A DNA stretch of 60,278 bases, filler included, from Stramenopiles sp. TOSAG23-6 (Eukaryota): assembly GCA_900128565.1 (NCBI GenBank). It is 14 parts of 14 records of this genome, joined end to end, with 100 filler letters (N's around TTAATTAATTAA, not from the genome) between each part and the next. Parts side by side here need not be neighbours in the genome. Positions count along the whole stretch, not along the records: positions 25,937 to 30,146 come from LT637225.1; positions 30,247 to 34,453 come from LT637226.1; positions 34,554 to 38,760 come from LT637227.1; positions 38,861 to 43,067 come from LT637228.1; positions 43,168 to 47,372 come from LT637229.1; positions 47,473 to 51,676 come from LT637230.1; positions 51,777 to 55,977 come from LT637231.1; positions 56,078 to 60,278 come from LT637232.1; 6 more parts are not named here. One strand, given 5' to 3'. Each line of letters begins with the position of its first letter. Within the stretch, counting starts at the first letter, position 1. The notes below the pieces were generated by a model that saw only the letters and a program-made list of their open reading frames with translations, did no database searches and was not told the DNA's origin. A program made the translations under genes and the position numbers. Shown piece after piece: positions 1-60,278 of this stretch.

Positions 1-52
1 CAAAATTTCGTACGAAAAAAAAATAAATTTGAAATTCATAATGAAAACGTAC

Positions 53-1722
53 TTGTATTGTTTTTGCCGAGACAAGTTCTTGATTCAGTTGTAGGCTTGT
101 TCTCCTTGTTTTTCCAGACAAATTTTGTGTCATTTATATGTTCTACAATAGCAATAAAACCAAACATCATGGGGACAATGACAAAAGGATGTATGAGATA
201 TGTATTTTGGAAAAATATTATTTTTTTTTACCGAAAAAAAAATTGTTAGGTACAAAATTTGGTACAAAACAAAATTCGAAATTCAATTTTGAAAACGTAC
301 ATACTCCGTACAGAGCTTTACCCATAGTCTTTAGCATGGGTGACGTGAAATTGAAATTTGTTTTGAAGAGATCAACAACTGTAAATATCAGAACTCCAGC
401 TGCCCAGCCAAGATATAAACCTACTCCTGCTAATATTCCTGCCATCTGTAGCATTGGTAATTCTTCCTTCCTATCACGCGGCGTTTTTCCTTTGGCAACA
501 CAATGATCTGCGGGCATCATTATCTCCAAGCCTTTGACCTCAAAGAAGTATAGAAGCGCCATAGCAGTCATTATAATTACAATAATAAGTATTGAAAGTA
601 CTCGCGCCATAAACTTTTCTCTTTGAGGAATATCTTTATCAAACCACTTTCCATTTTTTGCCCAAACACCACAACAGAAAAGAAGTATGTCAAAAGGTAA
701 GGCACCAAACGACATTGGAAGGAAGATAAAATTTGGTATACCTGCAGCCATTGGAATCCATTGAATCAGTCCAACACCTAAACCAACAAGTTGGCACGTA
801 ACAAGCGAAGGCCTAGCAAATATGTATGTATCACCACCAATACATGTATTGTGAAAAAATATATTTTTATATTTGTTTTTGTTAGGTACGAAATTTCGTA
901 TGAAACCAAAAAAAAAATAAATTCGAAATTGAAAAAAAATAAAACGTACATACATATGCAAGATTGAAGATTAGCACCCAAGCAAGAAACCATGCTGGTC
1001 CTGGATCTGGCATATAGCTGTAGCTGTGTTTCGTGATTACCTCCTTAATGAACATATTACATCCAATTGGGTAGAGAAACAAGACCATGATTACCAGTGG
1101 CATGGATTATGAAAAAATATTTCAAAAAAAAATCGTTAGGTACAAAATTTCGTACTAATTCGAAATTCATAATGAAAAACGTACATGTTGATCGGTATAA
1201 CCCTACGCCGACAGAGAAACCAAAGCCTGTAAACATGGTTGTCACATGATGATATACCACCAATGCAGTGAGAACAATTTTGAGGTTATCTATGAAGTCG
1301 AGCCTTTTTGTCTTTTTTGCGGGTTGTGCTGCCTTTTCTGCATCTGCATTTGAGTTGGGCAATCCAACAGCTACCTCAATTGAATTTTTTGGTTCTACCT
1401 CAGTTGATTTTTTTGGTTCTACCTCAGTTGATTTTTTTGATTCTTCAACTACATCGGATACGGTCAATCCATTAGGTACTACAATTGGATTTTCTGAATT
1501 AGTTTCAGTCTTTTTTGTCTCAGGTCCCTCTTCCTCTTTTCGATCAAAAGGACGCAGTTTCGTGCATTCGAAGACAAAGATGGAGAGAATAGTAAACGCA
1601 ATGAAGAGTATACAAAAGACTTTGTTCAAAAGCGGCAAAATTGCACAAAGCGCAAGTCCGACAAGGCAGAGTAAAGTTATAATAATTGTAGCATTTTTTT
1701 TACCGCAGCATCCTGTTGGCAT
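53..1722 (-). CDS. Acyltransferase-3 (OpgC-like) membrane protein, multi-exon, 3' partial
   Basis: Motifs RLDFIDNLKIVLTALVVYHH, PGPAWFLAWVL and ALYGVYLIHPF (the last restored only by removing 200-300). Exons 1722-1185, 1101-950, 843-301, 199-53; an internal exon appears to be missing at 1102-1184. Confidence 0.75.
200..300 (-). mobile_element. Introner-like intron GT..AT (101 nt)
   Basis: AT|GTACGT...TACCTAAC...AAAATACAT|; removal gives YGVYLIHPF. Confidence 0.9.
844..949 (-). mobile_element. Introner-like intron GT..AT (106 nt)
   Basis: AT|GTACGT...CAATACAT|; removal gives in-frame NLAYVCIGGD. Confidence 0.85.
1102..1184 (-). mobile_element. Introner-like intron GT..AT (83 nt), flanking exon phases incompatible
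   Basis: Full consensus present, but upstream exon ends in phase 1 and downstream needs phase 2. Confidence 0.7.
1371..1438. repeat. 24-bp coding tandem repeat (KKSTEVEP), ~3 copies
   Basis: ctacctcagttgatttttttggtt units. Confidence 0.8.
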
Positions 1723-2014
1723 TTTTCTGAGAGTATTTTAACGTTACCGACAAAAGATATGTAAAAAGATACATGAGATACATATGTAGAAAAAAAAAAT
1801 CCAAAGTCACCGACAAAGAAACGGATCTTTTGTTACCCGGGTACAAAAAACAAAAATTCGAATGGTCCTCGTCAGCTGCTTCGGCTGGTCTCTCTCTTGA
1901 TAAAATATTTTGTTGTTGCATGCGCACAGAACTTTCTGTGTCTCTTCTCACAGTCATTCATTGTTTGTCTTCCTTTCTTCTAAAATTGACTTAGGAATAC
2001 TGAGTGTTTTCAAC

Positions 2015-3860
2015 ATGTCAAGTGATACAGAGGAAACTTCAATTTATCAGTTTAGTGCACAAGGCTTCACTCTTAATAATGGAAGTTGGAAGCCACTTGC
2101 TGGCGAGCATTGGCTAGACGTTCAGCTGTTCTATAGTTTCGTTGACGAAGACTTTCGGTTAGTAGCGTGGGATACTGAAACTGATACAGTTGTAATCAAC
2201 AATTATCTTACTGCGGATTGTAAATGGATGTCCGTTTCCGCAAATTTTTCCTGGATTTCTACGGAAGGCTGTGACTTAATAGGCTTCAGTTTTGTCGATC
2301 AACCTAGCACTGAGCGAACAAACGAATGTATGATTCGCACTTTGAATAAACTGGTGGGCTCAAATCGAACAGCATCTTCAAATAACTTAAAGTCAAATGG
2401 CTGTGAAAGTCCATCTGTACGGAATGCTGCGCGCCGTGCATCCGAGCGCCGCAGTAGAGGTCTAAGTTTAAGTACAACTGCGCTTGCTAGAAAGTATAGT
2501 AGAAATAGAAACTCAGTGTCTAAGAAAGCTTCCCCTCAACACGTTCAAGGTGTTCCAAACCTTCCTAACACTCCAATGCCGCCATTGTCAACATTGCAAC
2601 ATTCTCTACAAATTCTTCATGGAAATTCATCAAAAGTTGAAACAAATGTCTCTAGAATGAATAGCCGTCCAATGTCAAGACTCACGGAAGATGAAAGTGT
2701 AGAAAATATAGCCTTGGAGGATGTCGGTGTAAAGGATATACTCAACGACGTCATCCTTAGTCCACATGGATCTCCCCCAGTTACTCAAAAACGTCTCGGT
2801 CGGCTCGCGCGAACGTCCACAATACCAGAAATCCTAAAGAGATCAAATGCTGGAGATCCCGATGGACCTGTGTCTAAACCATATGACGTGCAACATGTAT
2901 ATTTTCATCATTTTTTACATGTTTCACCAATATTTTTTTTTCATACGAAATTTCGTACCTAACAAGAAAAATTAATTTTTTTTTGAAATATTTTCACCAA
3001 TATATGTCAGCGCTGTCCAATTTGACCCGACGTGGTGCTCTTTTTTGAATGTGCCAAATGGAATGGAAACAGCTTTTAATTGTCAGTTTGGATTACCATT
3101 ATCTGCATATCCTTCCACCAAAGTTACTGGATATACTCGACCGATACCTTGTATGTTTTCATCATTTATTTTTGTTTACCTACATTTTTTTTTTTTTTTT
3201 AGGTAAATTTTTTTTTGGGTTTCTACTTTTTCATCATGAATTTCATTTTTATGATTTTTATGATTTTTATGAAATTTAGTTTTTTGTTCCTAAATAATAC
3301 TGTAGTAACAAAAAAATCAAATTTTTGAAATAGTTTTCAACAATAAATGTATTTTACTCATGCTTTCAAGATTACTAATAAATTCTGGTGGACTCAATGG
3401 AGAGGGAATATTTCGATTAGCTCCGGATAAGAATGAGAGAAACAAATCCATCGAACAAATCAATCGTGGTACCTTCCGTGGTGGCGATGGTGACGTTAAT
3501 TTATATGCTAATTTAATCAAGGTTTGGTTCCGAGATTTACCAAATGGAATTTTGAATGCCATCGACGAAAAGACAATAGAAATGGTAGCTGATGAAGGTG
3601 GCATTAAAAAAGCAGGGCAATTTGTCATTTCCCTCCCAGAGCCTAATAAAACAATATTTTTGTGGTTATTGGATCTCATGGAAAAAGTAGTACTAAATAA
3701 CCACGTCAATAGAATGAAACCTCGTGCACTGGCAATTGTGATTGCTCCAAATTTGTACAAACCTGCTGATGGTGCTAATCCTATTATTATGATGCAATTT
3801 TCTGGAAAAGTTGTACGTTGTCTTATTGAGTGCTTAGAATGGAGAATGACAACAAAATGA
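2015..3860 (+). CDS. EVH1/PH-like + CRIB + RhoGAP protein (3 exons)
   Basis: CRIB-like VSKPYDVQH|VSAVQFD restored by removing 2897-3005; RhoGAP motifs EGIFRL, ANLIKVWFRDLP, NRMKPRALAIVIAPNL; N-terminal domain call weaker. Confidence 0.8.
2897..3005 (+). mobile_element. Introner-like intron GT..AT (109 nt)
   Basis: AT|GTATAT...TACCTAAC...CAATATAT|; splits the CRIB motif. Confidence 0.85.
3151..3348 (+). other. Degenerate intron GT..AT (alternative in-frame AG at 3333)
   Basis: Removal gives PIPCILLML; the AG option adds FFNNK. Confidence 0.6.
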
Positions 3861-3975
3861 AGTTAATTATGTAAAAGACTCATATTAAGAATTGCGATTA
3901 TTTAATTTTAGAAAACTTTTTGAAGCAGATTGTATTAAAATTTAACAAAACAAATTCCAATTTTTAATTTTTAAT

Positions 3976-4159
3976 TTATTGTTTTTTTGCAGATATAATC
4001 GCTCGGGTTTCAAGTGTAGTTGCTGGTTCCCTACCCGTCTCTCTACACACTTTTACGAGTTCTCTAATTAATCTCGCATTTGAACCAGCTCTAGATCCAT
4101 CTGGGAGATAAAAAGTGTCTTCTAATCCTGTACGTACATTTCCTCCCAATTCCGAAGCC
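3976..4159 (-). CDS. Beta-keto acid cleavage enzyme (BKACE/DUF849), last exon
   Basis: ELGGNVRTGLEDTFYLPDG...SNARLI...GREPAT; preceded by a partial intron ending CAATACGT at 4160. Confidence 0.75.
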
Positions 4160-4240
4160 ACGTATTGTGAAAAGCATGGAAAAAAAATCGTTAGGTACGA
4201 AATTTCGTATGAAAAAAAAATCGAAATTGGTAAAAAATTG

Positions 4241-4340
4241 NNNNNNNNNNNNNNNNNNNNNNNNNNNNNNNNNNNNNNNNNNNNTTAATTAATTAANNNN
4301 NNNNNNNNNNNNNNNNNNNNNNNNNNNNNNNNNNNNNNNN
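4241..4340. other. Artificial contig spacer (N-run TTAATTAATTAA N-run), recurring about every 4.3 kb
   Basis: Identical six-frame-stop linker also at ~8574, 12892, 17208, 21524, 25837, 30147, 34454, 38761, 43068, 47373, 51677, 55978. Confidence 0.97.
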
Positions 4341-4418
4341 TCGNTTTTTTTTTTCGTACGAAATTTTGTACCNAANAANTTNAAGTNTTTTTTTTTGAAA
4401 TATTTTTACAAAACACAT

Positions 4419-4523
4419 GACTTAGCTGTAGAGCAAGACTACCACGAAGCGGCACATCTCATACAAAATCAATCAAATAGAAATGAAAAACATTCTTCAA
4501 GGCAATATAGAAGTCGCTTATAG
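4419..4523 (+). CDS. Short terminal exon of unknown gene
   Basis: Follows a partial intron ending AAACACAT; open to TAG. Confidence 0.4.
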   Translation, partial: DLAVEQDYHEAAHLIQNQSNRNEKHSSRQYRSRL

Positions 4524-4621
4524 TTAGTATATACATAAAATATTCTACCAAAAGTTATATAAATTTGTTTTATTTTTTTTTTAGATATTTCGTATTTTTT
4601 TTAGTTAGGGTTAGGGTTAGT

Positions 4622-6582
4622 TTATCCCAACCAGGGTGATAAAGTTCTACAAAATGATTCACTGCCATTTTCTTTGAATGTTTCTGTTAAAACTTCATAT
4701 CTAATTTGCAACAATCGAAACACAGCGGCAGAGCGTTGTAACTGTTCAACACTTGCATTAGGCCCTTGCTTATCCGGATGGCAAATACGTAGAGCAAATT
4801 GATAGCCACATATATTGTGAAAAAAAAAAATTTTACCAAAAAAAAAAAATCGTTAGGTACGAAATTTCGTACGAAAAAAAAAAATTTAAAAAAAAATTAG
4901 AAATTCATATAAAATGTACGCCGAATGTCACGAAGTGTGACGAGTTCCCCAACCTCTGGACCTTTAAAGTGAATTTGTTTTCCTTGATTTTGTAAAGCAT
5001 AAAATATGAACAAATAAATAAAAAATAATTTTACAAAATTTTGTATGAAAAAAAAATTAAAATTCATGAGAGAGATTTTGTATGAAAAAAAATAAATTCA
5101 AATTCATTAGGTACAAAATTTTGTATGAAAAAAATAAATTAAAATCTATGAGAGAGTGACATACAGAAAAACCAAATATAGGAATATGGATATTTTCGAT
5201 AAGGGATAGAAAATCAAGCCCAGAAGACCAAAGTCGAATTTTATCATCTATTGTTTGTGTATTATCATTTGAAGAAGAATTGTACATATATTGTGAAATT
5301 TTTTTTTTGNAAANTTTNTTNGNTACAAAATTTCGTACGAAAAAAAAAATTCGATTTTTCTGTAAAAAAAAAAATGAAACATACATAGGTGGACGGATCT
5401 TATTCTTCGAAAAACGAGCTCTAACCTCAACCATTTTATTCATTTCTTCAATAGCACGTCCAGAATTAAAATGTCCTCGTTCCATACGGGATATACATAT
5501 ATTGTAAAAAAATATTTTTTTTTTTTGAAAATTTTAATTTTTTTGTTAGGTACAAAATTTCGTATGAAAAAAAAATATATTCGAAATTGAAAAAACATTG
5601 AAAAAATAAAATAAAACATACGTTCACGTTCCATATCACGTTCTTTTTCTCTCCTTTCATCCTCCAATTGCATTTGGCTTTCGTATTGAATATCCATATC
5701 ATCATCTATAGTATTACGTCCATTACTATATTTGATATCACGTGAATACTGATCTCTTCTTTGGTTACCTCTTTGATAAGAGGTAGAGTTAGGCTCACGA
5801 CTAATCTGTTGTTTCTCCAACATTGTAGCTAGTGAGCTTGATCGTTCACGATTAGTTCTTCTTTTATTATTTCTTTTAGAATTACTTGTTATTTTCTTTG
5901 CATCAATTGTTAAAACACCAGGAATGTGGGTTGGTTTTTGTAAATTACTAGATTCATTCATCTTTGAAATACCACTACCAATAGCACCATGTGGTGATTT
6001 ATTCTTTGTACCACGTTGTGGTGATTGATTAGGTAAAGGTGCCGACATGGGTGGTTGAACAGTGGATAGTTCATCAATGGAACTACCTGGAACAACAACA
6101 ATAGGATGCTTACTTGTTTGTTCCGTAGCATTTTTGTGATGCGAACGGTAGTGGTGCTGCTGACGTGAATTCTTCAGGTTATTCTGCTTGTTTTCGTAGC
6201 CATGTTTACCAGTCTGTGGTTTAGTTTCATTCGAGTTACCACGAGGCTTTCGTTTCTGACGTTTCATTTTCATTTTCATCTTTTTCTTTTTACCACTTTC
6301 AGAATCGCCCGCATGACCATGGCTGCGCTCATGTTTAGCTTTTTTATGATGAACCTGTTCAGACTGATGTTGACTATTTGCTTCCTTTTCATTTACAGAA
6401 CGGACTTTTGAACTTTTATTTTTTCCACGCCCACGTCCACGGCCACGGCCTCCGTTACCTGACCCAGTACCTTGCCCTCGGCCACGTCCACGACCACGAC
6501 CTCGTCCACGTCCACGACCACGACCATGATGACGTTTCTTTTTTGCTGCAGGGGCTGCAGGGGGTGCAATAGAATCTTCCAT
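4622..6582 (-). CDS. Low-complexity (GR-repeat) protein with C-terminal J domain (5 exons)
   Basis: Splicing 5497-5621, 5286-5384, 4999-5164 and 4810-4919 gives one frame ending RDIRRGYQFALRICHPDK... Confidence 0.75.
4810..4919 (-). mobile_element. Introner-like intron GT..AT (110 nt)
   Basis: GC|GTACAT...CAATATAT|; restores J-domain helix II and HPD. Confidence 0.8.
4999..5164 (-). other. Degenerate family intron GT..AT (166 nt) with internal duplications
   Basis: CT|GTATGT...TTTTAT|GCT in frame; no AG near the 3' end. Confidence 0.65.
5286..5384 (-). mobile_element. Introner-like intron GT..AT (99 nt)
   Basis: AT|GTATGT...CAATATAT|; in frame. Confidence 0.8.
5497..5621 (-). mobile_element. 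Introner-like intron GT..AT (125 nt)
   Basis: AC|GTATGT...CAATATAT|; gives MERERISRMERG. Confidence 0.8.
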
Positions 6583-6765
6583 GAATTTATAAAGAGCCGC
6601 AGAAGGCAGACAGAACAAACAACAAGGGGCAGTCAAGACTCAAGTGAAGTCAGTCAGTGAAAAAAAAAATGAACAACTATAAAAAAGAGTCTCACGGAAC
6701 ACTCATATTTCGTGTTATATCCGTCGGAAACAAAAAGATCGGAATTCGTGTTTCGGGGAAAGATG

Positions 6766-6780
6766 CCCTAACCCTAACTA
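6766..6780. promoter_or_regulatory. Telomere-like (CCCTAA)2 box in divergent promoter
   Basis: ccctaaccctaac between head-to-head genes; same arrangement at 13541 and 54788. Confidence 0.4.
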
Positions 6781-7086
6781 CACAGTGGGTAGCAAAATTG
6801 AGTGGTGAGTAGCAAAAAATTGGATCACCTCTCTTGTCGACTTTGAAGAACACACCAATAACACACAGTTCTTTTACACTCTTCTTAAACACAAAACACA
6901 CTCGCGTCTTCGTCTATTTACTTCGAATAACGCAACACCCAAAATTTTAAATAACAAAGAGCACCCAGACTATCTTATTTTCTATTACTCGGATCATAAT
7001 TTAATTACCCTACACACGCAAGCTTCATACAAAGAAATATACGTAATTTCCGATTCAAAAAGTATTAACTGTAAAACAAAATAAAG

Positions 7087-7996
7087 ATGTCTTTTATTGC
7101 TATTAAAAAAGTTACACACGTCGCCGCGTCAAATGTATTACACGCTAGTCGTACATTTGGAGCAGTCGCTGCTACGGCTGATCACATTGAAAGGGAGTTA
7201 CCTAAAGTAGTCCCTGCGCCGCATCCAAACTCACAACTTGGAGCTGAGCCAACCGATGCTTGGTTCTCGGAGGAAACTTTCATGTCAAACTCAGAGTCAA
7301 TGGTCGAGGTCATGCGTGCTCAAGGTGTTACCGACTGTTTTGGTATTGTAGGTAGTGCATTTATGGACACGCTTGACATTATGGAACCTGCGGGGATTCG
7401 TTTTGTCTCTGTTCAACATGAACAAAATGCTGCGCATATGGCAGATGGCTATGCGAGAACGTCTGACAAGCATGGTGTTTGCATTGCCCAGAATGGTCCT
7501 GGTATATCTAACTTCATCACAGGTATCGGTGCTGCATATTGGGCGCACAGCCCTGTCGTTTGTATCACTCCTGAAGCTGGAACAAAAACAATGGGCCTCG
7601 GAGGGTTCCAAGAACTGGACCAAATTCCTGTTTTTTCTACTGTAACCAAATCTCAGTGGCACGTGAATAATCCTACACGTCTCATGGAAATGACAGCAAA
7701 CGCGTTCGATTATGCTCGTTTTGATCGTGGACCTACTCAATTAAACATCCCTAGAGATTATTTTTACCACGATGATTCGTATAAGGTACCTCTTCCTAAG
7801 AAATTGAGCCACTCGAAAGGACCCGATGCACGTTTACAGGAAGCTGCAGAGCTAATTGCTAACGCAGAAAATCCTGTTATCCTTGCTGGTGGTGGTGTTT
7901 GTATGGGTAATGCTGTTGAAGAAGTGAAAGCACTTTCTGAATTTCTTGGAGCTCCTGTAGCAACGACATATTTACACAACGATGCGTTCCCTGCGT
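7087..7996 (+). CDS. xsc: Sulfoacetaldehyde acetyltransferase (ThDP-dependent), N-terminal half, with probable mitochondrial presequence
   Basis: FGIVGSAFMD, HEQNAAHMADGYAR, QNGPGISN, AAYWAHSPVV, TYLHNDAFPA; ~60-aa N-terminal extension. Confidence 0.85.
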
Positions 7997-8094
7997 GTAT
8001 GTTTTATTTTTTTTTTTTCAATTTTGAATATTTTTTTCGTACGAAATTTTGTACCTAACGATTTTTTTTTTTTAAATATTTTTCCAAAATACAT
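7997..8094 (+). mobile_element. Introner-like intron, probably a chimeric join
   Basis: GT|GTATGT...AAAATACAT|; downstream sequence is not Xsc and splicing creates TGA. Confidence 0.7.
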
Positions 8095-8265
8095 GATTTA
8101 GCAAAATGGGGAAGAAAATTGTTAAAAACTACCTTAGCTCATGTGGCATTTACTGGAGCATTAGATAATTTAGAAGATTTTTAAGCATTTACTGGAGCAT
8201 TATATAGAGAAGATTTTAAAGTAAAAAAAAATATCTAAAAATATATTATTTCTACATTCTAATTT

Positions 8266-8517
8266 TTATTTTTTATTATAATGTCGTTTTTTACGTTTTG
8301 TTGTAGTTTTATTCAACCATTCTTTCCGTACTTTAACTTTATTTGGTTTTCTTCGTTTTATTGCTTTCATTGATTCATCTTCTCTATCATCATCACTTTC
8401 ATCACAATGACCATCAGAATCAAACCCATCCAATTTTCTAATTTCTTTTTCATATTCATCTTTTGATAACTTACCAGATCTAAATTTTTTATATAATCTT
8501 TCTTCCATGGCAAGGTT
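8266..8517 (-). CDS. Terminal exon, charged low-complexity protein
   Basis: Follows a partial family intron ending AAAATACAC at 8518. Confidence 0.55.
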   Translation of the reverse strand, partial: NLAMEERLYKKFRSGKLSKDEYEKEIRKLDGFDSDGHCDESDDDREDESMKAIKRRKPNKVKVRKEWLNKTTTKRKKRHYNKK

Positions 8518-8673
8518 GTGTATTTTGGAAAAATATTTCAAAAAAAATCTAAAAAAAATTGTTAGGTACAAAANNNNNNNNNNNNNNNNNNNNNNNNNNN
8601 NNNNNNNNNNNNNNNNNTTAATTAATTAANNNNNNNNNNNNNNNNNNNNNNNNNNNNNNNNNNNNNNNNNNNN

Positions 8674-9243
8674 ATAAAAAAGTGCATCAGCAAAAGCAGC
8701 TAGAATAGAGCAAAAGAATCCCAAGAACACCAAAATATTGTACTGTGAGCTCCGGATCCCATCTATACCAGAAACCCCAATAGCAAAAGAAATAGTTACG
8801 ACTGCAATTATTTTATTCCAGCTAAGTTTTTGATGAAGAAGTATTTTTCGAAGTATGGCTACAAATACAGTAAGAGAACTAAACGCTATTATAAACAAAC
8901 TACTTTTTGCCCATGTCAAGCCCGCAGTTGCAAATATAGTATCTCCTACGTCTGCAAAAATAATAGGAAGTGTCGTTTTGAATATCGCAACGTACTGCCC
9001 ACAAGACCGATGCATATTTCGAGGATTTATGCGTCCACACACAACCTGAAATACAAGACTAACTCCACAAACACTCAAGAAGCCTAAACCTTTTGCAATG
9101 CCTGCAATACCTGAATATGGACAACGCCAGTCAAAATAAACGTAATATGAGCTCCAAATAATACAACGCTTCGAAAGTTACACGCGGATATATTATTTCC
9201 CTGTATGCTGTGTGTATCTGGAAGAATTATCCTATTAAACATT
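8674..9243 (-). CDS. DMT/nucleotide-sugar-transporter-like membrane protein, partial; 5' structure unresolved
   Basis: Hydrophobic ORF with AGLTWAKSSLFIIAFSSLTVFVAILRKILLHQKLSWNK; apparent frame change near 9090. Confidence 0.5.
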
Positions 9244-9449
9244 TTGGATAGATATTTGGCATTTAGTATTCAAACATGAACACAACCACGTTGTTTCATT
9301 TTTGTATTGTTCACATGAGTGATAGAACCGTGATAGGAACGCAGTGAGCGCGGGGATTAATTACCTAATTACCATAAATTTCTTTCAAAGAACAGCAGGT
9401 TTGTGATAATTTTTTTTCCAAAATTGCTAAAATATTTTTTATTTTTTTT

Positions 9450-12400
9450 TTAAACATGGTCACCAATTTCAAGGTATTCTCTCATTATCTCACATTCTCG
9501 TAATTTTTGAAGTGCATTTTCATTTAAATTTACATATTTACCAGTACTACAAATAAAATTTAAAAACTCCTGCCATAAATGAGATTGCCTTTCTAAACTA
9601 TCTCCAAGAGTTGTTTGTGGAGGAATATCAGTAGTTTCCAGATATAAATCGTGCATTTTTTGTACAAGTTTTCTTCGAAATGTTAAAAACTTTTCTCTAT
9701 TAAAACGAACAAACCAAGCCTGGCGCATCATAGTCACGTGAATATAAAAAGAGTCAGCGTTATGGAGCAGATTATTCATACTTCCAAATAGCTTCAAACT
9801 ATCGCCATTATTACTTTTTTTCTTTTTTAGAATGTTTCGTTTTCGAGACATGATGGGTGATGCACATTGAGTAGGTTCATCTAATATGATATGTGCACGC
9901 ATCTTTATACAACTTGTTTCTAAAAATTCAAAAATTTCACCTAAAAATAGTTTCAATATTGCTTTTAGCCATTTTGTAAGTGATTTTGCTCTTTTTACAA
10001 TGCCATGTTCTTGACGAAATACATTGAACATTCCTGTAGATATTAGATCAGGAATTCGGGGTACATCTAAAGCACCAGGACAATATTTCGATTGAAGTAA
10101 AGTATCAAATTTGACAAAATCATTGTCTGTTTTTCGTAGCTGATAAATATGACTGGCGTATTCAACAAACAATTTATATGAATATTGTTTTTCGTTTGAA
10201 ACTTTATCATTCAATGGGAGGACATTAATCTCGCATAATTCATCAGCATTTTGTAAATTAAGTAGAGCAGCAATTTTTTTTGACTCTTTTGATGATAATC
10301 CACGCATTGCGCAAACCTGTTCTAATTCTTTTCTACTTCCAAACTTTTGAAAAGTATCCTTAAATACCTTTGGAATATTTGAGCGTGGAACTGAACATAT
10401 GTGTAGTAATTTTTCCATTAGACGAAAATGATCTTTCACAAATTGCACATAAAAAGATGAATCACGATTAGCATAAAACTGCTCGTATTCAAGACGCATA
10501 CTTTCACTAATTGCTCTAGAATCTGTTTTGTGTAAATCTAAAAATACTTCTTTTAACTCGGCAATATCAGTCAGAGCACGATCTATCCCTGCACTTGTCA
10601 TAGGACTACAATTATTTATCACTATATTTGTGAATTCGGGAACAAAACTGCCAGCAAACCGATCACACACTGCAGCAAACAACATTTTATCTGATTCAGA
10701 TTCTCGAGATAAGCATATCTTTACAGAAGAAATATTATCAGATATCTTCTTTTTCAAATTTTGAAATGTTCGAAAATGAACTTCATCAAATGCATTTGAC
10801 ATGGTTGAATAGCGTAGTGCAATCGTTTGGTTCTCCACTGTATTGTGATTACGATTATTTCGTGCGACCGCATTTTTTAAAAGTTTTTTACTCTTCTTCC
10901 GTAAATTACTAATATTATTTGTATCTACCGCAATCGATTTTAATACAGATTTTTGTATAAATGCAACAACATACCCAATACCATTTTGCATTAGTGCACG
11001 AAACATTGATATTGGAGAGTCTAATACCCCATCGACATATGGACGATAATCATCACTCACAATTTCATCAATTAATTCTTCTTGCAATAATTCTAATTGA
11101 TCCGCTGCGTATTGTGCAGTGTTTAATACAACCATTACAATACCGCCACATGAATCTAATTTTACATCCGTTTTCTCATTCTTTATATTCTTACGACTAT
11201 TTGTTACCGTATTTATGACACGAAATACAGATTCATTGTTCGTTTGTAATCTAGATTCTAAAACACGGGAATATGCCTCCATTGAAACTTGTACACTTTC
11301 TACCATACGTACCAATGCCTTACCAACAGACATTCTTGTAGTTGAATCAATAAGTTTCTTTGTCCTTGCAAAAAAATCTCTTGCGTCACTAAATATTTTC
11401 TGTGATGAATCGACGACAAGAATGCCTTTTTTATACAATGTAGAATTTCGACTATTTTTTTTCTTTTCTTTTTTTTGAGATGAAGTGAGAGATAAATTTT
11501 CTAATTCATTAAATTTTGAAGATACTTCACTAACCAATTGTTGAACATGGGGTACTCCAGGAGATCCAGGTAGCCCATTTACATAAGATAACAATTCTTT
11601 TGCAGCAATACTAACTTGAGCTCTATAATACGGTTCAAATACGCCAGAAATACGACAATCAAATCGAAAACTACCTTGATCAACTTCATCAACATTTTTC
11701 TTTTCATTTTCAGACAATTTATCTAATTTTTGACGTTCTTCGAGGGCTATAATAGACGCAAATCTTGCATCACATTCCTCTTCGAATTTACGGGTAGATA
11801 TAACANNNNNNNNNNNNNNNNNNNGCTTCCCTAGTACTTACTCTTTGCCGACCACCAACAAGATCGTCTTCCGTGCCATCTTTTGCATCCCCACATACAT
11901 TTGCCGTACCAAAACCTGCATCACGTGTACTATAATCTAAATGTTGCCTTGTAACTGCACAAAATGCTCTACTAAATCGTATAGGTATTTGCCATTCCTC
12001 ATCGAATAATTCATGATCCTCACTAGAAATGGATGAAAATACACGCTTATACCATTGATATCTCCTAGGCACACTACACATATCAGCACCAATAGTTGCA
12101 TCTTCGTGAGTTCCAAAAATATTTGTATACGCCAATAAAACACTTTGTATGAAATTATCAGCAATTCTATCTCTCACATCACCTCCCAACTGATCAGCTA
12201 ACAAACACACACCAAACGGCAAAAATGCATTAACATTCACATCAGGATTAATTACATCTTCTACGAGAGATTCTATAGTACTCACTAATTTTGATGCTAC
12301 CCGTGATTCTAATATATGAAGTTGACGACTTAAGGAAGCCTCTGATGGTAATGCAGCATGTCGTGCTGAGTCTGTTATAGCAACCAACTCTAGCCTCAAT

Positions 12401-12891
12401 TGATCTTCACACTGAGAAAACTCTTCTATCCCATATCTTGACCTAAGTAAACTTATTGCGACAGTAGGACGCATATGCTGATGTATCACTAAGTTACGAC
12501 CAACGGCAACTATAGATGGAGGATTCATGCATTCTTGAATAGCTTTAGTAATTGCATCTTTTGTATTATTTAATATCTTAGCAGATGTTGTTGGATTAGA
12601 TTCACTTTCTGCATCATCGCGTAATGCATTCCAAATAAATTCTTTAGATTTTCCACGAATACTTAATTCTCTCGCGTAACGAATCAAACCAGCGGCACCG
12701 TGCGATACAGAAAGTTTTTTTTTTGCCGCATCTAATGCCATTGCTGCTTTGTAAAATAAACAAGGTTCCTCGGCACACCTTAAGCGCAATCTCTCAAGTG
12801 CAGCTACTTTACTCCCGACTTCAACACTTTGATCAATGACTGTACGCCAAACTTTCGCTACTAATAACTGTTTATTACTTAATGCTGGAGG
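9450..12891 (-). CDS. VPS53: VPS53-like (GARP subunit) with C-terminal PX-like region; 5' partial, N-gap at 11806-11824
   Basis: RRYQWYKRV, FDEEWQIPIRFSRAFCAVTRQHL, FDCRISGVFEPY; no family introns over 3.4 kb. Confidence 0.7.
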
Positions 12892-12991
12892 NNNNNNNNN
12901 NNNNNNNNNNNNNNNNNNNNNNNNNNNNNNNNNNNTTAATTAATTAANNNNNNNNNNNNNNNNNNNNNNNNNNNNNNNNNNNNNNNNNNNN

Positions 12992-13433
12992 CAAATAATG
13001 AAACAGCTCCGACAAATTGTGCACCTCTAGGTAAATCTTTCCAAGCTATACCTTGATCTATACCATTCAAATAAAAGCGAAGTGTTCCCATTGTTGCATC
13101 TAATTCAACATCTATCACACTACCAGGTTCCTTGAATTTTTGACCATATGGTGTACTTGCCGGACCACCATGTCCTTTCTTACCGTTAGATTGATAATAT
13201 CCCCAGCCTTTATTAGTTTTATTAACATAACTATCCATATCAACATCACGAAGACATACACCAACAGTAGCTTTTGTCCCCTTATCAATACGAATTCTCC
13301 ATTTGACTTTCCCCGAAGATACAACTGGTCCAATAAGAACAATACCACGGTCCCAACTTTTTTCAAGCTTTCTTGCAAAGTGTTTCTGTGTCACAATGCC
13401 CGAACCATGGGCTATAATTTCAGTCTTTTCCAT
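12992..13433 (-). CDS. SPRY/B30.2-domain protein, 3' partial
   Basis: VGVC, GWGYYQSNGKK, GSVIDVELDATMGTLRFYLNGIDQGIAW, GAVSL. Confidence 0.8.
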
Positions 13434-13540
13434 TGCTATTTTCTATTTATTTTTTATTCTTTCACAAAGTTCATAAGGTTATAACCTTGAAGTTCAACGC
13501 GAAACCTGTAGTAGATCCAGGGGTCAGAAAAGCTCCGCCA

Positions 13541-13554
13541 TAACCCTAACCCTA
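13541..13554. promoter_or_regulatory. Telomere-like box in divergent promoter
   Basis: taaccctaacccta between SPRY gene (-) and CCDC12 (+). Confidence 0.4.
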
Positions 13555-13688
13555 GCGCTATTGCTAGCGGCTCGAAAAAGTAAAAAATCGCAGTCTCGGA
13601 CGCAACACACAACCCAGAAAAACCAACATACACAGAGAGCTAACTTCTCCTCAAACTAATAGCATTTTAAATAGTTAAATCCTCATAC

Positions 13689-14093
13689 ATGACAATGGAC
13701 GGAGAAGATGGCGCAGATGGTTCCCATCGTAGAAAGCGTTTGAAAACCACTTCTAGTAGTAATAATTCAGAAAAAGTATTGAAGTTTCGTAATTACGTGC
13801 CTCAAGGTGATGACGTTGCCCCAAGAATAAAAAAAGCCGAAGAGACTGCCGTATTACCATCCATAAAAAAGACCCAGGAAATTGCGGATATACTGAAACA
13901 TGATGAGAAGACAGCAGGTGCTTCAGATGTACTAAATCTAGCACCTAAAGAAGTAAATCTTGATTTAAAGCGTGGTGTAGCAAAAAGAATGCGAAAGCTT
14001 GATCGGTTGACCAACATAGCTATTCGCGACTTGATCAAAGAGAAGTTGTCACAGGAGGCCAATGAAAATAGTAACAAAGATCCTGACGAATAG
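13689..14093 (+). CDS. CCDC12: Cwf18/CCDC12 spliceosome-associated protein
   Basis: LKFRNYVP and NLAP...DLKRGVAKRMRKLDRLTNIAIRDLIKEKL. Confidence 0.85.
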   Translation: MTMDGEDGADGSHRRKRLKTTSSSNNSEKVLKFRNYVPQGDDVAPRIKKAEETAVLPSIKKTQEIADILKHDEKTAGASDVLNLAPKEVNLDLKRGVAKRMRKLDRLTNIAIRDLIKEKLSQEANENSNKDPDE

Positions 14094-14246
14094 AGTTATG
14101 TTTCTTGTGCGTCTCGGTTATTACATTATAAAGAAATTGTCACATTAGTCCGTGTCAGTAAGGGTAAGTAAGGGCTAAGTGCGCTTGCACAATCAAATAT
14201 AAATATAAAGTACGGTCTACAAACATGTTTATTCGGCTAATAATTT

Positions 14247-17127
14247 TTATTGATTATTATTTATTACACTTGCATACTTTGACTCAATGTGTCGCATAAA
14301 ATCATCTTCATCGTCGCTTGAATCATCACTAGAATAATCGCATAATATTCGAGGAACTTCAAGTAAGAGTTGAAGTTTATCGTCTTTGTCATCCGAATAA
14401 TTGTGTTCTTTTTTGAATTCTTTTTCTCCAGTAGCACCCATACCAACTAAAATATGCCCATCTCTTTCTGTACGAAGTTGTGTCACTCGATCAGGTAATT
14501 CTTGATTCATTTCGCTATCTTGCTCTCTTTCTCGAGCTTTGCGTCTTTCCATCATCCTTTTTTTCTGGTGGTCTATTTTTACATGTCTATATTCAGAAGA
14601 TATCTTACTCAAATTGGTGGTACCTTTTCTTGATACAGCACTGACAGATACCGATGCGACTGATGCAATCCTGGCACCAAATACATCAGAATTTAAGTTA
14701 CTATTATTTGATCCCCCGGTCTGTGATGGTTTATTCGTGAAAACTTGATCATGAGAGGTGATGTTTCTACTATCAAAGCATCTTATATTTTCTTGAACTT
14801 GCTCAACTGTATTTATTTGTCCATTTTGGTTTCTAGATTTTTTAGAATGTTTTGTACGGCGTTTAAGTCTAAGAAGGGCGGGATTATCTTTTTTATATTT
14901 TCTATGAATTTCACTAGATACGGCATTCGTGGATTCATGATTTCTTATTACAGTAGCTTCATTATTACCCCACCGACTGAACACTGCCGCAATTGGTAAA
15001 TTATTTGACGCTTCCATTTGATTACGTAGTAATTGATTAGGTGTATTGACGCTATCATATGGATTATTACTATGTAGAGTTTTATCATCAATATTTAAAG
15101 ATACATCTTTTAAATCTTTATCTTCTTTATCTTCTTGTGCTTCTTCCACTTCTTCTTCTTGACCATGGTATTCCTCCTCTCCCTTTTCTGATTCTTTCGG
15201 TGACTCATTTTTGTCATAGCATTCCTTTTCAGAGTTATTCTCTAAATCCTCTTGATGACTTGAATGGATTGGCATTGTGGTTTTGCGAGGAATTTGAGTG
15301 ACAAAGGAAGTTTCTACAGTATGATCTTCCGGGATTGCATTTAGCATCATTTGAGTTGAAAATACAAAACTAGACTCATTAGAAACGGAAACAGTTTCAT
15401 TAGACTTCAATGGCGGATTGTTCTTAACATTTTCACATTGTACCTCTTTACAATCAAAATCACTAATACTTAATTCGAGACCTCGATCCAGTGTAGAAAT
15501 AGAATCTAATGCTGCATGAAATCTTCGTCGATGTTTTGGTTCTCTCACAGGTTTCCAGTTCATAGTAATGACGTCATCTGTATTGGAATGTTCGTCAACA
15601 CGAATTTTCAAATGAGATTCAAATTGTGTTACATCACTATCAACTAAACCTCTAGCAGCTGTATATCGTTGAAGTGTTGCTGCTCTACATTCAAAAAACT
15701 TCAGATGATTTCTCTTTCCATTCTCATTTCCATGACTACCACTGACAGCAACAAGAAACACACCCTTCTCTGGACTAAAATGAATTCGCTTAACAGGTGT
15801 TTGAAATTTCGCAGAAGTTCTATTGATTTCAGTTGATGTAGGTTTCATGTATGTAGTATTGTATAAAAATCGAATACACGCTGCCAACAACATCCGATCA
15901 TTAAATATGTTTTCTCTAGCTTTCATTTTGGATTTTTTAAACCAAATGCCTATGAGTGGCATTCTAAAGGTAGCTGGGTCAGTTCGTAGTAAAGGTACAG
16001 ATTTTCTTGTTTGATCTAGAGTTAGAAACCCCCACGCGATATCATTCATGTATTTTGGAAAAATATTTCAAAAAACAAACTTAAATTTGTTAGGTACAAA
16101 ATTTCGTATGAAAAAAAACTCGAATTTGAAAAAAAAATAAAACATACATATTTCTTTGAGCATGTAATGATCGACTACACAATGCTGCAGCAAGTGGTGA
16201 ATCTATCATGCGTAAGGGGAATAACGGAGTAAATGTAAGAGCGACTGATGGACAAAGCACTTCCATTCGTATTGATAAACTATGAGAGACTGACGTTTCT
16301 ACAGCGCATTGAAACTGAAGAAGTTGTTGAGCATTGCCGTCAAGAGACCGTAGTGATTTTCTTAAAGTACAAATTTCAGATTCTGTTTCATCTTTGGTGA
16401 ACTCTAGAGAAGATGCATCACTGTTCTGTTGAAGATCATCATGTTGGTTTATTTTAGTTGCAATCACTCGTATACTTTTCAAATTTTTCTTTTCACTTTG
16501 ATTTTGAGAGAAGGAACCAACTTTTAACACGAGATCTTTAGAATCATCAATGTGTACAAACAATGACCCTATTCTAGATCTATCATTTGGCGTAAGGTCT
16601 TCCCAAACAATTGTGTGTAACTCTTGAAGTGTTTTCATTGTTATCCGGACTTTTGGCAATACCTGCGAGGTGCCAGCAGGAATAACCACGGGCTCGCCTG
16701 CTGGTTTCCTTGACCATAACACTTGCCGTACAGCAGGAAATCGAATGTTGGAATATTTATCCAATGCTCGGTTATTGTGGGTACTATTGTGGGTATTATT
16801 AAACGTGGAATCTGTAGCTGCTGTGTGGTCTTTAGTGTGGGAAGCGTACGTTGAAGGTGGGTACGGAGATGGACTTGGTATTTCACGAGGTATTGGGCAT
16901 AATAAATTGTTATAAGACAATTGCGCCCTTTGGTTGAGCTTATTATTATCATCCCCTGAATCTTCAAGTCTGCCGTAAAATGACACATTACTCCCCATAT
17001 CATTATTTGGTTTAGCAACTTTGACGGGTCCACGATGAAAAAAAGCGTCTCTTTTGGGCTGAGCTGTATTTGCTACAGTTGAAGTGTTTTCAGAGACCGC
17101 ATCAGGAAAAAATGCAGATCGCAACAT
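14247..17127 (-). CDS. STIL: STIL/SIL N-terminal-domain protein (centriole assembly-like), 2 exons
   Basis: GFLTLDQTRKSVPLLRTDP...PLIGIW resembles STIL_N; exons joined in frame over 16048-16147. Confidence 0.7.
16048..16147 (-). mobile_element. Introner-like intron GT..AT (100 nt)
   Basis: AT|GTATGT...AAAATACAT|; gives AQRNMNDIAWG. Confidence 0.88.
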
Positions 17128-17307
17128 GCTTGTTTGCTTAATTTTAAATCGTTGCAGATGAGGAAAGAGTTGTACGAGAGCAACAATTGAAGGAAGCTGC
17201 AATTATTNNNNNNNNNNNNNNNNNNNNNNNNNNNNNNNNNNNNNNNNNNNNTTAATTAATTAANNNNNNNNNNNNNNNNNNNNNNNNNNNNNNNNNNNNN
17301 NNNNNNN

Positions 17308-17362
17308 CGAAGTTGCAAGCAAAAAAATCGGGCAGGGTGTCGACAAAATGATAACTAATGTT
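17308..17362. repeat. 55-bp terminal direct repeat of contig (copy at 21469-21523)
   Basis: Exact match between the two contig ends. Confidence 0.95.
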
Positions 17363-17489
17363 ATTCCAACAAAACGGTGAATTGCAGTAGCAAATTTCAT
17401 ATTAAACTTTCACATTTAAAACATAAAATTATAGCAACTATAACAATTTTTTTTTGATTTCATTTATTCATTAATTTGTAACGCAAATT

Positions 17490-18606
17490 TCACCAACCAA
17501 GACGTTGAAGTTGAGCGGGTGTGAGAGAAAACCCTGGTCTTGGAAGTTTCATTGCCTGTATACCCATATATTTTGAGAAATATGTTCAAAATTTGAAATT
17601 CGTTAGGCACAGATTTTTTTTAAGGAAAAAACTTATGAAATTTATGGTGAAAACGTACATTTCTCTGGCAACTAATTGCAATGCTCGTTTGCGTACTCGA
17701 CTGCTCTCTGTATCATAAGCAAGATCGTACAGTGTACACAAATTGAAAATTACTGCTGGATGGAGCCTATTTCTTGGATCTCCTTTAACGAGATCTTCCA
17801 AACATTTCACAGCTCGTTCAATTTGACAGCAATGCAAAGAAGCAGCAGCAAGATTTTTCGAAGCTACAATGATCGAACTCGGGAAAACACTACTGTTGCA
17901 TATAATAGAGTTTTCTTTACCCAGTGTTGGAAAATCACCAGGCCCTTCATCTATCACAGATACTGGATTCATTTTGCAAACTTTTTGAAATAAATCCATC
18001 GCTTTCGAATAATACCCTTCAGCAAATGACAAATTTGCACGTTCAAAAAGCAAATCTACAGTATCTTTCATTTCAGTAGGTAGAGATCTTTCAAGTCGAT
18101 TATGCACAGTTCTTGCACCTTCCAAATTACCCATCATCTGTAGAACTCGTGACGCTTTACACATTGAATGAATTCTTAGAGTTTCAGAATTTTTTTTTAA
18201 CTCTGGTCCGGTTATTTCATCGATATTTGTTTCACTTAGAATATCATTGGCNTGTATTNTAAAAAAANTTCAAAAACTAGATTTTGTTTTGTTAATTATA
18301 GAATTATCTACGAAAAATAAATTTGAAATTCAAATGGAAACGTACATACGTTCCAGCTTTGCACAGCAATCCAAAGCAAATGAGAAATCTCCAGCAAGGA
18401 CAGCAGAACTACATTGTAGTCCAAGTATCCCAACTTTCGCACGCCATCCAGATATCCGATGCACTTCTTCTTGTGATGGTCTTCGTGGTCGTGTACCCAC
18501 AGTACTCGTGTTGCCTGAAGGAAGAGCTAATGAAATAGCATTCCCTGGCGGAGGCACGGTGGATGACGACAGAGTGGACGACCCAGACCCTCCCACTGTC
18601 TCGCTA
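17490..18606 (-). CDS. TRAPPC12: TRAPPC12 (TTC15)-like TPR protein, C-terminal exons
   Basis: KNLAAASLHC...AVKCLEDLV...IFNLCTLYDL; introns 17566-17658 and ~18252-18344 (latter junction obscured by N). Confidence 0.7.
17566..17658 (-). mobile_element. Introner-like intron GT..AT (93 nt)
   Basis: AT|GTACGT...TGCCTAAC...AAAATATAT|; gives VAREMGIQAM. Confidence 0.8.
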
Positions 18607-18989
18607 ACGTAGAGTAGAAATATAAAAATTGAATAAATATTGCTTAATCCAAACATTTTCTGGGCTCTAATGAAATACTAAAGGTATTGGTACAGTATAC
18701 AGCTTTTCACGAATACCCTTGTTGTGTGACTCAAATGCGTGTGTGTCAAGACACGCGGCATGATTATGACCGTTATATCCGTTGTTTATTATTAGACGAC
18801 ACGAAATCAAATCCGAAAATTGGAATTTTTCACATTTAAAACATAAAATGGTTATGGAGTCCATTAGATGACAGCTTCAACTTGTACCCAATACCCAATC
18901 TCACCATTGAATCCATTGAATTACCACCACTCAAAACAAAAGCTTTGCACCACCAGTTTTTCTCTTTACCACACAACAAAACAAGTAAT

Positions 18990-20819
18990 ATGACTCGCGC
19001 AATTCTGCTTTTTTTGGTAGGCTGCATCGCTCATGCAAATGCAGCTACCAGTGTGGCAGAACCGGAACCCAGTGTGGCAGAACCGGAACCTGAAGCTGCA
19101 GGTATGATTCTTTACAGGCATCAGAATCTACGCGCTGAGTCCAAAGCTGACGCTCTCGCAGTTCCTTTATCTGATGCAGAAATACTCAGCTACCAGTCTC
19201 TCGAAAAGTTTGAACTTCTCAGATCGCACACTGTTGGCCAACACTTCATGAATAAAGTGGTAGGCAAAGTTGTGGACACCAAAGAAGGACCAAAGTTTGT
19301 CCCTGCTGATCTAGAACTGCTCCAGTTTACTCCAAACGAGGATGGCGGACGTGACGAGCTGACAAAATTAATTGAGGCAGCCCCTGAGTTGACCGATTTG
19401 TATAACGAAGGTGTGCTGTCTCTGTACAAGTTGGGCAACGTGGCAGTTATGCTCGGCGTCATAACGACAGGAATTAATCCGGTAATGGCAGGTATGGCTG
19501 CTGCTGGTATCATTATTTCCAAGCTCGACAAAGTCCAGAAGGCTATAACAGAACTTACTGACGAGGTGAAGGCATTGCGAAATACGTTTGAGAAGTTTAA
19601 AGCTAGTTTTGGTGACGTGATTGAAGCTAAAAACATGGAGCAAACAATGCGCGAATCCTTAACTCAACTCGGTACTCAGTTTGATGTCGCCCGTGGAAAC
19701 ATCAAAGATGTCGACTCGATTCGAGTGCGGGAATATCTCAGCACGATCGCTCAACAGATTGAAGGACGTCACACTAACAAACCATACTTTCAAATTCTAT
19801 TTAATCAAATAAAGGAGGATACGTCAGGCATGAAAGCTATCGACGTCTATAAAAAAATGCTTGCACTACGGGTTCACTACCAAGAGATTCTTGCACTTCA
19901 AATCAATGGCGTTGTGCTTCAAATTTCGAAGCTTTCCGCGGATGAAAATGCTGCCGATCAAGTAGGTCATGTGGTCACTAGCATTCAAGACATCAAGAAG
20001 CAGGTCATATCGTTTGACCCTGCACAAAGTCCTGAATACCGTTCACTTTTTACGATGACAATAATGGCAGACTATTTCGGAAAAGCTGCTTGGTTGGCTG
20101 CGGATTATGCAAGTGGTGCTTTCTATGAAAATCGCGAGGGACACGGCGTAGGCGGCAAGAAAATCCCTTGGAATGAACCTTGGAATTGGAGGAGTGTACT
20201 TGGCCGTAAGTACTACGAAACTCGAGTTGGACCTGTAAAAGAGATCCGAACAAAATTGAACAATTGGAAATTATTCGATGGACATCTGTGGGATCTTTTT
20301 GTCCATACATGTGAAGAAGCAGCGTGGCAAGCCAGTTTGAATCTAATGAATGACCGTCGAAAATTTGGCGTAACACCTGGAGAAGTTGGAGGTACAATTT
20401 TTCATAACTTAGATCGAATGAAATCAGGATGGCAGAAATTCAAATGGGGTGCGAAATCAAATGAAGCTGGTAACCGTGCTTTCGTTGAAGCTGGCAAACG
20501 TGCTGTGGCAAAGTTAGCTGCTCCTGTTGAGATGGGTGATGGCGGACTTCCACTAAATCAGCTCACTAAAGAAGAGCTCGAGTGGTTCGAGGCAAGTGAT
20601 AACGAATGTGTTGATAAGTACGAATTTGGTTTCAGTGGCGGTAAATATTGGAGTATGGCGCAGATGATTGATGGTGCGACGTGGTTCAAAGCAAGTGAGC
20701 AGAGGCATTCATCAGGCTATGGTCTTGGTGATGCTCCTTACATCGTCGGTTTGGATACAAACAAGTACAAGAAACAATTCACCGCCGCAAAACTTTCATT
20801 GGCAGTCAACCCAAAGTAA
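18990..20819 (+). CDS. Secreted ~610-aa helical protein of unknown function, intronless
   Basis: Signal peptide MTRAILLFLVGCIAHANA, SVAEPEP x2, hydrophobic segment followed by coiled coil. Confidence 0.8.
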   Translation: MTRAILLFLVGCIAHANAATSVAEPEPSVAEPEPEAAGMILYRHQNLRAESKADALAVPLSDAEILSYQSLEKFELLRSHTVGQHFMNKVVGKVVDTKEGPKFVPADLELLQFTPNEDGGRDELTKLIEAAPELTDLYNEGVLSLYKLGNVAVMLGVITTGINPVMAGMAAAGIIISKLDKVQKAITELTDEVKALRNTFEKFKASFGDVIEAKNMEQTMRESLTQLGTQFDVARGNIKDVDSIRVREYLSTIAQQIEGRHTNKPYFQILFNQIKEDTSGMKAIDVYKKMLALRVHYQEILALQINGVVLQISKLSADENAADQVGHVVTSIQDIKKQVISFDPAQSPEYRSLFTMTIMADYFGKAAWLAADYASGAFYENREGHGVGGKKIPWNEPWNWRSVLGRKYYETRVGPVKEIRTKLNNWKLFDGHLWDLFVHTCEEAAWQASLNLMNDRRKFGVTPGEVGGTIFHNLDRMKSGWQKFKWGAKSNEAGNRAFVEAGKRAVAKLAAPVEMGDGGLPLNQLTKEELEWFEASDNECVDKYEFGFSGGKYWSMAQMIDGATWFKASEQRHSSGYGLGDAPYIVGLDTNKYKKQFTAAKLSLAVNPK

Positions 20820-21109
20820 TTTGCCATGTAGAACGTGATAATTCTTTTGATCGTTTTCAAGTGAACGGAAAAAAATGCAAGGTAGCAAGATTTAATCTGT
20901 ACAGTTTTCAGTGATATTATGTTTCTTGAAGCATCTTTACTAAAGCTGAAGTGTAATTTTCTTTAGATTTAACTCGTAGAATTTATTGAATATTCACATT
21001 ACTTTGTGCCTTTATTTGTATCTTTGTGTTATTCGGCTCGCCACATTTTTTTCACTTTTCTCTTCTTGTTTGATTTGACGACTATATGGTCATTGAGAGA
21101 GAAAATATT

Positions 21110-21400
21110 TTATTCAAGTTGTACATACCCTGCAGGAAAGTAACCACACTTACCAGATGAATTCTTACCATAAAACCAATCATCATATTCACAGTCTTCT
21201 CTCAGTACAATCACTATCTCACATTCACCAAGAGAAAGCTCCGTCTCTTCTCTCCCTGCAAACTTCCACATTGCCTTTGCTTTTCTGGCCATGTTTTTCC
21301 GCTTTTGTTATTTCTAGTTCAGCTTTAGCTTCCTCTTCAGTATCTGCAAAAGCTTCATCTTTTGCCCATTGTTCAGCGGCACTTTCAGCTTCTTGAAATT
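21110..21400 (-). CDS. C-terminal SH3 domain, partial gene
   Basis: AKAMWKFAGREETELSL...DDWFYG...GYFPAGYV. Confidence 0.8.
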
Positions 21401-21705
21401 TCATGCAATAGTACCCCAGACGCACAAGAAATGAAAACGAAGAGCCATGTTAAAATAAAGAAGGCTGGCGAAGTTGCAAGCAAAAAAATCGGGCAGGGTG
21501 TCGACAAAATGATAACTAATGTTNNNNNNNNNNNNNNNNNNNNNNNNNNNNNNNNNNNNNNNNNNNNTTAATTAATTAANNNNNNNNNNNNNNNNNNNNN
21601 NNNNNNNNNNNNNNNNNNNNNNNTTTCAAAAAAAAAAACTTAAATTTGTTAGGTACAAAATTTCGTACGAAAAAAAATTCAAATTTGAAAAAAAATAAAA
21701 CATAC

Positions 21706-22359
21706 ATTTCGTCCAGCAATGGCAGCGTCGTTTGATGACAGGGTTTGAAGAGACGCAAGTTGGTTTATTATACAAAGTGATGCAGCTCTTACACTATTTT
21801 TATTGATAGATCGTGCAGTCTTGTATCTCTCTAATGCTGCTTTGTTCATACCTTTCTCTTCAAGTACGTTTCCTTCTAAAAGTAAAGCTTCAAAATTATT
21901 TTTACTTTGAATCTCCACTGTTTTTGGATCATGCATTGTCATGTTTTCAGTAATATTTTTAGCTTTTGTTTTGGATTCAGTTATTGATGATTTAGCAGGA
22001 ATACTCTGTATTAGATTTGAAAGTTCTTTATACAACGAAACATCTATGGGGTAATCTAAAGTTGTAGAACTTGCCTTCTCAATGCCACACTTCCATACAC
22101 GTAAAGCTCTACTTTCCTTACCCATTTCCCGCAAAGCTAGTCCCTTTGTAATGTAAGCTCGAATACAATACTCGTTTATTTTAATACATTCGTCGCAATC
22201 TGCCTTTGCACGACGAAGTAAACCAAGTCGTAAATAAGCTAGTCCGCGGTTGCATAATAATAGAGACCTTTCTTTTACCGGTAGCACAACACACGATAGT
22301 GCTTTCGAGTATTCTTTGACAGATTGAGAGAAATTGTTTGCAATAAACGACTCAGTCAT
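21706..22359 (-). CDS. TPR protein, first exon
   Basis: LLCNRGLAYLRLG...AYITKGLALREMG; followed by AT|GTATGT partial intron 21624-21705. Confidence 0.75.
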
Positions 22360-22708
22360 AATAAAGATGACATTAGATGAATGAATAATATATTCTTGCT
22401 AACACCATCGTACAATCTCAAATTAATAGAAGATTGAAAATCTTATCATCAAAATTATAATAAATCGAAAATGTCAAAATGAAAATTTCGAGTCAAAAAA
22501 AGAGAAAAAAATAAAATTTCAATTTTTCTTGATGATTTCGTGCTTGAAATCAGTTGAGTGACTTGACCCTTGAAAGGCGAAATTACCTCTCAACTCGAGT
22601 CGAGTACTGTAGTATATAAAATACAACAAAACATACCCGCTATTAGACATACTAGGTAGGATGTACCATACGCCATAGAGATAATCTCTACAAAGTACCC
22701 AAGACTAT

Positions 22709-22921
22709 ATGGTGTTTGTTTATAAAGGCTCAGGGAAAAAGCAAGGCAAAGATGCAGACGCTGCTCAGCGTAAATGCACAAAAGAGGCTTGTGCGATTCA
22801 GTGGTGTTTATCAAAGAATAACTACCAGCAAGATAAGTGCACTTGGTACATTGAAAAATGGGAGCTTTGTTGTAAAAACGCCAAGAAAAATGCTCGAAAA
22901 GATGAAGATTTGGCTAAATGA
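22709..22921 (+). CDS. CMC4: Twin CX9C mitochondrial protein CMC4/MTCP1
   Basis: CTKEACAIQWCLSKNNYQQDKC...WELCC. Confidence 0.8.
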   Translation: MVFVYKGSGKKQGKDADAAQRKCTKEACAIQWCLSKNNYQQDKCTWYIEKWELCCKNAKKNARKDEDLAK

Positions 22922-23570
22922 ATTTAGAAAGGCCTACTTTTGCGAAAAGACAATTTTTTCTTATTTACATCCAACGAAAAATATCGTTAATTATTAATTG
23001 TTTCAAACAAACAAAAAAACCTGTAATTTCCAGATAAAGCGTGTATTTATTAGTTTCAAGTATTACATAATGTTGACCGTTATTTAGATACACTATTTGT
23101 GTATCTACTTTTTGTTTTGGGGTGTTATTAGAGTAAAATGAGTAATTCGAAAAAATATATCTTTTTTTTCATACAATTTTTATGACTGCCTTCAAATTAG
23201 TAAATTACACTTGAAACAAAAAGAATAGCAAATATACAGTTTTTGAAGAGGCATCTTTTTCGTTGAGAGTGTTGAAGATAAAGATTGCTGGTCAACTGTT
23301 TCAGAATCAATTCAATATTCAATTATAATTTCAAATAAATAACTACATATTATTATATAACAGAGTGAGATTATATTTCGTGTCCACCACAGCTCAGCTG
23401 TTGCTGTCATTTTGATTTGTGTTTACCGCCTAGTGGTAGCAAATTTGTTATTTGTACTAGCAGCTTTAGCAGAGTCGCGAGTTTCTGCTACTACAAATGA
23501 AAGATTATTATTATTTTACTTACTAATAGAGAGTCTCTTTTGAAGTTTTCTTGAATACCACTGCACCAAC

Positions 23571-25832
23571 ATGATTTCTCTACTATTGATTATTGTACTA
23601 TGTAATACAATTATTGATCAAGTGAGTTCAATGTCGCCGTGTGAAGAAAAGTTTAATATTGTTTTTCGCTCCAACAATTGTGAATCTTTGAAACGATTCA
23701 TTTATGACGGCGATGAACCTCGAAAACGTTTCGATGGTTATAGTTTTGCATTTGCAAATGCAGGATCGGGCGTGATTCCATTTTTTCACAAAAACTGCTG
23801 TCCACTGGTTGGAGAAGTCAAAGGGGTTTGCGAGAAAGAGCTTGAAAAAACCACACTCACTGATGAAAGAAAGAAAATTAAAGAACATTTTTATATTCCA
23901 ACATCAAACCTTAAAAATGCTTTCTGTCGTTACGAATTCAGTAATTCAAACAATGTAATCAATGGTAAAGATGCGGAACATTTGCGTTGTCGTCAGAAAA
24001 TTAGGGAAATGTATGGTAGTAGAGGCAAATGCAAGTTTATTTTCAACTCTTCCACGAATCTATCGATAAACGATGATGCTGCTGGTTGTTGTGATTTAAG
24101 TGTAACTGGTACTGCATGTGGTGAACCGCTGAAGAATGCGTATTTTGATTTGCTTGGCTTAGACGAAAATAAGTTTTGTATACAGGAAATGTCGAAAAGA
24201 ATGACAAAGGGGGGGAAATGGATGTGGAATCATATATTTTCACGTGGGAAAGAGGTTTGTGATAAAATATTTGATATTCTCGGACATACCTCTTGCTGTC
24301 AACAATTTAAAAAACTCAACGCTAATGATGACGACATCAAATTTTGTGAAAAGAGTTCGAATCTCTTTAACGAAGGTTATTGTGATTGGGCACTGGGAAC
24401 CCCGCCGCCGCTTGAAGATAAATTAGAAAATGACTATAATATTGATGTCACAAGCAATAATTTATCCAATTCTCTGAAGAAAATTAAAATTTTTAACGAA
24501 AAAATATGTCCAAAAGCTGAAGCAAAAGCAGAAGCAGCAGCAGCAGAAGCAGAAGCAGCAGCGGCGGCAGAAGCAGAAGCAGAAGCAGCAGCAAAAGCAG
24601 AAGCTGTTGTAGGAGAATTAGTAGCAGCGGCGGCAGAAGCAGAAGCAGAAGCAGCAGCAAAAGAAGCAGCAGCAAAAGAAGCAGCAGAAGCAGAAGCAGC
24701 AGCAAAAGCAGATCATTGTGATCATGTGGAATGCGGTGATCATGGAAAATGTGTCATCGAAAATAATAGTGCTTCTTGTAAATGTTATTTAGGTTACACT
24801 GGTGATACATGTGACAGTAAAATCAGTCTTTCAGAACGACATGATGTTGCCCAATCTCTATTTATTATCAGTTTTAATCAACAATATGACAAAAAAGCAG
24901 TGTATAAACCACTTGAAAACTTTGCTTCAGATGTATTCATGTATAATGAAAAATGGAATGATGAAAATATTCATCAAATGGATAGTACAGTACATAATCG
25001 TCGTTTAGTTCACAAATCTCAATCCGATATTTTCTATTATAGCGATGAAATAAAAATAGAAGTAAAACAAGGACTTATTTGTGGTGAACGTCGAGGTTCT
25101 ACGATACCATCCAATTGTCTCCAGATACATGTAATTATTCATTGGTTGGCTGAAAAAAACAATCAACAACAAAATACTGAAATCGAAATGCCTTCTGTTA
25201 CTCAAATGCAAAATGTATTTAGTAAAAAAATACAAATAGCTGCTCGTAAATTACCAAAGCCATTTGAATTAATGACTTCAAATCCTTTTAAANTTCAAAG
25301 TATTCAATATACTAATGCTGATAAAGTTACGTATATACATCCTGTTGAAAAACCTTGGAAACCAAAATTTACAAAATATTTACCATATCTTGGAAGTGTC
25401 CTTTTTGTTCTTGTACTAATTTCTTTTGGATTTTACAAACTTTCTCTGTTGAATCGGAAAAAACAACAACTTGGAAAAGTTGGAATGAGACGTGAACGAA
25501 TGAAGAATATATCTCGAGTCTTTTCTGTTTGTTTACACGATCGTAAATTTGAAATTGATAAACTTAACAAAAAAATAGGGAAAAATACAAAAAGAACGAT
25601 AATTGATCCAAGTATAACAACACAATGTAGTATTACTGATGATTCTACTGGACAAGAATGTCACTCTCCAGGACAAGGTGGCAATAATGTATTTGGTAAT
25701 ATCAAAAGAAAACGAAATAGTACAGAAAATTCAGATTGTTTAAATGATGTTGAACCACCAGAAACGCCACCACCTCCATCATGGGAAGAATTTAAATTGA
25801 GAAATTCACCACGTCCACTATTACCTACGTAG
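23571..25832 (+). CDS. Type I membrane protein: signal peptide, Cys-rich region, Ala/Glu helical repeat, EGF-like domain, TM, cytosolic tail
   Basis: CDHVECGDHGKCV...CKCYLGYTGDTC; TM YLGSVLFVLVLISFGFY. Confidence 0.8.
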   Translation: MISLLLIIVLCNTIIDQVSSMSPCEEKFNIVFRSNNCESLKRFIYDGDEPRKRFDGYSFAFANAGSGVIPFFHKNCCPLVGEVKGVCEKELEKTTLTDERKKIKEHFYIPTSNLKNAFCRYEFSNSNNVINGKDAEHLRCRQKIREMYGSRGKCKFIFNSSTNLSINDDAAGCCDLSVTGTACGEPLKNAYFDLLGLDENKFCIQEMSKRMTKGGKWMWNHIFSRGKEVCDKIFDILGHTSCCQQFKKLNANDDDIKFCEKSSNLFNEGYCDWALGTPPPLEDKLENDYNIDVTSNNLSNSLKKIKIFNEKICPKAEAKAEAAAAEAEAAAAAEAEAEAAAKAEAVVGELVAAAAEAEAEAAAKEAAAKEAAEAEAAAKADHCDHVECGDHGKCVIENNSASCKCYLGYTGDTCDSKISLSERHDVAQSLFIISFNQQYDKKAVYKPLENFASDVFMYNEKWNDENIHQMDSTVHNRRLVHKSQSDIFYYSDEIKIEVKQGLICGERRGSTIPSNCLQIHVIIHWLAEKNNQQQNTEIEMPSVTQMQNVFSKKIQIAARKLPKPFELMTSNPFKXQSIQYTNADKVTYIHPVEKPWKPKFTKYLPYLGSVLFVLVLISFGFYKLSLLNRKKQQLGKVGMRRERMKNISRVFSVCLHDRKFEIDKLNKKIGKNTKRTIIDPSITTQCSITDDSTGQECHSPGQGGNNVFGNIKRKRNSTENSDCLNDVEPPETPPPPSWEEFKLRNSPRPLLPT
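24514..24712. repeat. GCA/GAA-rich coding repeat (AEAAAK-like)
   Basis: gcagaagcagcagca arrays. Confidence 0.85.
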
Positions 25833-25947
25833 TAATNNNNNNNNNNNNNNNNNNNNNNNNNNNNNNNNNNNNNNNNNNNNTTAATTAATTAANNNNNNNN
25901 NNNNNNNNNNNNNNNNNNNNNNNNNNNNNNNNNNNNGTCAAAGCAAC

Positions 25948-27946
25948 CTAATACTTGTGTTCTTGGAATTTGTAAACAATAAGAACAGACAGTGGGTCAA
26001 ATAGACATGCCGTAAATCCACGACCAACGTACTTACGTACACGACTTCTATTGCGAGTATGCTGCAGTATTCCTGGGCGACAAAGAATCGTATTTGTTGC
26101 ACATGCTTGTACAGCCCGAGGGAGAGCTCTTACAGTTTTCCCATCATACATGAATCCGCAGCAGTCAATATCAAAATCCATTAATGCTCCATTTAAGTCT
26201 GCTTTTTTATCCAGCTCAATCATCTGCGTAGTTCTCGGCCATCTGGGGATATCTTTATAGTATATATCTCCTATTGCGTAGTACATTGAAAGGACGTTAT
26301 CAGAGAGACAAAAATTCCATCCAAATTGATTATTTCCTATTTCCAGCGCATCTTTCTCAAATATTGGAAGTAAATTTTTCATGCCAGCAGAAGAAAACTC
26401 TTGTAATTGTGCAAGTTTTCCATTGGTTTTATGATGCATTAGGAAGATATCCACATCCCCAGATGAATATAAAGACTTTTCACTGAGAAAAAACTCGCGT
26501 AATGTATCAACAATCTCACCTCGAAGTAAAACATACTTCAATAACATTTCATTTCGCACTTTGGAGTCAGACAAAATCTTCGAGGAATCAAGAGAGTTGA
26601 GGAAGGTATCCAATTTTTCATAACATGAGCGACACTCCAACGAAATATTCATGAATTTTGGAAAAATATTTCAAAAAAATATTCGTTAGGTACAAAATTT
26701 ACTATGAAAAATAAATTTAAAATTGAACAAAAAATAAAACATTCGTCACAGTCAATGCAGCTAAGACAGCACTACCCATAATGGCACATTGACCATGATA
26801 TTGACCTTTTTCGGCAAAATCAAACGTCACTTCAGGATTGTAACCACAGTAGGCATCCAATGCAATCTTAAAATACAGTAAATTGTCGCACACAGAATAC
26901 GTTTGGTCGTGACTTTCATTTGAAGAACTTTTGCACTCATATAGAGCATTTTCTAATGATACTTCTGCTCTCCATTTAGGTATCGCTGCTTTCAAAACTT
27001 CACGTTTTATCTGCAGATACAACTCACATACACGTGCTCTTTTGTCCGGAGTTTCCTCCCACCCACGCATCAAAGTTCTAAACTCTCTCATCTCGGCTAC
27101 TTGAATACCAAGAGCTTCTGCAAGTTGGAACAAACCTTTTTTATTTTTCCAATCAACTACTTTACTAGCTTTACTGTACACATATTGATCTTCTGGGGTT
27201 AATAATACATGCAGCATGGAATAGTCGCCTTCTCTCTTCTGTAATGCAGGCTTGACTTTACAGAGAAACATTTTTAATTCAGATACGAAATAATTTTCAT
27301 CTATCTGAGATTTGAAAAACTCCATTTTGAGCGTTTCTTGTTCCTCTGGAGGTGGTTGTGGTTGCACCGATGGTAGTCTTTTGTCTTTGGGATCGTTGTT
27401 GTTCCAAGAAATTTTTGATATAATATCGTAAATGTTCTTGTTATCTTCAGTATATTCAGGGTCTATTTCGTAGATCGAGTCAATATCACAGTGTGCAATG
27501 TCTGGATTGAGAAATTGAAGAGAATCTGGCTCATCATGATTGTGTTTCGCCGTACCGGCGCCTTTGCCAGCGCTCACACTAGCACTTTTACTAACGCGTT
27601 CGCCCTGGGAGTCTTCTGCAAGTACCCTCCATTTCTTTTCGTTTTCCATTTTTCGATTTGCTTCCCGCAATTTTAACGCTTTTTGATCATATTCGTATAA
27701 TGCATTTGATCTCGCAATATCCAAATCACCAACCCATAACATCGGAAGCTTGTCTTTTAAATATGTAAGAGCCTTTGGTGAAAGGTTTCCCATTATCTCG
27801 TGTATTTTGTCTTTCTTTTCTTCGTCACAGTTTTGCCATGCACTTTGAAATGACTCTTGGAAATATTCAACAACAGAATCATATTTACCAGTTTCGTAAA
27901 GACTTTGTAGACGATATGCAGTCTCTCGAATGCTATAGCCGTCCAT
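25948..27946 (-). CDS. Protein with nucleotidyltransferase-like domain (2 exons)
   Basis: IMGSAVLAAL...SGDVDIFL...DFDIDCCGFMYDG...PRA...RVRKYVGRGF; 94-nt intron. Confidence 0.6.
26651..26744 (-). mobile_element. Introner-like intron, GA..AT in consensus register (or GT..AT at 26647-26740)
   Basis: AC|GAATGTTTT...AAAATTCAT|; both registers give VTNISLE. Confidence 0.75.
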
Positions 27947-28343
27947 TTTAATATCAATTAAACTTTGATGGCAATAACTTCAATCTGAGGGTCAGTCAAA
28001 AAAACAATATATATTAGTCATATTAGTCATTCGTAGAGATGTAAGTGAACATGGAACATATGACGTACTAAAAAATCAGCTGATCGAAATCAATCACATT
28101 TCGATTTTGACCAGTGAAAATTTGACAGCCTACGTAGCTTTCAATTATCTAAAAAAGTGCAAGTTTATCTTATGTAAAAATAATTTTGCTTCGATTAACT
28201 TTTAAATCAAAGTTGAAATAACAATAATACGTCTTCGTCGCAANNNNNNNNNNNNNNNNNNNNNNNGTTACTTTCTCTAAAGAATACCATCATCTGTCTG
28301 CTCAATTTAAAATAAAAAAAGCAGCTGACCTTCATACGTCAAC

Positions 28344-30141
28344 ATGGTTAATGCTGGAAAAGGGCAGCGGAAATCTTCACCGAAAAGGTCAACTTGGAAA
28401 AATGCTTCCGCTATTGTGGTTGGAACAATCATGGGCACTGGAGTGCTAGGTCTTCCAGGGGCTTTTCGAAACCTTGGGTGGATATTAGGTACTCTCTCAG
28501 TCGTAGGTTTTGCATATTCTGGTTTATATTCGGGTTTACTTCTGAGTAGAACTTATACCCTCTACCCTCACTGTGTTTCGTATGCCGATGTTGCCCGTGA
28601 AGTTGTTGGGCATCGTTTTGGTATATTGACAGAAATTTTAATTCTGACAAGCTGGGCTGCTGTTTTACCTTATTTTTTAGTTTCTGCAGCATCCACTTTA
28701 AATATGGCATTTGCATCTAGTGAGTGGTGTTTTTACACATGGACAGCAGTAGTCTGTTGTTTAGTTATGCTTCCACTTCAATTTCGTTCCTTAACGTCTG
28801 TAGCAAATTTTGCTCTTTTATCAGATCTTACAGTAATTTTGGCTTTACTTATTATTGTGTACACTATAGCTACTGAAGACAGACCATATTTTCGTCAAGA
28901 TGATATTGACAAAAGTAAAACTAGTTGGTATCCAGTTGAAGGACATAATGTAGTGGAGGTGTACGTTTTCAAAATTATTTTTTTTACTTAATTTTTTTTT
29001 CGTACGAAATTCCGTACCTAACATTTTTTTTTACTAAAAAAAAATATTTTTTCACAATATGTATACGCAGATTTTTCATCGTTTGTATTTGCCTACCAAG
29101 GTCAATCGATTTTCTTAGAAATCATGTCAGANNNNNNNNNNNNNNNNNNNNNNNNNNNNNNNNNNNNNNNNNNNNNNNNNNNNNNNNNNNNNNNNNNNNN
29201 NNNNNNNNNNNNNNNNNNNNNNNNNNNNNNNNNTTTCAATTTCGAATTTATTTTTTTTTCGTACGAAATTTCGTACCTAACAAATTTTCCTAAAAAAAAA
29301 TATTTTTCACAATAAAAGTACCATTACGTATACATCCCTTGGTGGAAATACGACAGGATTCCTGCCAGATTCTTTACCACATGATGCTCATACAACAAGA
29401 ATGGTGGTTGGTGTTTTACTTTTATATCATATTTGTGTTAGTTTTATAATAACTGCTATTCCATTTGTATCCAAAATCCATTCTCGCTTGTATCCAGAAA
29501 GTGCAAAACTGCTTGCGTCAATCAACTTAAATCAACAGAGTTTGGACAATAATATTGAAATCTGGGAGGATAAAGTGGCACTTTTTCAAGAATCTCCACC
29601 ACTTTCCCCTGCATCTGAAGAATTTAAATTACATAGGGAACGTGAATCATCTGCGTCTTCTTCTAGAGTAAGTACTCAGAATTTCTCTCAAGATGAATCA
29701 GTAGCAAGAGAAATTGCAATTTCGACGACAATTCATTTAGACAATCAAACAGAAAACAAAATACCAATAAAAGTACAAACATCTCTATCAGAGTCACAAA
29801 ATAGAAGCATTTGCAAAGAGTGGCTGTACATCACATCAATACTAATTTTTTGTTGCTTCCTAGTTGCAAATTTGATTCCCTTTTTTGCCGCATTTCAAGA
29901 AATAGTGGGTGCATTATTAGGAGCCCCAACAATGTTTGGTTGGCCAGTTTTATTCTATTTGAGAGCTGCTTCATTAAACCATATAAAAATATCGACATTT
30001 GATAAAATTATGTGCGGGATATTCTTTTTTGTACTAATGCCAACGTGTACTATTTTAGGCTTTACTGCAGCTATGCGAGTATTAATTAGTAATTGGAGTA
30101 CATATGGGAAACCATTCGATTGTTTAATACGACCAGAATAA
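28344..30141 (+). CDS. Amino-acid transporter (AAAP/Aa_trans), multi-exon with N-gap
   Basis: GTIMGTGVLGLP..LGW, SYADVA, FAYQGQSIFLEIM, NLIPFF...VGALLG. Confidence 0.9.
28961..29062 (+). mobile_element. Introner-like intron GT..GT (102 nt)
   Basis: GT|GTACGT...CAATATGT|; restores VEVYADFSSFVFAYQGQ; the nearby AG is out of frame. Confidence 0.85.
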
Positions 30142-30376
30142 TTAATNNNNNNNNNNNNNNNNNNNNNNNNNNNNNNNNNNNNNNNNNNNNTTAATTAATT
30201 AANNNNNNNNNNNNNNNNNNNNNNNNNNNNNNNNNNNNNNNNNNNNCATCATGAATTTTTTACCAAAATTTTTTTTTTTTTTTTTTTTTTTCGTAAAAAA
30301 AAAAAATAAAAAAAAAAAAAAATTGTACCTAACAAACAAACCAAAAATAACATTGAAATATTGTACAAAACTACAG

Positions 30377-32047
30377 AATCGTCGTGATGTGAAGAAAATG
30401 TCAGGAATAAAAGAAAAACGTAAATCAATTCAAGCCGAGTCTAATAAAAGATTGCAAAATATACGAGAAAATGCCGCTGCTTCAAAAATACAGTCTTTAT
30501 TCCGCATTAAAAAAGCTCGCGATGAAATTAGAATTCGACAAAATGAGAATGAGGCAGCACTTGCTGCTGCAAGTAGCCCTGAGGAACGTGAACGTTTGAA
30601 GAGAAAGCAAGCAGATGAAATGGCAGCTATGAAAATGGCTGGTTCTATGAAGAGTCTCATGGCTGATAAGTTGGCAAAACAGAAAGCAGCAGAACGTCAA
30701 GAAGCTGAAAAAATAGAGAGTGCTCATGTTCAACATGAATTGGAACAGCATAGTGCAACGTTACTCCAAAAAATGTATTTTTTATTTTTTTTCAAATTTC
30801 ATTTTTTTTTTATAGTAAATTTTGTACCTAACAAATTTTTTTTTTTACGAAAAAAAAAAAAATATTTTTTACAAAAAATGTATCGTTCAAAGCGGGATCG
30901 TGATCATTGTACAAAGCTTATCAAAGACTTGAGAGCAAAACATGGTAATTCGATATCTATTGCAGAGTTACGTGCTCGATCCAAAGCTGAATTGGAAGAA
31001 ACAAAGAGGAAAAAAGAAGCTGCAGCAATCAAACTAAAGCTTGCAGGAAATGCAGAACAAGAAGCAGAAATGCAGGCGGCAACCACACGGTTGCAAAGTA
31101 TGTTTCGAGGTTCAAAAGCAAGACAAATACGTAGAGATAAACAAGCTGAATTTGAGAAGCGTGAAAAAGAAGAAAAGCAAAAGGACAAAGCAGCATTACA
31201 AATGCAAATGTTATTCCGTGGGAAAAAAGCTAGAAGTGCATATGACTTGAAAAAGGCTGAATATGAAAAACGACGTCAGGCTCTGTTAGAACAGGAAGGT
31301 ATGAAAGAAGAATTAGAAAGATTAAAGAGGCAACAAGATCGAGAGCTTTGTGCCTTACGTGTCCAATCGGTAATGCGATCTAGATGGGCTCGAAGAAAGG
31401 CAAAAGATATGGCTCGTCGTAAAGAACGCGCTCGCCGTGAGGTCCAACGAAGGCTTAATGAGAAAAATTCGGCTATTATTATTCAATCAATGTATCGTTC
31501 TCGAAGAGACAGACAACAAATTCAGGCGATGCGACGTCAAGCTAAAGTTGCTGCAAGGAAGCGTGCTAAAGCATCAGCTGAAGTTGACGCACAAACAAAG
31601 CAAGAGGAAGCATTGCAGCAAGACAAATGGATAGAATATTGGGATGAGGGAGCCCAAGCTTATTATTGGTTTAATCCAAGAACCCAAGAAGCTAGGTGGG
31701 ATAACCCCAATGATGATAGCACTGACACACATGCAGGAATGGAATCAACCACAATGGACACTGGGTATGAGAGCGCATATACTCATGGGACGGTAACTGA
31801 CTATGATACAGATAATGTAGATTATGGCTATAATGATAGTAGCAATGAATATGGCTATCAGGCGGAAACACAATACGATGAATATGGTAACCCTATCTAT
31901 CAAGACGCAGGATATGGAGAAGAATCATATGGCGCTGGTAGCTACTCTGAAACTTCTGGAGCATCAGAATGGACAGAACACTATGATGATGCCAGTGGTC
32001 AGACGTATTATTTTAATGCTTCTACTGGTGAAACTCAGTGGGCATGA
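30377..32047 (+). CDS. IQ-motif coiled-coil protein with two WW domains, 5' partial
   Basis: IQSLFR, LQSMFRG, IQSMYRS motifs; WIEYWDEGAQAYYWFNPRTQEARWDNP; upstream partial intron ends CTACAG. Confidence 0.85.
   Translation, partial: NRRDVKKMSGIKEKRKSIQAESNKRLQNIRENAAASKIQSLFRIKKARDEIRIRQNENEAALAAASSPEERERLKRKQADEMAAMKMAGSMKSLMADKLAKQKAAERQEAEKIESAHVQHELEQHSATLLQKMYFLFFFKFHFFFIVNFVPNKFFFLRKKKKYFLQKMYRSKRDRDHCTKLIKDLRAKHGNSISIAELRARSKAELEETKRKKEAAAIKLKLAGNAEQEAEMQAATTRLQSMFRGSKARQIRRDKQAEFEKREKEEKQKDKAALQMQMLFRGKKARSAYDLKKAEYEKRRQALLEQEGMKEELERLKRQQDRELCALRVQSVMRSRWARRKAKDMARRKERARREVQRRLNEKNSAIIIQSMYRSRRDRQQIQAMRRQAKVAARKRAKASAEVDAQTKQEEALQQDKWIEYWDEGAQAYYWFNPRTQEARWDNPNDDSTDTHAGMESTTMDTGYESAYTHGTVTDYDTDNVDYGYNDSSNEYGYQAETQYDEYGNPIYQDAGYGEESYGAGSYSETSGASEWTEHYDDASGQTYYFNASTGETQWA
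30775..30879 (+). mobile_element. Introner-like intron GT..AT (105 nt, 3n, no in-frame stop)
   Basis: Removal restores IQ motif LLQKMYRSKR; 12-nt direct repeat at junctions. Confidence 0.88.
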
Positions 32048-32168
32048 GTTTGAAAGATTATTACTGTTATTATATTAATATAAAGAGTTTCTTTTATGTA
32101 CCTTTTATCTTCTTTGGTGATTCTATGAAAAACACTCCAATCAACACAAACGATGTTGCTATTGTTAT

Positions 32169-32858
32169 TCACTCTTCAAAAAATGCAACATACTGCGTAT
32201 GCCCTTTTGCAAAGGTAGAAAAACTCACATGTTGATTAAATTCATCAGATACAAGGAACTCTTCAAAAATGTTGCGCCGCGCAGAAAATGGAAGGTCATA
32301 AAATTTAAGTTCATCTAAATCCAAAGCAGTTGTATCAGCCGAACTGTCAACGACTGGAATCTCTGGGTCCGCAGCAATATAGTCTTGACTTCCTTTTACA
32401 TATGGGATGAAACCTTCTGACTTGACCTCCTCGGATGCTGAAGAAAAATCGTGGAATATTTTTAGTCGTAGTGATTTAACAAGATGGTGAAAACCAATAG
32501 CATATAAATTTTCATCCATCACGTGAATTTCTCCCCGACTTCTTGGTTCATCGTCCAACAGTGATACCACTGAAAGATCTTCATCGAGTGGTACAAGTTT
32601 ATCGATTGGTGCGTCTTCGGGAATTGGAGCAAGTGTTTGTGTTTCTTCAATGGGAATCTCTGTGACTGATGGTGTATAATTTTGCGTTTTGTAAGGTTGT
32701 TCACTGTAATCTCCGCCTCTAAACTTTTTATTTTTCGATCCTTTTGACTTTTTTGTGTCTTCGTTCTTCGGTTTGCCTGAACAAAATCCGAAGCAACCAG
32801 CATAGGTTCCCTCAATGCTTAATACAAAACATACGAATATTAGGAGTGAAAACTTCAT
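32169..32858 (-). CDS. Secreted protein of unknown function
   Basis: Signal peptide MKFSLLIFVCFVLSIEGTYA; 229-aa ORF. Confidence 0.65.
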   Translation of the reverse strand: MKFSLLIFVCFVLSIEGTYAGCFGFCSGKPKNEDTKKSKGSKNKKFRGGDYSEQPYKTQNYTPSVTEIPIEETQTLAPIPEDAPIDKLVPLDEDLSVVSLLDDEPRSRGEIHVMDENLYAIGFHHLVKSLRLKIFHDFSSASEEVKSEGFIPYVKGSQDYIAADPEIPVVDSSADTTALDLDELKFYDLPFSARRNIFEEFLVSDEFNQHVSFSTFAKGHTQYVAFFEE

Positions 32859-33178
32859 GGAATTATAGTAAAGTGTCTAAATGATACTTTTCAAATATGA
32901 ATAAAATAGAGAATGATGTTATTTTAAGGTGAGATTATTGAAAAGATACTAGCTAGCATACCGTAGTATTTTTAGCATGATTTTTGAGATTGGAAAAAGT
33001 TGTATTATTTCGTGTATTTATTTTGTTTTGAACAAAATTTTCTAAAATAACGGCTAGCCTAGATACGGCGTATCTATTTTAAATACGTACAAGTATTTTG
33101 TGCATCTTATCCGAATAACGGTTATCTACACCGTACAGTATCATTTCAAGAAAACAAATCTAAATTATTTCAAAAAGA

Positions 33179-34345
33179 ATGAAGAAGGTTATCTTATCAA
33201 GCTTTGCTGTAGCAAACGTAGCACGATCTGCAATAATTCCTCATAAAGAACTTCTTGACCAATGGGATGTCCTTACGAATGAGTTTAATAATATTAACAT
33301 TGACTCAAACGCTAACACGGAATACCGTACTCTAATGGCTCGTATGCGTTTACAATTAGCGAAATACGCGCTTTTCGCAGATAATTTGGAAAAAATTGAG
33401 AGAGACACAATTCTCGATATCGCTGAAAAAATCTTTCAGAACGTTCATCCTTTGTCGATGCGAGCTCTGGGTAATGTTCTCCGAATTGCTGAAGGTATGA
33501 ATCCTACAAATCCCTCGGAACCTGTTTTGACATTTCTCAACAACTCTAATCCACCACAGCAACCTCCCGGAGAAAACATATTGTTACGTCCTCTTCTAAA
33601 TTTTCAAAACCAAATAACGGCTAGTCCACCCGTTGATCAATTACTTGCTGGTGAGTTAGCAAAACAAGGTTCATGGTTGTATACTGCTTCAAAAGAAGGT
33701 AATGAAGAAGCCGTTCGTCAACTTATCGCTCTTGGTGTTGATGTCAATGACGCTGATAAAGACGGATATACGCCATTGTATATTGCTTCACAGAATGGTC
33801 ATGTTAAAGTAGTTGAAGAACTTCTCAAAGCGAAGAATATTGATGTCAATCTAGCTGCAAAAGACGGCGATACACCATTGCATGTTGCTTCATATCACGA
33901 TCATGTTGGAGTAGTTCGACTACTTATTGAGAATGGTGCTGATGTCAACGCTGTTTATGAGGAATGGACCCCATTGTATATTGCTTCGGAAGAAGGTAAT
34001 GTAGCAGTAGTTGAAGAACTGCTCAAAGCAAAGGGAATTAACATTAATAAGGCTGATAAACACGGAGTTACCCCATTGTCAACTGCTTCACGGGATGGTC
34101 GTGTTGAAGTCGTTAAATTACTTCTTGAAATGGGTGCTGATGTCAATCAGGTTGATAAATTCGAAAGAACCGCATTGTATGGTGCTTCAGAGAAGGGTCG
34201 TGAAGGAGTAGTTAAACTACTTATTGCTGCAGATAAAGTTGATGTCAATAAGGCTGACAAAAACGGAGCTACCCCATTGTTGATTGCTTCACGGTATGGT
34301 CATAAAAAAGTAGTTGAATTACTTAAGGATGCAGGTGCAGAGTAG
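33179..34345 (+). CDS. Ankyrin-repeat protein (~7 repeats), possible signal peptide
   Basis: Repeated GxTPL..AS..G...VV..LL. Confidence 0.9.
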   Translation: MKKVILSSFAVANVARSAIIPHKELLDQWDVLTNEFNNINIDSNANTEYRTLMARMRLQLAKYALFADNLEKIERDTILDIAEKIFQNVHPLSMRALGNVLRIAEGMNPTNPSEPVLTFLNNSNPPQQPPGENILLRPLLNFQNQITASPPVDQLLAGELAKQGSWLYTASKEGNEEAVRQLIALGVDVNDADKDGYTPLYIASQNGHVKVVEELLKAKNIDVNLAAKDGDTPLHVASYHDHVGVVRLLIENGADVNAVYEEWTPLYIASEEGNVAVVEELLKAKGININKADKHGVTPLSTASRDGRVEVVKLLLEMGADVNQVDKFERTALYGASEKGREGVVKLLIAADKVDVNKADKNGATPLLIASRYGHKKVVELLKDAGAE

Positions 34346-34683
34346 AGAGCTTGGGATGAACACCATATGTAACCCCTTTCGAATGGGAAAACAATACCAG
34401 GCCATGACGTATCCATACCCAATGTTCATACAGTGAAGAAAGATATAATAAAANNNNNNNNNNNNNNNNNNNNNNNNNNNNNNNNNNNNNNNNNNNNTTA
34501 ATTAATTAANNNNNNNNNNNNNNNNNNNNNNNNNNNNNNNNNNNNNNNNNNNNCATCATGAATTTTTTACCAAAATTTTTTTTTTTTTTTTTTTTTTTCG
34601 TAAAAAAAAAAAATAAAAAAAAAAAAAAATTGTACCTAACAAACAAACCAAAAATAACATTGAAATATTGTACAAAACTACAG

Positions 34684-36354
34684 AATCGTCGTGATGTGAA
34701 GAAAATGTCAGGAATAAAAGAAAAACGTAAATCAATTCAAGCCGAGTCTAATAAAAGATTGCAAAATATACGAGAAAATGCCGCTGCTTCAAAAATACAG
34801 TCTTTATTCCGCATTAAAAAAGCTCGCGATGAAATTAGAATTCGACAAAATGAGAATGAGGCAGCACTTGCTGCTGCAAGTAGCCCTGAGGAACGTGAAC
34901 GTTTGAAGAGAAAGCAAGCAGATGAAATGGCAGCTATGAAAATGGCTGGTTCTATGAAGAGTCTCATGGCTGATAAGTTGGCAAAACAGAAAGCAGCAGA
35001 ACGTCAAGAAGCTGAAAAAATAGAGAGTGCTCATGTTCAACATGAATTGGAACAGCATAGTGCAACGTTACTCCAAAAAATGTATTTTTTATTTTTTTTC
35101 AAATTTCATTTTTTTTTTATAGTAAATTTTGTACCTAACAAATTTTTTTTTTTACGAAAAAAAAAAAAATATTTTTTACAAAAAATGTATCGTTCAAAGC
35201 GGGATCGTGATCATTGTACAAAGCTTATCAAAGACTTGAGAGCAAAACATGGTAATTCGATATCTATTGCAGAGTTACGTGCTCGATCCAAAGCTGAATT
35301 GGAAGAAACAAAGAGGAAAAAAGAAGCTGCAGCAATCAAACTAAAGCTTGCAGGAAATGCAGAACAAGAAGCAGAAATGCAGGCGGCAACCACACGGTTG
35401 CAAAGTATGTTTCGAGGTTCAAAAGCAAGACAAATACGTAGAGATAAACAAGCTGAATTTGAGAAGCGTGAAAAAGAAGAAAAGCAAAAGGACAAAGCAG
35501 CATTACAAATGCAAATGTTATTCCGTGGGAAAAAAGCTAGAAGTGCATATGACTTGAAAAAGGCTGAATATGAAAAACGACGTCAGGCTCTGTTAGAACA
35601 GGAAGGTATGAAAGAAGAATTAGAAAGATTAAAGAGGCAACAAGATCGAGAGCTTTGTGCCTTACGTGTCCAATCGGTAATGCGATCTAGATGGGCTCGA
35701 AGAAAGGCAAAAGATATGGCTCGTCGTAAAGAACGCGCTCGCCGTGAGGTCCAACGAAGGCTTAATGAGAAAAATTCGGCTATTATTATTCAATCAATGT
35801 ATCGTTCTCGAAGAGACAGACAACAAATTCAGGCGATGCGACGTCAAGCTAAAGTTGCTGCAAGGAAGCGTGCTAAAGCATCAGCTGAAGTTGACGCACA
35901 AACAAAGCAAGAGGAAGCATTGCAGCAAGACAAATGGATAGAATATTGGGATGAGGGAGCCCAAGCTTATTATTGGTTTAATCCAAGAACCCAAGAAGCT
36001 AGGTGGGATAACCCCAATGATGATAGCACTGACACACATGCAGGAATGGAATCAACCACAATGGACACTGGGTATGAGAGCGCATATACTCATGGGACGG
36101 TAACTGACTATGATACAGATAATGTAGATTATGGCTATAATGATAGTAGCAATGAATATGGCTATCAGGCGGAAACACAATACGATGAATATGGTAACCC
36201 TATCTATCAAGACGCAGGATATGGAGAAGAATCATATGGCGCTGGTAGCTACTCTGAAACTTCTGGAGCATCAGAATGGACAGAACACTATGATGATGCC
36301 AGTGGTCAGACGTATTATTTTAATGCTTCTACTGGTGAAACTCAGTGGGCATGA
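34684..36354 (+). CDS. IQ/WW protein (duplicate copy; intron 35082-35186)
   Basis: Identical to 30377-32047. Confidence 0.8.
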   Translation, partial: NRRDVKKMSGIKEKRKSIQAESNKRLQNIRENAAASKIQSLFRIKKARDEIRIRQNENEAALAAASSPEERERLKRKQADEMAAMKMAGSMKSLMADKLAKQKAAERQEAEKIESAHVQHELEQHSATLLQKMYFLFFFKFHFFFIVNFVPNKFFFLRKKKKYFLQKMYRSKRDRDHCTKLIKDLRAKHGNSISIAELRARSKAELEETKRKKEAAAIKLKLAGNAEQEAEMQAATTRLQSMFRGSKARQIRRDKQAEFEKREKEEKQKDKAALQMQMLFRGKKARSAYDLKKAEYEKRRQALLEQEGMKEELERLKRQQDRELCALRVQSVMRSRWARRKAKDMARRKERARREVQRRLNEKNSAIIIQSMYRSRRDRQQIQAMRRQAKVAARKRAKASAEVDAQTKQEEALQQDKWIEYWDEGAQAYYWFNPRTQEARWDNPNDDSTDTHAGMESTTMDTGYESAYTHGTVTDYDTDNVDYGYNDSSNEYGYQAETQYDEYGNPIYQDAGYGEESYGAGSYSETSGASEWTEHYDDASGQTYYFNASTGETQWA

Positions 36355-36475
36355 GTTTGAAAGATTATTACTGTTATTATATTAATATAAAGAGTTTCTT
36401 TTATGTACCTTTTATCTTCTTTGGTGATTCTATGAAAAACACTCCAATCAACACAAACGATGTTGCTATTGTTAT

Positions 36476-37165
36476 TCACTCTTCAAAAAATGCAACATAC
36501 TGCGTATGCCCTTTTGCAAAGGTAGAAAAACTCACATGTTGATTAAATTCATCAGATACAAGGAACTCTTCAAAAATGTTGCGCCGCGCAGAAAATGGAA
36601 GGTCATAAAATTTAAGTTCATCTAAATCCAAAGCAGTTGTATCAGCCGAACTGTCAACGACTGGAATCTCTGGGTCCGCAGCAATATAGTCTTGACTTCC
36701 TTTTACATATGGGATGAAACCTTCTGACTTGACCTCCTCGGATGCTGAAGAAAAATCGTGGAATATTTTTAGTCGTAGTGATTTAACAAGATGGTGAAAA
36801 CCAATAGCATATAAATTTTCATCCATCACGTGAATTTCTCCCCGACTTCTTGGTTCATCGTCCAACAGTGATACCACTGAAAGATCTTCATCGAGTGGTA
36901 CAAGTTTATCGATTGGTGCGTCTTCGGGAATTGGAGCAAGTGTTTGTGTTTCTTCAATGGGAATCTCTGTGACTGATGGTGTATAATTTTGCGTTTTGTA
37001 AGGTTGTTCACTGTAATCTCCGCCTCTAAACTTTTTATTTTTCGATCCTTTTGACTTTTTTGTGTCTTCGTTCTTCGGTTTGCCTGAACAAAATCCGAAG
37101 CAACCAGCATAGGTTCCCTCAATGCTTAATACAAAACATACGAATATTAGGAGTGAAAACTTCAT
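36476..37165 (-). CDS. Secreted protein (duplicate copy)
   Basis: Identical to 32169-32858. Confidence 0.6.
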   Translation of the reverse strand: MKFSLLIFVCFVLSIEGTYAGCFGFCSGKPKNEDTKKSKGSKNKKFRGGDYSEQPYKTQNYTPSVTEIPIEETQTLAPIPEDAPIDKLVPLDEDLSVVSLLDDEPRSRGEIHVMDENLYAIGFHHLVKSLRLKIFHDFSSASEEVKSEGFIPYVKGSQDYIAADPEIPVVDSSADTTALDLDELKFYDLPFSARRNIFEEFLVSDEFNQHVSFSTFAKGHTQYVAFFEE

Positions 37166-37485
37166 GGAATTATAGTAAAGTGTCTAAATGATACTTTTCA
37201 AATATGAATAAAATAGAGAATGATGTTATTTTAAGGTGAGATTATTGAAAAGATACTAGCTAGCATACCGTAGTATTTTTAGCATGATTTTTGAGATTGG
37301 AAAAAGTTGTATTATTTCGTGTATTTATTTTGTTTTGAACAAAATTTTCTAAAATAACGGCTAGCCTAGATACGGCGTATCTATTTTAAATACGTACAAG
37401 TATTTTGTGCATCTTATCCGAATAACGGTTATCTACACCGTACAGTATCATTTCAAGAAAACAAATCTAAATTATTTCAAAAAGA

Positions 37486-38652
37486 ATGAAGAAGGTTATC
37501 TTATCAAGCTTTGCTGTAGCAAACGTAGCACGATCTGCAATAATTCCTCATAAAGAACTTCTTGACCAATGGGATGTCCTTACGAATGAGTTTAATAATA
37601 TTAACATTGACTCAAACGCTAACACGGAATACCGTACTCTAATGGCTCGTATGCGTTTACAATTAGCGAAATACGCGCTTTTCGCAGATAATTTGGAAAA
37701 AATTGAGAGAGACACAATTCTCGATATCGCTGAAAAAATCTTTCAGAACGTTCATCCTTTGTCGATGCGAGCTCTGGGTAATGTTCTCCGAATTGCTGAA
37801 GGTATGAATCCTACAAATCCCTCGGAACCTGTTTTGACATTTCTCAACAACTCTAATCCACCACAGCAACCTCCCGGAGAAAACATATTGTTACGTCCTC
37901 TTCTAAATTTTCAAAACCAAATAACGGCTAGTCCACCCGTTGATCAATTACTTGCTGGTGAGTTAGCAAAACAAGGTTCATGGTTGTATACTGCTTCAAA
38001 AGAAGGTAATGAAGAAGCCGTTCGTCAACTTATCGCTCTTGGTGTTGATGTCAATGACGCTGATAAAGACGGATATACGCCATTGTATATTGCTTCACAG
38101 AATGGTCATGTTAAAGTAGTTGAAGAACTTCTCAAAGCGAAGAATATTGATGTCAATCTAGCTGCAAAAGACGGCGATACACCATTGCATGTTGCTTCAT
38201 ATCACGATCATGTTGGAGTAGTTCGACTACTTATTGAGAATGGTGCTGATGTCAACGCTGTTTATGAGGAATGGACCCCATTGTATATTGCTTCGGAAGA
38301 AGGTAATGTAGCAGTAGTTGAAGAACTGCTCAAAGCAAAGGGAATTAACATTAATAAGGCTGATAAACACGGAGTTACCCCATTGTCAACTGCTTCACGG
38401 GATGGTCGTGTTGAAGTCGTTAAATTACTTCTTGAAATGGGTGCTGATGTCAATCAGGTTGATAAATTCGAAAGAACCGCATTGTATGGTGCTTCAGAGA
38501 AGGGTCGTGAAGGAGTAGTTAAACTACTTATTGCTGCAGATAAAGTTGATGTCAATAAGGCTGACAAAAACGGAGCTACCCCATTGTTGATTGCTTCACG
38601 GTATGGTCATAAAAAAGTAGTTGAATTACTTAAGGATGCAGGTGCAGAGTAG
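37486..38652 (+). CDS. Ankyrin-repeat protein (duplicate copy)
   Basis: Identical to 33179-34345. Confidence 0.85.
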   Translation: MKKVILSSFAVANVARSAIIPHKELLDQWDVLTNEFNNINIDSNANTEYRTLMARMRLQLAKYALFADNLEKIERDTILDIAEKIFQNVHPLSMRALGNVLRIAEGMNPTNPSEPVLTFLNNSNPPQQPPGENILLRPLLNFQNQITASPPVDQLLAGELAKQGSWLYTASKEGNEEAVRQLIALGVDVNDADKDGYTPLYIASQNGHVKVVEELLKAKNIDVNLAAKDGDTPLHVASYHDHVGVVRLLIENGADVNAVYEEWTPLYIASEEGNVAVVEELLKAKGININKADKHGVTPLSTASRDGRVEVVKLLLEMGADVNQVDKFERTALYGASEKGREGVVKLLIAADKVDVNKADKNGATPLLIASRYGHKKVVELLKDAGAE

Positions 38653-38914
38653 AGAGCTTGGGATGAACACCATATGTAACCCCTTTCGAATGGGAAAACA
38701 ATACCAGGCCATGACGTATCCATACCCAATGTTCATACAGTGAAGAAAGATATAATAAAANNNNNNNNNNNNNNNNNNNNNNNNNNNNNNNNNNNNNNNN
38801 NNNNTTAATTAATTAANNNNNNNNNNNNNNNNNNNNNNNNNNNNNNNNNNNNNNNNNNNNTTGTACCTAACAATTTTTTTAGAATTTTTTTTGAAATATT
38901 TTTCCAAAATACAT

Positions 38915-41900
38915 TGTATTACAAATCTTAGGCTGTATCTTTCGTATATGTAAAATTAAACATATCAAGAATATATTTGCTAGAAAAAAATGGAGAACTA
39001 ATAAAAAAATGCAACATGAAATCAATAGTAAACGAACATTTACTAGAATTTTAGGATCCGCTAAAGAGAAAACAATACGTTGTTTTTACTACAATTTTTT
39101 TTTTTTTTTTTTGAAAAATATTTAAAATATTTTTAAATTTTTTTTTTTTTTTTTGAAAAATATTTAAAATTTTTTTTTTTTTTTTTTGAGAAAATATTTT
39201 AAAATTTTTTTTTTTTTTTTTGAGAAAATATTTTTAAATTTTTTTTTTGGTGACATATTTTTTACACTCTATGTACCTGAACCAAAACCTTGTCTACTTT
39301 ATTCTCATTGTCTAGGTGTTTTATTTGATTTTAATGATGATGGCATTGAAGAGAACCCTAACCCTAATTTTGAATCACAAAAAGGAAAATCATATGAATG
39401 TTTTATTTTTTTTTTTGTATGAATTTTTTTTTTATAAACATTTTGTACCTAACAAAAAAACAAAAAATAATTTGAAATATTTTTCCAAAATACATCATAA
39501 TCATCATACCATTCAAAGTTATGGCATTTCTTATTTAATGAATTTTATAGAATTTCAATTATCACAAACAACTCATTTGGAGTCTTGGTCTGGTTCAATA
39601 ATTGATTTAAATTTGGAAAAAACACGGGATATAAAATCCGAAACAAATTATCAAGAATCATTAATCATATCGTTATTAGCCATGAGTATAGGAACTACAA
39701 CAGAATATTTAGAATCATTAGGTAAATGGTGGTTAATTGATTTAGATGTATGTTTTTTTTTTTTTTTTTTTTTGGTAAAAAAATTTTGTATCTAACGTTT
39801 TTTTTTTTGAAATATTTTTTCAAAATACATGATGAAATAAATGTTCCACGCCGAAGAGGTTTATCACTAAAAACAGCAAAAGATGTCAAGGCTGCAATTT
39901 TATCACAAAATATTTTAATTTGTAATCCTTCTGTGATTTTATTGATATTTCGTGCATTGAAAAATCATTCTTGTGAATTTCAACTGACAATATTGAGACA
40001 ATTAAAAGTGCTTTTTACTGGTCTTCATCCTACTGCATTTTATAATAGAAATTCTTTGCTTTTGTTGTCTAATTGGCAAAGACCAGTATTGAATCTTTGG
40101 GTAGGATGTAAAGAACCAAGAGTTGTTTCTTTACTTGTATCACTGTTATCTAGTTTTATTTTACACACTGTAGCTTATGGAATACAAACAAATCAGCATA
40201 TTATTTCATTTATAAATAATGATGATCCAATATTTAAAACACCATCAATACACAAAGATTTAAGAAATGTTCATAAAAAACAACGTAATTCGGAATGTAA
40301 TGGAGATTGTATTGATACTTTCCATGTATTAATCGTTCAATTACAAAGTTTATATCCTAATGTTGATGATGGTAAAAGTAATAATCAAAATGTTAAAAAT
40401 GTTAAAAATGATAATGTTAAAAGTAATAATCAAAATGTTAAAAATGATATTGAATCTAATGATAGTAGTAATAATAATGATAGTAGTAATAATAATAGTA
40501 CTGATAAAAATGATAATACCACTAAAAGTAATACTAATAGTGTTAAAAATAATAATGATCATACTATTTTGAATCGTGATGTTGATTGTATGCGAATAGA
40601 AACCATCTTATTAACTACATTTATGAAAGATTTATTACTGTATACACAAAATGATCAAACTCATCGTCAAAATCCTCAAAATCCTCAAAATCCTCAAAAC
40701 AAAAGCGAACCATTCAACACAAAAACAAATATATATGTACAACAAAAGATGAAAATCAGTCAAGAATTTATTTTATTTTTATCCAAAAAAGTAGAAACGT
40801 TGACGAGTTGTTTAACCCAATTGAACATAACAAATCAATTCCCTATGAATAAAAAACACGAAAAACATAAAAAACATAAAAAACATAAAAATTGTGATTT
40901 TTCAATGATAGAGCGAGAAATTCTACGATGTAATTTAGTTGAATCTTTTATACAGTTGTTGATTCGTTGTAGAGCGATTAATTATGGAAAAATTAAGTGT
41001 CATAACCATCGATCTCCTTTNAAAAAAAAAAAAACACGATTGCAAACAGATGAAGAATTAGTCAGCCTAACCCTTCATCTTTTATTATGTGTATTGTATG
41101 TTTTTTATTTACATTTTATGTTTTTATGTTTTTATCTTTTATTATGTGTATTGTATGTTTTTTATCATTTTGTTTTCATAAAACATATTGTTTTCATAAA
41201 ACATATTTTACCTGACAATTATTTTAAAGTTTTTTCATAATTTTTCCAAAAGTACAGGGAACCAATTGATCATCATCAAAATGTAAAATCACCAATGAAT
41301 ACAAAATTGGTATTGAATATTCAAACCAGAAAACAACTATGTTTCGTTTGGTCTGCTTTACCTACGATTTCGTGTAAAACTACAATGATGCATCAAATAC
41401 GTTCTTCACGAAGTCGTTTGTTTTCATAATGAATTTTAATTTTTTTTTTTTTTTTTTTAGAAATTTTAAATTTTTTTTTTTTTTTTTTTTTTTAAAAATT
41501 TTAAATTTTTTTTTTTTTTTTTTTTTTAGTCGTAATTTTTAATTTTTTTTTTTTTTTTTTTTTTTTTTTTGGTTATACTAAACAAATTTGAAATGTAAAA
41601 TATTTTCACATAATAAATGAATGTTGTGGTGTTTTTCACAACTCATTAGAGACCCATCTTTTACTATATGTGAAGCAAGTGTAGCCATCAACATGATTAC
41701 TAGATTAGTGCTATTATTGAATTCCAGTACAATTGAAAAAACTGAAAAAGAAAATAGACAAAAACAAGATGATTTTTGTAATGATAAAAAAGAAAATAGA
41801 CAAAAACAAGATGATTTTTGTAATGATTTTGATGTATTATATTTAAAAGACATTGAAAACATTATCCTTAATTTATTACGATGTAGCCTTCCTCAAAAGC

Positions 41901-42536
41901 AGTCTATTGTTCGTGATGTTGTGTATAGCTGGATTGTCACTTGTCATCAAAATACAAAAAATACAGAAAATACAGAAAATACAGAAAATACAGAAAATAC
42001 AGAAAATACAAAATCGATTCTATCCAAAAACACACGAAATCTGATAATTAAATGTCTTGGATTTTCTGTACCCAACCAAATGACAAATGATGAATTTTGG
42101 TCATATTGGAAGAAAGGCCTTTATACACAACTACAACATGAATCGATAACACAAGATATATCTATACATAGATTTTTAGAATACAAACAACAAAGGGCTT
42201 CAACGCTAGGAATCATTCAAAAACACGAAAAAACAATATTTGAATATAATATAAAACGAGAGAAAAGTCTACTGTATGTTGTATTTTTTTTTTGTTTTCG
42301 AAAAAAAAATCGATTTTTGTTTTTTATACGAAATTTTGTACCTAACGAATTTTTTTTTTGAAATATTTTTCCAAAATACATGCATTTTTGTGGGATAATT
42401 CGTGAATTGGAACAACGTCGATTATGGCAAAAAAGAGCTGAATTACAGACTACATCAAGCGCAGCTGTTGTTGCTTGGCATCGAATTTTAAATAGTGTAA
42501 TGCATGTACTTTTTTATCATGAACATTTTCAAATTT

Positions 42537-42579
<43 letters not shown>

Positions 42580-42988
42580 ACCAAAATCCATACCTAACAA
42601 ATTTTTATCTAAAAAAAAGATATTTCTTCACAGTGTATGAACGTGGACTTTGGGGCAGTTTAAATTCTATGATTGAAAGTGATGTAACCAATGAAAGCTG
42701 TAATAGAATGGTTCCATCCTCTTTACTATCACCTTCATCATCAACAACACCATCTAATCATTCAAAATTTGGACAACAACAACAAAAGAAACAAAAAAAA
42801 ATGTTTTGGGAGCTTGGAGTATTTTTTTTTTTTCATACATTTTTTTTTCGATTTTGTTTTTGCATAAGAATATCATGAATAACAATTTTTTTATCCTAGC
42901 ATTATTTCACACTAACCCTAACCCTAACCCTAACCCATAATTATTTCACACTATAGGCAACATCAGGCCGCCAATTAGGAAAACGCAT
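38915..42988 (+). CDS. Internal fragment of a large multi-exon protein, probably BEACH family
   Basis: Spliced WHRILNSVMH|ERGLWG...FWEL resembles the region preceding PH-BEACH; Asn-rich inserts; 8 or more introns. Confidence 0.55.
39396..39495 (+). mobile_element. Introner-like intron GA..AT (100 nt)
   Basis: AT|GAATGTTTT...AAAATACAT|; in frame GKSYHNHH. Confidence 0.7.
39748..39830 (+). mobile_element. Introner-like intron GT..AT (83 nt)
   Basis: AT|GTATGT...AAAATACAT|; in frame. Confidence 0.8.
41096..41257 (+). other. Degenerate family intron GT..AG with duplicated donor region
   Basis: TT|GTATGT...AAGTACAG|; in frame LLCVLEPID. Confidence 0.6.
41416..41618 (+). other. Expanded T-rich family intron GT..AT
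   Basis: TC|GTTTGT...TAATAAAT|; in frame SRSRMLWC. Confidence 0.6.
42274..42381 (+). mobile_element. Introner-like intron GT..AT (108 nt)
   Basis: CT|GTATGT...AAAATACAT|; in frame. Confidence 0.75.
42506..42638 (+). mobile_element. Introner-like intron GT..AT (133 nt)
   Basis: AT|GTACTT...CAGTGTAT|; the CAG 5 nt upstream is out of frame. Confidence 0.75.
42819..42956 (+). other. GT..AG intron containing (CTAACC)4
   Basis: GGA|GTATTT...CTATAG|GCA; telomeric tract 42912-42936. Confidence 0.6.
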
Positions 42989-43397
42989 GTATGTTTTATT
43001 TTTTTTTCAAATTCGAATTTTGTTTCGTACGAAATTTTGTACCTAACAAATTTAAGTTTTTTTTTTTNNNNNNNNNNNNNNNNNNNNNNNNNNNNNNNNN
43101 NNNNNNNNNNNTTAATTAATTAANNNNNNNNNNNNNNNNNNNNNNNNNNNNNNNNNNNNNNNNNNNNGTAAAACGTCAAAAGATAGAAAATAAAGGTGCA
43201 CAGAATTTATTTGAACTTGGTTTNNNNNNNNNNNNNNNNNNNNNNNNNNNNNNNNNNNNNNNNNNNNNNNNNNNNNNNNNNNNNNNNNNNNNNNNNNNNN
43301 NNNNNNNNNNNNNNNNNNNNNNNNNNNNNNNNNNNNNNNNNNNNNNNNNNNNNNNNNNNNNNNNNNNNNNNNNNNNNNNNNNNNNNNNNNNNNNNNN

Positions 43398-43888
43398 TAA
43401 AACGTCAAAAGATAGAAAATAAAGGTGCACAGAATTTATTTGAACTTGGTTTAGCAAAATATCATGGCATGGATTTTCTGACTGAGGATAAAGAGAATGG
43501 AATACTAATGATTGGATCTGCAGCTATTGCTGGTTTTCCAAGTGCTATTGCATTATGTACATATTATGGTTGGAATGGTTATAAAAGTGATTATAAAAAA
43601 GCATTTAAGATGTTTATGGATAATAGTGATTATAGTTATGCTCAAATATATATTGGTCTTTGCTATTTTAATGGTGATGGTGTTGATAAAGACAAAAAAG
43701 AAGCTTTCAAGTGGTGGACTAAATCTGCTAATTTAGGTAATAGTCAAGGACAACTCTGGCTAGGTTATTGCTATAATTTTGGTCGTGGTATTGCTAAAGA
43801 CAAAAATGAAGCTAAAAAGTGGTGGACTAAATCTGCTAATTTAGGTAATTGTCTTGCAAAAAGAGAACTTGCAGTAAATTTTTCATAA
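43398..43888 (+). CDS. Sel1-like repeat protein, 5' partial
   Basis: AQIYIGLCYFNGDGVDKDKKEAFKWWTKSANLGN repeats. Confidence 0.85.
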
Positions 43889-44122
43889 TTATTTCTTTAA
43901 TTTCAATCAATAAATTGGATTATTATCTATATTTATACATATATTTACTCTATTCAATATTTCAGATTTATATCAAAAAAACAAAAAAAAATCATTATTA
44001 TCAAAAACAGCAAACTATATATTATCAGATTTATTTCACTATTAGTACAATCCTGTTTATATGACAATATTGTATACAATGTTGTAAATAATATAAATTA
44101 AAATTATAAAATCTCATCAAAC

Positions 44123-44564
44123 GATAAACATCCGCAAGATATAATCTGATCGGTTGGCCCGATTTTGGCCGAAAAATTCGATTTTCTTTCTTTTTTTGAT
44201 TTTGTACCAAATTCCGTACCTAAGTGATTTTTGGTCCTTAGGTACGGAATTTGGTACAAAATCAAAAAAAACTAACACCAACACTAACCTTTACTCTGGA
44301 GGTGCATCACAATGATCCAAATCAAATTTTGCGTATATATACATGTTCATTGGTATCTTTGTTTAAGTGTATCAAGTCCATGATGAAAATGAAGAAGTCG
44401 TTCTAAGTTTGTTTGAGGCACTCTTTTTCTCTTGCAGATTGAAGAAAAAATCACTTAGGTACGGAATTTGGTACAAAAAAAAAAAAGAAAGAAAATCGAA
44501 TTTTTCGGCCAAAATCGGGCCAACCGATCAGATTGGGAAAAAGCCATTCTTGCGGAGGTTTATC
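44123..44564. mobile_element. MITE/foldback-like element with ~110-bp inverted arms and an internal hairpin
   Basis: 44143-44232 is nearly the reverse complement of 44446-44534; outer gataaacatccgcaaga pairs with tcttgcggaggtttatc; hairpin 44192-44269. Confidence 0.8.
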
Positions 44565-44803
44565 AAAATTGAAAAAGAATAATAATAAAATCTCGATTTT
44601 TTTCCAGATTTCGTGATGAATATATCAGATTTGAATTTATTTAAATTGAGAAAAAATAAAATCAGCTGTCAAAAATATCAAGTGATGTTTTTTGGGTAGT
44701 ATATTTTTGATATTAAACACTATCAAGGTTCGATACTATCGTCAAAAGGTATACCGTCATCATAAACAACTCACAAAGTTAGCTAGAAGATACAACGCTC
44801 TGT

Positions 44804-44826
44804 TATATATATATATATATATATAT
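44804..44826. repeat. (TA)n microsatellite
   Basis: tatatata run. Confidence 0.85.
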
Positions 44827-44897
44827 CAATTCAAATAAGTATATACAATTGCATTGTACTATTTTCACGTTGTACTACGCTAGACACTTTTTAAAAG

Positions 44898-46272
44898 ATG
44901 ATGAAAATATCTTACGTGTTGTTGATAATGATGCACACATATTCTGTGTTTGCAACGAGTGAGTTACTTTTGTCTGCTTCAGTACAACAACAAGAAGAAG
45001 GAGCTGATATACTTTCAAATAAACCACTTGAACACAAGAGACTTCTTGCCAAGTTAAAACTAAAGATGCGATCGTTTTGTTGTGGAGGAATACGTGAACA
45101 AGTTTCTGGAATGAAAGAGTCTCTTACTAAGAGTACTAATGGGGAAGATGACCTTCCACTGAAAGTAACAGCAGTTACTACAGGAAGCAGTTTTCCAGAC
45201 CACAATTCTTCTTCAAGCGATGATGATGACAGCGAAGAATATTTATCAGCTCAAGGTAGACCATTTGTATCTTTATCTTCTGAAGAAATCTTTTTCGATG
45301 ATTCTGTATCACCTCTCACTGAAAATCGTACCCAAAGTGACGCAACTAAAACTGACACAACTAAAAATATCACAACTAAAAAGGCACCAGTGAATTCGAT
45401 ACCTTCTATCGAAGTTCTCATCGACAATCGTACCCAAAGTGACACAACTAAAAATGACACAACTAAAAATATCACAACTAAAGAGGCACCAGTGAATTCG
45501 ATACCTTCTATCGAAGTTCTCATCGACAACCGTACCCAAAGTGATACAACTAAAAATGACACAACTAAAAAGGCACCAGTGAATTCGATACCTTCTATCG
45601 AAGTTATTTTTTCAAGTCTTGATGCAAGTGACAGCAAAAACCCTTCGCCAAAAAAGCGACCAAAATACTATAGACCTTCACAACCATCTCCAAGTCAAGC
45701 ATTTGGAATTGTTGATGAAGGACCATTTGATGATGGATTAGGTATGTTTTACGACGACGACGATGATGATATAAACGATGATTTATCTCTCGATTATATT
45801 GGTATTGAACAGTCTCCAAACCATGATCAATTAAGTGCTACAGTGATGAATGGAAATGGGTTTGTAGATGTATCCCCTGAGCCTCAATTAAATACAAATG
45901 GTAATCCAAACAAAGTACTTGAGGTAGATGATGTACTAGAAGAACAACAAGATCAGCAACAAGATCAACAAGGACAAAATAAGGAAGAAAACCAACAGAA
46001 GTCTCCAAAAGATGAAAAGCCAAAGATAGAAAATAGACCAACATTACAGGAAAAACAATTTCATTTAATGTCCAATGCAGAACGGAGTCGAATTATTGAT
46101 GTATGTTTTACACGTGTTTTTTTTTTTTTTTTTAATTTTTGTAGTAAATTTTGTACCTAACAAAAAAGAACAAAAAAAATGAAATATATCCCTACAAGTA
46201 TATGCATTCTTGAATTCTCGTGATCCATCTAATCCTAATAAAGTGAGCTATTTATCTGATTTCATTCCATGA
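44898..46272 (+). CDS. Secreted acidic/Thr-rich protein with ~100-bp tandem repeats (45324-45605)
   Basis: Signal peptide; NRTQSDTTK...APVNSIPSIEV x3; intron 46101-46203. Confidence 0.7.
46101..46203 (+). mobile_element. Introner-like intron GT..AT (103 nt)
   Basis: AT|GTATGT...CAAGTATAT|; an upstream AG cannot be excluded. Confidence 0.65.
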
Positions 46273-46442
46273 ACACTTATAACCGTCAAACTCTAAAACT
46301 CTAAAATTCAAACGCCAAAAAAAAACGTAAAAAACGCCAAAAAAAAAATACAAGATTAATTTGACTTTTTACATATTTTTGTATTGAATTTTATATTGAT
46401 TAAAAATTCACAAAAATTTAAAATTTAAAAATATAAAAAAAT

Positions 46443-47279
46443 TTATAAAACACAAATAGTAGTCACAAGAAATTGTACAATTTCATTTTCCCATGTTTTC
46501 AAAATTGTAGGGTTAGGGTTTGTTGTTGTATATAGTTTCGTCTCAAATAATTTTGGTTTTGTTTTTTTCAATATTTGTATCATATCTACTATATTTTTAA
46601 ATGTGATACTATGTGTATGAGGGTTAGGGTTAGTTTTTTTTTGAGTTGTGGATTTCATTGCACACGAAATCTCATACATTTTTTCATTTTGTAGAATAGT
46701 AAAAATTTTTGTTGTCCAAATTGAAAAAATATTTTCATATAAAATGGAACAATCCTGTTTTTTTATCACATGAGTTGTACAAAATTCATAAATGGTTGAA
46801 TCCATTGTTTGTTTACCATTTACTAAAGGTATTTGTATTGTCACTGTATCTGAATTCAATTGAAATGAAAAAATGACGTCATCGTTTTCTTTCAATGTTT
46901 CAAAAATATTTTTATGATTTCGTGTTTTTGTTGAAATTGTTTTGAAAATTTGGTCAATTATTTGACAAATTGAGATTGAAATAGTTTCAAAATCACAAAC
47001 AAAATGTAGTACATTATTTTGTATTTTTTGTATTTTGAGATTATTTTGTGTTTTAAGATTATTTTGTGTTTTGAGATTTTTTTGTGTCTCATCGGTGATA
47101 TTGGAGTTATTGGAGATATTCATTAATTGTATCCAACCACTTGAATTTGATTTTGCTCGACCCATTCTTTCTTTTTGTATTATATTACCAATATAATGCT
47201 GTAATTTATTTAAACAAATTGAACGTTCTATTGAATGTGCATAAATAGCACACACTATATTCGAAATTGCAATGATATC
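46443..47279 (-). CDS. Terminal exon of unknown AT-rich gene
   Basis: Long ORF after a partial intron ending CAATACAT at 47280. Confidence 0.5.
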   Translation of the reverse strand, partial: DIIAISNIVCAIYAHSIERSICLNKLQHYIGNIIQKERMGRAKSNSSGWIQLMNISNNSNITDETQKNLKTQNNLKTQNNLKIQKIQNNVLHFVCDFETISISICQIIDQIFKTISTKTRNHKNIFETLKENDDVIFSFQLNSDTVTIQIPLVNGKQTMDSTIYEFCTTHVIKKQDCSILYENIFSIWTTKIFTILQNEKMYEISCAMKSTTQKKTNPNPHTHSITFKNIVDMIQILKKTKPKLFETKLYTTTNPNPTILKTWENEIVQFLVTTICVL

Positions 47280-47331
47280 ATGTATTGTGTGAATTTTTTT
47301 TTTTTTTTTTTTTTTTTTTTGGGAAAAAATT

Positions 47332-47372
<41 letters not shown>

Positions 47373-47526
47373 NNNNNNNNNNNNNNNNNNNNNNNNNNNN
47401 NNNNNNNNNNNNNNNNTTAATTAATTAANNNNNNNNNNNNNNNNNNNNNNNNNNNNNNNNNNNNNNNNNNNNTTGTACCTAACGATTTTTTTTAGATTTT
47501 TTTTGAAATATTTTTCCAAAATACAT

Positions 47527-50500
47527 ATTCAATCAATAGATGCTGGCCANGAGTCTGTTGTTGCAATTTTAAAAGATGAAATTGAAATATTAAATAAAGA
47601 TTCTTTACAATTGCGAAAAGACGTCACAAATTTAAAAGAGAAATCTTCAAAAAGTTCATCGAATTTAAGCGAAGCTATACAACAACATAAAGAAGAAATT
47701 GTAAAAATTAAAATTGAAAATGAAAACAAAATGAAAAAACAAAAAAATGAATGTGAAGACAAAGTCCACAATTTAGAAACTCAAGTATCAGAATGGAAAA
47801 AAACACATGAAATTATAGTACAAAAATTTGATTCTAGAGAACAAACTCTTCTTGAAAATCAGAAATCGATTACAGTCCATGTTTGTTTTATTTTTTTTTT
47901 CAATTTTTAAAAAAAAAAAATTTGGTTTTTCGTACGACATTTTGTACCTAACAAAAAAATCGAATTTTTAATTTTTTTTCACAAAACATCATCAAAAACA
48001 AATTTCGGATTTGACTATACGACTAAAAAACGAAAACAATTTAGCAATAGAACGGTTACAATCGAATCATCTGGAAGAAATGGCAAAGCTGCAAAAAGAA
48101 AGATATTCTTTAAAAGTTGAATTGTCAACCTACATTCAAAAGTTGAATGATGCAAAAGTTGAAACAAAGGCTCTGCAGAGTAATAGTGTAGATGATGAAA
48201 ATCGGTTGAATACGCAAGTATTGCAGTTAGAAGATTTACTCGAGGATACTATAAAAAAACACGAAATCGTATTGAAAGAGAAATCAGCATCGCATTCGGA
48301 TGCTATAGCTAAATTATGTGAGAAATATACTCTAGAATTAGAAAAGTTACGTCAAACATCAAAGTCAAATTATCAAACCGAACTCGATACAATTCATGAA
48401 AATCATTTGAATACATCGAAACAATTAGAAATGAAGGTGTATGTTTTATATGAATTTCTAATTTAAGTTTTTTTCATACGAAATTTCGTACCTAACGATT
48501 TTTTTTTGAAATATTTTTTCACAATACGTCATTGAATGGAAAACAAAGTACGAAAATGACGTTCAAAAAAATGAAATAAAATTTGAGGAAGAAAAGAAAC
48601 ATCATACATTAGAAATTTCACATATTTTGAAAGAGCATAAACATACAATAACATGCTTACAACAAAAATATTCTGTGGATGTTGAACGCTTAGCTCAGCA
48701 TTATAGCAACCGCACAGACCAAGTTCAGAAAATAGCTGGAAGTTATAGAAAGGAAGTCAAACGCCTTGAGAATGAAGTAGATGAATGGAAAATGAATCAT
48801 AATCGTCTGATTGAGGAGCATGTAAGTTCTCGTTTTTTTTTCAATTTTTTTTTTTCAATTTTTTTTTATAAAAATGTTGTACCTAACAAAAAAAAATGAA
48901 ATATTTTTACAGTACATGAATCTGATGAAAAAGAGAGGATTGCGACATTTCAAGATACACTTCAGCGACTCGCCGATCNTCACAAAGATGAACTTTCAAG
49001 ATACGTTGAACAATTTGAAAATGAGAAAGCTATTTCATTGAATAGATTACAAGATTCACATAATGATGAGGTGACACGTGTCCGATTACAAATTACAAAT
49101 TCACAGAATTCACTTTCAGATGTAACGGCAACTCTTGAAGAAAAGCACAAAACCGTCCTGCTAGAAAAAGAACAAAATTACCGCNATAAAGAAGCAAAGT
49201 TGATTCTTGAGCATAATCATGAGAAAGAGAAAGTTTTATCTGACTTGAGAAAACAACATTCNATAGAGATAGACCGCTTAAACACGCAAATTCGTCGTTG
49301 GAAAAGTTCTTATGACGATGCTCTCGTAAGGAACGATCTTATTCTTGTGGAGGGAGAAAAAATAAGGAAAGATGAAATGTCTGGTATTACACAAAAATTT
49401 GAAGAGGATTGTAAAGAATTGAAATTGAAATTCGAAATAGAAAAAAAAAGCGCCATTGAACAACACGAAATAAAAAATAAATCAGATCTATCTCGAATGG
49501 AAAGAATGGCTACAATGTGGAAAGACTCTCATTATAAAGCAACTCAACAACATGAAATTTCATTGAAAGAGCTCAAAAGAGATCACGATGAATTGGTCAA
49601 AGAAAACCATCAGCTTCAATTGGAAGCACTACAATTTCGTAATCAATACATTGATCAAAGCTCCAACTATGAACGAACTTGTAAAATGAGTGATATAAGA
49701 AAGATTAAAGAAGAGTTGTACGAATATAAAAAAACTTCTGTATCTCTTGAGAAATACAAGAACGATATGAAACAAAAAGATGATACATGTATGTTTTATT
49801 TTTTTTTTCAATTTTGATTTTTTTTCGTACGGAATTTTGTACCTAACGAATTTTTTTAGAATTTTTTGAAATATTTTTCCATGATACATATTCAAAAGAA
49901 ATTATACAAATGCAAAAAGACAATAAAAAAATAATTTTGGAGATGGAAAGAAACAAAAAAACACTTGAAAATTCGNTAGCTACGAAAATTNGTACCGATT
50001 CATCAGTTCATTCTCAAATTGATGAAAAAATGAAAATTAAAGCAATTATTTCAGGACAAACNTTTTTGAGTACAGACGATTCAAAAACAACTGATGAGCT
50101 TCAGTGTAATGTATGTTTTATTTTTTTATTTCGATTTTTTTTCATACNAAATTTCATACCTAACGTTTTTTTTTTTTNAAATATTTTTTCATAATCCATA
50201 TAAACAAAGTTAAGAATTTTCAAATCGTTGTGAATGAATGGAAATGTAAATATGATGATGTTTTGAACAGAAACAAAAGTTTGATTTGTAAACATGAAAA
50301 TGTATGTTTTTTTTTTTGTATGAATTTTTTTTTTATAAAAATTTTGTACCTAACAAAATTATTTTTTTTTGAAATATTTTTTCACAATACATGTAATTTC
50401 AATGTTGCAGGAGTCGCATAAAAATACATTACAAATGGTGACAGATAGCTTGATGAAAGAGTTTACCATTGAAAAAACGACNGTGGAAAAAATGTGTAAA

Positions 50501-51574
50501 GATTCTCATGAAAATTTGGTACTCGTTTTGGTACAAAATTGTAAGAAAAAATACGAAGAGGAAATCAAAGAATTTCAGTGTACAATTCAAATAATGAAAG
50601 AAAATTATGAAAAGTGTAAAAAAGAACTTGAGATTCTAGATGAGAAGCACCAAATGTATTGTAAACAAACATTGGAAAGTCAAACTAANGAGTATTCAAA
50701 ATTAGAAACTGACTCTATTGCAAAGATTAATTCTTTGCGACAAGAAAAGTTTTTATTGGAAGAAAACCTTAAAAATATAAAAGAAACACACCGAGATGAG
50801 ATAGCTACCATTCAGTTGAAGAGTGCATCATCTGACGATTCATTGAAAATAGCTTTACANACTCAAAATGAAAAAATCAATGAACTTATTGCACAAAGTT
50901 TGAAACATGAAAAATCGGAAAGTTTTCATACAAGTACCATACAAAAGTACGAGGCTCAATTAAAATCCATGCAAGAAACAATAAAGAAAAAATCTGAGCT
51001 GCGGCGTACGACNGATCGTCATAATAAAAATCAGATTTTATTATTGGAGGAAAATATTTCAGAATGCTTACAAGAACAAAAACTTGTAAAAAAAAGGTAT
51101 GAAGAAAATCTTGCCAAACTTGAAGAGAAACTTAATGATAAAGAAACCATTTTGAAAAATGTAAATGCACAACACCTCAATACTGTTGATGATTTACATC
51201 GCAAAATAGCTGAAATCTCAAAGGAATATAAAGCTTCCCTTGAAACATATCAAACAAAAAATGATGAACTCAGTGAAACTATAACTACTTGTAAGAAAGC
51301 TAATTCCCAATTAGAAAGAAAAATGATGGAAAGACTCAATAATTTAAAAAAAAAACAAGATGTTGAAATGACGAAAAGATTGAATTACATAAAAAAATCA
51401 CAAGATATTGAAATATCAGAGATAATTGCCAAACATAAGTCAAATATTGCGTCACTGAAAAAATCCCAGAATTTGGTTAAAACACAAGAACTGAGGGAAC
51501 AGTTTGAAATTTATGAAAAAGAATTAAACAATGTTAGAAATGATCTCTGTGTTGCAAATGAGAGAATTCAACGT
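47527..51574 (+). CDS. Long coiled-coil protein, internal fragment, 7 exons
   Basis: Six consecutive family introns all splice in frame. Confidence 0.8.
47881..47989 (+). mobile_element. Introner-like intron GT..AT (109 nt)
   Basis: AT|GTTTGT...CAAAACAT|; in frame. Confidence 0.8.
48439..48529 (+). mobile_element. Introner-like intron GT..GT (91 nt)
   Basis: GT|GTATGT...CAATACGT|; gives EMKVIEWK. Confidence 0.82.
48822..48917 (+). mobile_element. Introner-like intron GT..AT (96 nt)
   Basis: AT|GTAAGT...CAGTACAT|; using the CAG leads to a premature stop. Confidence 0.8.
49789..49889 (+). mobile_element. Introner-like intron GT..AT (101 nt)
   Basis: ATGATACAT|GTATGT...ATGATACAT|; in frame. 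Confidence 0.82.
50111..50199 (+). mobile_element. Introner-like intron GT..AT (89 nt)
   Basis: AT|GTATGT...TAATCCAT|; in frame. Confidence 0.8.
50302..50392 (+). mobile_element. Introner-like intron GT..AT (91 nt)
   Basis: AT|GTATGT...CAATACAT|; in frame. Confidence 0.82.
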
Positions 51575-51776
51575 GTATGTACGTTTTATTTTTTTTCAAT
51601 TTCGAATTTATGTTTTTATAAAAATTTTGTACCTAACAAATTTTAGTTTTTTTTTTTGAAATATTTTTCCAAAATANNNNNNNNNNNNNNNNNNNNNNNN
51701 NNNNNNNNNNNNNNNNNNNNTTAATTAATTAANNNNNNNNNNNNNNNNNNNNNNNNNNNNNNNNNNNNNNNNNNNN

Positions 51777-52746
51777 ATAAATGGATGGGTAAATCGGAGA
51801 AAGGTGATTCAACAAAAAATGACAAATCAAAGTTTGTAGCAATGTCTTTGTTGTATCAAAGAGAAAGCCAAAAGCCGGATTGGCCGAATACACTAAAAAC
51901 GTTGAAGGAAGCGGCGAAAAACAACGGTACTTTGAAGAATATTGAAAATGAAGCTGATAAATGGATGGGTAAATCGGAGAAAGGTGATTCAACAAAAAAT
52001 GACAAATCAAAGTTTATAGCAATGTCTTTGTTGTATCAAAGAGAAACCCAAAAGCCGGATTGGCCCAATACACTAAAAATGATGAAAAAACAAGCGGAGA
52101 GCAATGATACTTTGAAGAATATTGAAAATGAAGCTGATAAATGGATGAGTAAATTCGAGAAAGGCGGTTCAGCAACAAATGACAAGTCAAAGTTTGTAGC
52201 AATGTCTTTGCATGTTTTATTTTTTTTTAAATTTGAGTTTTTTTTTCGTACGAATTTTTGTACCTAACGATTTTTTTTTGAAATATTTTTCCAAAATACT
52301 TGTTGTATCAGAGAGACATTCAGAAAGAAAATTGGCCTACAATTTTCAAAACGTTAAAGGAAGAACAGGCTAGTAGCATGGATTTAATATTAAAAGAAGC
52401 TTTAAAAATGAAACAAATATTGGAAACGGGAGCAACTAAAGCACAACCAGCAGAATCTCAAGGCAGCGACGACAATATTGAAGAAAAGGCAAAACATTTG
52501 ATGAATAAATTGAAACTTGGATTGGATACCTCTGAAGGTTCAACCGAATCGGTGAATGAAGGAATAGATCAAGCAAAATTGGATGAGTGTATTTCTCATA
52601 TCAAAACGGAAGTAACAAAGAAAAATTTTCATNTAATTTTTAAGCGTCATAAAAAAGAAATGGGCTGTAATATTTTATCATTGGCAAAAAATACGTTACT
52701 ACANGAAGGTTATAAATGTTTCTGTAACAATGCTAGTAAAAAATAA
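51777..52746 (+). CDS. Protein with 60-aa (180-bp) tandem repeats, 5' partial
   Basis: KWMGKSEKGDSTKNDKSKFVAMSLLYQRE units; third unit interrupted. Confidence 0.75.
52210..52301 (+). mobile_element. Introner-like intron GC..TT (92 nt)
   Basis: TT|GCATGT...AAAATACTT|; the empty site is visible in two preceding repeat units. Confidence 0.92.
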
Positions 52747-52918
52747 TTTATTATAGCATTGAAAGAAATAAAAATAATTTATTATAGCACTGAAAGAAAT
52801 AAATTTATATTTCTAACGATATTGAACAACTGACTTATTGCATTATATATAATATGAAATTTCTAACGATATTGAATAACTGATTTATTCCATTATATAT
52901 AATATGAAATTTTATTTA

Positions 52919-54641
52919 TTACATTATAAATGCTCTAACAAGATTCTCTACTTTAAATTTTTTCCCTGTAGTTGGACAAATTACATGACTACCTCCATTT
53001 ATTTTCGCAGACAAATCCATCCAAGATTTACTAAAGACTTCGCCATTAGGTAACACCATTGGAGGATTTTTCTCATCCATTGGTAATTTTGAAGCCCTAC
53101 AGACAAGTCGCGTATGTATTATAAAAAAATATTTCAAAAATTTGATTTTTTTTGATTTTTCAGTTAGGTACAGAATTCCGTATGAAAAAAAAATAAATTT
53201 AATTTTGAAAACATGCATGTGAAAGACGAGTCGATGGAAGTGGTTTTGTAAGTTCTCCTAGTACACTATCACAACAAGGACATTCAACTNATTTCGTGTT
53301 TTTATTGAAACATGCAGGACCTTTCAAAGCACCTGTATTGTTAAAAAGTANTAAAAGATAAAAAAAATAAAAGTCGTTTGGTACAAATTTTTCCGACCAA
53401 AAAAAAATTAAAGGTAGGGTTAGGGTTTGTTGAAAAAACGTACTTAGTCCTGCTTCTAAATGTAAAGATAGTAAAGAAAAATACGATATACCGAATATTT
53501 TCCTAAAACTAGTATCAAATAATTGAGTAATAATATTCCACCGTGACGGACAAAATAAATCAGAATATGCCTCAGGGATGTATTTCGGAAAAATATTTCA
53601 AAAAAAAAATTAAAAATTTATTAGGTACAAAATTTCGTACGAAAAATAATTTCGATTTTTTTTTACCGGAAAAAAAAAAAAATAAAACGTACATTGTTGA
53701 TTCAAGAGATTCACTGGAAGGACTTGTAAATGCTAGGGTTGTCCTAGACTATTAAAACAATATTTTTCAAAAATTTAAAATTTGTTAAAAAGATATTTTC
53801 TAAAAATTTAAAATTTGTTCAATGTGCTAGTACTACAATTGAAATTATAGGAATAGAAAAAAAAAATTAAAAAAAAATTAAAAAAAAATTAAAAAAAAAT
53901 GTTAAGTACAAAATTAAGTACGAAAAAAAAAATGTAGATGAAAACGTACATTACTCTTTGTACTGTCTGTAATTGATCTGGGTTTGAAGATGCATCTTGA
54001 AAATATTTCCGCGCTATGATAATTGCTTTTGATCTCTCACCTTTCCGAACATGTTCTATAAACTCTTGTACACGAAGATGAAATTCTAGATTGCTTTTAA
54101 TCCGTCTTAGTTTTGACTTATTTTCTTCAACCCACTGAAAAGCTAATTTAAATTCTTTTCTCCGCAAACTCTCTCGGATTCGTCTCGCTTCTTCCCAAAG
54201 TTTATAATCAGTCAAGTCTTCAATATNACAATAATTAGCAAGTAAACGAGCACTTTGGAATTTTCCAGTTTGAAGGAAGTGTTCTAATAATAAAATAGTA
54301 ATTCTATGCTTNGAAACGTCAGCAGGGTTATTGATGTGTTGAATTCGTTTTTGGACGGTCTGGAGACATTCTTTTTCTCTTTTATCAAATATAGTCTGCT
54401 GNTTCTTTAATTCTGATAAACGCGAATNTATTTCACTCAACCGAGCTAATACGTCCGCATTTGTTTTATCTCTATTTATTTGTACAAGTTCTTTGATTTG
54501 TTTCACTGTCGCTACAACTTTCTTTTCAGTGGTTCGCTGAGAAATTCTAAAATTACGGGAAAAGTTTTCAAATGGAACTCGTAAAAATGATCTGTCCATC
54601 GGGAACTCATCATTCAGTGTACGTGGTGTCTTTTTCTCCAT
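52919..54641 (-). CDS. MAEA: MAEA/Fyv10 (GID/CTLH E3 ligase subunit), 5 exons
   Basis: LRVPFE, SNLEFHLRVQEFIE, LEAGLSALK, RLVC...NPPMVLPNG; introns 53744-53949, 53578-53692, 53333-53443, 53114-53216. Confidence 0.9.
53114..53216 (-). mobile_element. Introner-like intron GC..AT (103 nt)
   Basis: AT|GCATGT...TAATACAT|; gives LSHTRLVC. Confidence 0.88.
53333..53443 (-). other. Family intron with canonical GT..AG ends (111 nt)
   Basis: AA|GTACGT...CAATACAG|; gives EAGLSALK. Confidence 0.88.
53578..53692 (-). mobile_element. Introner-like intron GT..AT (115 nt)
   Basis: AT|GTACGT...GAAATACAT|; in frame. Confidence 0.85.
53744..53949 (-). other. Degenerate family intron GT..AG (206 nt)
   Basis: AT|GTACGT...GTCTAG|; gives QRVMTTLAF. 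Confidence 0.8.
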
Positions 54642-54787
54642 GAAATGAAATGAGTTGTGACAGATATTTTGTCTTTTGTTGATGTGTGTGTGTGTAATAC
54701 TTTTTTAAACTAATAAACAAACAAACAGTATCTTTCTTTCTTTTTCTTTTTCTCTGTGACCCAGAATTTGAAGAAGAATTTTCCTCA

Positions 54788-54803
54788 AAACCCTAACCCT
54801 AAC
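54788..54803. promoter_or_regulatory. Telomere-like AAACCCTAACCCTAAC box in divergent promoter
   Basis: Between MAEA (-) and MORN gene (+). Confidence 0.4.
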
Positions 54804-55043
54804 GCTAATCGAAATCTCAGATCCGAATGATGTCGTTCCTACCCCGAAGATTTGTTTTTTTTTGGATACTTTGTTTTTGATTTTTAGTTTTATTATTTTG
54901 TGCATTACACAGGTTGCAATCACGAAAGGTTATCNCAGCCAGTCTATTTATTCGTGAACCAAGTGTGCTGTGTATAATATTTTGAATATATTGATATAGT
55001 TGGAAGAAAATCCAAATCGTAAACTACATACGTTGAAATTACA

Positions 55044-55894
55044 ATGCAATATTCAGGTCAGATACAAGACGGTAAGATGCATGGGAAAGGCACGCTTATA
55101 TATCAAAATGGAGAAAAATACCAAGGTGATTGGGTAATGGGGAAACGCCATGGCGTTGGATCATATATTTATCTTGATGGGGGTAGATACGAAGGCGAAT
55201 GGGTTGATGACAGGATTACAGGAAAGGGGAAAAGTATATACGCAAATAAAAACGTTTATGTTGGAGACTGGGCAGATGGTAATATTTCGGGGTTTGGTGT
55301 ACTGACCTATGTTGATGGCGATAAGTACGAAGGAGAATGGGCATCTAATCAAATGCATGGTAATGGAACTTATTTTTACGCAAGTGGAGATATGTATAAG
55401 GGCGAATGGAGAAACGATAAACGGCATGGTAGAGGGGTAGTTTCTTACATGCAAATGTATGTTTTATTTTTTTTAATTTCGAATTTATTATTTTTTTCGT
55501 ACGAAATTTTGTACCTAACGAATTTTTTTTCAATTTAGAATTTATTTTTCCAAAATACATAGATGGTAAAACGGTTGCTGAGAAATACGATGGTGAATGG
55601 TCCTGTGGAAAGATGCATGGAAATGGAAAATATTATTATTCTGATGGAGGAATATATGAAGGCCAATGGGTTGACTCAAAAATGGTCGGGAAAGGAACGT
55701 ATTTGTTTGCTAATGGCAATAAATATGAAGGCGATTGGAAAAATGACGTAAAAGATGGTCACGGCATACTCACTTACGTGAATGGAGAGCGATTCGATGG
55801 AAATTGGAAAAATGATAAAGCACATGGATTGGGCTCTATTATATATGTATCTGGTGATAAATTTTCTGGGAATTGGGTAGAAGGTAAAAAACAT
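55044..55894 (+). CDS. MORN-repeat protein, 3' partial
   Basis: Repeated YEGEW..D..HG.G...Y. Confidence 0.9.
55457..55560 (+). mobile_element. Introner-like intron GT..AT (104 nt)
   Basis: AT|GTATGT...AAAATACAT|; gives [18 protein letters not shown]. Confidence 0.88.
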
Positions 55895-56269
55895 GTATGT
55901 TTTATTTTTTTTCAAATTGGAGTTTTTTTTTTCGTACGAAATTTTGTACCTAACAAATTTTTTAGAATTTTTTTTGANNNNNNNNNNNNNNNNNNNNNNN
56001 NNNNNNNNNNNNNNNNNNNNNTTAATTAATTAANNNNNNNNNNNNNNNNNNNNNNNNNNNNNNNNNNNNNNNNNNNNACCATTTTTTCCAAAAATCCTTA
56101 ATCTTCAAAAAAAATCAGATCTGTGCGCGGTGTGATAGCAAATATTTAGTATTATTTACGCGACTGTTCGTACTACAATAAATACAGTACTACCTCTACT
56201 TTTTCACGGACGACGAGGCGGAAAGTAAAATCAATCATCTAACAAAAGCAAACATTACACAAATAAGAA

Positions 56270-57346
56270 ATGAATTTGTTGTTTACCTTGTTACTGTTTA
56301 CTTCTGTAAATGTCTCTTTATGTGATCAACACGTAGACTACCACAAATTAAATCTGAATGATTTGCAAAAGCTTCTGAAAAAGCGACGTCTCAATTGCTT
56401 AGCCTGTACTTCACGTGACCATTTAGTGCAACGTTTGGAAAAGGACGATAATAAGAAAAAACAACAAAAAAAGGGTAAAAAGAAGAAACCAAAATATGGA
56501 AAGAAGGATAAAAAACAGAAACGAAAACAACGAAAGAAACAAAAAGGGAGCTCGTCAAATTATCAGTTATTACACTATTTCAATACGGCCAGAGACCAAA
56601 TTATGAAGCTGTACTCTGAAAACACGATTTATTTTCTATGTGGGGTCAATATCTTTATATTTCTGCTTTGGCTAGTACCTTCATTTGTACCATTTCTTCT
56701 TGTACACACAACGTTTCGATTTCCTCCTTCTGCTCTGGCTGTAGTGTTTTGCACCTTTTCTCATGCTTCATTAATGCATCTAGTATTTAATATGACTTTA
56801 TTGTGTAATGCTGGTCCAGTCTTAGCTAGTGAATTAGAAATAATGGGTTATGATTATAACACATTTGTATTACTTTATATTTTAGTTGGAAATATATCAT
56901 TCTGTGCAGCTTGTTTGTTTTCATCATGAATTTGAAAAGTATTCTGAAATCTAAAGATTTCAAAGAAATTTCTTGAACCTAACAAAGTTCAATGTTTTGA
57001 AATATTATTGCACAATACATCTATATATAACTGGCGTAGTCGTTATAACAGACAGTATATGGGTGCGTCACCATCATGCCTTTTTATTTATTTATTATGT
57101 GCATTGATGAATCCAACTGATCGAGTTTTACTTTATAGTTTTGAGACAAATCGTCTCGTGTCTGCTTTCGCAATTTTAATTGTTGATATATTGATGTCTT
57201 CAAGTGCAGGTGCTGTGGATTATTCTACTCGTCTGAGTACTCTAGCATGCGCATTTTATATGTCACACTATTTACAACTAGATATTGTTCATTACAATAT
57301 GAACGATTTTATTAATGTATTCAAACAAGGTGTACCAAGAATTTGA
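56270..57346 (+). CDS. Rhomboid-family membrane protein with N-terminal signal and Lys-rich region (2 exons)
   Basis: FSHASLMHLVFNM and YMGAS; intron 56913-57020. Confidence 0.7.
56913..57020 (+). mobile_element. Family intron GT..AT (108 nt), diverged interior
   Basis: TT|GTTTGT...AACCTAAC...CAATACAT|; in frame. Confidence 0.75.
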
Positions 57347-57392
57347 TGTAAAACCGACACAACTTTTGAAAAGGTACAATTTTTTTTTTCGA

Positions 57393-57423
<31 letters not shown>

Positions 57424-57502
57424 TGAAATTCATAATGAAAACAAAACATAAATCATTATTATCAACTACTCGATTTATTCTTTATTAGTGATTATTGTTT
57501 TT

Positions 57503-58571
57503 TTAAAAATCAGAATATATACCATTTTTATCATCTTCAGTTACAACGAATGGAGGACATTTAGTGGAAGGGTCAATTTTAACAAAACCTTCGGAGTTAT
57601 GAAAAGTATGTATTGTACAACAATATTTTTTTAGTTGAAATTCGTTAGGTACAAAATTTTTATAAAAAACCAAAAAAAAAAAATAAATTTGAAATTCATG
57701 ATGAAAAACGTACGTAACGACCACGAATGTAATCCAACAAATCTTGAAAGTGTTCAAGAAAGACAATGCATAAATGTCGATGTGGATGAACTAATTCGTT
57801 TGTAGTCATTTTCCCATATAAAATACCGAGTATTATGTATAAAACAAAAAATAGTACAGCAAAAAATAAAATTTTTGTTGTCAAACTCCAGTCAGAGTTG
57901 TTGTTAGGGTTAGGGTTAAGCTTTGTCGAACACGCCAACTTTGTCTGAAATACTGCAATATATACGCATGCATCATTTTGTGTTACACTTGAAAGAAACA
58001 TATCTTTTTTACCACATTCGAAACTAATTTGAACGCTGTTTCTTTTTTGAAACTTTGGATAATCCAAATTTTTACATTTTTCTAAAGAAGAATTGTTCAT
58101 TAAGTCACCATCATATGAATAAGCAGCAGTGAAGTCTTCAAGTTGTGTTTCATTCACAGGTTTTGGAAATCCAGCACCCAAGACTGTACATCGTCTTGTA
58201 CATGCTTCGATTGAGTTAGTTATCTTGTCTGTACACTGCGAGTCTACAGGCAACTCCACAGACTCATCAGAAAACATTGTTGCGTATCCATATTGAAGAA
58301 CATACGGGTTATTACCTCTAGTATCTGGGGACAAACAGCTTGGTGCAAGAGTTCCAATACCAACATAAAATGTAATGTTTTCAAATGGAGACATACCTGT
58401 AACATTATACAATCCACAATAGGGTATCAACGTTTCTAAATCAAAAACAGAGCTTTCAAGTTGACTGGCTAAAAAGACTTCATCACACTTTGCAGTTTCA
58501 CTTGCAGCAGAGGCTACCTTTCCTAATAAAAGTGTGAATGTAACATAAAGCATGTATTGTAATAGTGACAT
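57503..58571 (-). CDS. ATG27/mannose-6-phosphate-receptor-like type I membrane protein (2 exons)
   Basis: Signal peptide, R.SVQISFECG...CVY.AVFQTKLAC, TM ...LYIILGILY, HPH. Confidence 0.65.
57608..57713 (-). mobile_element. Introner-like intron GT..AT (106 nt)
   Basis: AC|GTACGT...CAATACAT|; in frame. Confidence 0.78.
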
Positions 58572-58978
58572 TGCTGGTTGTTGTACAGTAATTGTTTTCT
58601 CGATAGAAGAAGCAAAAATTACACTAAAGTTACGAATGAATATGTAAAGAGAGTAACACCTGTAACCCCTCTATAATAGGTAAGTTATAACGTGGCTTCC
58701 AGCTAGTCAAAAAAATAGCAGATTTGAAATTGTCTTGTTTTGAACAAGTGTGTTACCTATTATTTTATTTGTCTTATCTGTTTTATTTTCGTATAATCAT
58801 ATAAACCATTTTCATCTAGTTTGATAATGACATGTTGTAGGTACCCTATTTCATGCTTTGGAAGAATATAAATTCAATATAAATCATATTTTTTTTTTAT
58901 TATTATTATTATTATTATATAAATTGTAGTGCAAATTCAATATAAATCATATTATTTTTATTATTATTATTATTATTA

Positions 58979-59971
58979 TTATATAAATTGTAGTGCAAAC
59001 GCTCTATTCCCAAAGTTAGTATTAGCAAAGATATCAACTACAGAATTTTCTCTACTAGCACCAGCAGCAGCTAGACACTGAAAATCTTCAACTGGATTAA
59101 TACCAAGACAATATAGCGAACTTGTACCCTCTGTTGCTTTCACATGTATTGTAGTACAATATTTCAATTTGTAAAATTTGTTAGGTACAAAATTTCATAC
59201 CAAAAAAAAAATTTAAAAAAATAAAAAAAATCTTTTTTGTTTAGGTACAAAATTTTCATACAAGTAAAAAAACGTACGTGACTAATTAATTCACCATTAT
59301 GTTTCCAAGTAGATACGTAAGGTGACGCACCGACAGAAGAAAATTGATTTGGTTCTGACCCTAAACCAATTGGATGGCATTGAACCGCATTAACAACTTC
59401 ATTTGTTGACCACGCAAAAGTTCCTGAAAAACTTGTAGCATGTTTTATGAAAAAATATTTCAAATGTTTTTTTCATAGTAAATTTTGTACCTAACAAATT
59501 TTCAAAAAAAAAAAAAAAAAAAAGTTTTGTTTAGGTACAAAATTTCGTACCAAAAAAAAAATGAAATTCATGATGAAAACGTACATGTACTACGTGAAGA
59601 AATCCATTAGACTTTGTGGATTTCTGTTGTGTTACATTTGTACGTGATGTCTTATCTACAGACACACGTATTGTGAAAAAATATTTCAAAAAAAAATCTA
59701 AAAAAATCGTTAGGTACGAAATTTTTTTACCAAAAAAAAAAAAAATTAAATTAGAAATTCATATAAAAAATACACTAGTGACGTCACTTTCGTAACCACC
59801 TCCGATAATGATCCAATTCCCTGTATCATCAGCTCCAAGAGAACTAACCCAAGATTTTCTATGTTTTTCTTTCAAGTTTTTTCTTGTTGAAATATTTTTT
59901 AAAGTTATATTTGACATATCTATCTTATGAACTTGCTGTTCTGTACGAGGATCCCAAAATCGTACAGTTCC
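58979..59971 (-). CDS. THOC6: THO complex subunit 6-like WD40 protein, C-terminal 4 exons
   Basis: GTVRFWD, WVSSL...NWIIIGGG, AAAG...VDIFANTNFGNRAFALQF. Confidence 0.7.
59144..59277 (-). mobile_element. Introner-like intron GT..AT with tandem core (134 nt)
   Basis: AC|GTACGT...CAATACAT|. Confidence 0.8.
59440..59584 (-). mobile_element. Introner-like intron GT..AT with inverted second core (145 nt)
   Basis: AT|GTACGT...TAAAACAT|. Confidence 0.8.
59666..59773 (-). mobile_element. Introner-like intron GT..GT (108 nt)
   Basis: GT|GTATTT...CAATACGT|; in frame. Confidence 0.8.
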
Positions 59972-60072
59972 ATGTATTTTGGAAAAATATTTGAAAAAAA
60001 AAAACTTAAATTTGTTAGGTACAAAATGTCGTACGAAAACAAATTCGAATTTGAAAAAAAAAAAAAACATAC
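59972..60072 (-). mobile_element. Introner-like intron GT..AT (101 nt)
   Basis: AT|GTATGT...AAAATACAT|; upstream exon 60073-60219 does not look like WD40. Confidence 0.75.
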
Positions 60073-60278
60073 ATCTTGCTCGACAATTAGAGGTGCTCTC
60101 GAACTCGCAAACATCGAAAGACACATCAATGCTTTCTCGACTTCTGAAGCAGCATTCTTATTACGTAATAACATTTCGGGCAAATTACTTTTTAACTTTT
60201 TCAGGGCATCACAGACAGCATAAGTTTTGGAAAAATATTTCAAAAAAAAAATCGTTAGGTACAAAATTTCGTACGAAA

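Follow-up and report, generated by a model that had tools for sequence, protein, structure and literature searches.

The tunicate Fritillaria borealis carries non-canonical introns derived from MITEs (Henriet et al. 2019, as summarized in the review PMC11282704). According to that summary a modified U2 spliceosome removes them, and an exonic target copy (TAC) is said to have become a non-AG 3' splice site. A duplicated target serving as a non-AG acceptor has already been described in that animal (PMC11282704), and the arrangement reported here is less novel than the original prediction supposed. The two systems share recent introns derived from mobile elements, target duplications and AT among the common endings, but the Fritillaria introns as reviewed commonly have the ends AG-AC and AG-AT, fall into diverse families and bear terminal inverted repeats (PMC11282704), whereas here we find a textbook GTATGT donor, a 2-nt duplication and one dominant family in which end pairing is not conserved. 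Introners of Micromonas pusilla and Aureococcus anophagefferens, as presented in PMC11282704 and PMC7789003, run to thousands of copies, which we count as a likeness, and are likewise short, non-autonomous and sense-oriented in genes, one splice site coming from the element and the other being co-opted from the target duplication. They differ in their GT/GC-AG ends, their clear inverted repeats and duplications of 3 nt (Micromonas) or longer; the acceptor co-opted here is AT, GT or TT. The family also resembles the introners of Amoebophrya A25 and A120, which PMC7789003 describes as repeated introns whose direct repeats overlap exon/intron borders and whose ends are non-GT-AG, again in a marine protist. 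The Amoebophrya direct repeats are however 3–5 nt long, inverted repeats of 8–20 nt form hairpins, families are many, terminal dinucleotides show no preference and U1 is reported as not found (PMC7789003), in contrast to the fixed donor, 2-nt repeat and absent hairpin seen here.

The window, by which we mean the whole stretch of 60,278 nucleotides analysed, is a chain of 14 contigs of about 4.2 kb each from an uncultured, AT-rich marine eukaryote, joined by linkers of the form N44-TTAATTAATTAA-N44. Contigs 30247-34453 and 34554-38760 have the same ORF lengths and element sequences, and one was therefore left out of all counts. Approximately 50 copies or pieces of one element, each 80–145 nt long, are present (Table 1). 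The family gave 54 nhmmer hits on both strands in 58.8 kb of non-N sequence, a few of which are antisense echoes of its palindromic core. Both ends are preserved in 36 copies, 35 of them unique once the duplicate contig is removed; all element counts refer to this window only, and the catalogue is skewed towards well-conserved copies, the most diverged ones being uncounted. The closest pair of copies is 93% alike and the median pairwise identity is 71%. The elements probably interrupt coding exons in numerous unrelated genes, at about one per kb.

Table 1. Element copies in the window, with the dinucleotide preceding the element (upstream) and the dinucleotide following it (end)
Class	Coordinates	Strand	Upstream	End	Remarks
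Complete	200..300	-	AT	AT	frame restored
Complete	844..949	-	AT	AT	frame restored
Complete	1102..1184	-	AT	AT	longest frames off by 1 nt, frame-rule exception
Complete	2897..3005	+	AT	AT	
Complete	4810..4919	-	GC	AT	splits J domain; Arg at Lys/Arg position
Complete	5286..5384	-	AT	AT	
Complete	5497..5621	-	AC	AT	
Complete	7997..8094	+	GT	AT	frame not restored
Complete	16048..16147	-	AT	AT	between 351- and 599-codon ORFs
Complete	17566..17658	-	AT	AT	downstream frame ambiguous
Complete	26651..26744	-	AC	AT	starts GA
Complete	28961..29062	+	GT	GT	N run cuts downstream exon
Complete	30775..30879	+	AT	AT	12-nt direct repeat across borders
Duplicate-contig twin of 30775..30879	35082-35186				
Complete	39396..39495	+	AT	AT	starts GA
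Complete	39748..39830	+	AT	AT	
Complete	42274..42381	+	CT	AT	
Complete	42506..42638	+	AT	AT	AG at 42632-42633 skipped
Complete	46101..46203	+	AT	AT	AG at 46197-46198 skipped
Complete	47881..47989	+	AT	AT	
Complete	48439..48529	+	GT	GT	
Complete	48822..48917	+	AT	AT	starts GTAAGT; AG at 48911-48912 skipped
Complete	49789..49889	+	AT	AT	9-nt direct repeat
Complete	50111..50199	+	AT	AT	
Complete	50302..50392	+	AT	AT	
Complete	52210..52301	+	TT	TT	starts GC; missing from paralogous units 51780-52140
Complete	53114..53216	-	AT	AT	starts GC
Complete	53333..53443	-	AA	AG	
Complete	53578..53692	-	AT	AT	
Complete	55457..55560	+	AT	AT	MORN-repeat gene
Complete	56913..57020	+	TT	AT	
Complete	57608..57713	-	AC	AT	TAC codon, phase 0
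Complete	59144..59277	-	AC	AT	CAC codon, phase 0; core duplicated internally
Complete	59440..59584	-	AT	AT	inverted internal duplication
Complete	59666..59773	-	GT	GT	
Complete	59972..60072	-	AT	AT	WD40 gene
Diverged, uncounted	3151-3345				
Diverged, uncounted	18345-18255				
Diverged, uncounted	41153..41257	+	TT	AG	ends ...GTAC AG; in frame at AG
Cut by contig end	4160..4240	-		GT	
Cut	1-52	-			
Cut	4341-4418	+			
Cut	8518-8573	-		AC	
Cut	21624-21705	-			
Cut	29234-29316	+			
Cut	38861-38914	+			
Cut	42989-43067	+			
Cut	47473-47526	+			
Cut	51579-51676	+			
Cut	55895-55977	+			
Cut	60223-60278	-			

The consensus keeps three conserved blocks (5', core and 3') in the layout GTAYGTTTT ... CGTACGAAATTTYGTACCTAAC ... 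TTGAAATATTTTTCCAAAATAC, followed by two further bases. GT forms the first two bases of 31 of the 35 unique complete copies (GA 2, GC 2), and the first six read GTATGT in 13 and GTACGT in 10. ACCTAAC occurs in 29/35 copies, 31–50 nt (median 41) from the end. The base at position -3 is a pyrimidine in 34/35, and exon 2 begins with G in 23/35. An 18-nt palindrome in which GTAC motifs recur makes up the core. The imperfect terminal inverted repeat of the original prediction, GTAT(G)TTTT...AAAATAC, does exist in the consensus, but it is marginal, comprising just 4 bp plus homopolymer runs, and the ten GTACGT starts break even its fourth pair. Folded as a consensus, 14 copies give an energy of -0.4 kcal/mol with no pairing between the element ends. 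Elsewhere in the window lies an inverted-repeat element (44123..44564) whose arms have GTACCAAATTCCGTACCTAAG in common with the intron core; within it, 44191-44270 form a perfect 34-nt hairpin.

The two bases that follow the ...ATAC end of the element co-vary with the two that precede its GTAYG start, as had been proposed. Upstream and terminal dinucleotides are identical in 26/35 unique complete copies, against a mean of 19.3 in 200,000 shuffles (P(≥26) = 1e-5). The terminal pair is AT in 30 copies, GT in 3, TT in 1 and AG in 1, and the upstream pair AT in 22, AC in 4, GT in 4, TT in 2 and GC, CT and AA in 1 each. Among the five non-AT endings, four agree with the upstream pair (P = 3.5e-5), with GT/GT at 28961, 48439 and 59773-59666 and TT/TT at 52210, and these are all of the non-AT, non-AG copies; the fifth ending, AA/AG at 53443-53333, is unmatched. 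The earlier figure of 22 AT-flanked copies among 33 AT-ending ones keeps its numerator, the denominator being 30 for unique complete copies in the whole window; only 19 complete AT-ending copies, duplicate contig included, fall between 28959 and 59775. Identity is highest in this register, at 26 versus at most 18 in adjacent ones, and in 18/35 copies the leftward extension of the border repeat is exactly 2 nt. Two copies have border repeats of 8 and 9 nt, for which a 2-nt duplication does not account. Among the nine mismatched copies, the GC/AT one requires two changes. In all eight AT-ended mismatches the odd dinucleotide is exonic, which we count as selection on the intron end. T>C changes before 59277 and 57713 would be synonymous, as predicted, because the CAC and TAC codons are in phase 0. 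An empty site is provided by a tandem repeat whose paralogous units 1 and 2 (51780-52140) lack the 92 nt that unit 3 (filled copy 52210..52301) has between TT(G) repeats. This clean insertion, together with the co-variation, supports a 2-nt target duplication flanking the element.

Taking out the element together with the two bases that follow it brings the exons back into frame in 31/35 unique copies (32/36 of all), where chance predicts one third. The excised unit is hence the element and one copy of the dinucleotide, its length being known modulo 3. Three of the four exceptions among the 36 have short or N-cut exons or lie on a possibly chimeric contig; the DNA downstream of copy 7997..8094 does not carry on the TPP-enzyme gene, so this contig may be a chimera joined at the repeat. 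Relative to the flanking ORFs, 34/35 copies are in sense orientation. That no AG target is needed also holds: none is used, and in three copies the in-frame reading passes over an AG lying 5 nt upstream of the intron end.

The frame alone would also suit an intron running from the upstream AT to the element's own AC, either U2-type through an A...C pair or U12-like, since identical flanks yield the same mRNA in both registers, and AT-AC termini are already known, an introner survey listing AT among donors and AC among acceptors (PMC12130899). In that register, however, mismatched copies would start with GC, AC, GT, CT, TT or AA while GTAYGT stayed fixed two bases in. Copy 4919-4810 separates the two by interrupting a J domain (...TLRDIR / GYQFALRICHPDK...), the downstream exon matching DnaJ profile positions 21-55 with E = 0.15. 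Keeping the exonic GC gives Arg, whereas the AT...AC reading places Cys at a position whose consensus residue is Lys. Continuity of the domain in this mismatched copy needs the exonic GC, which supports the downstream dinucleotide as the intron end and the proposal that the duplicated target is the acceptor. In the AT-AC register copy 5621-5497 would, judged by eye, likewise place Cys in a Glu/Arg-rich run. The core GTACCTAAC is loosely like the U12 branch consensus, but the branch A of U12-type introns lies 10–26 nt from the end, not 31–50 nt as the branch-like A does here, and the element start is not RTATCC; we regard the AT-AC register as very improbable. Removal from RNA without a spliceosome is very improbable too. 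The nonconventional introns of euglenids and of hemistasiid/eupelagonemid diplonemids are similar in their non-GT-AG ends, short direct repeats at the borders and suspected MITE origin, in the accounts given by PMC6221363, PMC12621601 and PMC11282704; they lack a U1-complementary 5' end and depend on stable end pairing (PMC6221363, PMC12621601), neither of which is true here, where 23 copies begin GTATGT or GTACGT, a branch-like block and T tract are present and the folded ends are unpaired. Excision from DNA, as for ciliate internal eliminated sequences, or never-spliced insertions disrupting pseudogenes would agree with precise removal between short direct repeats, and with the unspliced form and the missing junction contigs in the RNA data below. 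Both are highly improbable: the sense bias is unexpected for removal at the DNA level; 31/35 copies are flanked by long open frames in phase with each other, and the genes concerned have intact domains; the signals for donor, branch and tract are maintained; and the window's ORFs end at standard stop codons.

How the two bases came to flank the element is a separate matter. The likeness to DNA-transposon introners is supported for the 2-nt target duplication but not for the enzyme, no transposase being found in the 30 ORFs scanned of the window's 47 of at least 150 aa. Because the inverted repeat is marginal and the transposase was not found, a staggered-cut DNA transposase is only one route to the 2-nt flank. 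The dinucleotide could instead be a crossover or microhomology pair carried by the element, partly heritably, and matched in the target without a staggered cut, either through a circular intermediate integrated by a serine-recombinase-type enzyme or because the element was captured at a break via 2 nt of homology. We think this unlikely, though the want of a convincing terminal inverted repeat, the palindromic core with its GTAC motifs and the two longer border repeats speak for it. The GT-flanked copies, including the cut copy 4160-4240, all carry the block variants TTTCGTACC / CACAATA, which would also fit a heritable flank; against this, they fall at two places on the (weak) tree of copies, AT-flanked copies 949 and 2897 belong to the same block-variant group, and no recombinase was found in the same 30 of 47 ORFs. 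The empty site at 52210 agrees with both models.

Environmental data bear on both spread and splicing. One seawater metagenome contributes 5221 contigs that map to a 4.2-kb stretch, and three metatranscriptome runs contribute 785–1078 each. Nearly all of these contigs map to element positions, with differing flanks, and their loose ends have the consensus AT on both sides. No RNA contig spanning an exon-exon junction was seen among the metatranscriptome matches. RNA-library contig X6 extends 31 nt into intron 57713, so an unspliced form (or DNA) is present in that library. In a polyA RNA library, the listed part of one contig (X8 record 31) ends exactly at 60072, the 5' border of copy 59972..60072, an incomplete sign that hints at a spliced form.

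We favour, as the probable explanation, an introner-type family with its own donor, branch site and pyrimidine tract, for which the 2-nt duplication provides a non-AG acceptor (YAT). A short mobile element would insert in a coding exon and duplicate two target bases, mostly AT and sometimes GT or TT. A strong donor (GTATGT or GTACGT) would open the element from base one, a block resembling a branch site (GTACCTAAC) would lie 31–50 nt from the end, and a T-rich tract would precede the conserved 3' block. The acceptor would be the downstream copy of the dinucleotide, Y-A-T/ instead of Y-A-G/, probably picked by its position after the 3' block and by T as the last base. An enzyme would make the duplication, and the spliceosome would remove the intron from RNA. 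Since the acceptor would be the downstream duplicate, splicing would take out the element and one copy and restore the original exon; the last two bases of the intron would copy the exon bases before it, so that endings are mostly AT and not the usual AG.

Fourteen size-ordered contigs of ~4.2 kb each make up the 60,278-base window (G+C, 23–43%), joined by N44-TTAATTAATTAA-N44 linkers, the first at 4241–4340 and the others following every ~4.3 kb. Its DNA is found in three small DNA runs of one organism, and partly in seawater metagenomes and metatranscriptomes. The ORFs carry ordinary eukaryotic Pfam domains (amino-acid transporter, RhoGAP, Vps53, SPRY, TPR, ankyrin, MORN, WW/IQ, CTLH, rhomboid and TPP enzyme), and an Rfam scan of the window gave no match. 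Contigs 30247–34453 and 34554–38760 gave the same ORF lengths and element sequences, apparently one sequence present twice, and one of them was therefore left out of all counts. Using a profile made from the window's own copies, nhmmer returned 54 matches to the intron-like element on both strands, a few of which are antisense echoes of its palindromic core. Thirty-five unique complete copies lie in host genes with unrelated Pfam domains. Their consensus of ~97 nt runs from GTATGTTTT through a T-rich stretch, TTTCGTACGAAATTTTGTACCTAAC and a second T-rich stretch to TTGAAATATTTTTYCAMAATAC, and the excised unit ranges from 83 to 145 nt. The closest pair of copies is 93% identical and the median identity is 71%; the three consensus blocks are therefore conserved well above the remainder. 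Contig ends often fall inside a copy, as expected since a repeat breaks assemblies.

In each unique complete copy, the dinucleotide preceding the GTAYG start was set against the one following the ...ATAC end. The pairs are identical in 26 of 35 copies (mean of 200,000 shuffles, 19.3; P for at least 26 matches, 1e-5), and with either dinucleotide position shifted by 1–4 bases the matches number 18 at most. The co-variation is thus real. The terminal dinucleotides are AT (30), GT (3), TT (1) and AG (1), a distribution that departs from canonical GT/GC–AG ends. Four of the five non-AT ends repeat the upstream pair (P = 3.5e-5), these being the three GT and one TT cases correctly identified in the original prediction; the AG-ended copy alone differs. 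The prediction's count of 22 AT-preceded copies among 33 ending in AT becomes 22 of 30 on recounting, and the two codons it gave as likely synonymous changes, CAC and TAC, are correct, both lying in phase 0. The border repeat is exactly 2 nt in 18/35 copies, and longer repeats are about as frequent as chance extension predicts, bar two copies. In these (30775–30879 and 49789–49889), the 3′ end of the intron duplicates the upstream exon over 8 and 9 nt, respectively, far beyond the 2-nt rule, and 49789–49889 deviates twice from the consensus of the family, both times reproducing the exon. A 3-nt ATG duplication was rejected, the third base agreeing in just 23/35 copies. Tc1/mariner-type elements duplicate TA; here, the flanks are AT, GT or TT, and a TA register fails to restore the exons.

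The order of events can be read from a gene with a threefold tandem repeat. Its units 1 and 2 have the sequence ...GCAATGTCT TTG TTGTATCA..., and unit 3 carries 92 additional bases at that TTG, which are the element (copy 52210) with TT(G) on both sides. Since units 1 and 2 are without the element, the upstream TT is the original and the terminal TT the duplicate. Such an empty site in paralogous repeat units fits what target duplication would predict, and argues against the exon having adapted to the intron. Together with the flank statistics, it upholds the 2-nt duplication of the target originally proposed.

We next consider how the exons are restored. With the element and two bases removed, the longest open frames abutting its two sides are in phase with each other for 32 of 36 copies (31 of the 35 unique ones), where chance predicts one in three. 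An intron comprising the element by itself (GT...AC) is excluded because the frames require 2 nt more. Among the exceptions, copy 1184 is off by one base, and the downstream exons of copies 17658 and 28961 are short or cut by Ns. At copy 7997, a TPP-enzyme gene is not continued after the element (7997–8573 in the window): of the 137 positions of the central domain, its Pfam match reaches no further than 54. This contig may be chimeric, with the repeat as the point of fusion, and the same caveat may apply to other mismatched copies. All but one of the 35 copies lie in sense orientation relative to the flanking ORFs, which speaks against the elements being removed from DNA and favours removal from RNA. 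The 31/35 in-phase joins and 34/35 sense insertions would fit splicing that restores the exon. MORN-repeat spacing across copy 55457 (29 versus 23) is the same with either border.

The copies carry splice-like signals. They begin with GT (31), GA (2) or GC (2), the first six bases being GTATGT in 13 and GTACGT in 10, and ACCTAAC occurs in 29/35, with a branch-like A 31–50 nt before the end. Position −3 is a pyrimidine in 34/35 copies and exon 2 starts with G in 23/35. In copies 48822, 42506 and 46101, an AG lying five bases ahead of the end is skipped, and AG takes the place of the usual AT in copies 53443 and 41153. The acceptor thus looks to be chosen by position, with T, rarely G, as its last base. 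U12-type (AT–AC) introns have an RTATCCTT donor and a branch site 10–26 nt from the 3′ end, and neither the GTATGT/GTACGT starts nor the position of the branch-like A fits this class.

Identical flanks allow two readings of the intron, either as the element plus the downstream dinucleotide (GT...AT) or as the upstream dinucleotide plus the element (AT...AC), and hence it is the mismatched copies that decide between them. Under the AT...AC reading, their introns would begin with GC, AC, CT, TT or AA. Eight of the mismatched copies end in AT, and each time it is the exon's dinucleotide that deviates, which points to selection on the terminal pair. Copy 4919–4810 splits a J domain (...TLRDIR / GYQFALRICHPDK...), its downstream exon matching positions 21–55 of the DnaJ profile weakly (E = 0.15). 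An AT...AC intron places Cys at the junction, where we take the family consensus to be Lys or Arg; a GT...AT intron gives Arg. The exons around copies 26744 and 42274, where the alternatives are Thr/Met and Leu/Met, contain no domain in Pfam searches. The GT...AT reading, and with it the proposal that the duplicated target serves as the acceptor, is thus supported by the mismatched copies.

The ends of the element agree less well with what had been proposed. The inverted repeat is limited to GTAT/ATAC plus runs of T and A, 10/35 copies beginning GTACGT, and 14 of the 35 copies, folded as a consensus, reach −0.4 kcal/mol with no pair between the ends. The terminal inverted repeat of the original prediction was therefore overstated, there being no conserved end pairing. 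No transposase, integrase or recombinase domain was found in the 30 ORFs scanned of the 47 of at least 150 aa, which leaves the transposase side of the original prediction hypothetical. The 2-nt flank could also, less probably, be a heritable crossover site of a recombinase rather than a classical target duplication, since the GT-flanked copies all share the same block variants; these copies are split, however, between two positions of a weakly resolved tree. A separate inverted-repeat element (44123–44564), with arms of ~100 nt and a perfect 34-nt hairpin (44191–44224/44237–44270), shares 21 nt, GTACCAAATTCCGTACCTAAG, with the intron core through its arms. It is the only related structure in the window and may be a relative or the source of the intron family.

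Contigs of three metatranscriptome runs and one metagenome were placed on contig 56078–60278. Depending on the run, 785 to 5221 contigs gather at the element positions, and exon depth is 0–5; the flanks of these contigs differ, their consensus being AT on both sides. The joints listed for 56078–60278 include joins between different element copies and no exon–exon joint. One RNA-library contig extends 31 nt into intron 57713, and so represents an unspliced form or DNA in that library. One polyA-library contig ends precisely where intron 60072 has its 5′ border, as a spliced form would, its other 84 letters not being among the matches listed; we take this as a hint of splicing. Transcript-derived proteins or peptides across the junctions gave no match in the protein collection within the lengths searched.

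Related copies were sought further afield. An exact 22-mer of the element core had no match in public metagenome contigs; a 17-mer found 77 loci there, only one of which (on contig L052) is a true full copy, and six in viral contigs, all of them chance matches and none a related copy. L052 also has a possible GTAAGT...AG intron ~90 nt beyond this copy, and telomere-like tracts similar to those of the window. The window's own tracts, (CCCTAA)2–3, occur 10 times against 0.01 expected, mostly outside ORFs or within introns. The element core recurs in several incomplete, nested copies that make up a longer interruption at 5030–5170 (minus strand). Copy 30271–30364 (also 34578–34671) closely precedes a start codon, within what is likely a 5′ untranslated region, and its end, ...ACTACAG, has the look of a canonical AG at a place free of reading-frame constraint.

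Positions of telomere-like tracts and of the related full copy outside the window
Feature	Sequence	Position	Strand	Setting
Telomere-like tracts	Window	4606, 6766, 13544, 39356, 42916–42932, 46508, 53415, 54791, 57905		
Full copy, AT/AT flanks	L052	2477–2578	Minus	Inside an ORF; 3.2-kb metagenome contig from another source

The principle of a target duplication serving as a non-AG acceptor is already known from another lineage. According to one review, the commonest introns of Fritillaria borealis are AG–AC and AG–AT, with inverted repeats and target duplications, exonic TAC before the introns having led to the 3′ splice site; in Micromonas introners, a 3-nt duplication is co-opted as AG (PMC11282704). 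Amoebophrya has repeated non-canonical introns (introner elements) whose borders are spanned by direct repeats of 3–5 nt and whose inverted repeats of 8–20 nt form a hairpin (PMC7789003). The present family shares the logic of the first two systems but departs from them in four respects: its donor and branch block are textbook ones, the duplication is 2 nt, the acceptors are AT, GT or TT, and the ends are unpaired. It does not fit the Amoebophrya type of introner element as described there, the repeat being exactly 2 nt in about half of the copies and a hairpin absent. Nor does it resemble the nonconventional introns of euglenids and diplonemids, which are without a U1-type donor and have paired ends (PMC6221363, PMC12621601): GT starts 31 of 35 copies, GTATGT or GTACGT 23 of 35, and the ends are unpaired in the 14-copy fold. 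Among the papers searched, none links 'GT-AT' with 'introner', and searching the core motif with 'intron' returned unrelated papers only.

Taken jointly, these observations allow a reading that we hold tentatively and consider rather doubtful as a whole. Nearly the entire intron set of this marine, uncultured eukaryote would be one mobile-element family, removed by a spliceosome without an AG rule that cuts at a fixed place after the conserved 3′ block and takes any duplicated dinucleotide ending in T (YAT, YGT or YTT), even past an AG five bases upstream; the flank would perhaps be a heritable 2-nt crossover site of a recombinase and not a classical target duplication.

The findings bear on how new introns arise and on how far the spliceosome bends its rules. 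A single element brings a perfect donor and branch site, and the acceptor is left to the insertion event. In practice, gene finders built around GT–AG introns will break nearly all of this organism's genes. The family is of interest mainly as a clean natural example of how a non-AG acceptor is chosen, subject to RNA evidence. Should RNA data confirm it, AT, GT, TT and AG at one position would provide a natural acceptor series for 3′ splice-site choice without AG, and the family would follow Fritillaria as a second independent example of a non-AG acceptor derived from a duplicated target.

What the first reader, a model, noticed from the sequence alone, without database searches (positions are those of the whole stretch)
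51777..52320. Internal empty-site control: GC..TT intron in one unit of a coding tandem repeat
Seen: two 180-bp units read ATGTCTTTGTTGTATCAA uninterrupted. The third reads ATGTCTTT[GCATGT...AAAATACTT]GTTGTATCAG. The insert is exactly 92 nt, and its four possible registers (TT..AC, TG..CT, GC..TT, CA..TG) include no AG. Inference: a recent intron gain after the repeat expanded, and direct evidence that exact removal must be non-canonical.
Basis: seen in the sequence. Interest (0 to 1): 0.85.

Follow-up and report, generated by a model that had tools for sequence, protein, structure and literature searches.

The report
Exactly spliced intron without AG end
A 92-base insert in one copy of a repeated coding unit is a real intron that is cut out exactly in messenger RNA although it lacks the usual end signals, and it belongs to a very abundant family of look-alike introns in an uncultured marine protist.

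Summary
Three 180-bp coding units lie at 51777-52408, and the third carries a single 92-nt insert. The repeat TTG at both ends allows four registers; none is GT..AG.

A poly(A) metatranscriptome contig (run X7) matches both flanks without a mismatch and skips exactly 92 nt. Only that removal restores LLYQR and an open frame to the stop at 52744-52746.

The insert is one of 57 profile hits in 60 kb. The family consensus is GTATGTTTT ... GTACCTAAC ... T-rich ... CCAAAATAC. For 30 of 34 complete copies, the flanking reading frames require removal of that core plus 2 nt (23 of 24 where the frames are clear). "First AG after the branch motif" fits only 9 of 34.

In the best-supported register the introns start with GT (30), GA (2) or GC (2). 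They end in AT (28), GT (3), TT (1, this one), CT (1) or AG (1).

An identical public protein carries a marine-stramenopile (MAST) label, and its gene model reads through one such intron as junk. I found no published description for this lineage.

Verdict: a real, non-canonical, introner-like intron. The timing of the gain and the excision machinery remain inferred.

The parts
51777..51956 (+). Repeat unit 1 (60 codons), uninterrupted at the site (ATGTCTTTGTTGTATCAA); begins at the first base of a contig
51957..52136 (+). Repeat unit 2, uninterrupted; 91.7% identical to unit 1
52137..52209 (+). Unit 3, part upstream of the intron (ends ...ATGTCTTT); 88-89% identical to units 1 and 2
   Evidence: covered without mismatch by RNA contig record 20 of run X7 (52118-52207)
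52210..52301 (+). The 92-nt intron in the GC..TT register (start may be 52208-52211, end 52299-52302)
   Evidence: skipped exactly in a poly(A) RNA contig; 92-column gap; family profile hit 52209-52302, E 1.6e-15
52208..52210 (+). TTG, upstream copy of the 3-nt direct repeat that makes the register ambiguous
   Evidence: 'both 3'
52300..52302 (+). TTG, downstream copy of the direct repeat; its first two bases are the two extra bases removed beyond the family core
52210..52218 (+). 5' motif GCATGTTTT (family consensus GTATGTTTT; GC in 2 of 34 copies)
52248..52263 (+). Palindrome GTACGA-ATTT-TTGTAC overlapping the branch-like motif; folds as a 6-bp hairpin, but covariation gives no support
52260..52268 (+). 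GTACCTAAC, branch-point-like motif (CTAAC), 34 nt before the 3' cut
   Evidence: 58 matches with at most 1 mismatch in the window against 5.8 expected; distance over the family 31-53 nt, median 41
52270..52299 (+). T-run and 3' motif GAAATATTTTTCCAAAATAC, ending in the C that closes the family core
   Evidence: 8 exact copies and 29 with at most 3 mismatches in the window, against 0.38 expected; alignment
52302..52746 (+). Downstream exon: rest of unit 3 (…LLYQRDIQKENWPTIFKTLKE…) and a unique C-terminal part, stop TAA 52744-52746
   Evidence: RNA contig covers 52300-52396
51575..51676 (+). Another family copy at the end of the preceding contig (starts GTATGT; cut by the contig end). It is not necessarily a genomic neighbour

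Best explanation
The 92 nt at 52210-52301 are a true intron. It is one copy of a very abundant family of introner-like (transposon-like) introns in an uncultured marine protist, labelled a marine stramenopile by an identical public protein.

Shown:
- mRNA lacks exactly these 92 nt.
- For the family as a whole, the removed block is the conserved core (G of GTATGT to C of ...AATAC) plus two bases.

Inferred, most likely register: the cut lies directly before the G (5' GT, here GC) and two bases after the terminal C. The intron then ends in AT (here TT), not AG. Those last two bases tend to repeat the last two bases of the upstream exon, like a 2-bp target-site duplication. Excision of element plus one repeat copy therefore restores the original coding sequence in any codon phase.

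Inferred mechanism: the normal spliceosome uses the element's own GTATGT 5' site and CTAAC branch motif. It picks the 3' site by the element's 3' motif (...CCAAAATAC + 2), not by scanning for AG.
For: Direct RNA evidence. Run X7 (poly(A) metatranscriptome), record 20, 187 nt, lies on 52118-52207 and 52300-52396 with no other letters and skips 92 nt. These flanks are specific to unit 3.

Coding logic. Only the 92-nt removal restores the residues shared with units 1 and 2.

Family size. 57 nhmmer hits at E <= 1e-3.

Frame test.
- Core + 2 fits the longest flanking reading frames in 30 of 34 complete copies, and in 23 of 24 where both frames are clear.
- Binomial p is about 2e-10 against a chance of 1/3.

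Homology test. Core + 2 scores best in 3 of the 3 introns that could be scored: two in a MAEA-like gene and one in an amino-acid transporter.

Register.
- In copy m53384 the two bases after the core are AG.
- The GT..AG reading there gives GLSALK. That position is S in 42 of 49 homologues and G in none; the other registers give G.
- In this register the 5' ends are GT 30, GA 2, GC 2. The last base is T in 33 of 34.

AG is not the signal.
- The first AG after the branch motif is in frame in only 9 of 34.
- 10 of 34 copies have an unused AG between the branch motif and the cut.

Direct repeats. The two flanking bases are identical in 24 of 34 (AT/AT 20, GT/GT 3, TT/TT 1). A 3' GT goes with a 5' GT (Fisher p 6.7e-4).

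Phases 14/9/11 fit insertion without regard to the codon.
Against: - Only one contig of one RNA run spans the joint, and it comes from a seawater community, not from the sequenced cell.
- No DNA contig bridging the exon-intron junctions was listed.
An intron-free or variant DNA allele is therefore not excluded.
- The register rests on one informative junction (S against G) and on consistency of the end bases, not on reads.
- Exceptions to core + 2: m1143 needs core + 1 with clear frames. p8051, m53909 and m17610 do not fit, with weak frames. m53909 uses a downstream AG.
- No snRNA, U2AF or lariat evidence is at hand, so the spliceosomal step is an inference from motifs.
Confidence: 0.7

Rival explanations
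1. Excision is independent of the spliceosome, as proposed for Euglena and hemistasiid nonconventional introns. The two ends pair (5' GUAUGUUUU with 3' AAAAUAC), an endonuclease cuts at fixed places beside the helix, and a ligase joins the exons.
For: The consensus ends are complementary: 82% of cells pair, against 24-66% when partners are slid. There are two or three compensatory-looking copies (GAAT/ATTC in m26693, GTTT/AAAC in p47944). Short direct repeats sit at the borders. There is no AG. The cut lies at a fixed distance (2 nt) from the terminal C.
Against: Pairing does not exceed shuffles (82.1% against 81.1%; 3 pairs with double changes, reached in 40 of 500 shuffles). RNAalifold predicts no consensus structure. 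The target folds no better than shuffles (z -0.51) and its best fold does not pair the ends. The 5' end is a textbook GTATGT and a CTAAC motif is nearly invariant, neither of which this model needs. The Euglena signature N3-CDG ... CHG-N5-6|R (abstract of PMC12501133) is absent in all four registers (read).
Confidence: 0.15
2. The insert is a presence/absence polymorphism in DNA. The RNA contig comes from cells whose gene lacks the element, and in the sequenced cell the insert simply disrupts the gene.
For: The RNA contig is from a natural community. X4 record 6 leaves the window's sequence right after 52210. The metatranscriptome runs show very high depth inside the element, so DNA carry-over or unspliced RNA is present.
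Against: At least 30 other copies interrupt reading frames of unrelated genes in the same way and must be removed to give conserved proteins. A genome with all these genes broken is implausible. The joined contig matches both unit-3 flanks without a mismatch and has the depth of the neighbouring exon contigs (7.67 against 6.6-13.7). No DNA run showed the joint.
Confidence: 0.07
3. It is an ordinary GC-AG intron that uses the AG at 52312-52313 (104 nt, in frame, product lacks LYQR). The 92-nt form is a minor or artefactual isoform.
For: The 104-nt removal is in frame, and GC-AG is an accepted variant.
Against: The only RNA contig across the site shows the 92-nt skip and carries TTGTATCAGAG from 52300 on. 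The 104-nt form deletes residues conserved in units 1 and 2. AG-based rules fail for the family (9 of 34).
Confidence: 0.03
4. The introns are AT-AC type (register two bases to the left: ATGTATGT...ATAC), spliced by a U12-like or AT-AC-tolerant system.
For: In that register 21 of 34 start with AT and 22 of 34 end with AC. CCTAAC faintly recalls the U12 branch consensus (recalled, not tested).
Against: The target itself would be TT..AC. The 5' motif is not [AG]TATCCTT. The branch motif lies 31-53 nt from the end, against the 10-15 nt recalled for U12 introns. Both ends are less uniform than in the GT register. The MAEA junction favours the other register.
Confidence: 0.04
5. Assembly artefact: a repeat copy was wrongly placed inside the gene by the assembler.
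For: 13 of 28 piece ends in the window lie in or next to family copies, so the assembler struggled with this repeat. I did not lay the probable source runs.
Against: Both junctions sit inside one contig with unique sequence on each side. The RNA contig shows that these very flanks are neighbours in mRNA. The insert follows the family rule exactly.
Confidence: 0.01

Closest known systems
Introner elements of Aureococcus anophagefferens (a stramenopile) and Micromonas pusilla
   Same: Hundreds to thousands of near-identical short introns in unrelated genes. Direct repeats at the borders and terminal inverted repeats. Excision restores the coding sequence. (As summarised in passages of PMC7789003; the original 2016 work is recalled, not read.)
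   Different: Those elements are described as having canonical splicing motifs. Here the 3' end is AT, GT or TT instead of AG in 33 of 34 copies, and AG dinucleotides inside the element are bypassed.
Non-canonical introner elements of Amoebophrya (Syndiniales), PMC7789003
   Same: Repeated introns without GT-AG. Direct repeats of 3-5 nt overlap the borders, so the exact cut is ambiguous. The ends are complementary. Classical gene predictors fail on them (passages read).
   Different: Amoebophrya shows no clear signature in the first and last two bases and apparently lacks U1. This family has a uniform GTATGT 5' end, a CTAAC motif and a uniform 3' motif. Its terminal complementarity is short, AU-rich and not predicted to fold.
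Nonconventional introns of Euglena, and non-canonical introns of hemistasiid diplonemids (PMC12501133, PMC6221363, PMC12621601)
   Same: No GT-AG, short direct repeats at the borders, and cuts at a fixed distance from a conserved paired motif (abstract of PMC12501133; passages and sections).
   Different: The Euglena code (N3-CDG ... CHG-N5-6 | purine) is not present. The hemistasiid ends are G/C-rich inverted repeats with no U1-type 5' site. Here the 5' end is a canonical-looking GTATGT, the element is AT-rich, and the lineage label is stramenopile, not euglenozoan.
Non-canonical introns of the tunicate Fritillaria borealis
   Same: A genome in which most introns lack GT-AG, thought to derive from MITE-like insertions and still to be removed by the U2 spliceosome (as cited in PMC12621601; preprint 10.1101/2025.08.15.670264 seen only as listing and abstract start).
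   Different: The patterns reported there are AG-A(N) (passage in PMC7789003). Here the 5' GT is kept and only the 3' AG is replaced.
U12-type AT-AC introns
   Different: 5' motif, branch distance and the target's own ends (TT..AC) do not fit.

Membership tests
Canonical U2-type GT-AG (or GC-AG) intron | 5' GT or GC followed by a U1/U6-compatible hexamer | tested here: met
   GCATGT at 52210-52215. Family: GT 30, GC 2, GA 2 of 34; GTATGT or GTACGT in 22 of 34
Canonical U2-type GT-AG (or GC-AG) intron | 3' end AG at the cut | tested here: not met
   None of the 4 registers allowed by the RNA contig ends in AG. Family last two bases: AT 28, GT 3, TT 1, CT 1, AG 1
Canonical U2-type GT-AG (or GC-AG) intron | Branch motif and pyrimidine tract upstream of the 3' site; first AG downstream is used | tested here: inconclusive
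   CTAAC motif and T-runs are present. The first-AG rule is in frame in only 9 of 34, and 10 of 34 have an unused AG. Use of the branch was not tested
Canonical U2-type GT-AG (or GC-AG) intron | Absent from mature mRNA | tested here: met
   One poly(A) RNA contig skips 92 nt
U12-type intron | 5' [AG]TATCCTT and branch TCCTTAAC 10-15 nt from the 3' end (consensus recalled) | tested here: not met
   5' end is GCATGTTTT. The branch-like motif is 34 nt from the cut here, and 31-53 nt in the family
Introner (transposon-derived intron family) | Many similar copies as introns of unrelated genes | tested here: met
   57 profile hits in 60 kb; 34 complete copies interrupt reading frames in all three phases; nearest-neighbour identity has median 82%
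Introner (transposon-derived intron family) | Target-site duplication at the borders | tested here: inconclusive
   The 2-nt flanks are identical in 24 of 34, with GT/GT association p 6.7e-4. But 20 of the 24 are AT/AT, which could belong to the element, and no empty orthologous site in DNA was seen
Introner (transposon-derived intron family) | Terminal inverted repeats, an autonomous partner, or insertion polymorphism | tested here: inconclusive
   The consensus ends are complementary over about 9 nt with a bulge. A composite copy at 59438-59588 uses an inverted 5' half as its 3' end. No transposase was looked for; no whole genome is held
Euglena-type nonconventional intron | Stable secondary structure that brings the ends together | tested here: not met
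   z -0.51, and the best fold does not pair the ends. RNAalifold predicts no pairs. Pairing does not exceed shuffles
Euglena-type nonconventional intron | Signature 5'-N3CDG ... CHGN5-6|R-3' (PMC12501133 abstract) | tested here: not met
   Intron positions 4-6 are CAT, ATG, TGT or GTT in the four registers (read)
Euglena-type nonconventional intron | Excised as a circle, without the spliceosome | not testable with these tools
Amoebophrya-type introner element | Inverted repeat of 8-20 nt between the ends plus a direct repeat of 3-5 nt over the borders (PMC7789003) | tested here: inconclusive
   Direct repeat TTG (3 nt) is present in the target. The inverted repeat is about 9 nt, AU-rich, with a bulge, and has a C/A mismatch in the target

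The most novel reading that the evidence does not exclude
In this uncultured marine stramenopile nearly every intron is a copy of one self-propagating element that brings its own 5' site, branch site and 3' motif. Its spliceosome has learnt to cut two bases after that motif whatever those bases are (terminal U instead of G). Any new insertion, in any codon phase, is thus removed scar-free. This would be a genome-wide 'GU...AU' splicing code in a lineage where only canonical introners were known. The public gene models have missed it.
Probability: 0.4. Interest if true: 0.85.

Novelty: new variant of a known kind. Interest (0 to 1): 0.72.

Why it matters
How new introns arise, and how far the spliceosome's need for a 3' AG can be relaxed, are open questions. 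Here one short element family shows three things in the same sequence.
- A natural empty-site control: two sister units without the insert.
- Scar-free removal in RNA.
- A 3' cut that ignores AG and follows the element's own end.

If the family rule holds genome-wide, this organism offers a compact natural system for AG-independent 3' splice-site choice and for intron spread by transposition.

It also matters in practice. At least one public gene model of this organism translates intron sequence as protein. Gene catalogues and protein counts for this group may therefore be badly distorted.

Tried and rejected
1. Diplonemid origin. From the non-canonical introns and the seawater runs I first took the window for a marine diplonemid. 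One search then returned a 100%-identical public protein whose source name reads GSMAST32..., a marine-stramenopile label, so I dropped that reading. The 2016 diplonemid single-cell paper is not held; I know it only through citing passages.

2. Terminal pairing as a structure: no support beyond the conserved consensus. Internal palindrome before the branch motif: 76.7% paired against 76.2% in shuffles.

3. Rfam: 0 matches in the window.

4. Relatives of the gene.
- Exon 2: no hit at similar lengths.
- Exhaustive search: only two weak C-terminal matches, E 2.8e-9 and 4e-4.
- No Pfam family for either exon or for those hits. The gene's function stays unknown.

5. Orthologous loci.
- Metagenome contigs held no relative of exon 2.
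- An exact 20-mer of the 3' motif gave 15 loci, 0 of 15 being family copies.
- A 22-mer of the branch region gave 0 hits in viral contigs and 0 in genome contigs.

6. The protein atlas said nothing on taxonomy.

7. Reads.
- Runs X5 and X8 do not cover the joint.
- X4 has no listed contig across either junction.
- 2006 rows were not shown.

8. Tools and literature.
- No whole genome is held.
- Supplements of the papers were not seen; those of PMC5778133 may hold gene-structure tables that bear on the claim that the introns were overlooked.

9. Not in print, as far as I searched.
- Searches 'MAST-3' + introns + single-cell and 'marine stramenopiles' + introns + non-canonical found nothing relevant.
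- Term look-ups inside three papers gave: PMC5778133, intron 2 (methods only), splice 0, non-canonical 0. PMC12614181, intron 0, splice 0. PMC8163842, intron 0, splice 1 (a reference-list title).
- In PMC12130899, MAST 0 and stramenopile 0.

10. Rows dropped.
- 40 branch-motif hits were free of N runs. I left out 6 before the frame test: the copy in the duplicated contig, two chance hits inside exons (28492, 1479), one cut by the window end (60262), and two atypical or composite copies (5114, 59487).
- m53909 was also left out of alignment A2, which has 33 rows.
Full report
**What the window is.** The 60,278 bases are not one locus. They are 14 pieces of about 4.2 kb, joined by runs of N around the linker TTAATTAATTAA (13 linkers; pieces listed). 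Neighbouring pieces therefore need not be neighbours in the genome. Pieces 30238-34453 and 34545-38760 are identical.
- The DNA is AT-rich (GC 0.23-0.43 per 2 kb).
- It encodes typical eukaryotic proteins: RhoGAP, SPRY, MORN repeats, an amino-acid transporter and a MAEA-like E3 ligase.

**The observation.** It is correct.
- Tandem Repeats Finder gives a 180-bp period over 51777-52210.
- MAFFT aligns three units with one 92-column gap in units 1 and 2.
TTG stands at 52208-52210 and again at 52300-52302, so four registers are equivalent: TT..AC, TG..CT, GC..TT and CA..TG.
- Reading through hits a stop. Removing 92 nt gives ...FVAMSLLYQRDIQKENWPTIFKTLKE..., which matches ...MSLLYQRESQKPDWPNTLKTLKE... 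of the sister units and stays open to TAA at 52744-52746.
- GC..AG to 52311 (102 nt) breaks the frame. GC..AG to 52313 (104 nt) is in frame and would delete LYQR. The sequence alone therefore left one canonical option open.

**RNA evidence.** One search for sequencing runs found 15 holders. Three small DNA runs of one organism hold 0.65-0.84 of the sampled words. The rest are seawater or plankton metagenomes and metatranscriptomes holding 0.05-0.33.
- In X7, a poly(A) library, a 187-nt contig (depth 7.67) lies on 52118-52207 and 52300-52396 with no mismatch and skips 92 nt, with 3 letters fitting either side. Both flanks are specific to unit 3.
- This settles the choice between 92 and 104 nt, and shows that the two exon parts are adjacent in RNA.
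- Limits: it is one contig of one run from a community sample. X5 and X8 do not cover the place. No listed DNA contig bridges a junction.
A DNA allele without the insert, or with a variant of it, is not excluded.
- Depth inside the element is 10^4-10^5 in all large runs. The element family is therefore extremely abundant in seawater nucleic acids.

**The family.**
- GTACCTAAC occurs 58 times with at most one mismatch, against 5.8 expected.
- The 19-mer at the 3' end occurs 29 times with at most three mismatches, against 0.38 expected.
- A profile built from 33 copies finds 57 hits.
- 13 of 28 piece ends lie in or next to a copy, so the repeat broke the assembly.
- The consensus is GTATGTTTTATTTTTT ... 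TTTCGTACGAAATTTTGTACCTAAC ... T-rich ... GAAATATTTTT(C/T)CA(A/C)AATAC.
- The target is 88% identical to its nearest copy. Nearest-neighbour identity has a median of 82%; the all-pairs median is 69%.

**What is removed.** I set the start (G of GTATGT) and the end (C of AATAC) for 34 complete copies, by alignment and without using reading frames (dropped rows are listed under Tried and rejected).
- The longest flanking frames require a removed length of core + 2 (mod 3) in 30 of 34, and in 23 of 24 where both frames are clear (p about 2e-10).
- Exceptions: m1143 (core + 1, clear frames), p8051, m17610 and m53909 (weak frames).
- Against homologues, core + 2 is the best-scoring removal in 3 of the 3 introns that could be scored. 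The junctions are GLSALKGPAC, LPSTRLSHTRLVC and VEVYADFSSFVFAY; the last is the transporter's conserved FAY region. A fourth intron gave no stop-free candidate.
- The target, with 90 + 2 nt, follows the family rule exactly.
- Canonical logic fails. The first AG at least 6 nt after the branch-like A is in frame in 9 of 34, which is chance level. Ten of 34 copies carry an AG between that A and the inferred cut.
- Intron phases are 14, 9 and 11.

**Register.** Frames cannot say which two extra bases go.
- Copy m53384 has AA before the core and AG after it. Cutting before the G and after the AG (that is, GT..AG) gives GLSALK; the other registers give GLGALK. Of 49 MAEA homologues, 42 have S there, 3 have A and none has G; the motif was not found in 4.
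- In this register the family starts GT 30, GA 2, GC 2 and ends AT 28, GT 3, TT 1, CT 1, AG 1. The alternative AT..AC register is less uniform, at 21 and 22 of 34.
This rests on one informative junction.
- A truncated copy at the start of piece 30238 also has AG at that place. The first intron of the MAEA-like gene (from 53949) has a diverged 3' half and uses a downstream AG, giving RVMTTLAF against RIMGLLAF in homologues (read by hand). AG can therefore be used when it is there.

**Direct repeats.**
- The two bases before the core equal the two after it in 24 of 34: AT/AT 20, GT/GT 3, TT/TT 1 (the target).
- A 3' GT is found only with a 5' GT (3 of 4 against 0 of 30; p 6.7e-4).
- This looks like a 2-bp target-site duplication, one copy of which leaves with the element so that the coding sequence is restored.
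- AT is its own complement, so for most copies duplication and inverted repeat cannot be told apart.

**Structure.** The ends are complementary in the consensus, but nothing shows that pairing is selected.
- 82.1% of cells pair, against 81.1% in shuffles. Three double changes are reached in 40 of 500 shuffles.
- RNAalifold finds no structure.
- The target's fold is ordinary (z -0.51) and does not pair the ends.
- The palindrome before the branch motif is likewise unsupported.

**Mechanism.** I favour the spliceosome because three parts of the element are those a spliceosome reads.
- The GTATGT 5' end.
- The nearly invariant CTAAC, 31-53 nt from the cut.
- The T-rich tract between them.

The 3' cut seems to be set by the element's own end (...AATAC + 2, last base T in 33 of 34), not by AG. 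This is inference: no lariat, snRNA or U2AF data were at hand. A structure-guided route by endonuclease and ligase, as discussed for Euglena and the hemistasiids, is the main rival.

**Whose genome.** I first thought of marine diplonemids, whose single-cell genomes are said to hold many non-canonical introns predicted without transcript data (passages).
- One search then found a public protein 100% identical to the window's transporter exon, named 'eukprot:GSMAST32.ASY1.ANO1.294.1 assembled CDS'. I read this as a marine-stramenopile (MAST) label. I did not test it by phylogeny.
- That model is telling. After ...DIDKSKTS it continues with VRFQNYFFYLIFF..., which is the family element at 28961-29098 translated in frame. 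The core + 2 rule instead gives the conserved transporter sequence.
- The public annotation therefore missed this intron.
- In the papers on this lineage that I could search I found no mention of such introns. I could not see their supplements.

**Comparison and novelty.** Introners are known, also in a stramenopile (Aureococcus), but with canonical splice motifs (passage). Repeated non-canonical introns with direct and inverted repeats are known in Amoebophrya, Euglena, hemistasiid diplonemids and Fritillaria (cited). This family differs in two ways.
- It keeps a canonical-looking 5' site and branch motif.
- It replaces only the 3' AG, by a position two bases after a fixed motif.

I therefore file it as a new variant of a known kind.

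Absence from units 1 and 2 is a valid internal empty-site control for exact excision. The timing is open, for two reasons.
- Unit 3 is much older than the duplication that gave units 1 and 2.
- The element is not especially close to any other copy.

Noticed in passing
whole window; linkers at 4285, 8618, 12936, 17252, 21568, 25881, 30191, 34498, 38805, 43112, 47417, 51721, 56022: The window is a chain of about 4.2-kb contigs in order of falling length, joined by N...TTAATTAATTAA...N. Neighbouring pieces are not genomic neighbours. Single Ns are scattered inside the pieces.
   Followed up: yes
30238-34453 and 34545-38760: Two pieces are identical over all 4216 bases, a redundancy of the assembly.
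   Followed up: yes
piece ends, e.g. 4158-4228, 8519-8573, 21624-21710, 38861-38914, 42984-43057, 47473-47528, 51575-51676, 55890-55962: 13 of 28 piece ends lie in or within 15 nt of a family copy (two of them are the window's own ends). The intron family seems to be what fragmented the assembly.
   Followed up: partly
28926-29098 (transporter gene 28344-30120): A public gene model identical to the window (P0050) translates the family element as protein (VRFQNYFFYLIFF...) after a 35-nt frame-changing mini-intron. The core + 2 rule gives the conserved ...VEVYADFSSFVFAYQGQ... instead.
   Followed up: yes
53737-53949 (minus strand): The first intron of the MAEA-like gene starts like the family (GTACGT, GTACTTAAC). 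Its 3' half is replaced by a 33-bp tandem repeat (53752-53819), and it appears to use a canonical AG about 210 nt downstream.
   Followed up: partly
53335-53443 (minus strand) and 30251-30365 (plus strand): Two family copies have AG as the two bases after the core, that is, at the place where the others have AT, GT or TT.
   Followed up: partly
59438-59588: Two 5' halves of the element lie head to head around an A-run. On the minus strand the inverted 5' half would supply a 3' end that reads like the normal one (...AAAACATGC). This illustrates that the termini are inverted repeats.
   Followed up: no
1104-1184 (minus strand): The one copy with clear flanking frames that needs core + 1 instead of core + 2. 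Its 3' end reads AATCC instead of AATAC; another copy with AATCC (50111-50197) follows the usual rule.
   Followed up: no
4605, 6766, 39356, 42916, 54791, 57904: Six short telomere-like runs, (CCCTAA)2-3 or their complement, are scattered inside pieces. Some lie within or beside introns.
   Followed up: no
52560-52743: The last 60 or so residues of the target protein weakly match the C-terminus of a 1994-residue protein with DUF7107 repeats (E 2.8e-9), and a 107-residue protein. Otherwise the gene has no relatives and no Pfam family.
   Followed up: partly
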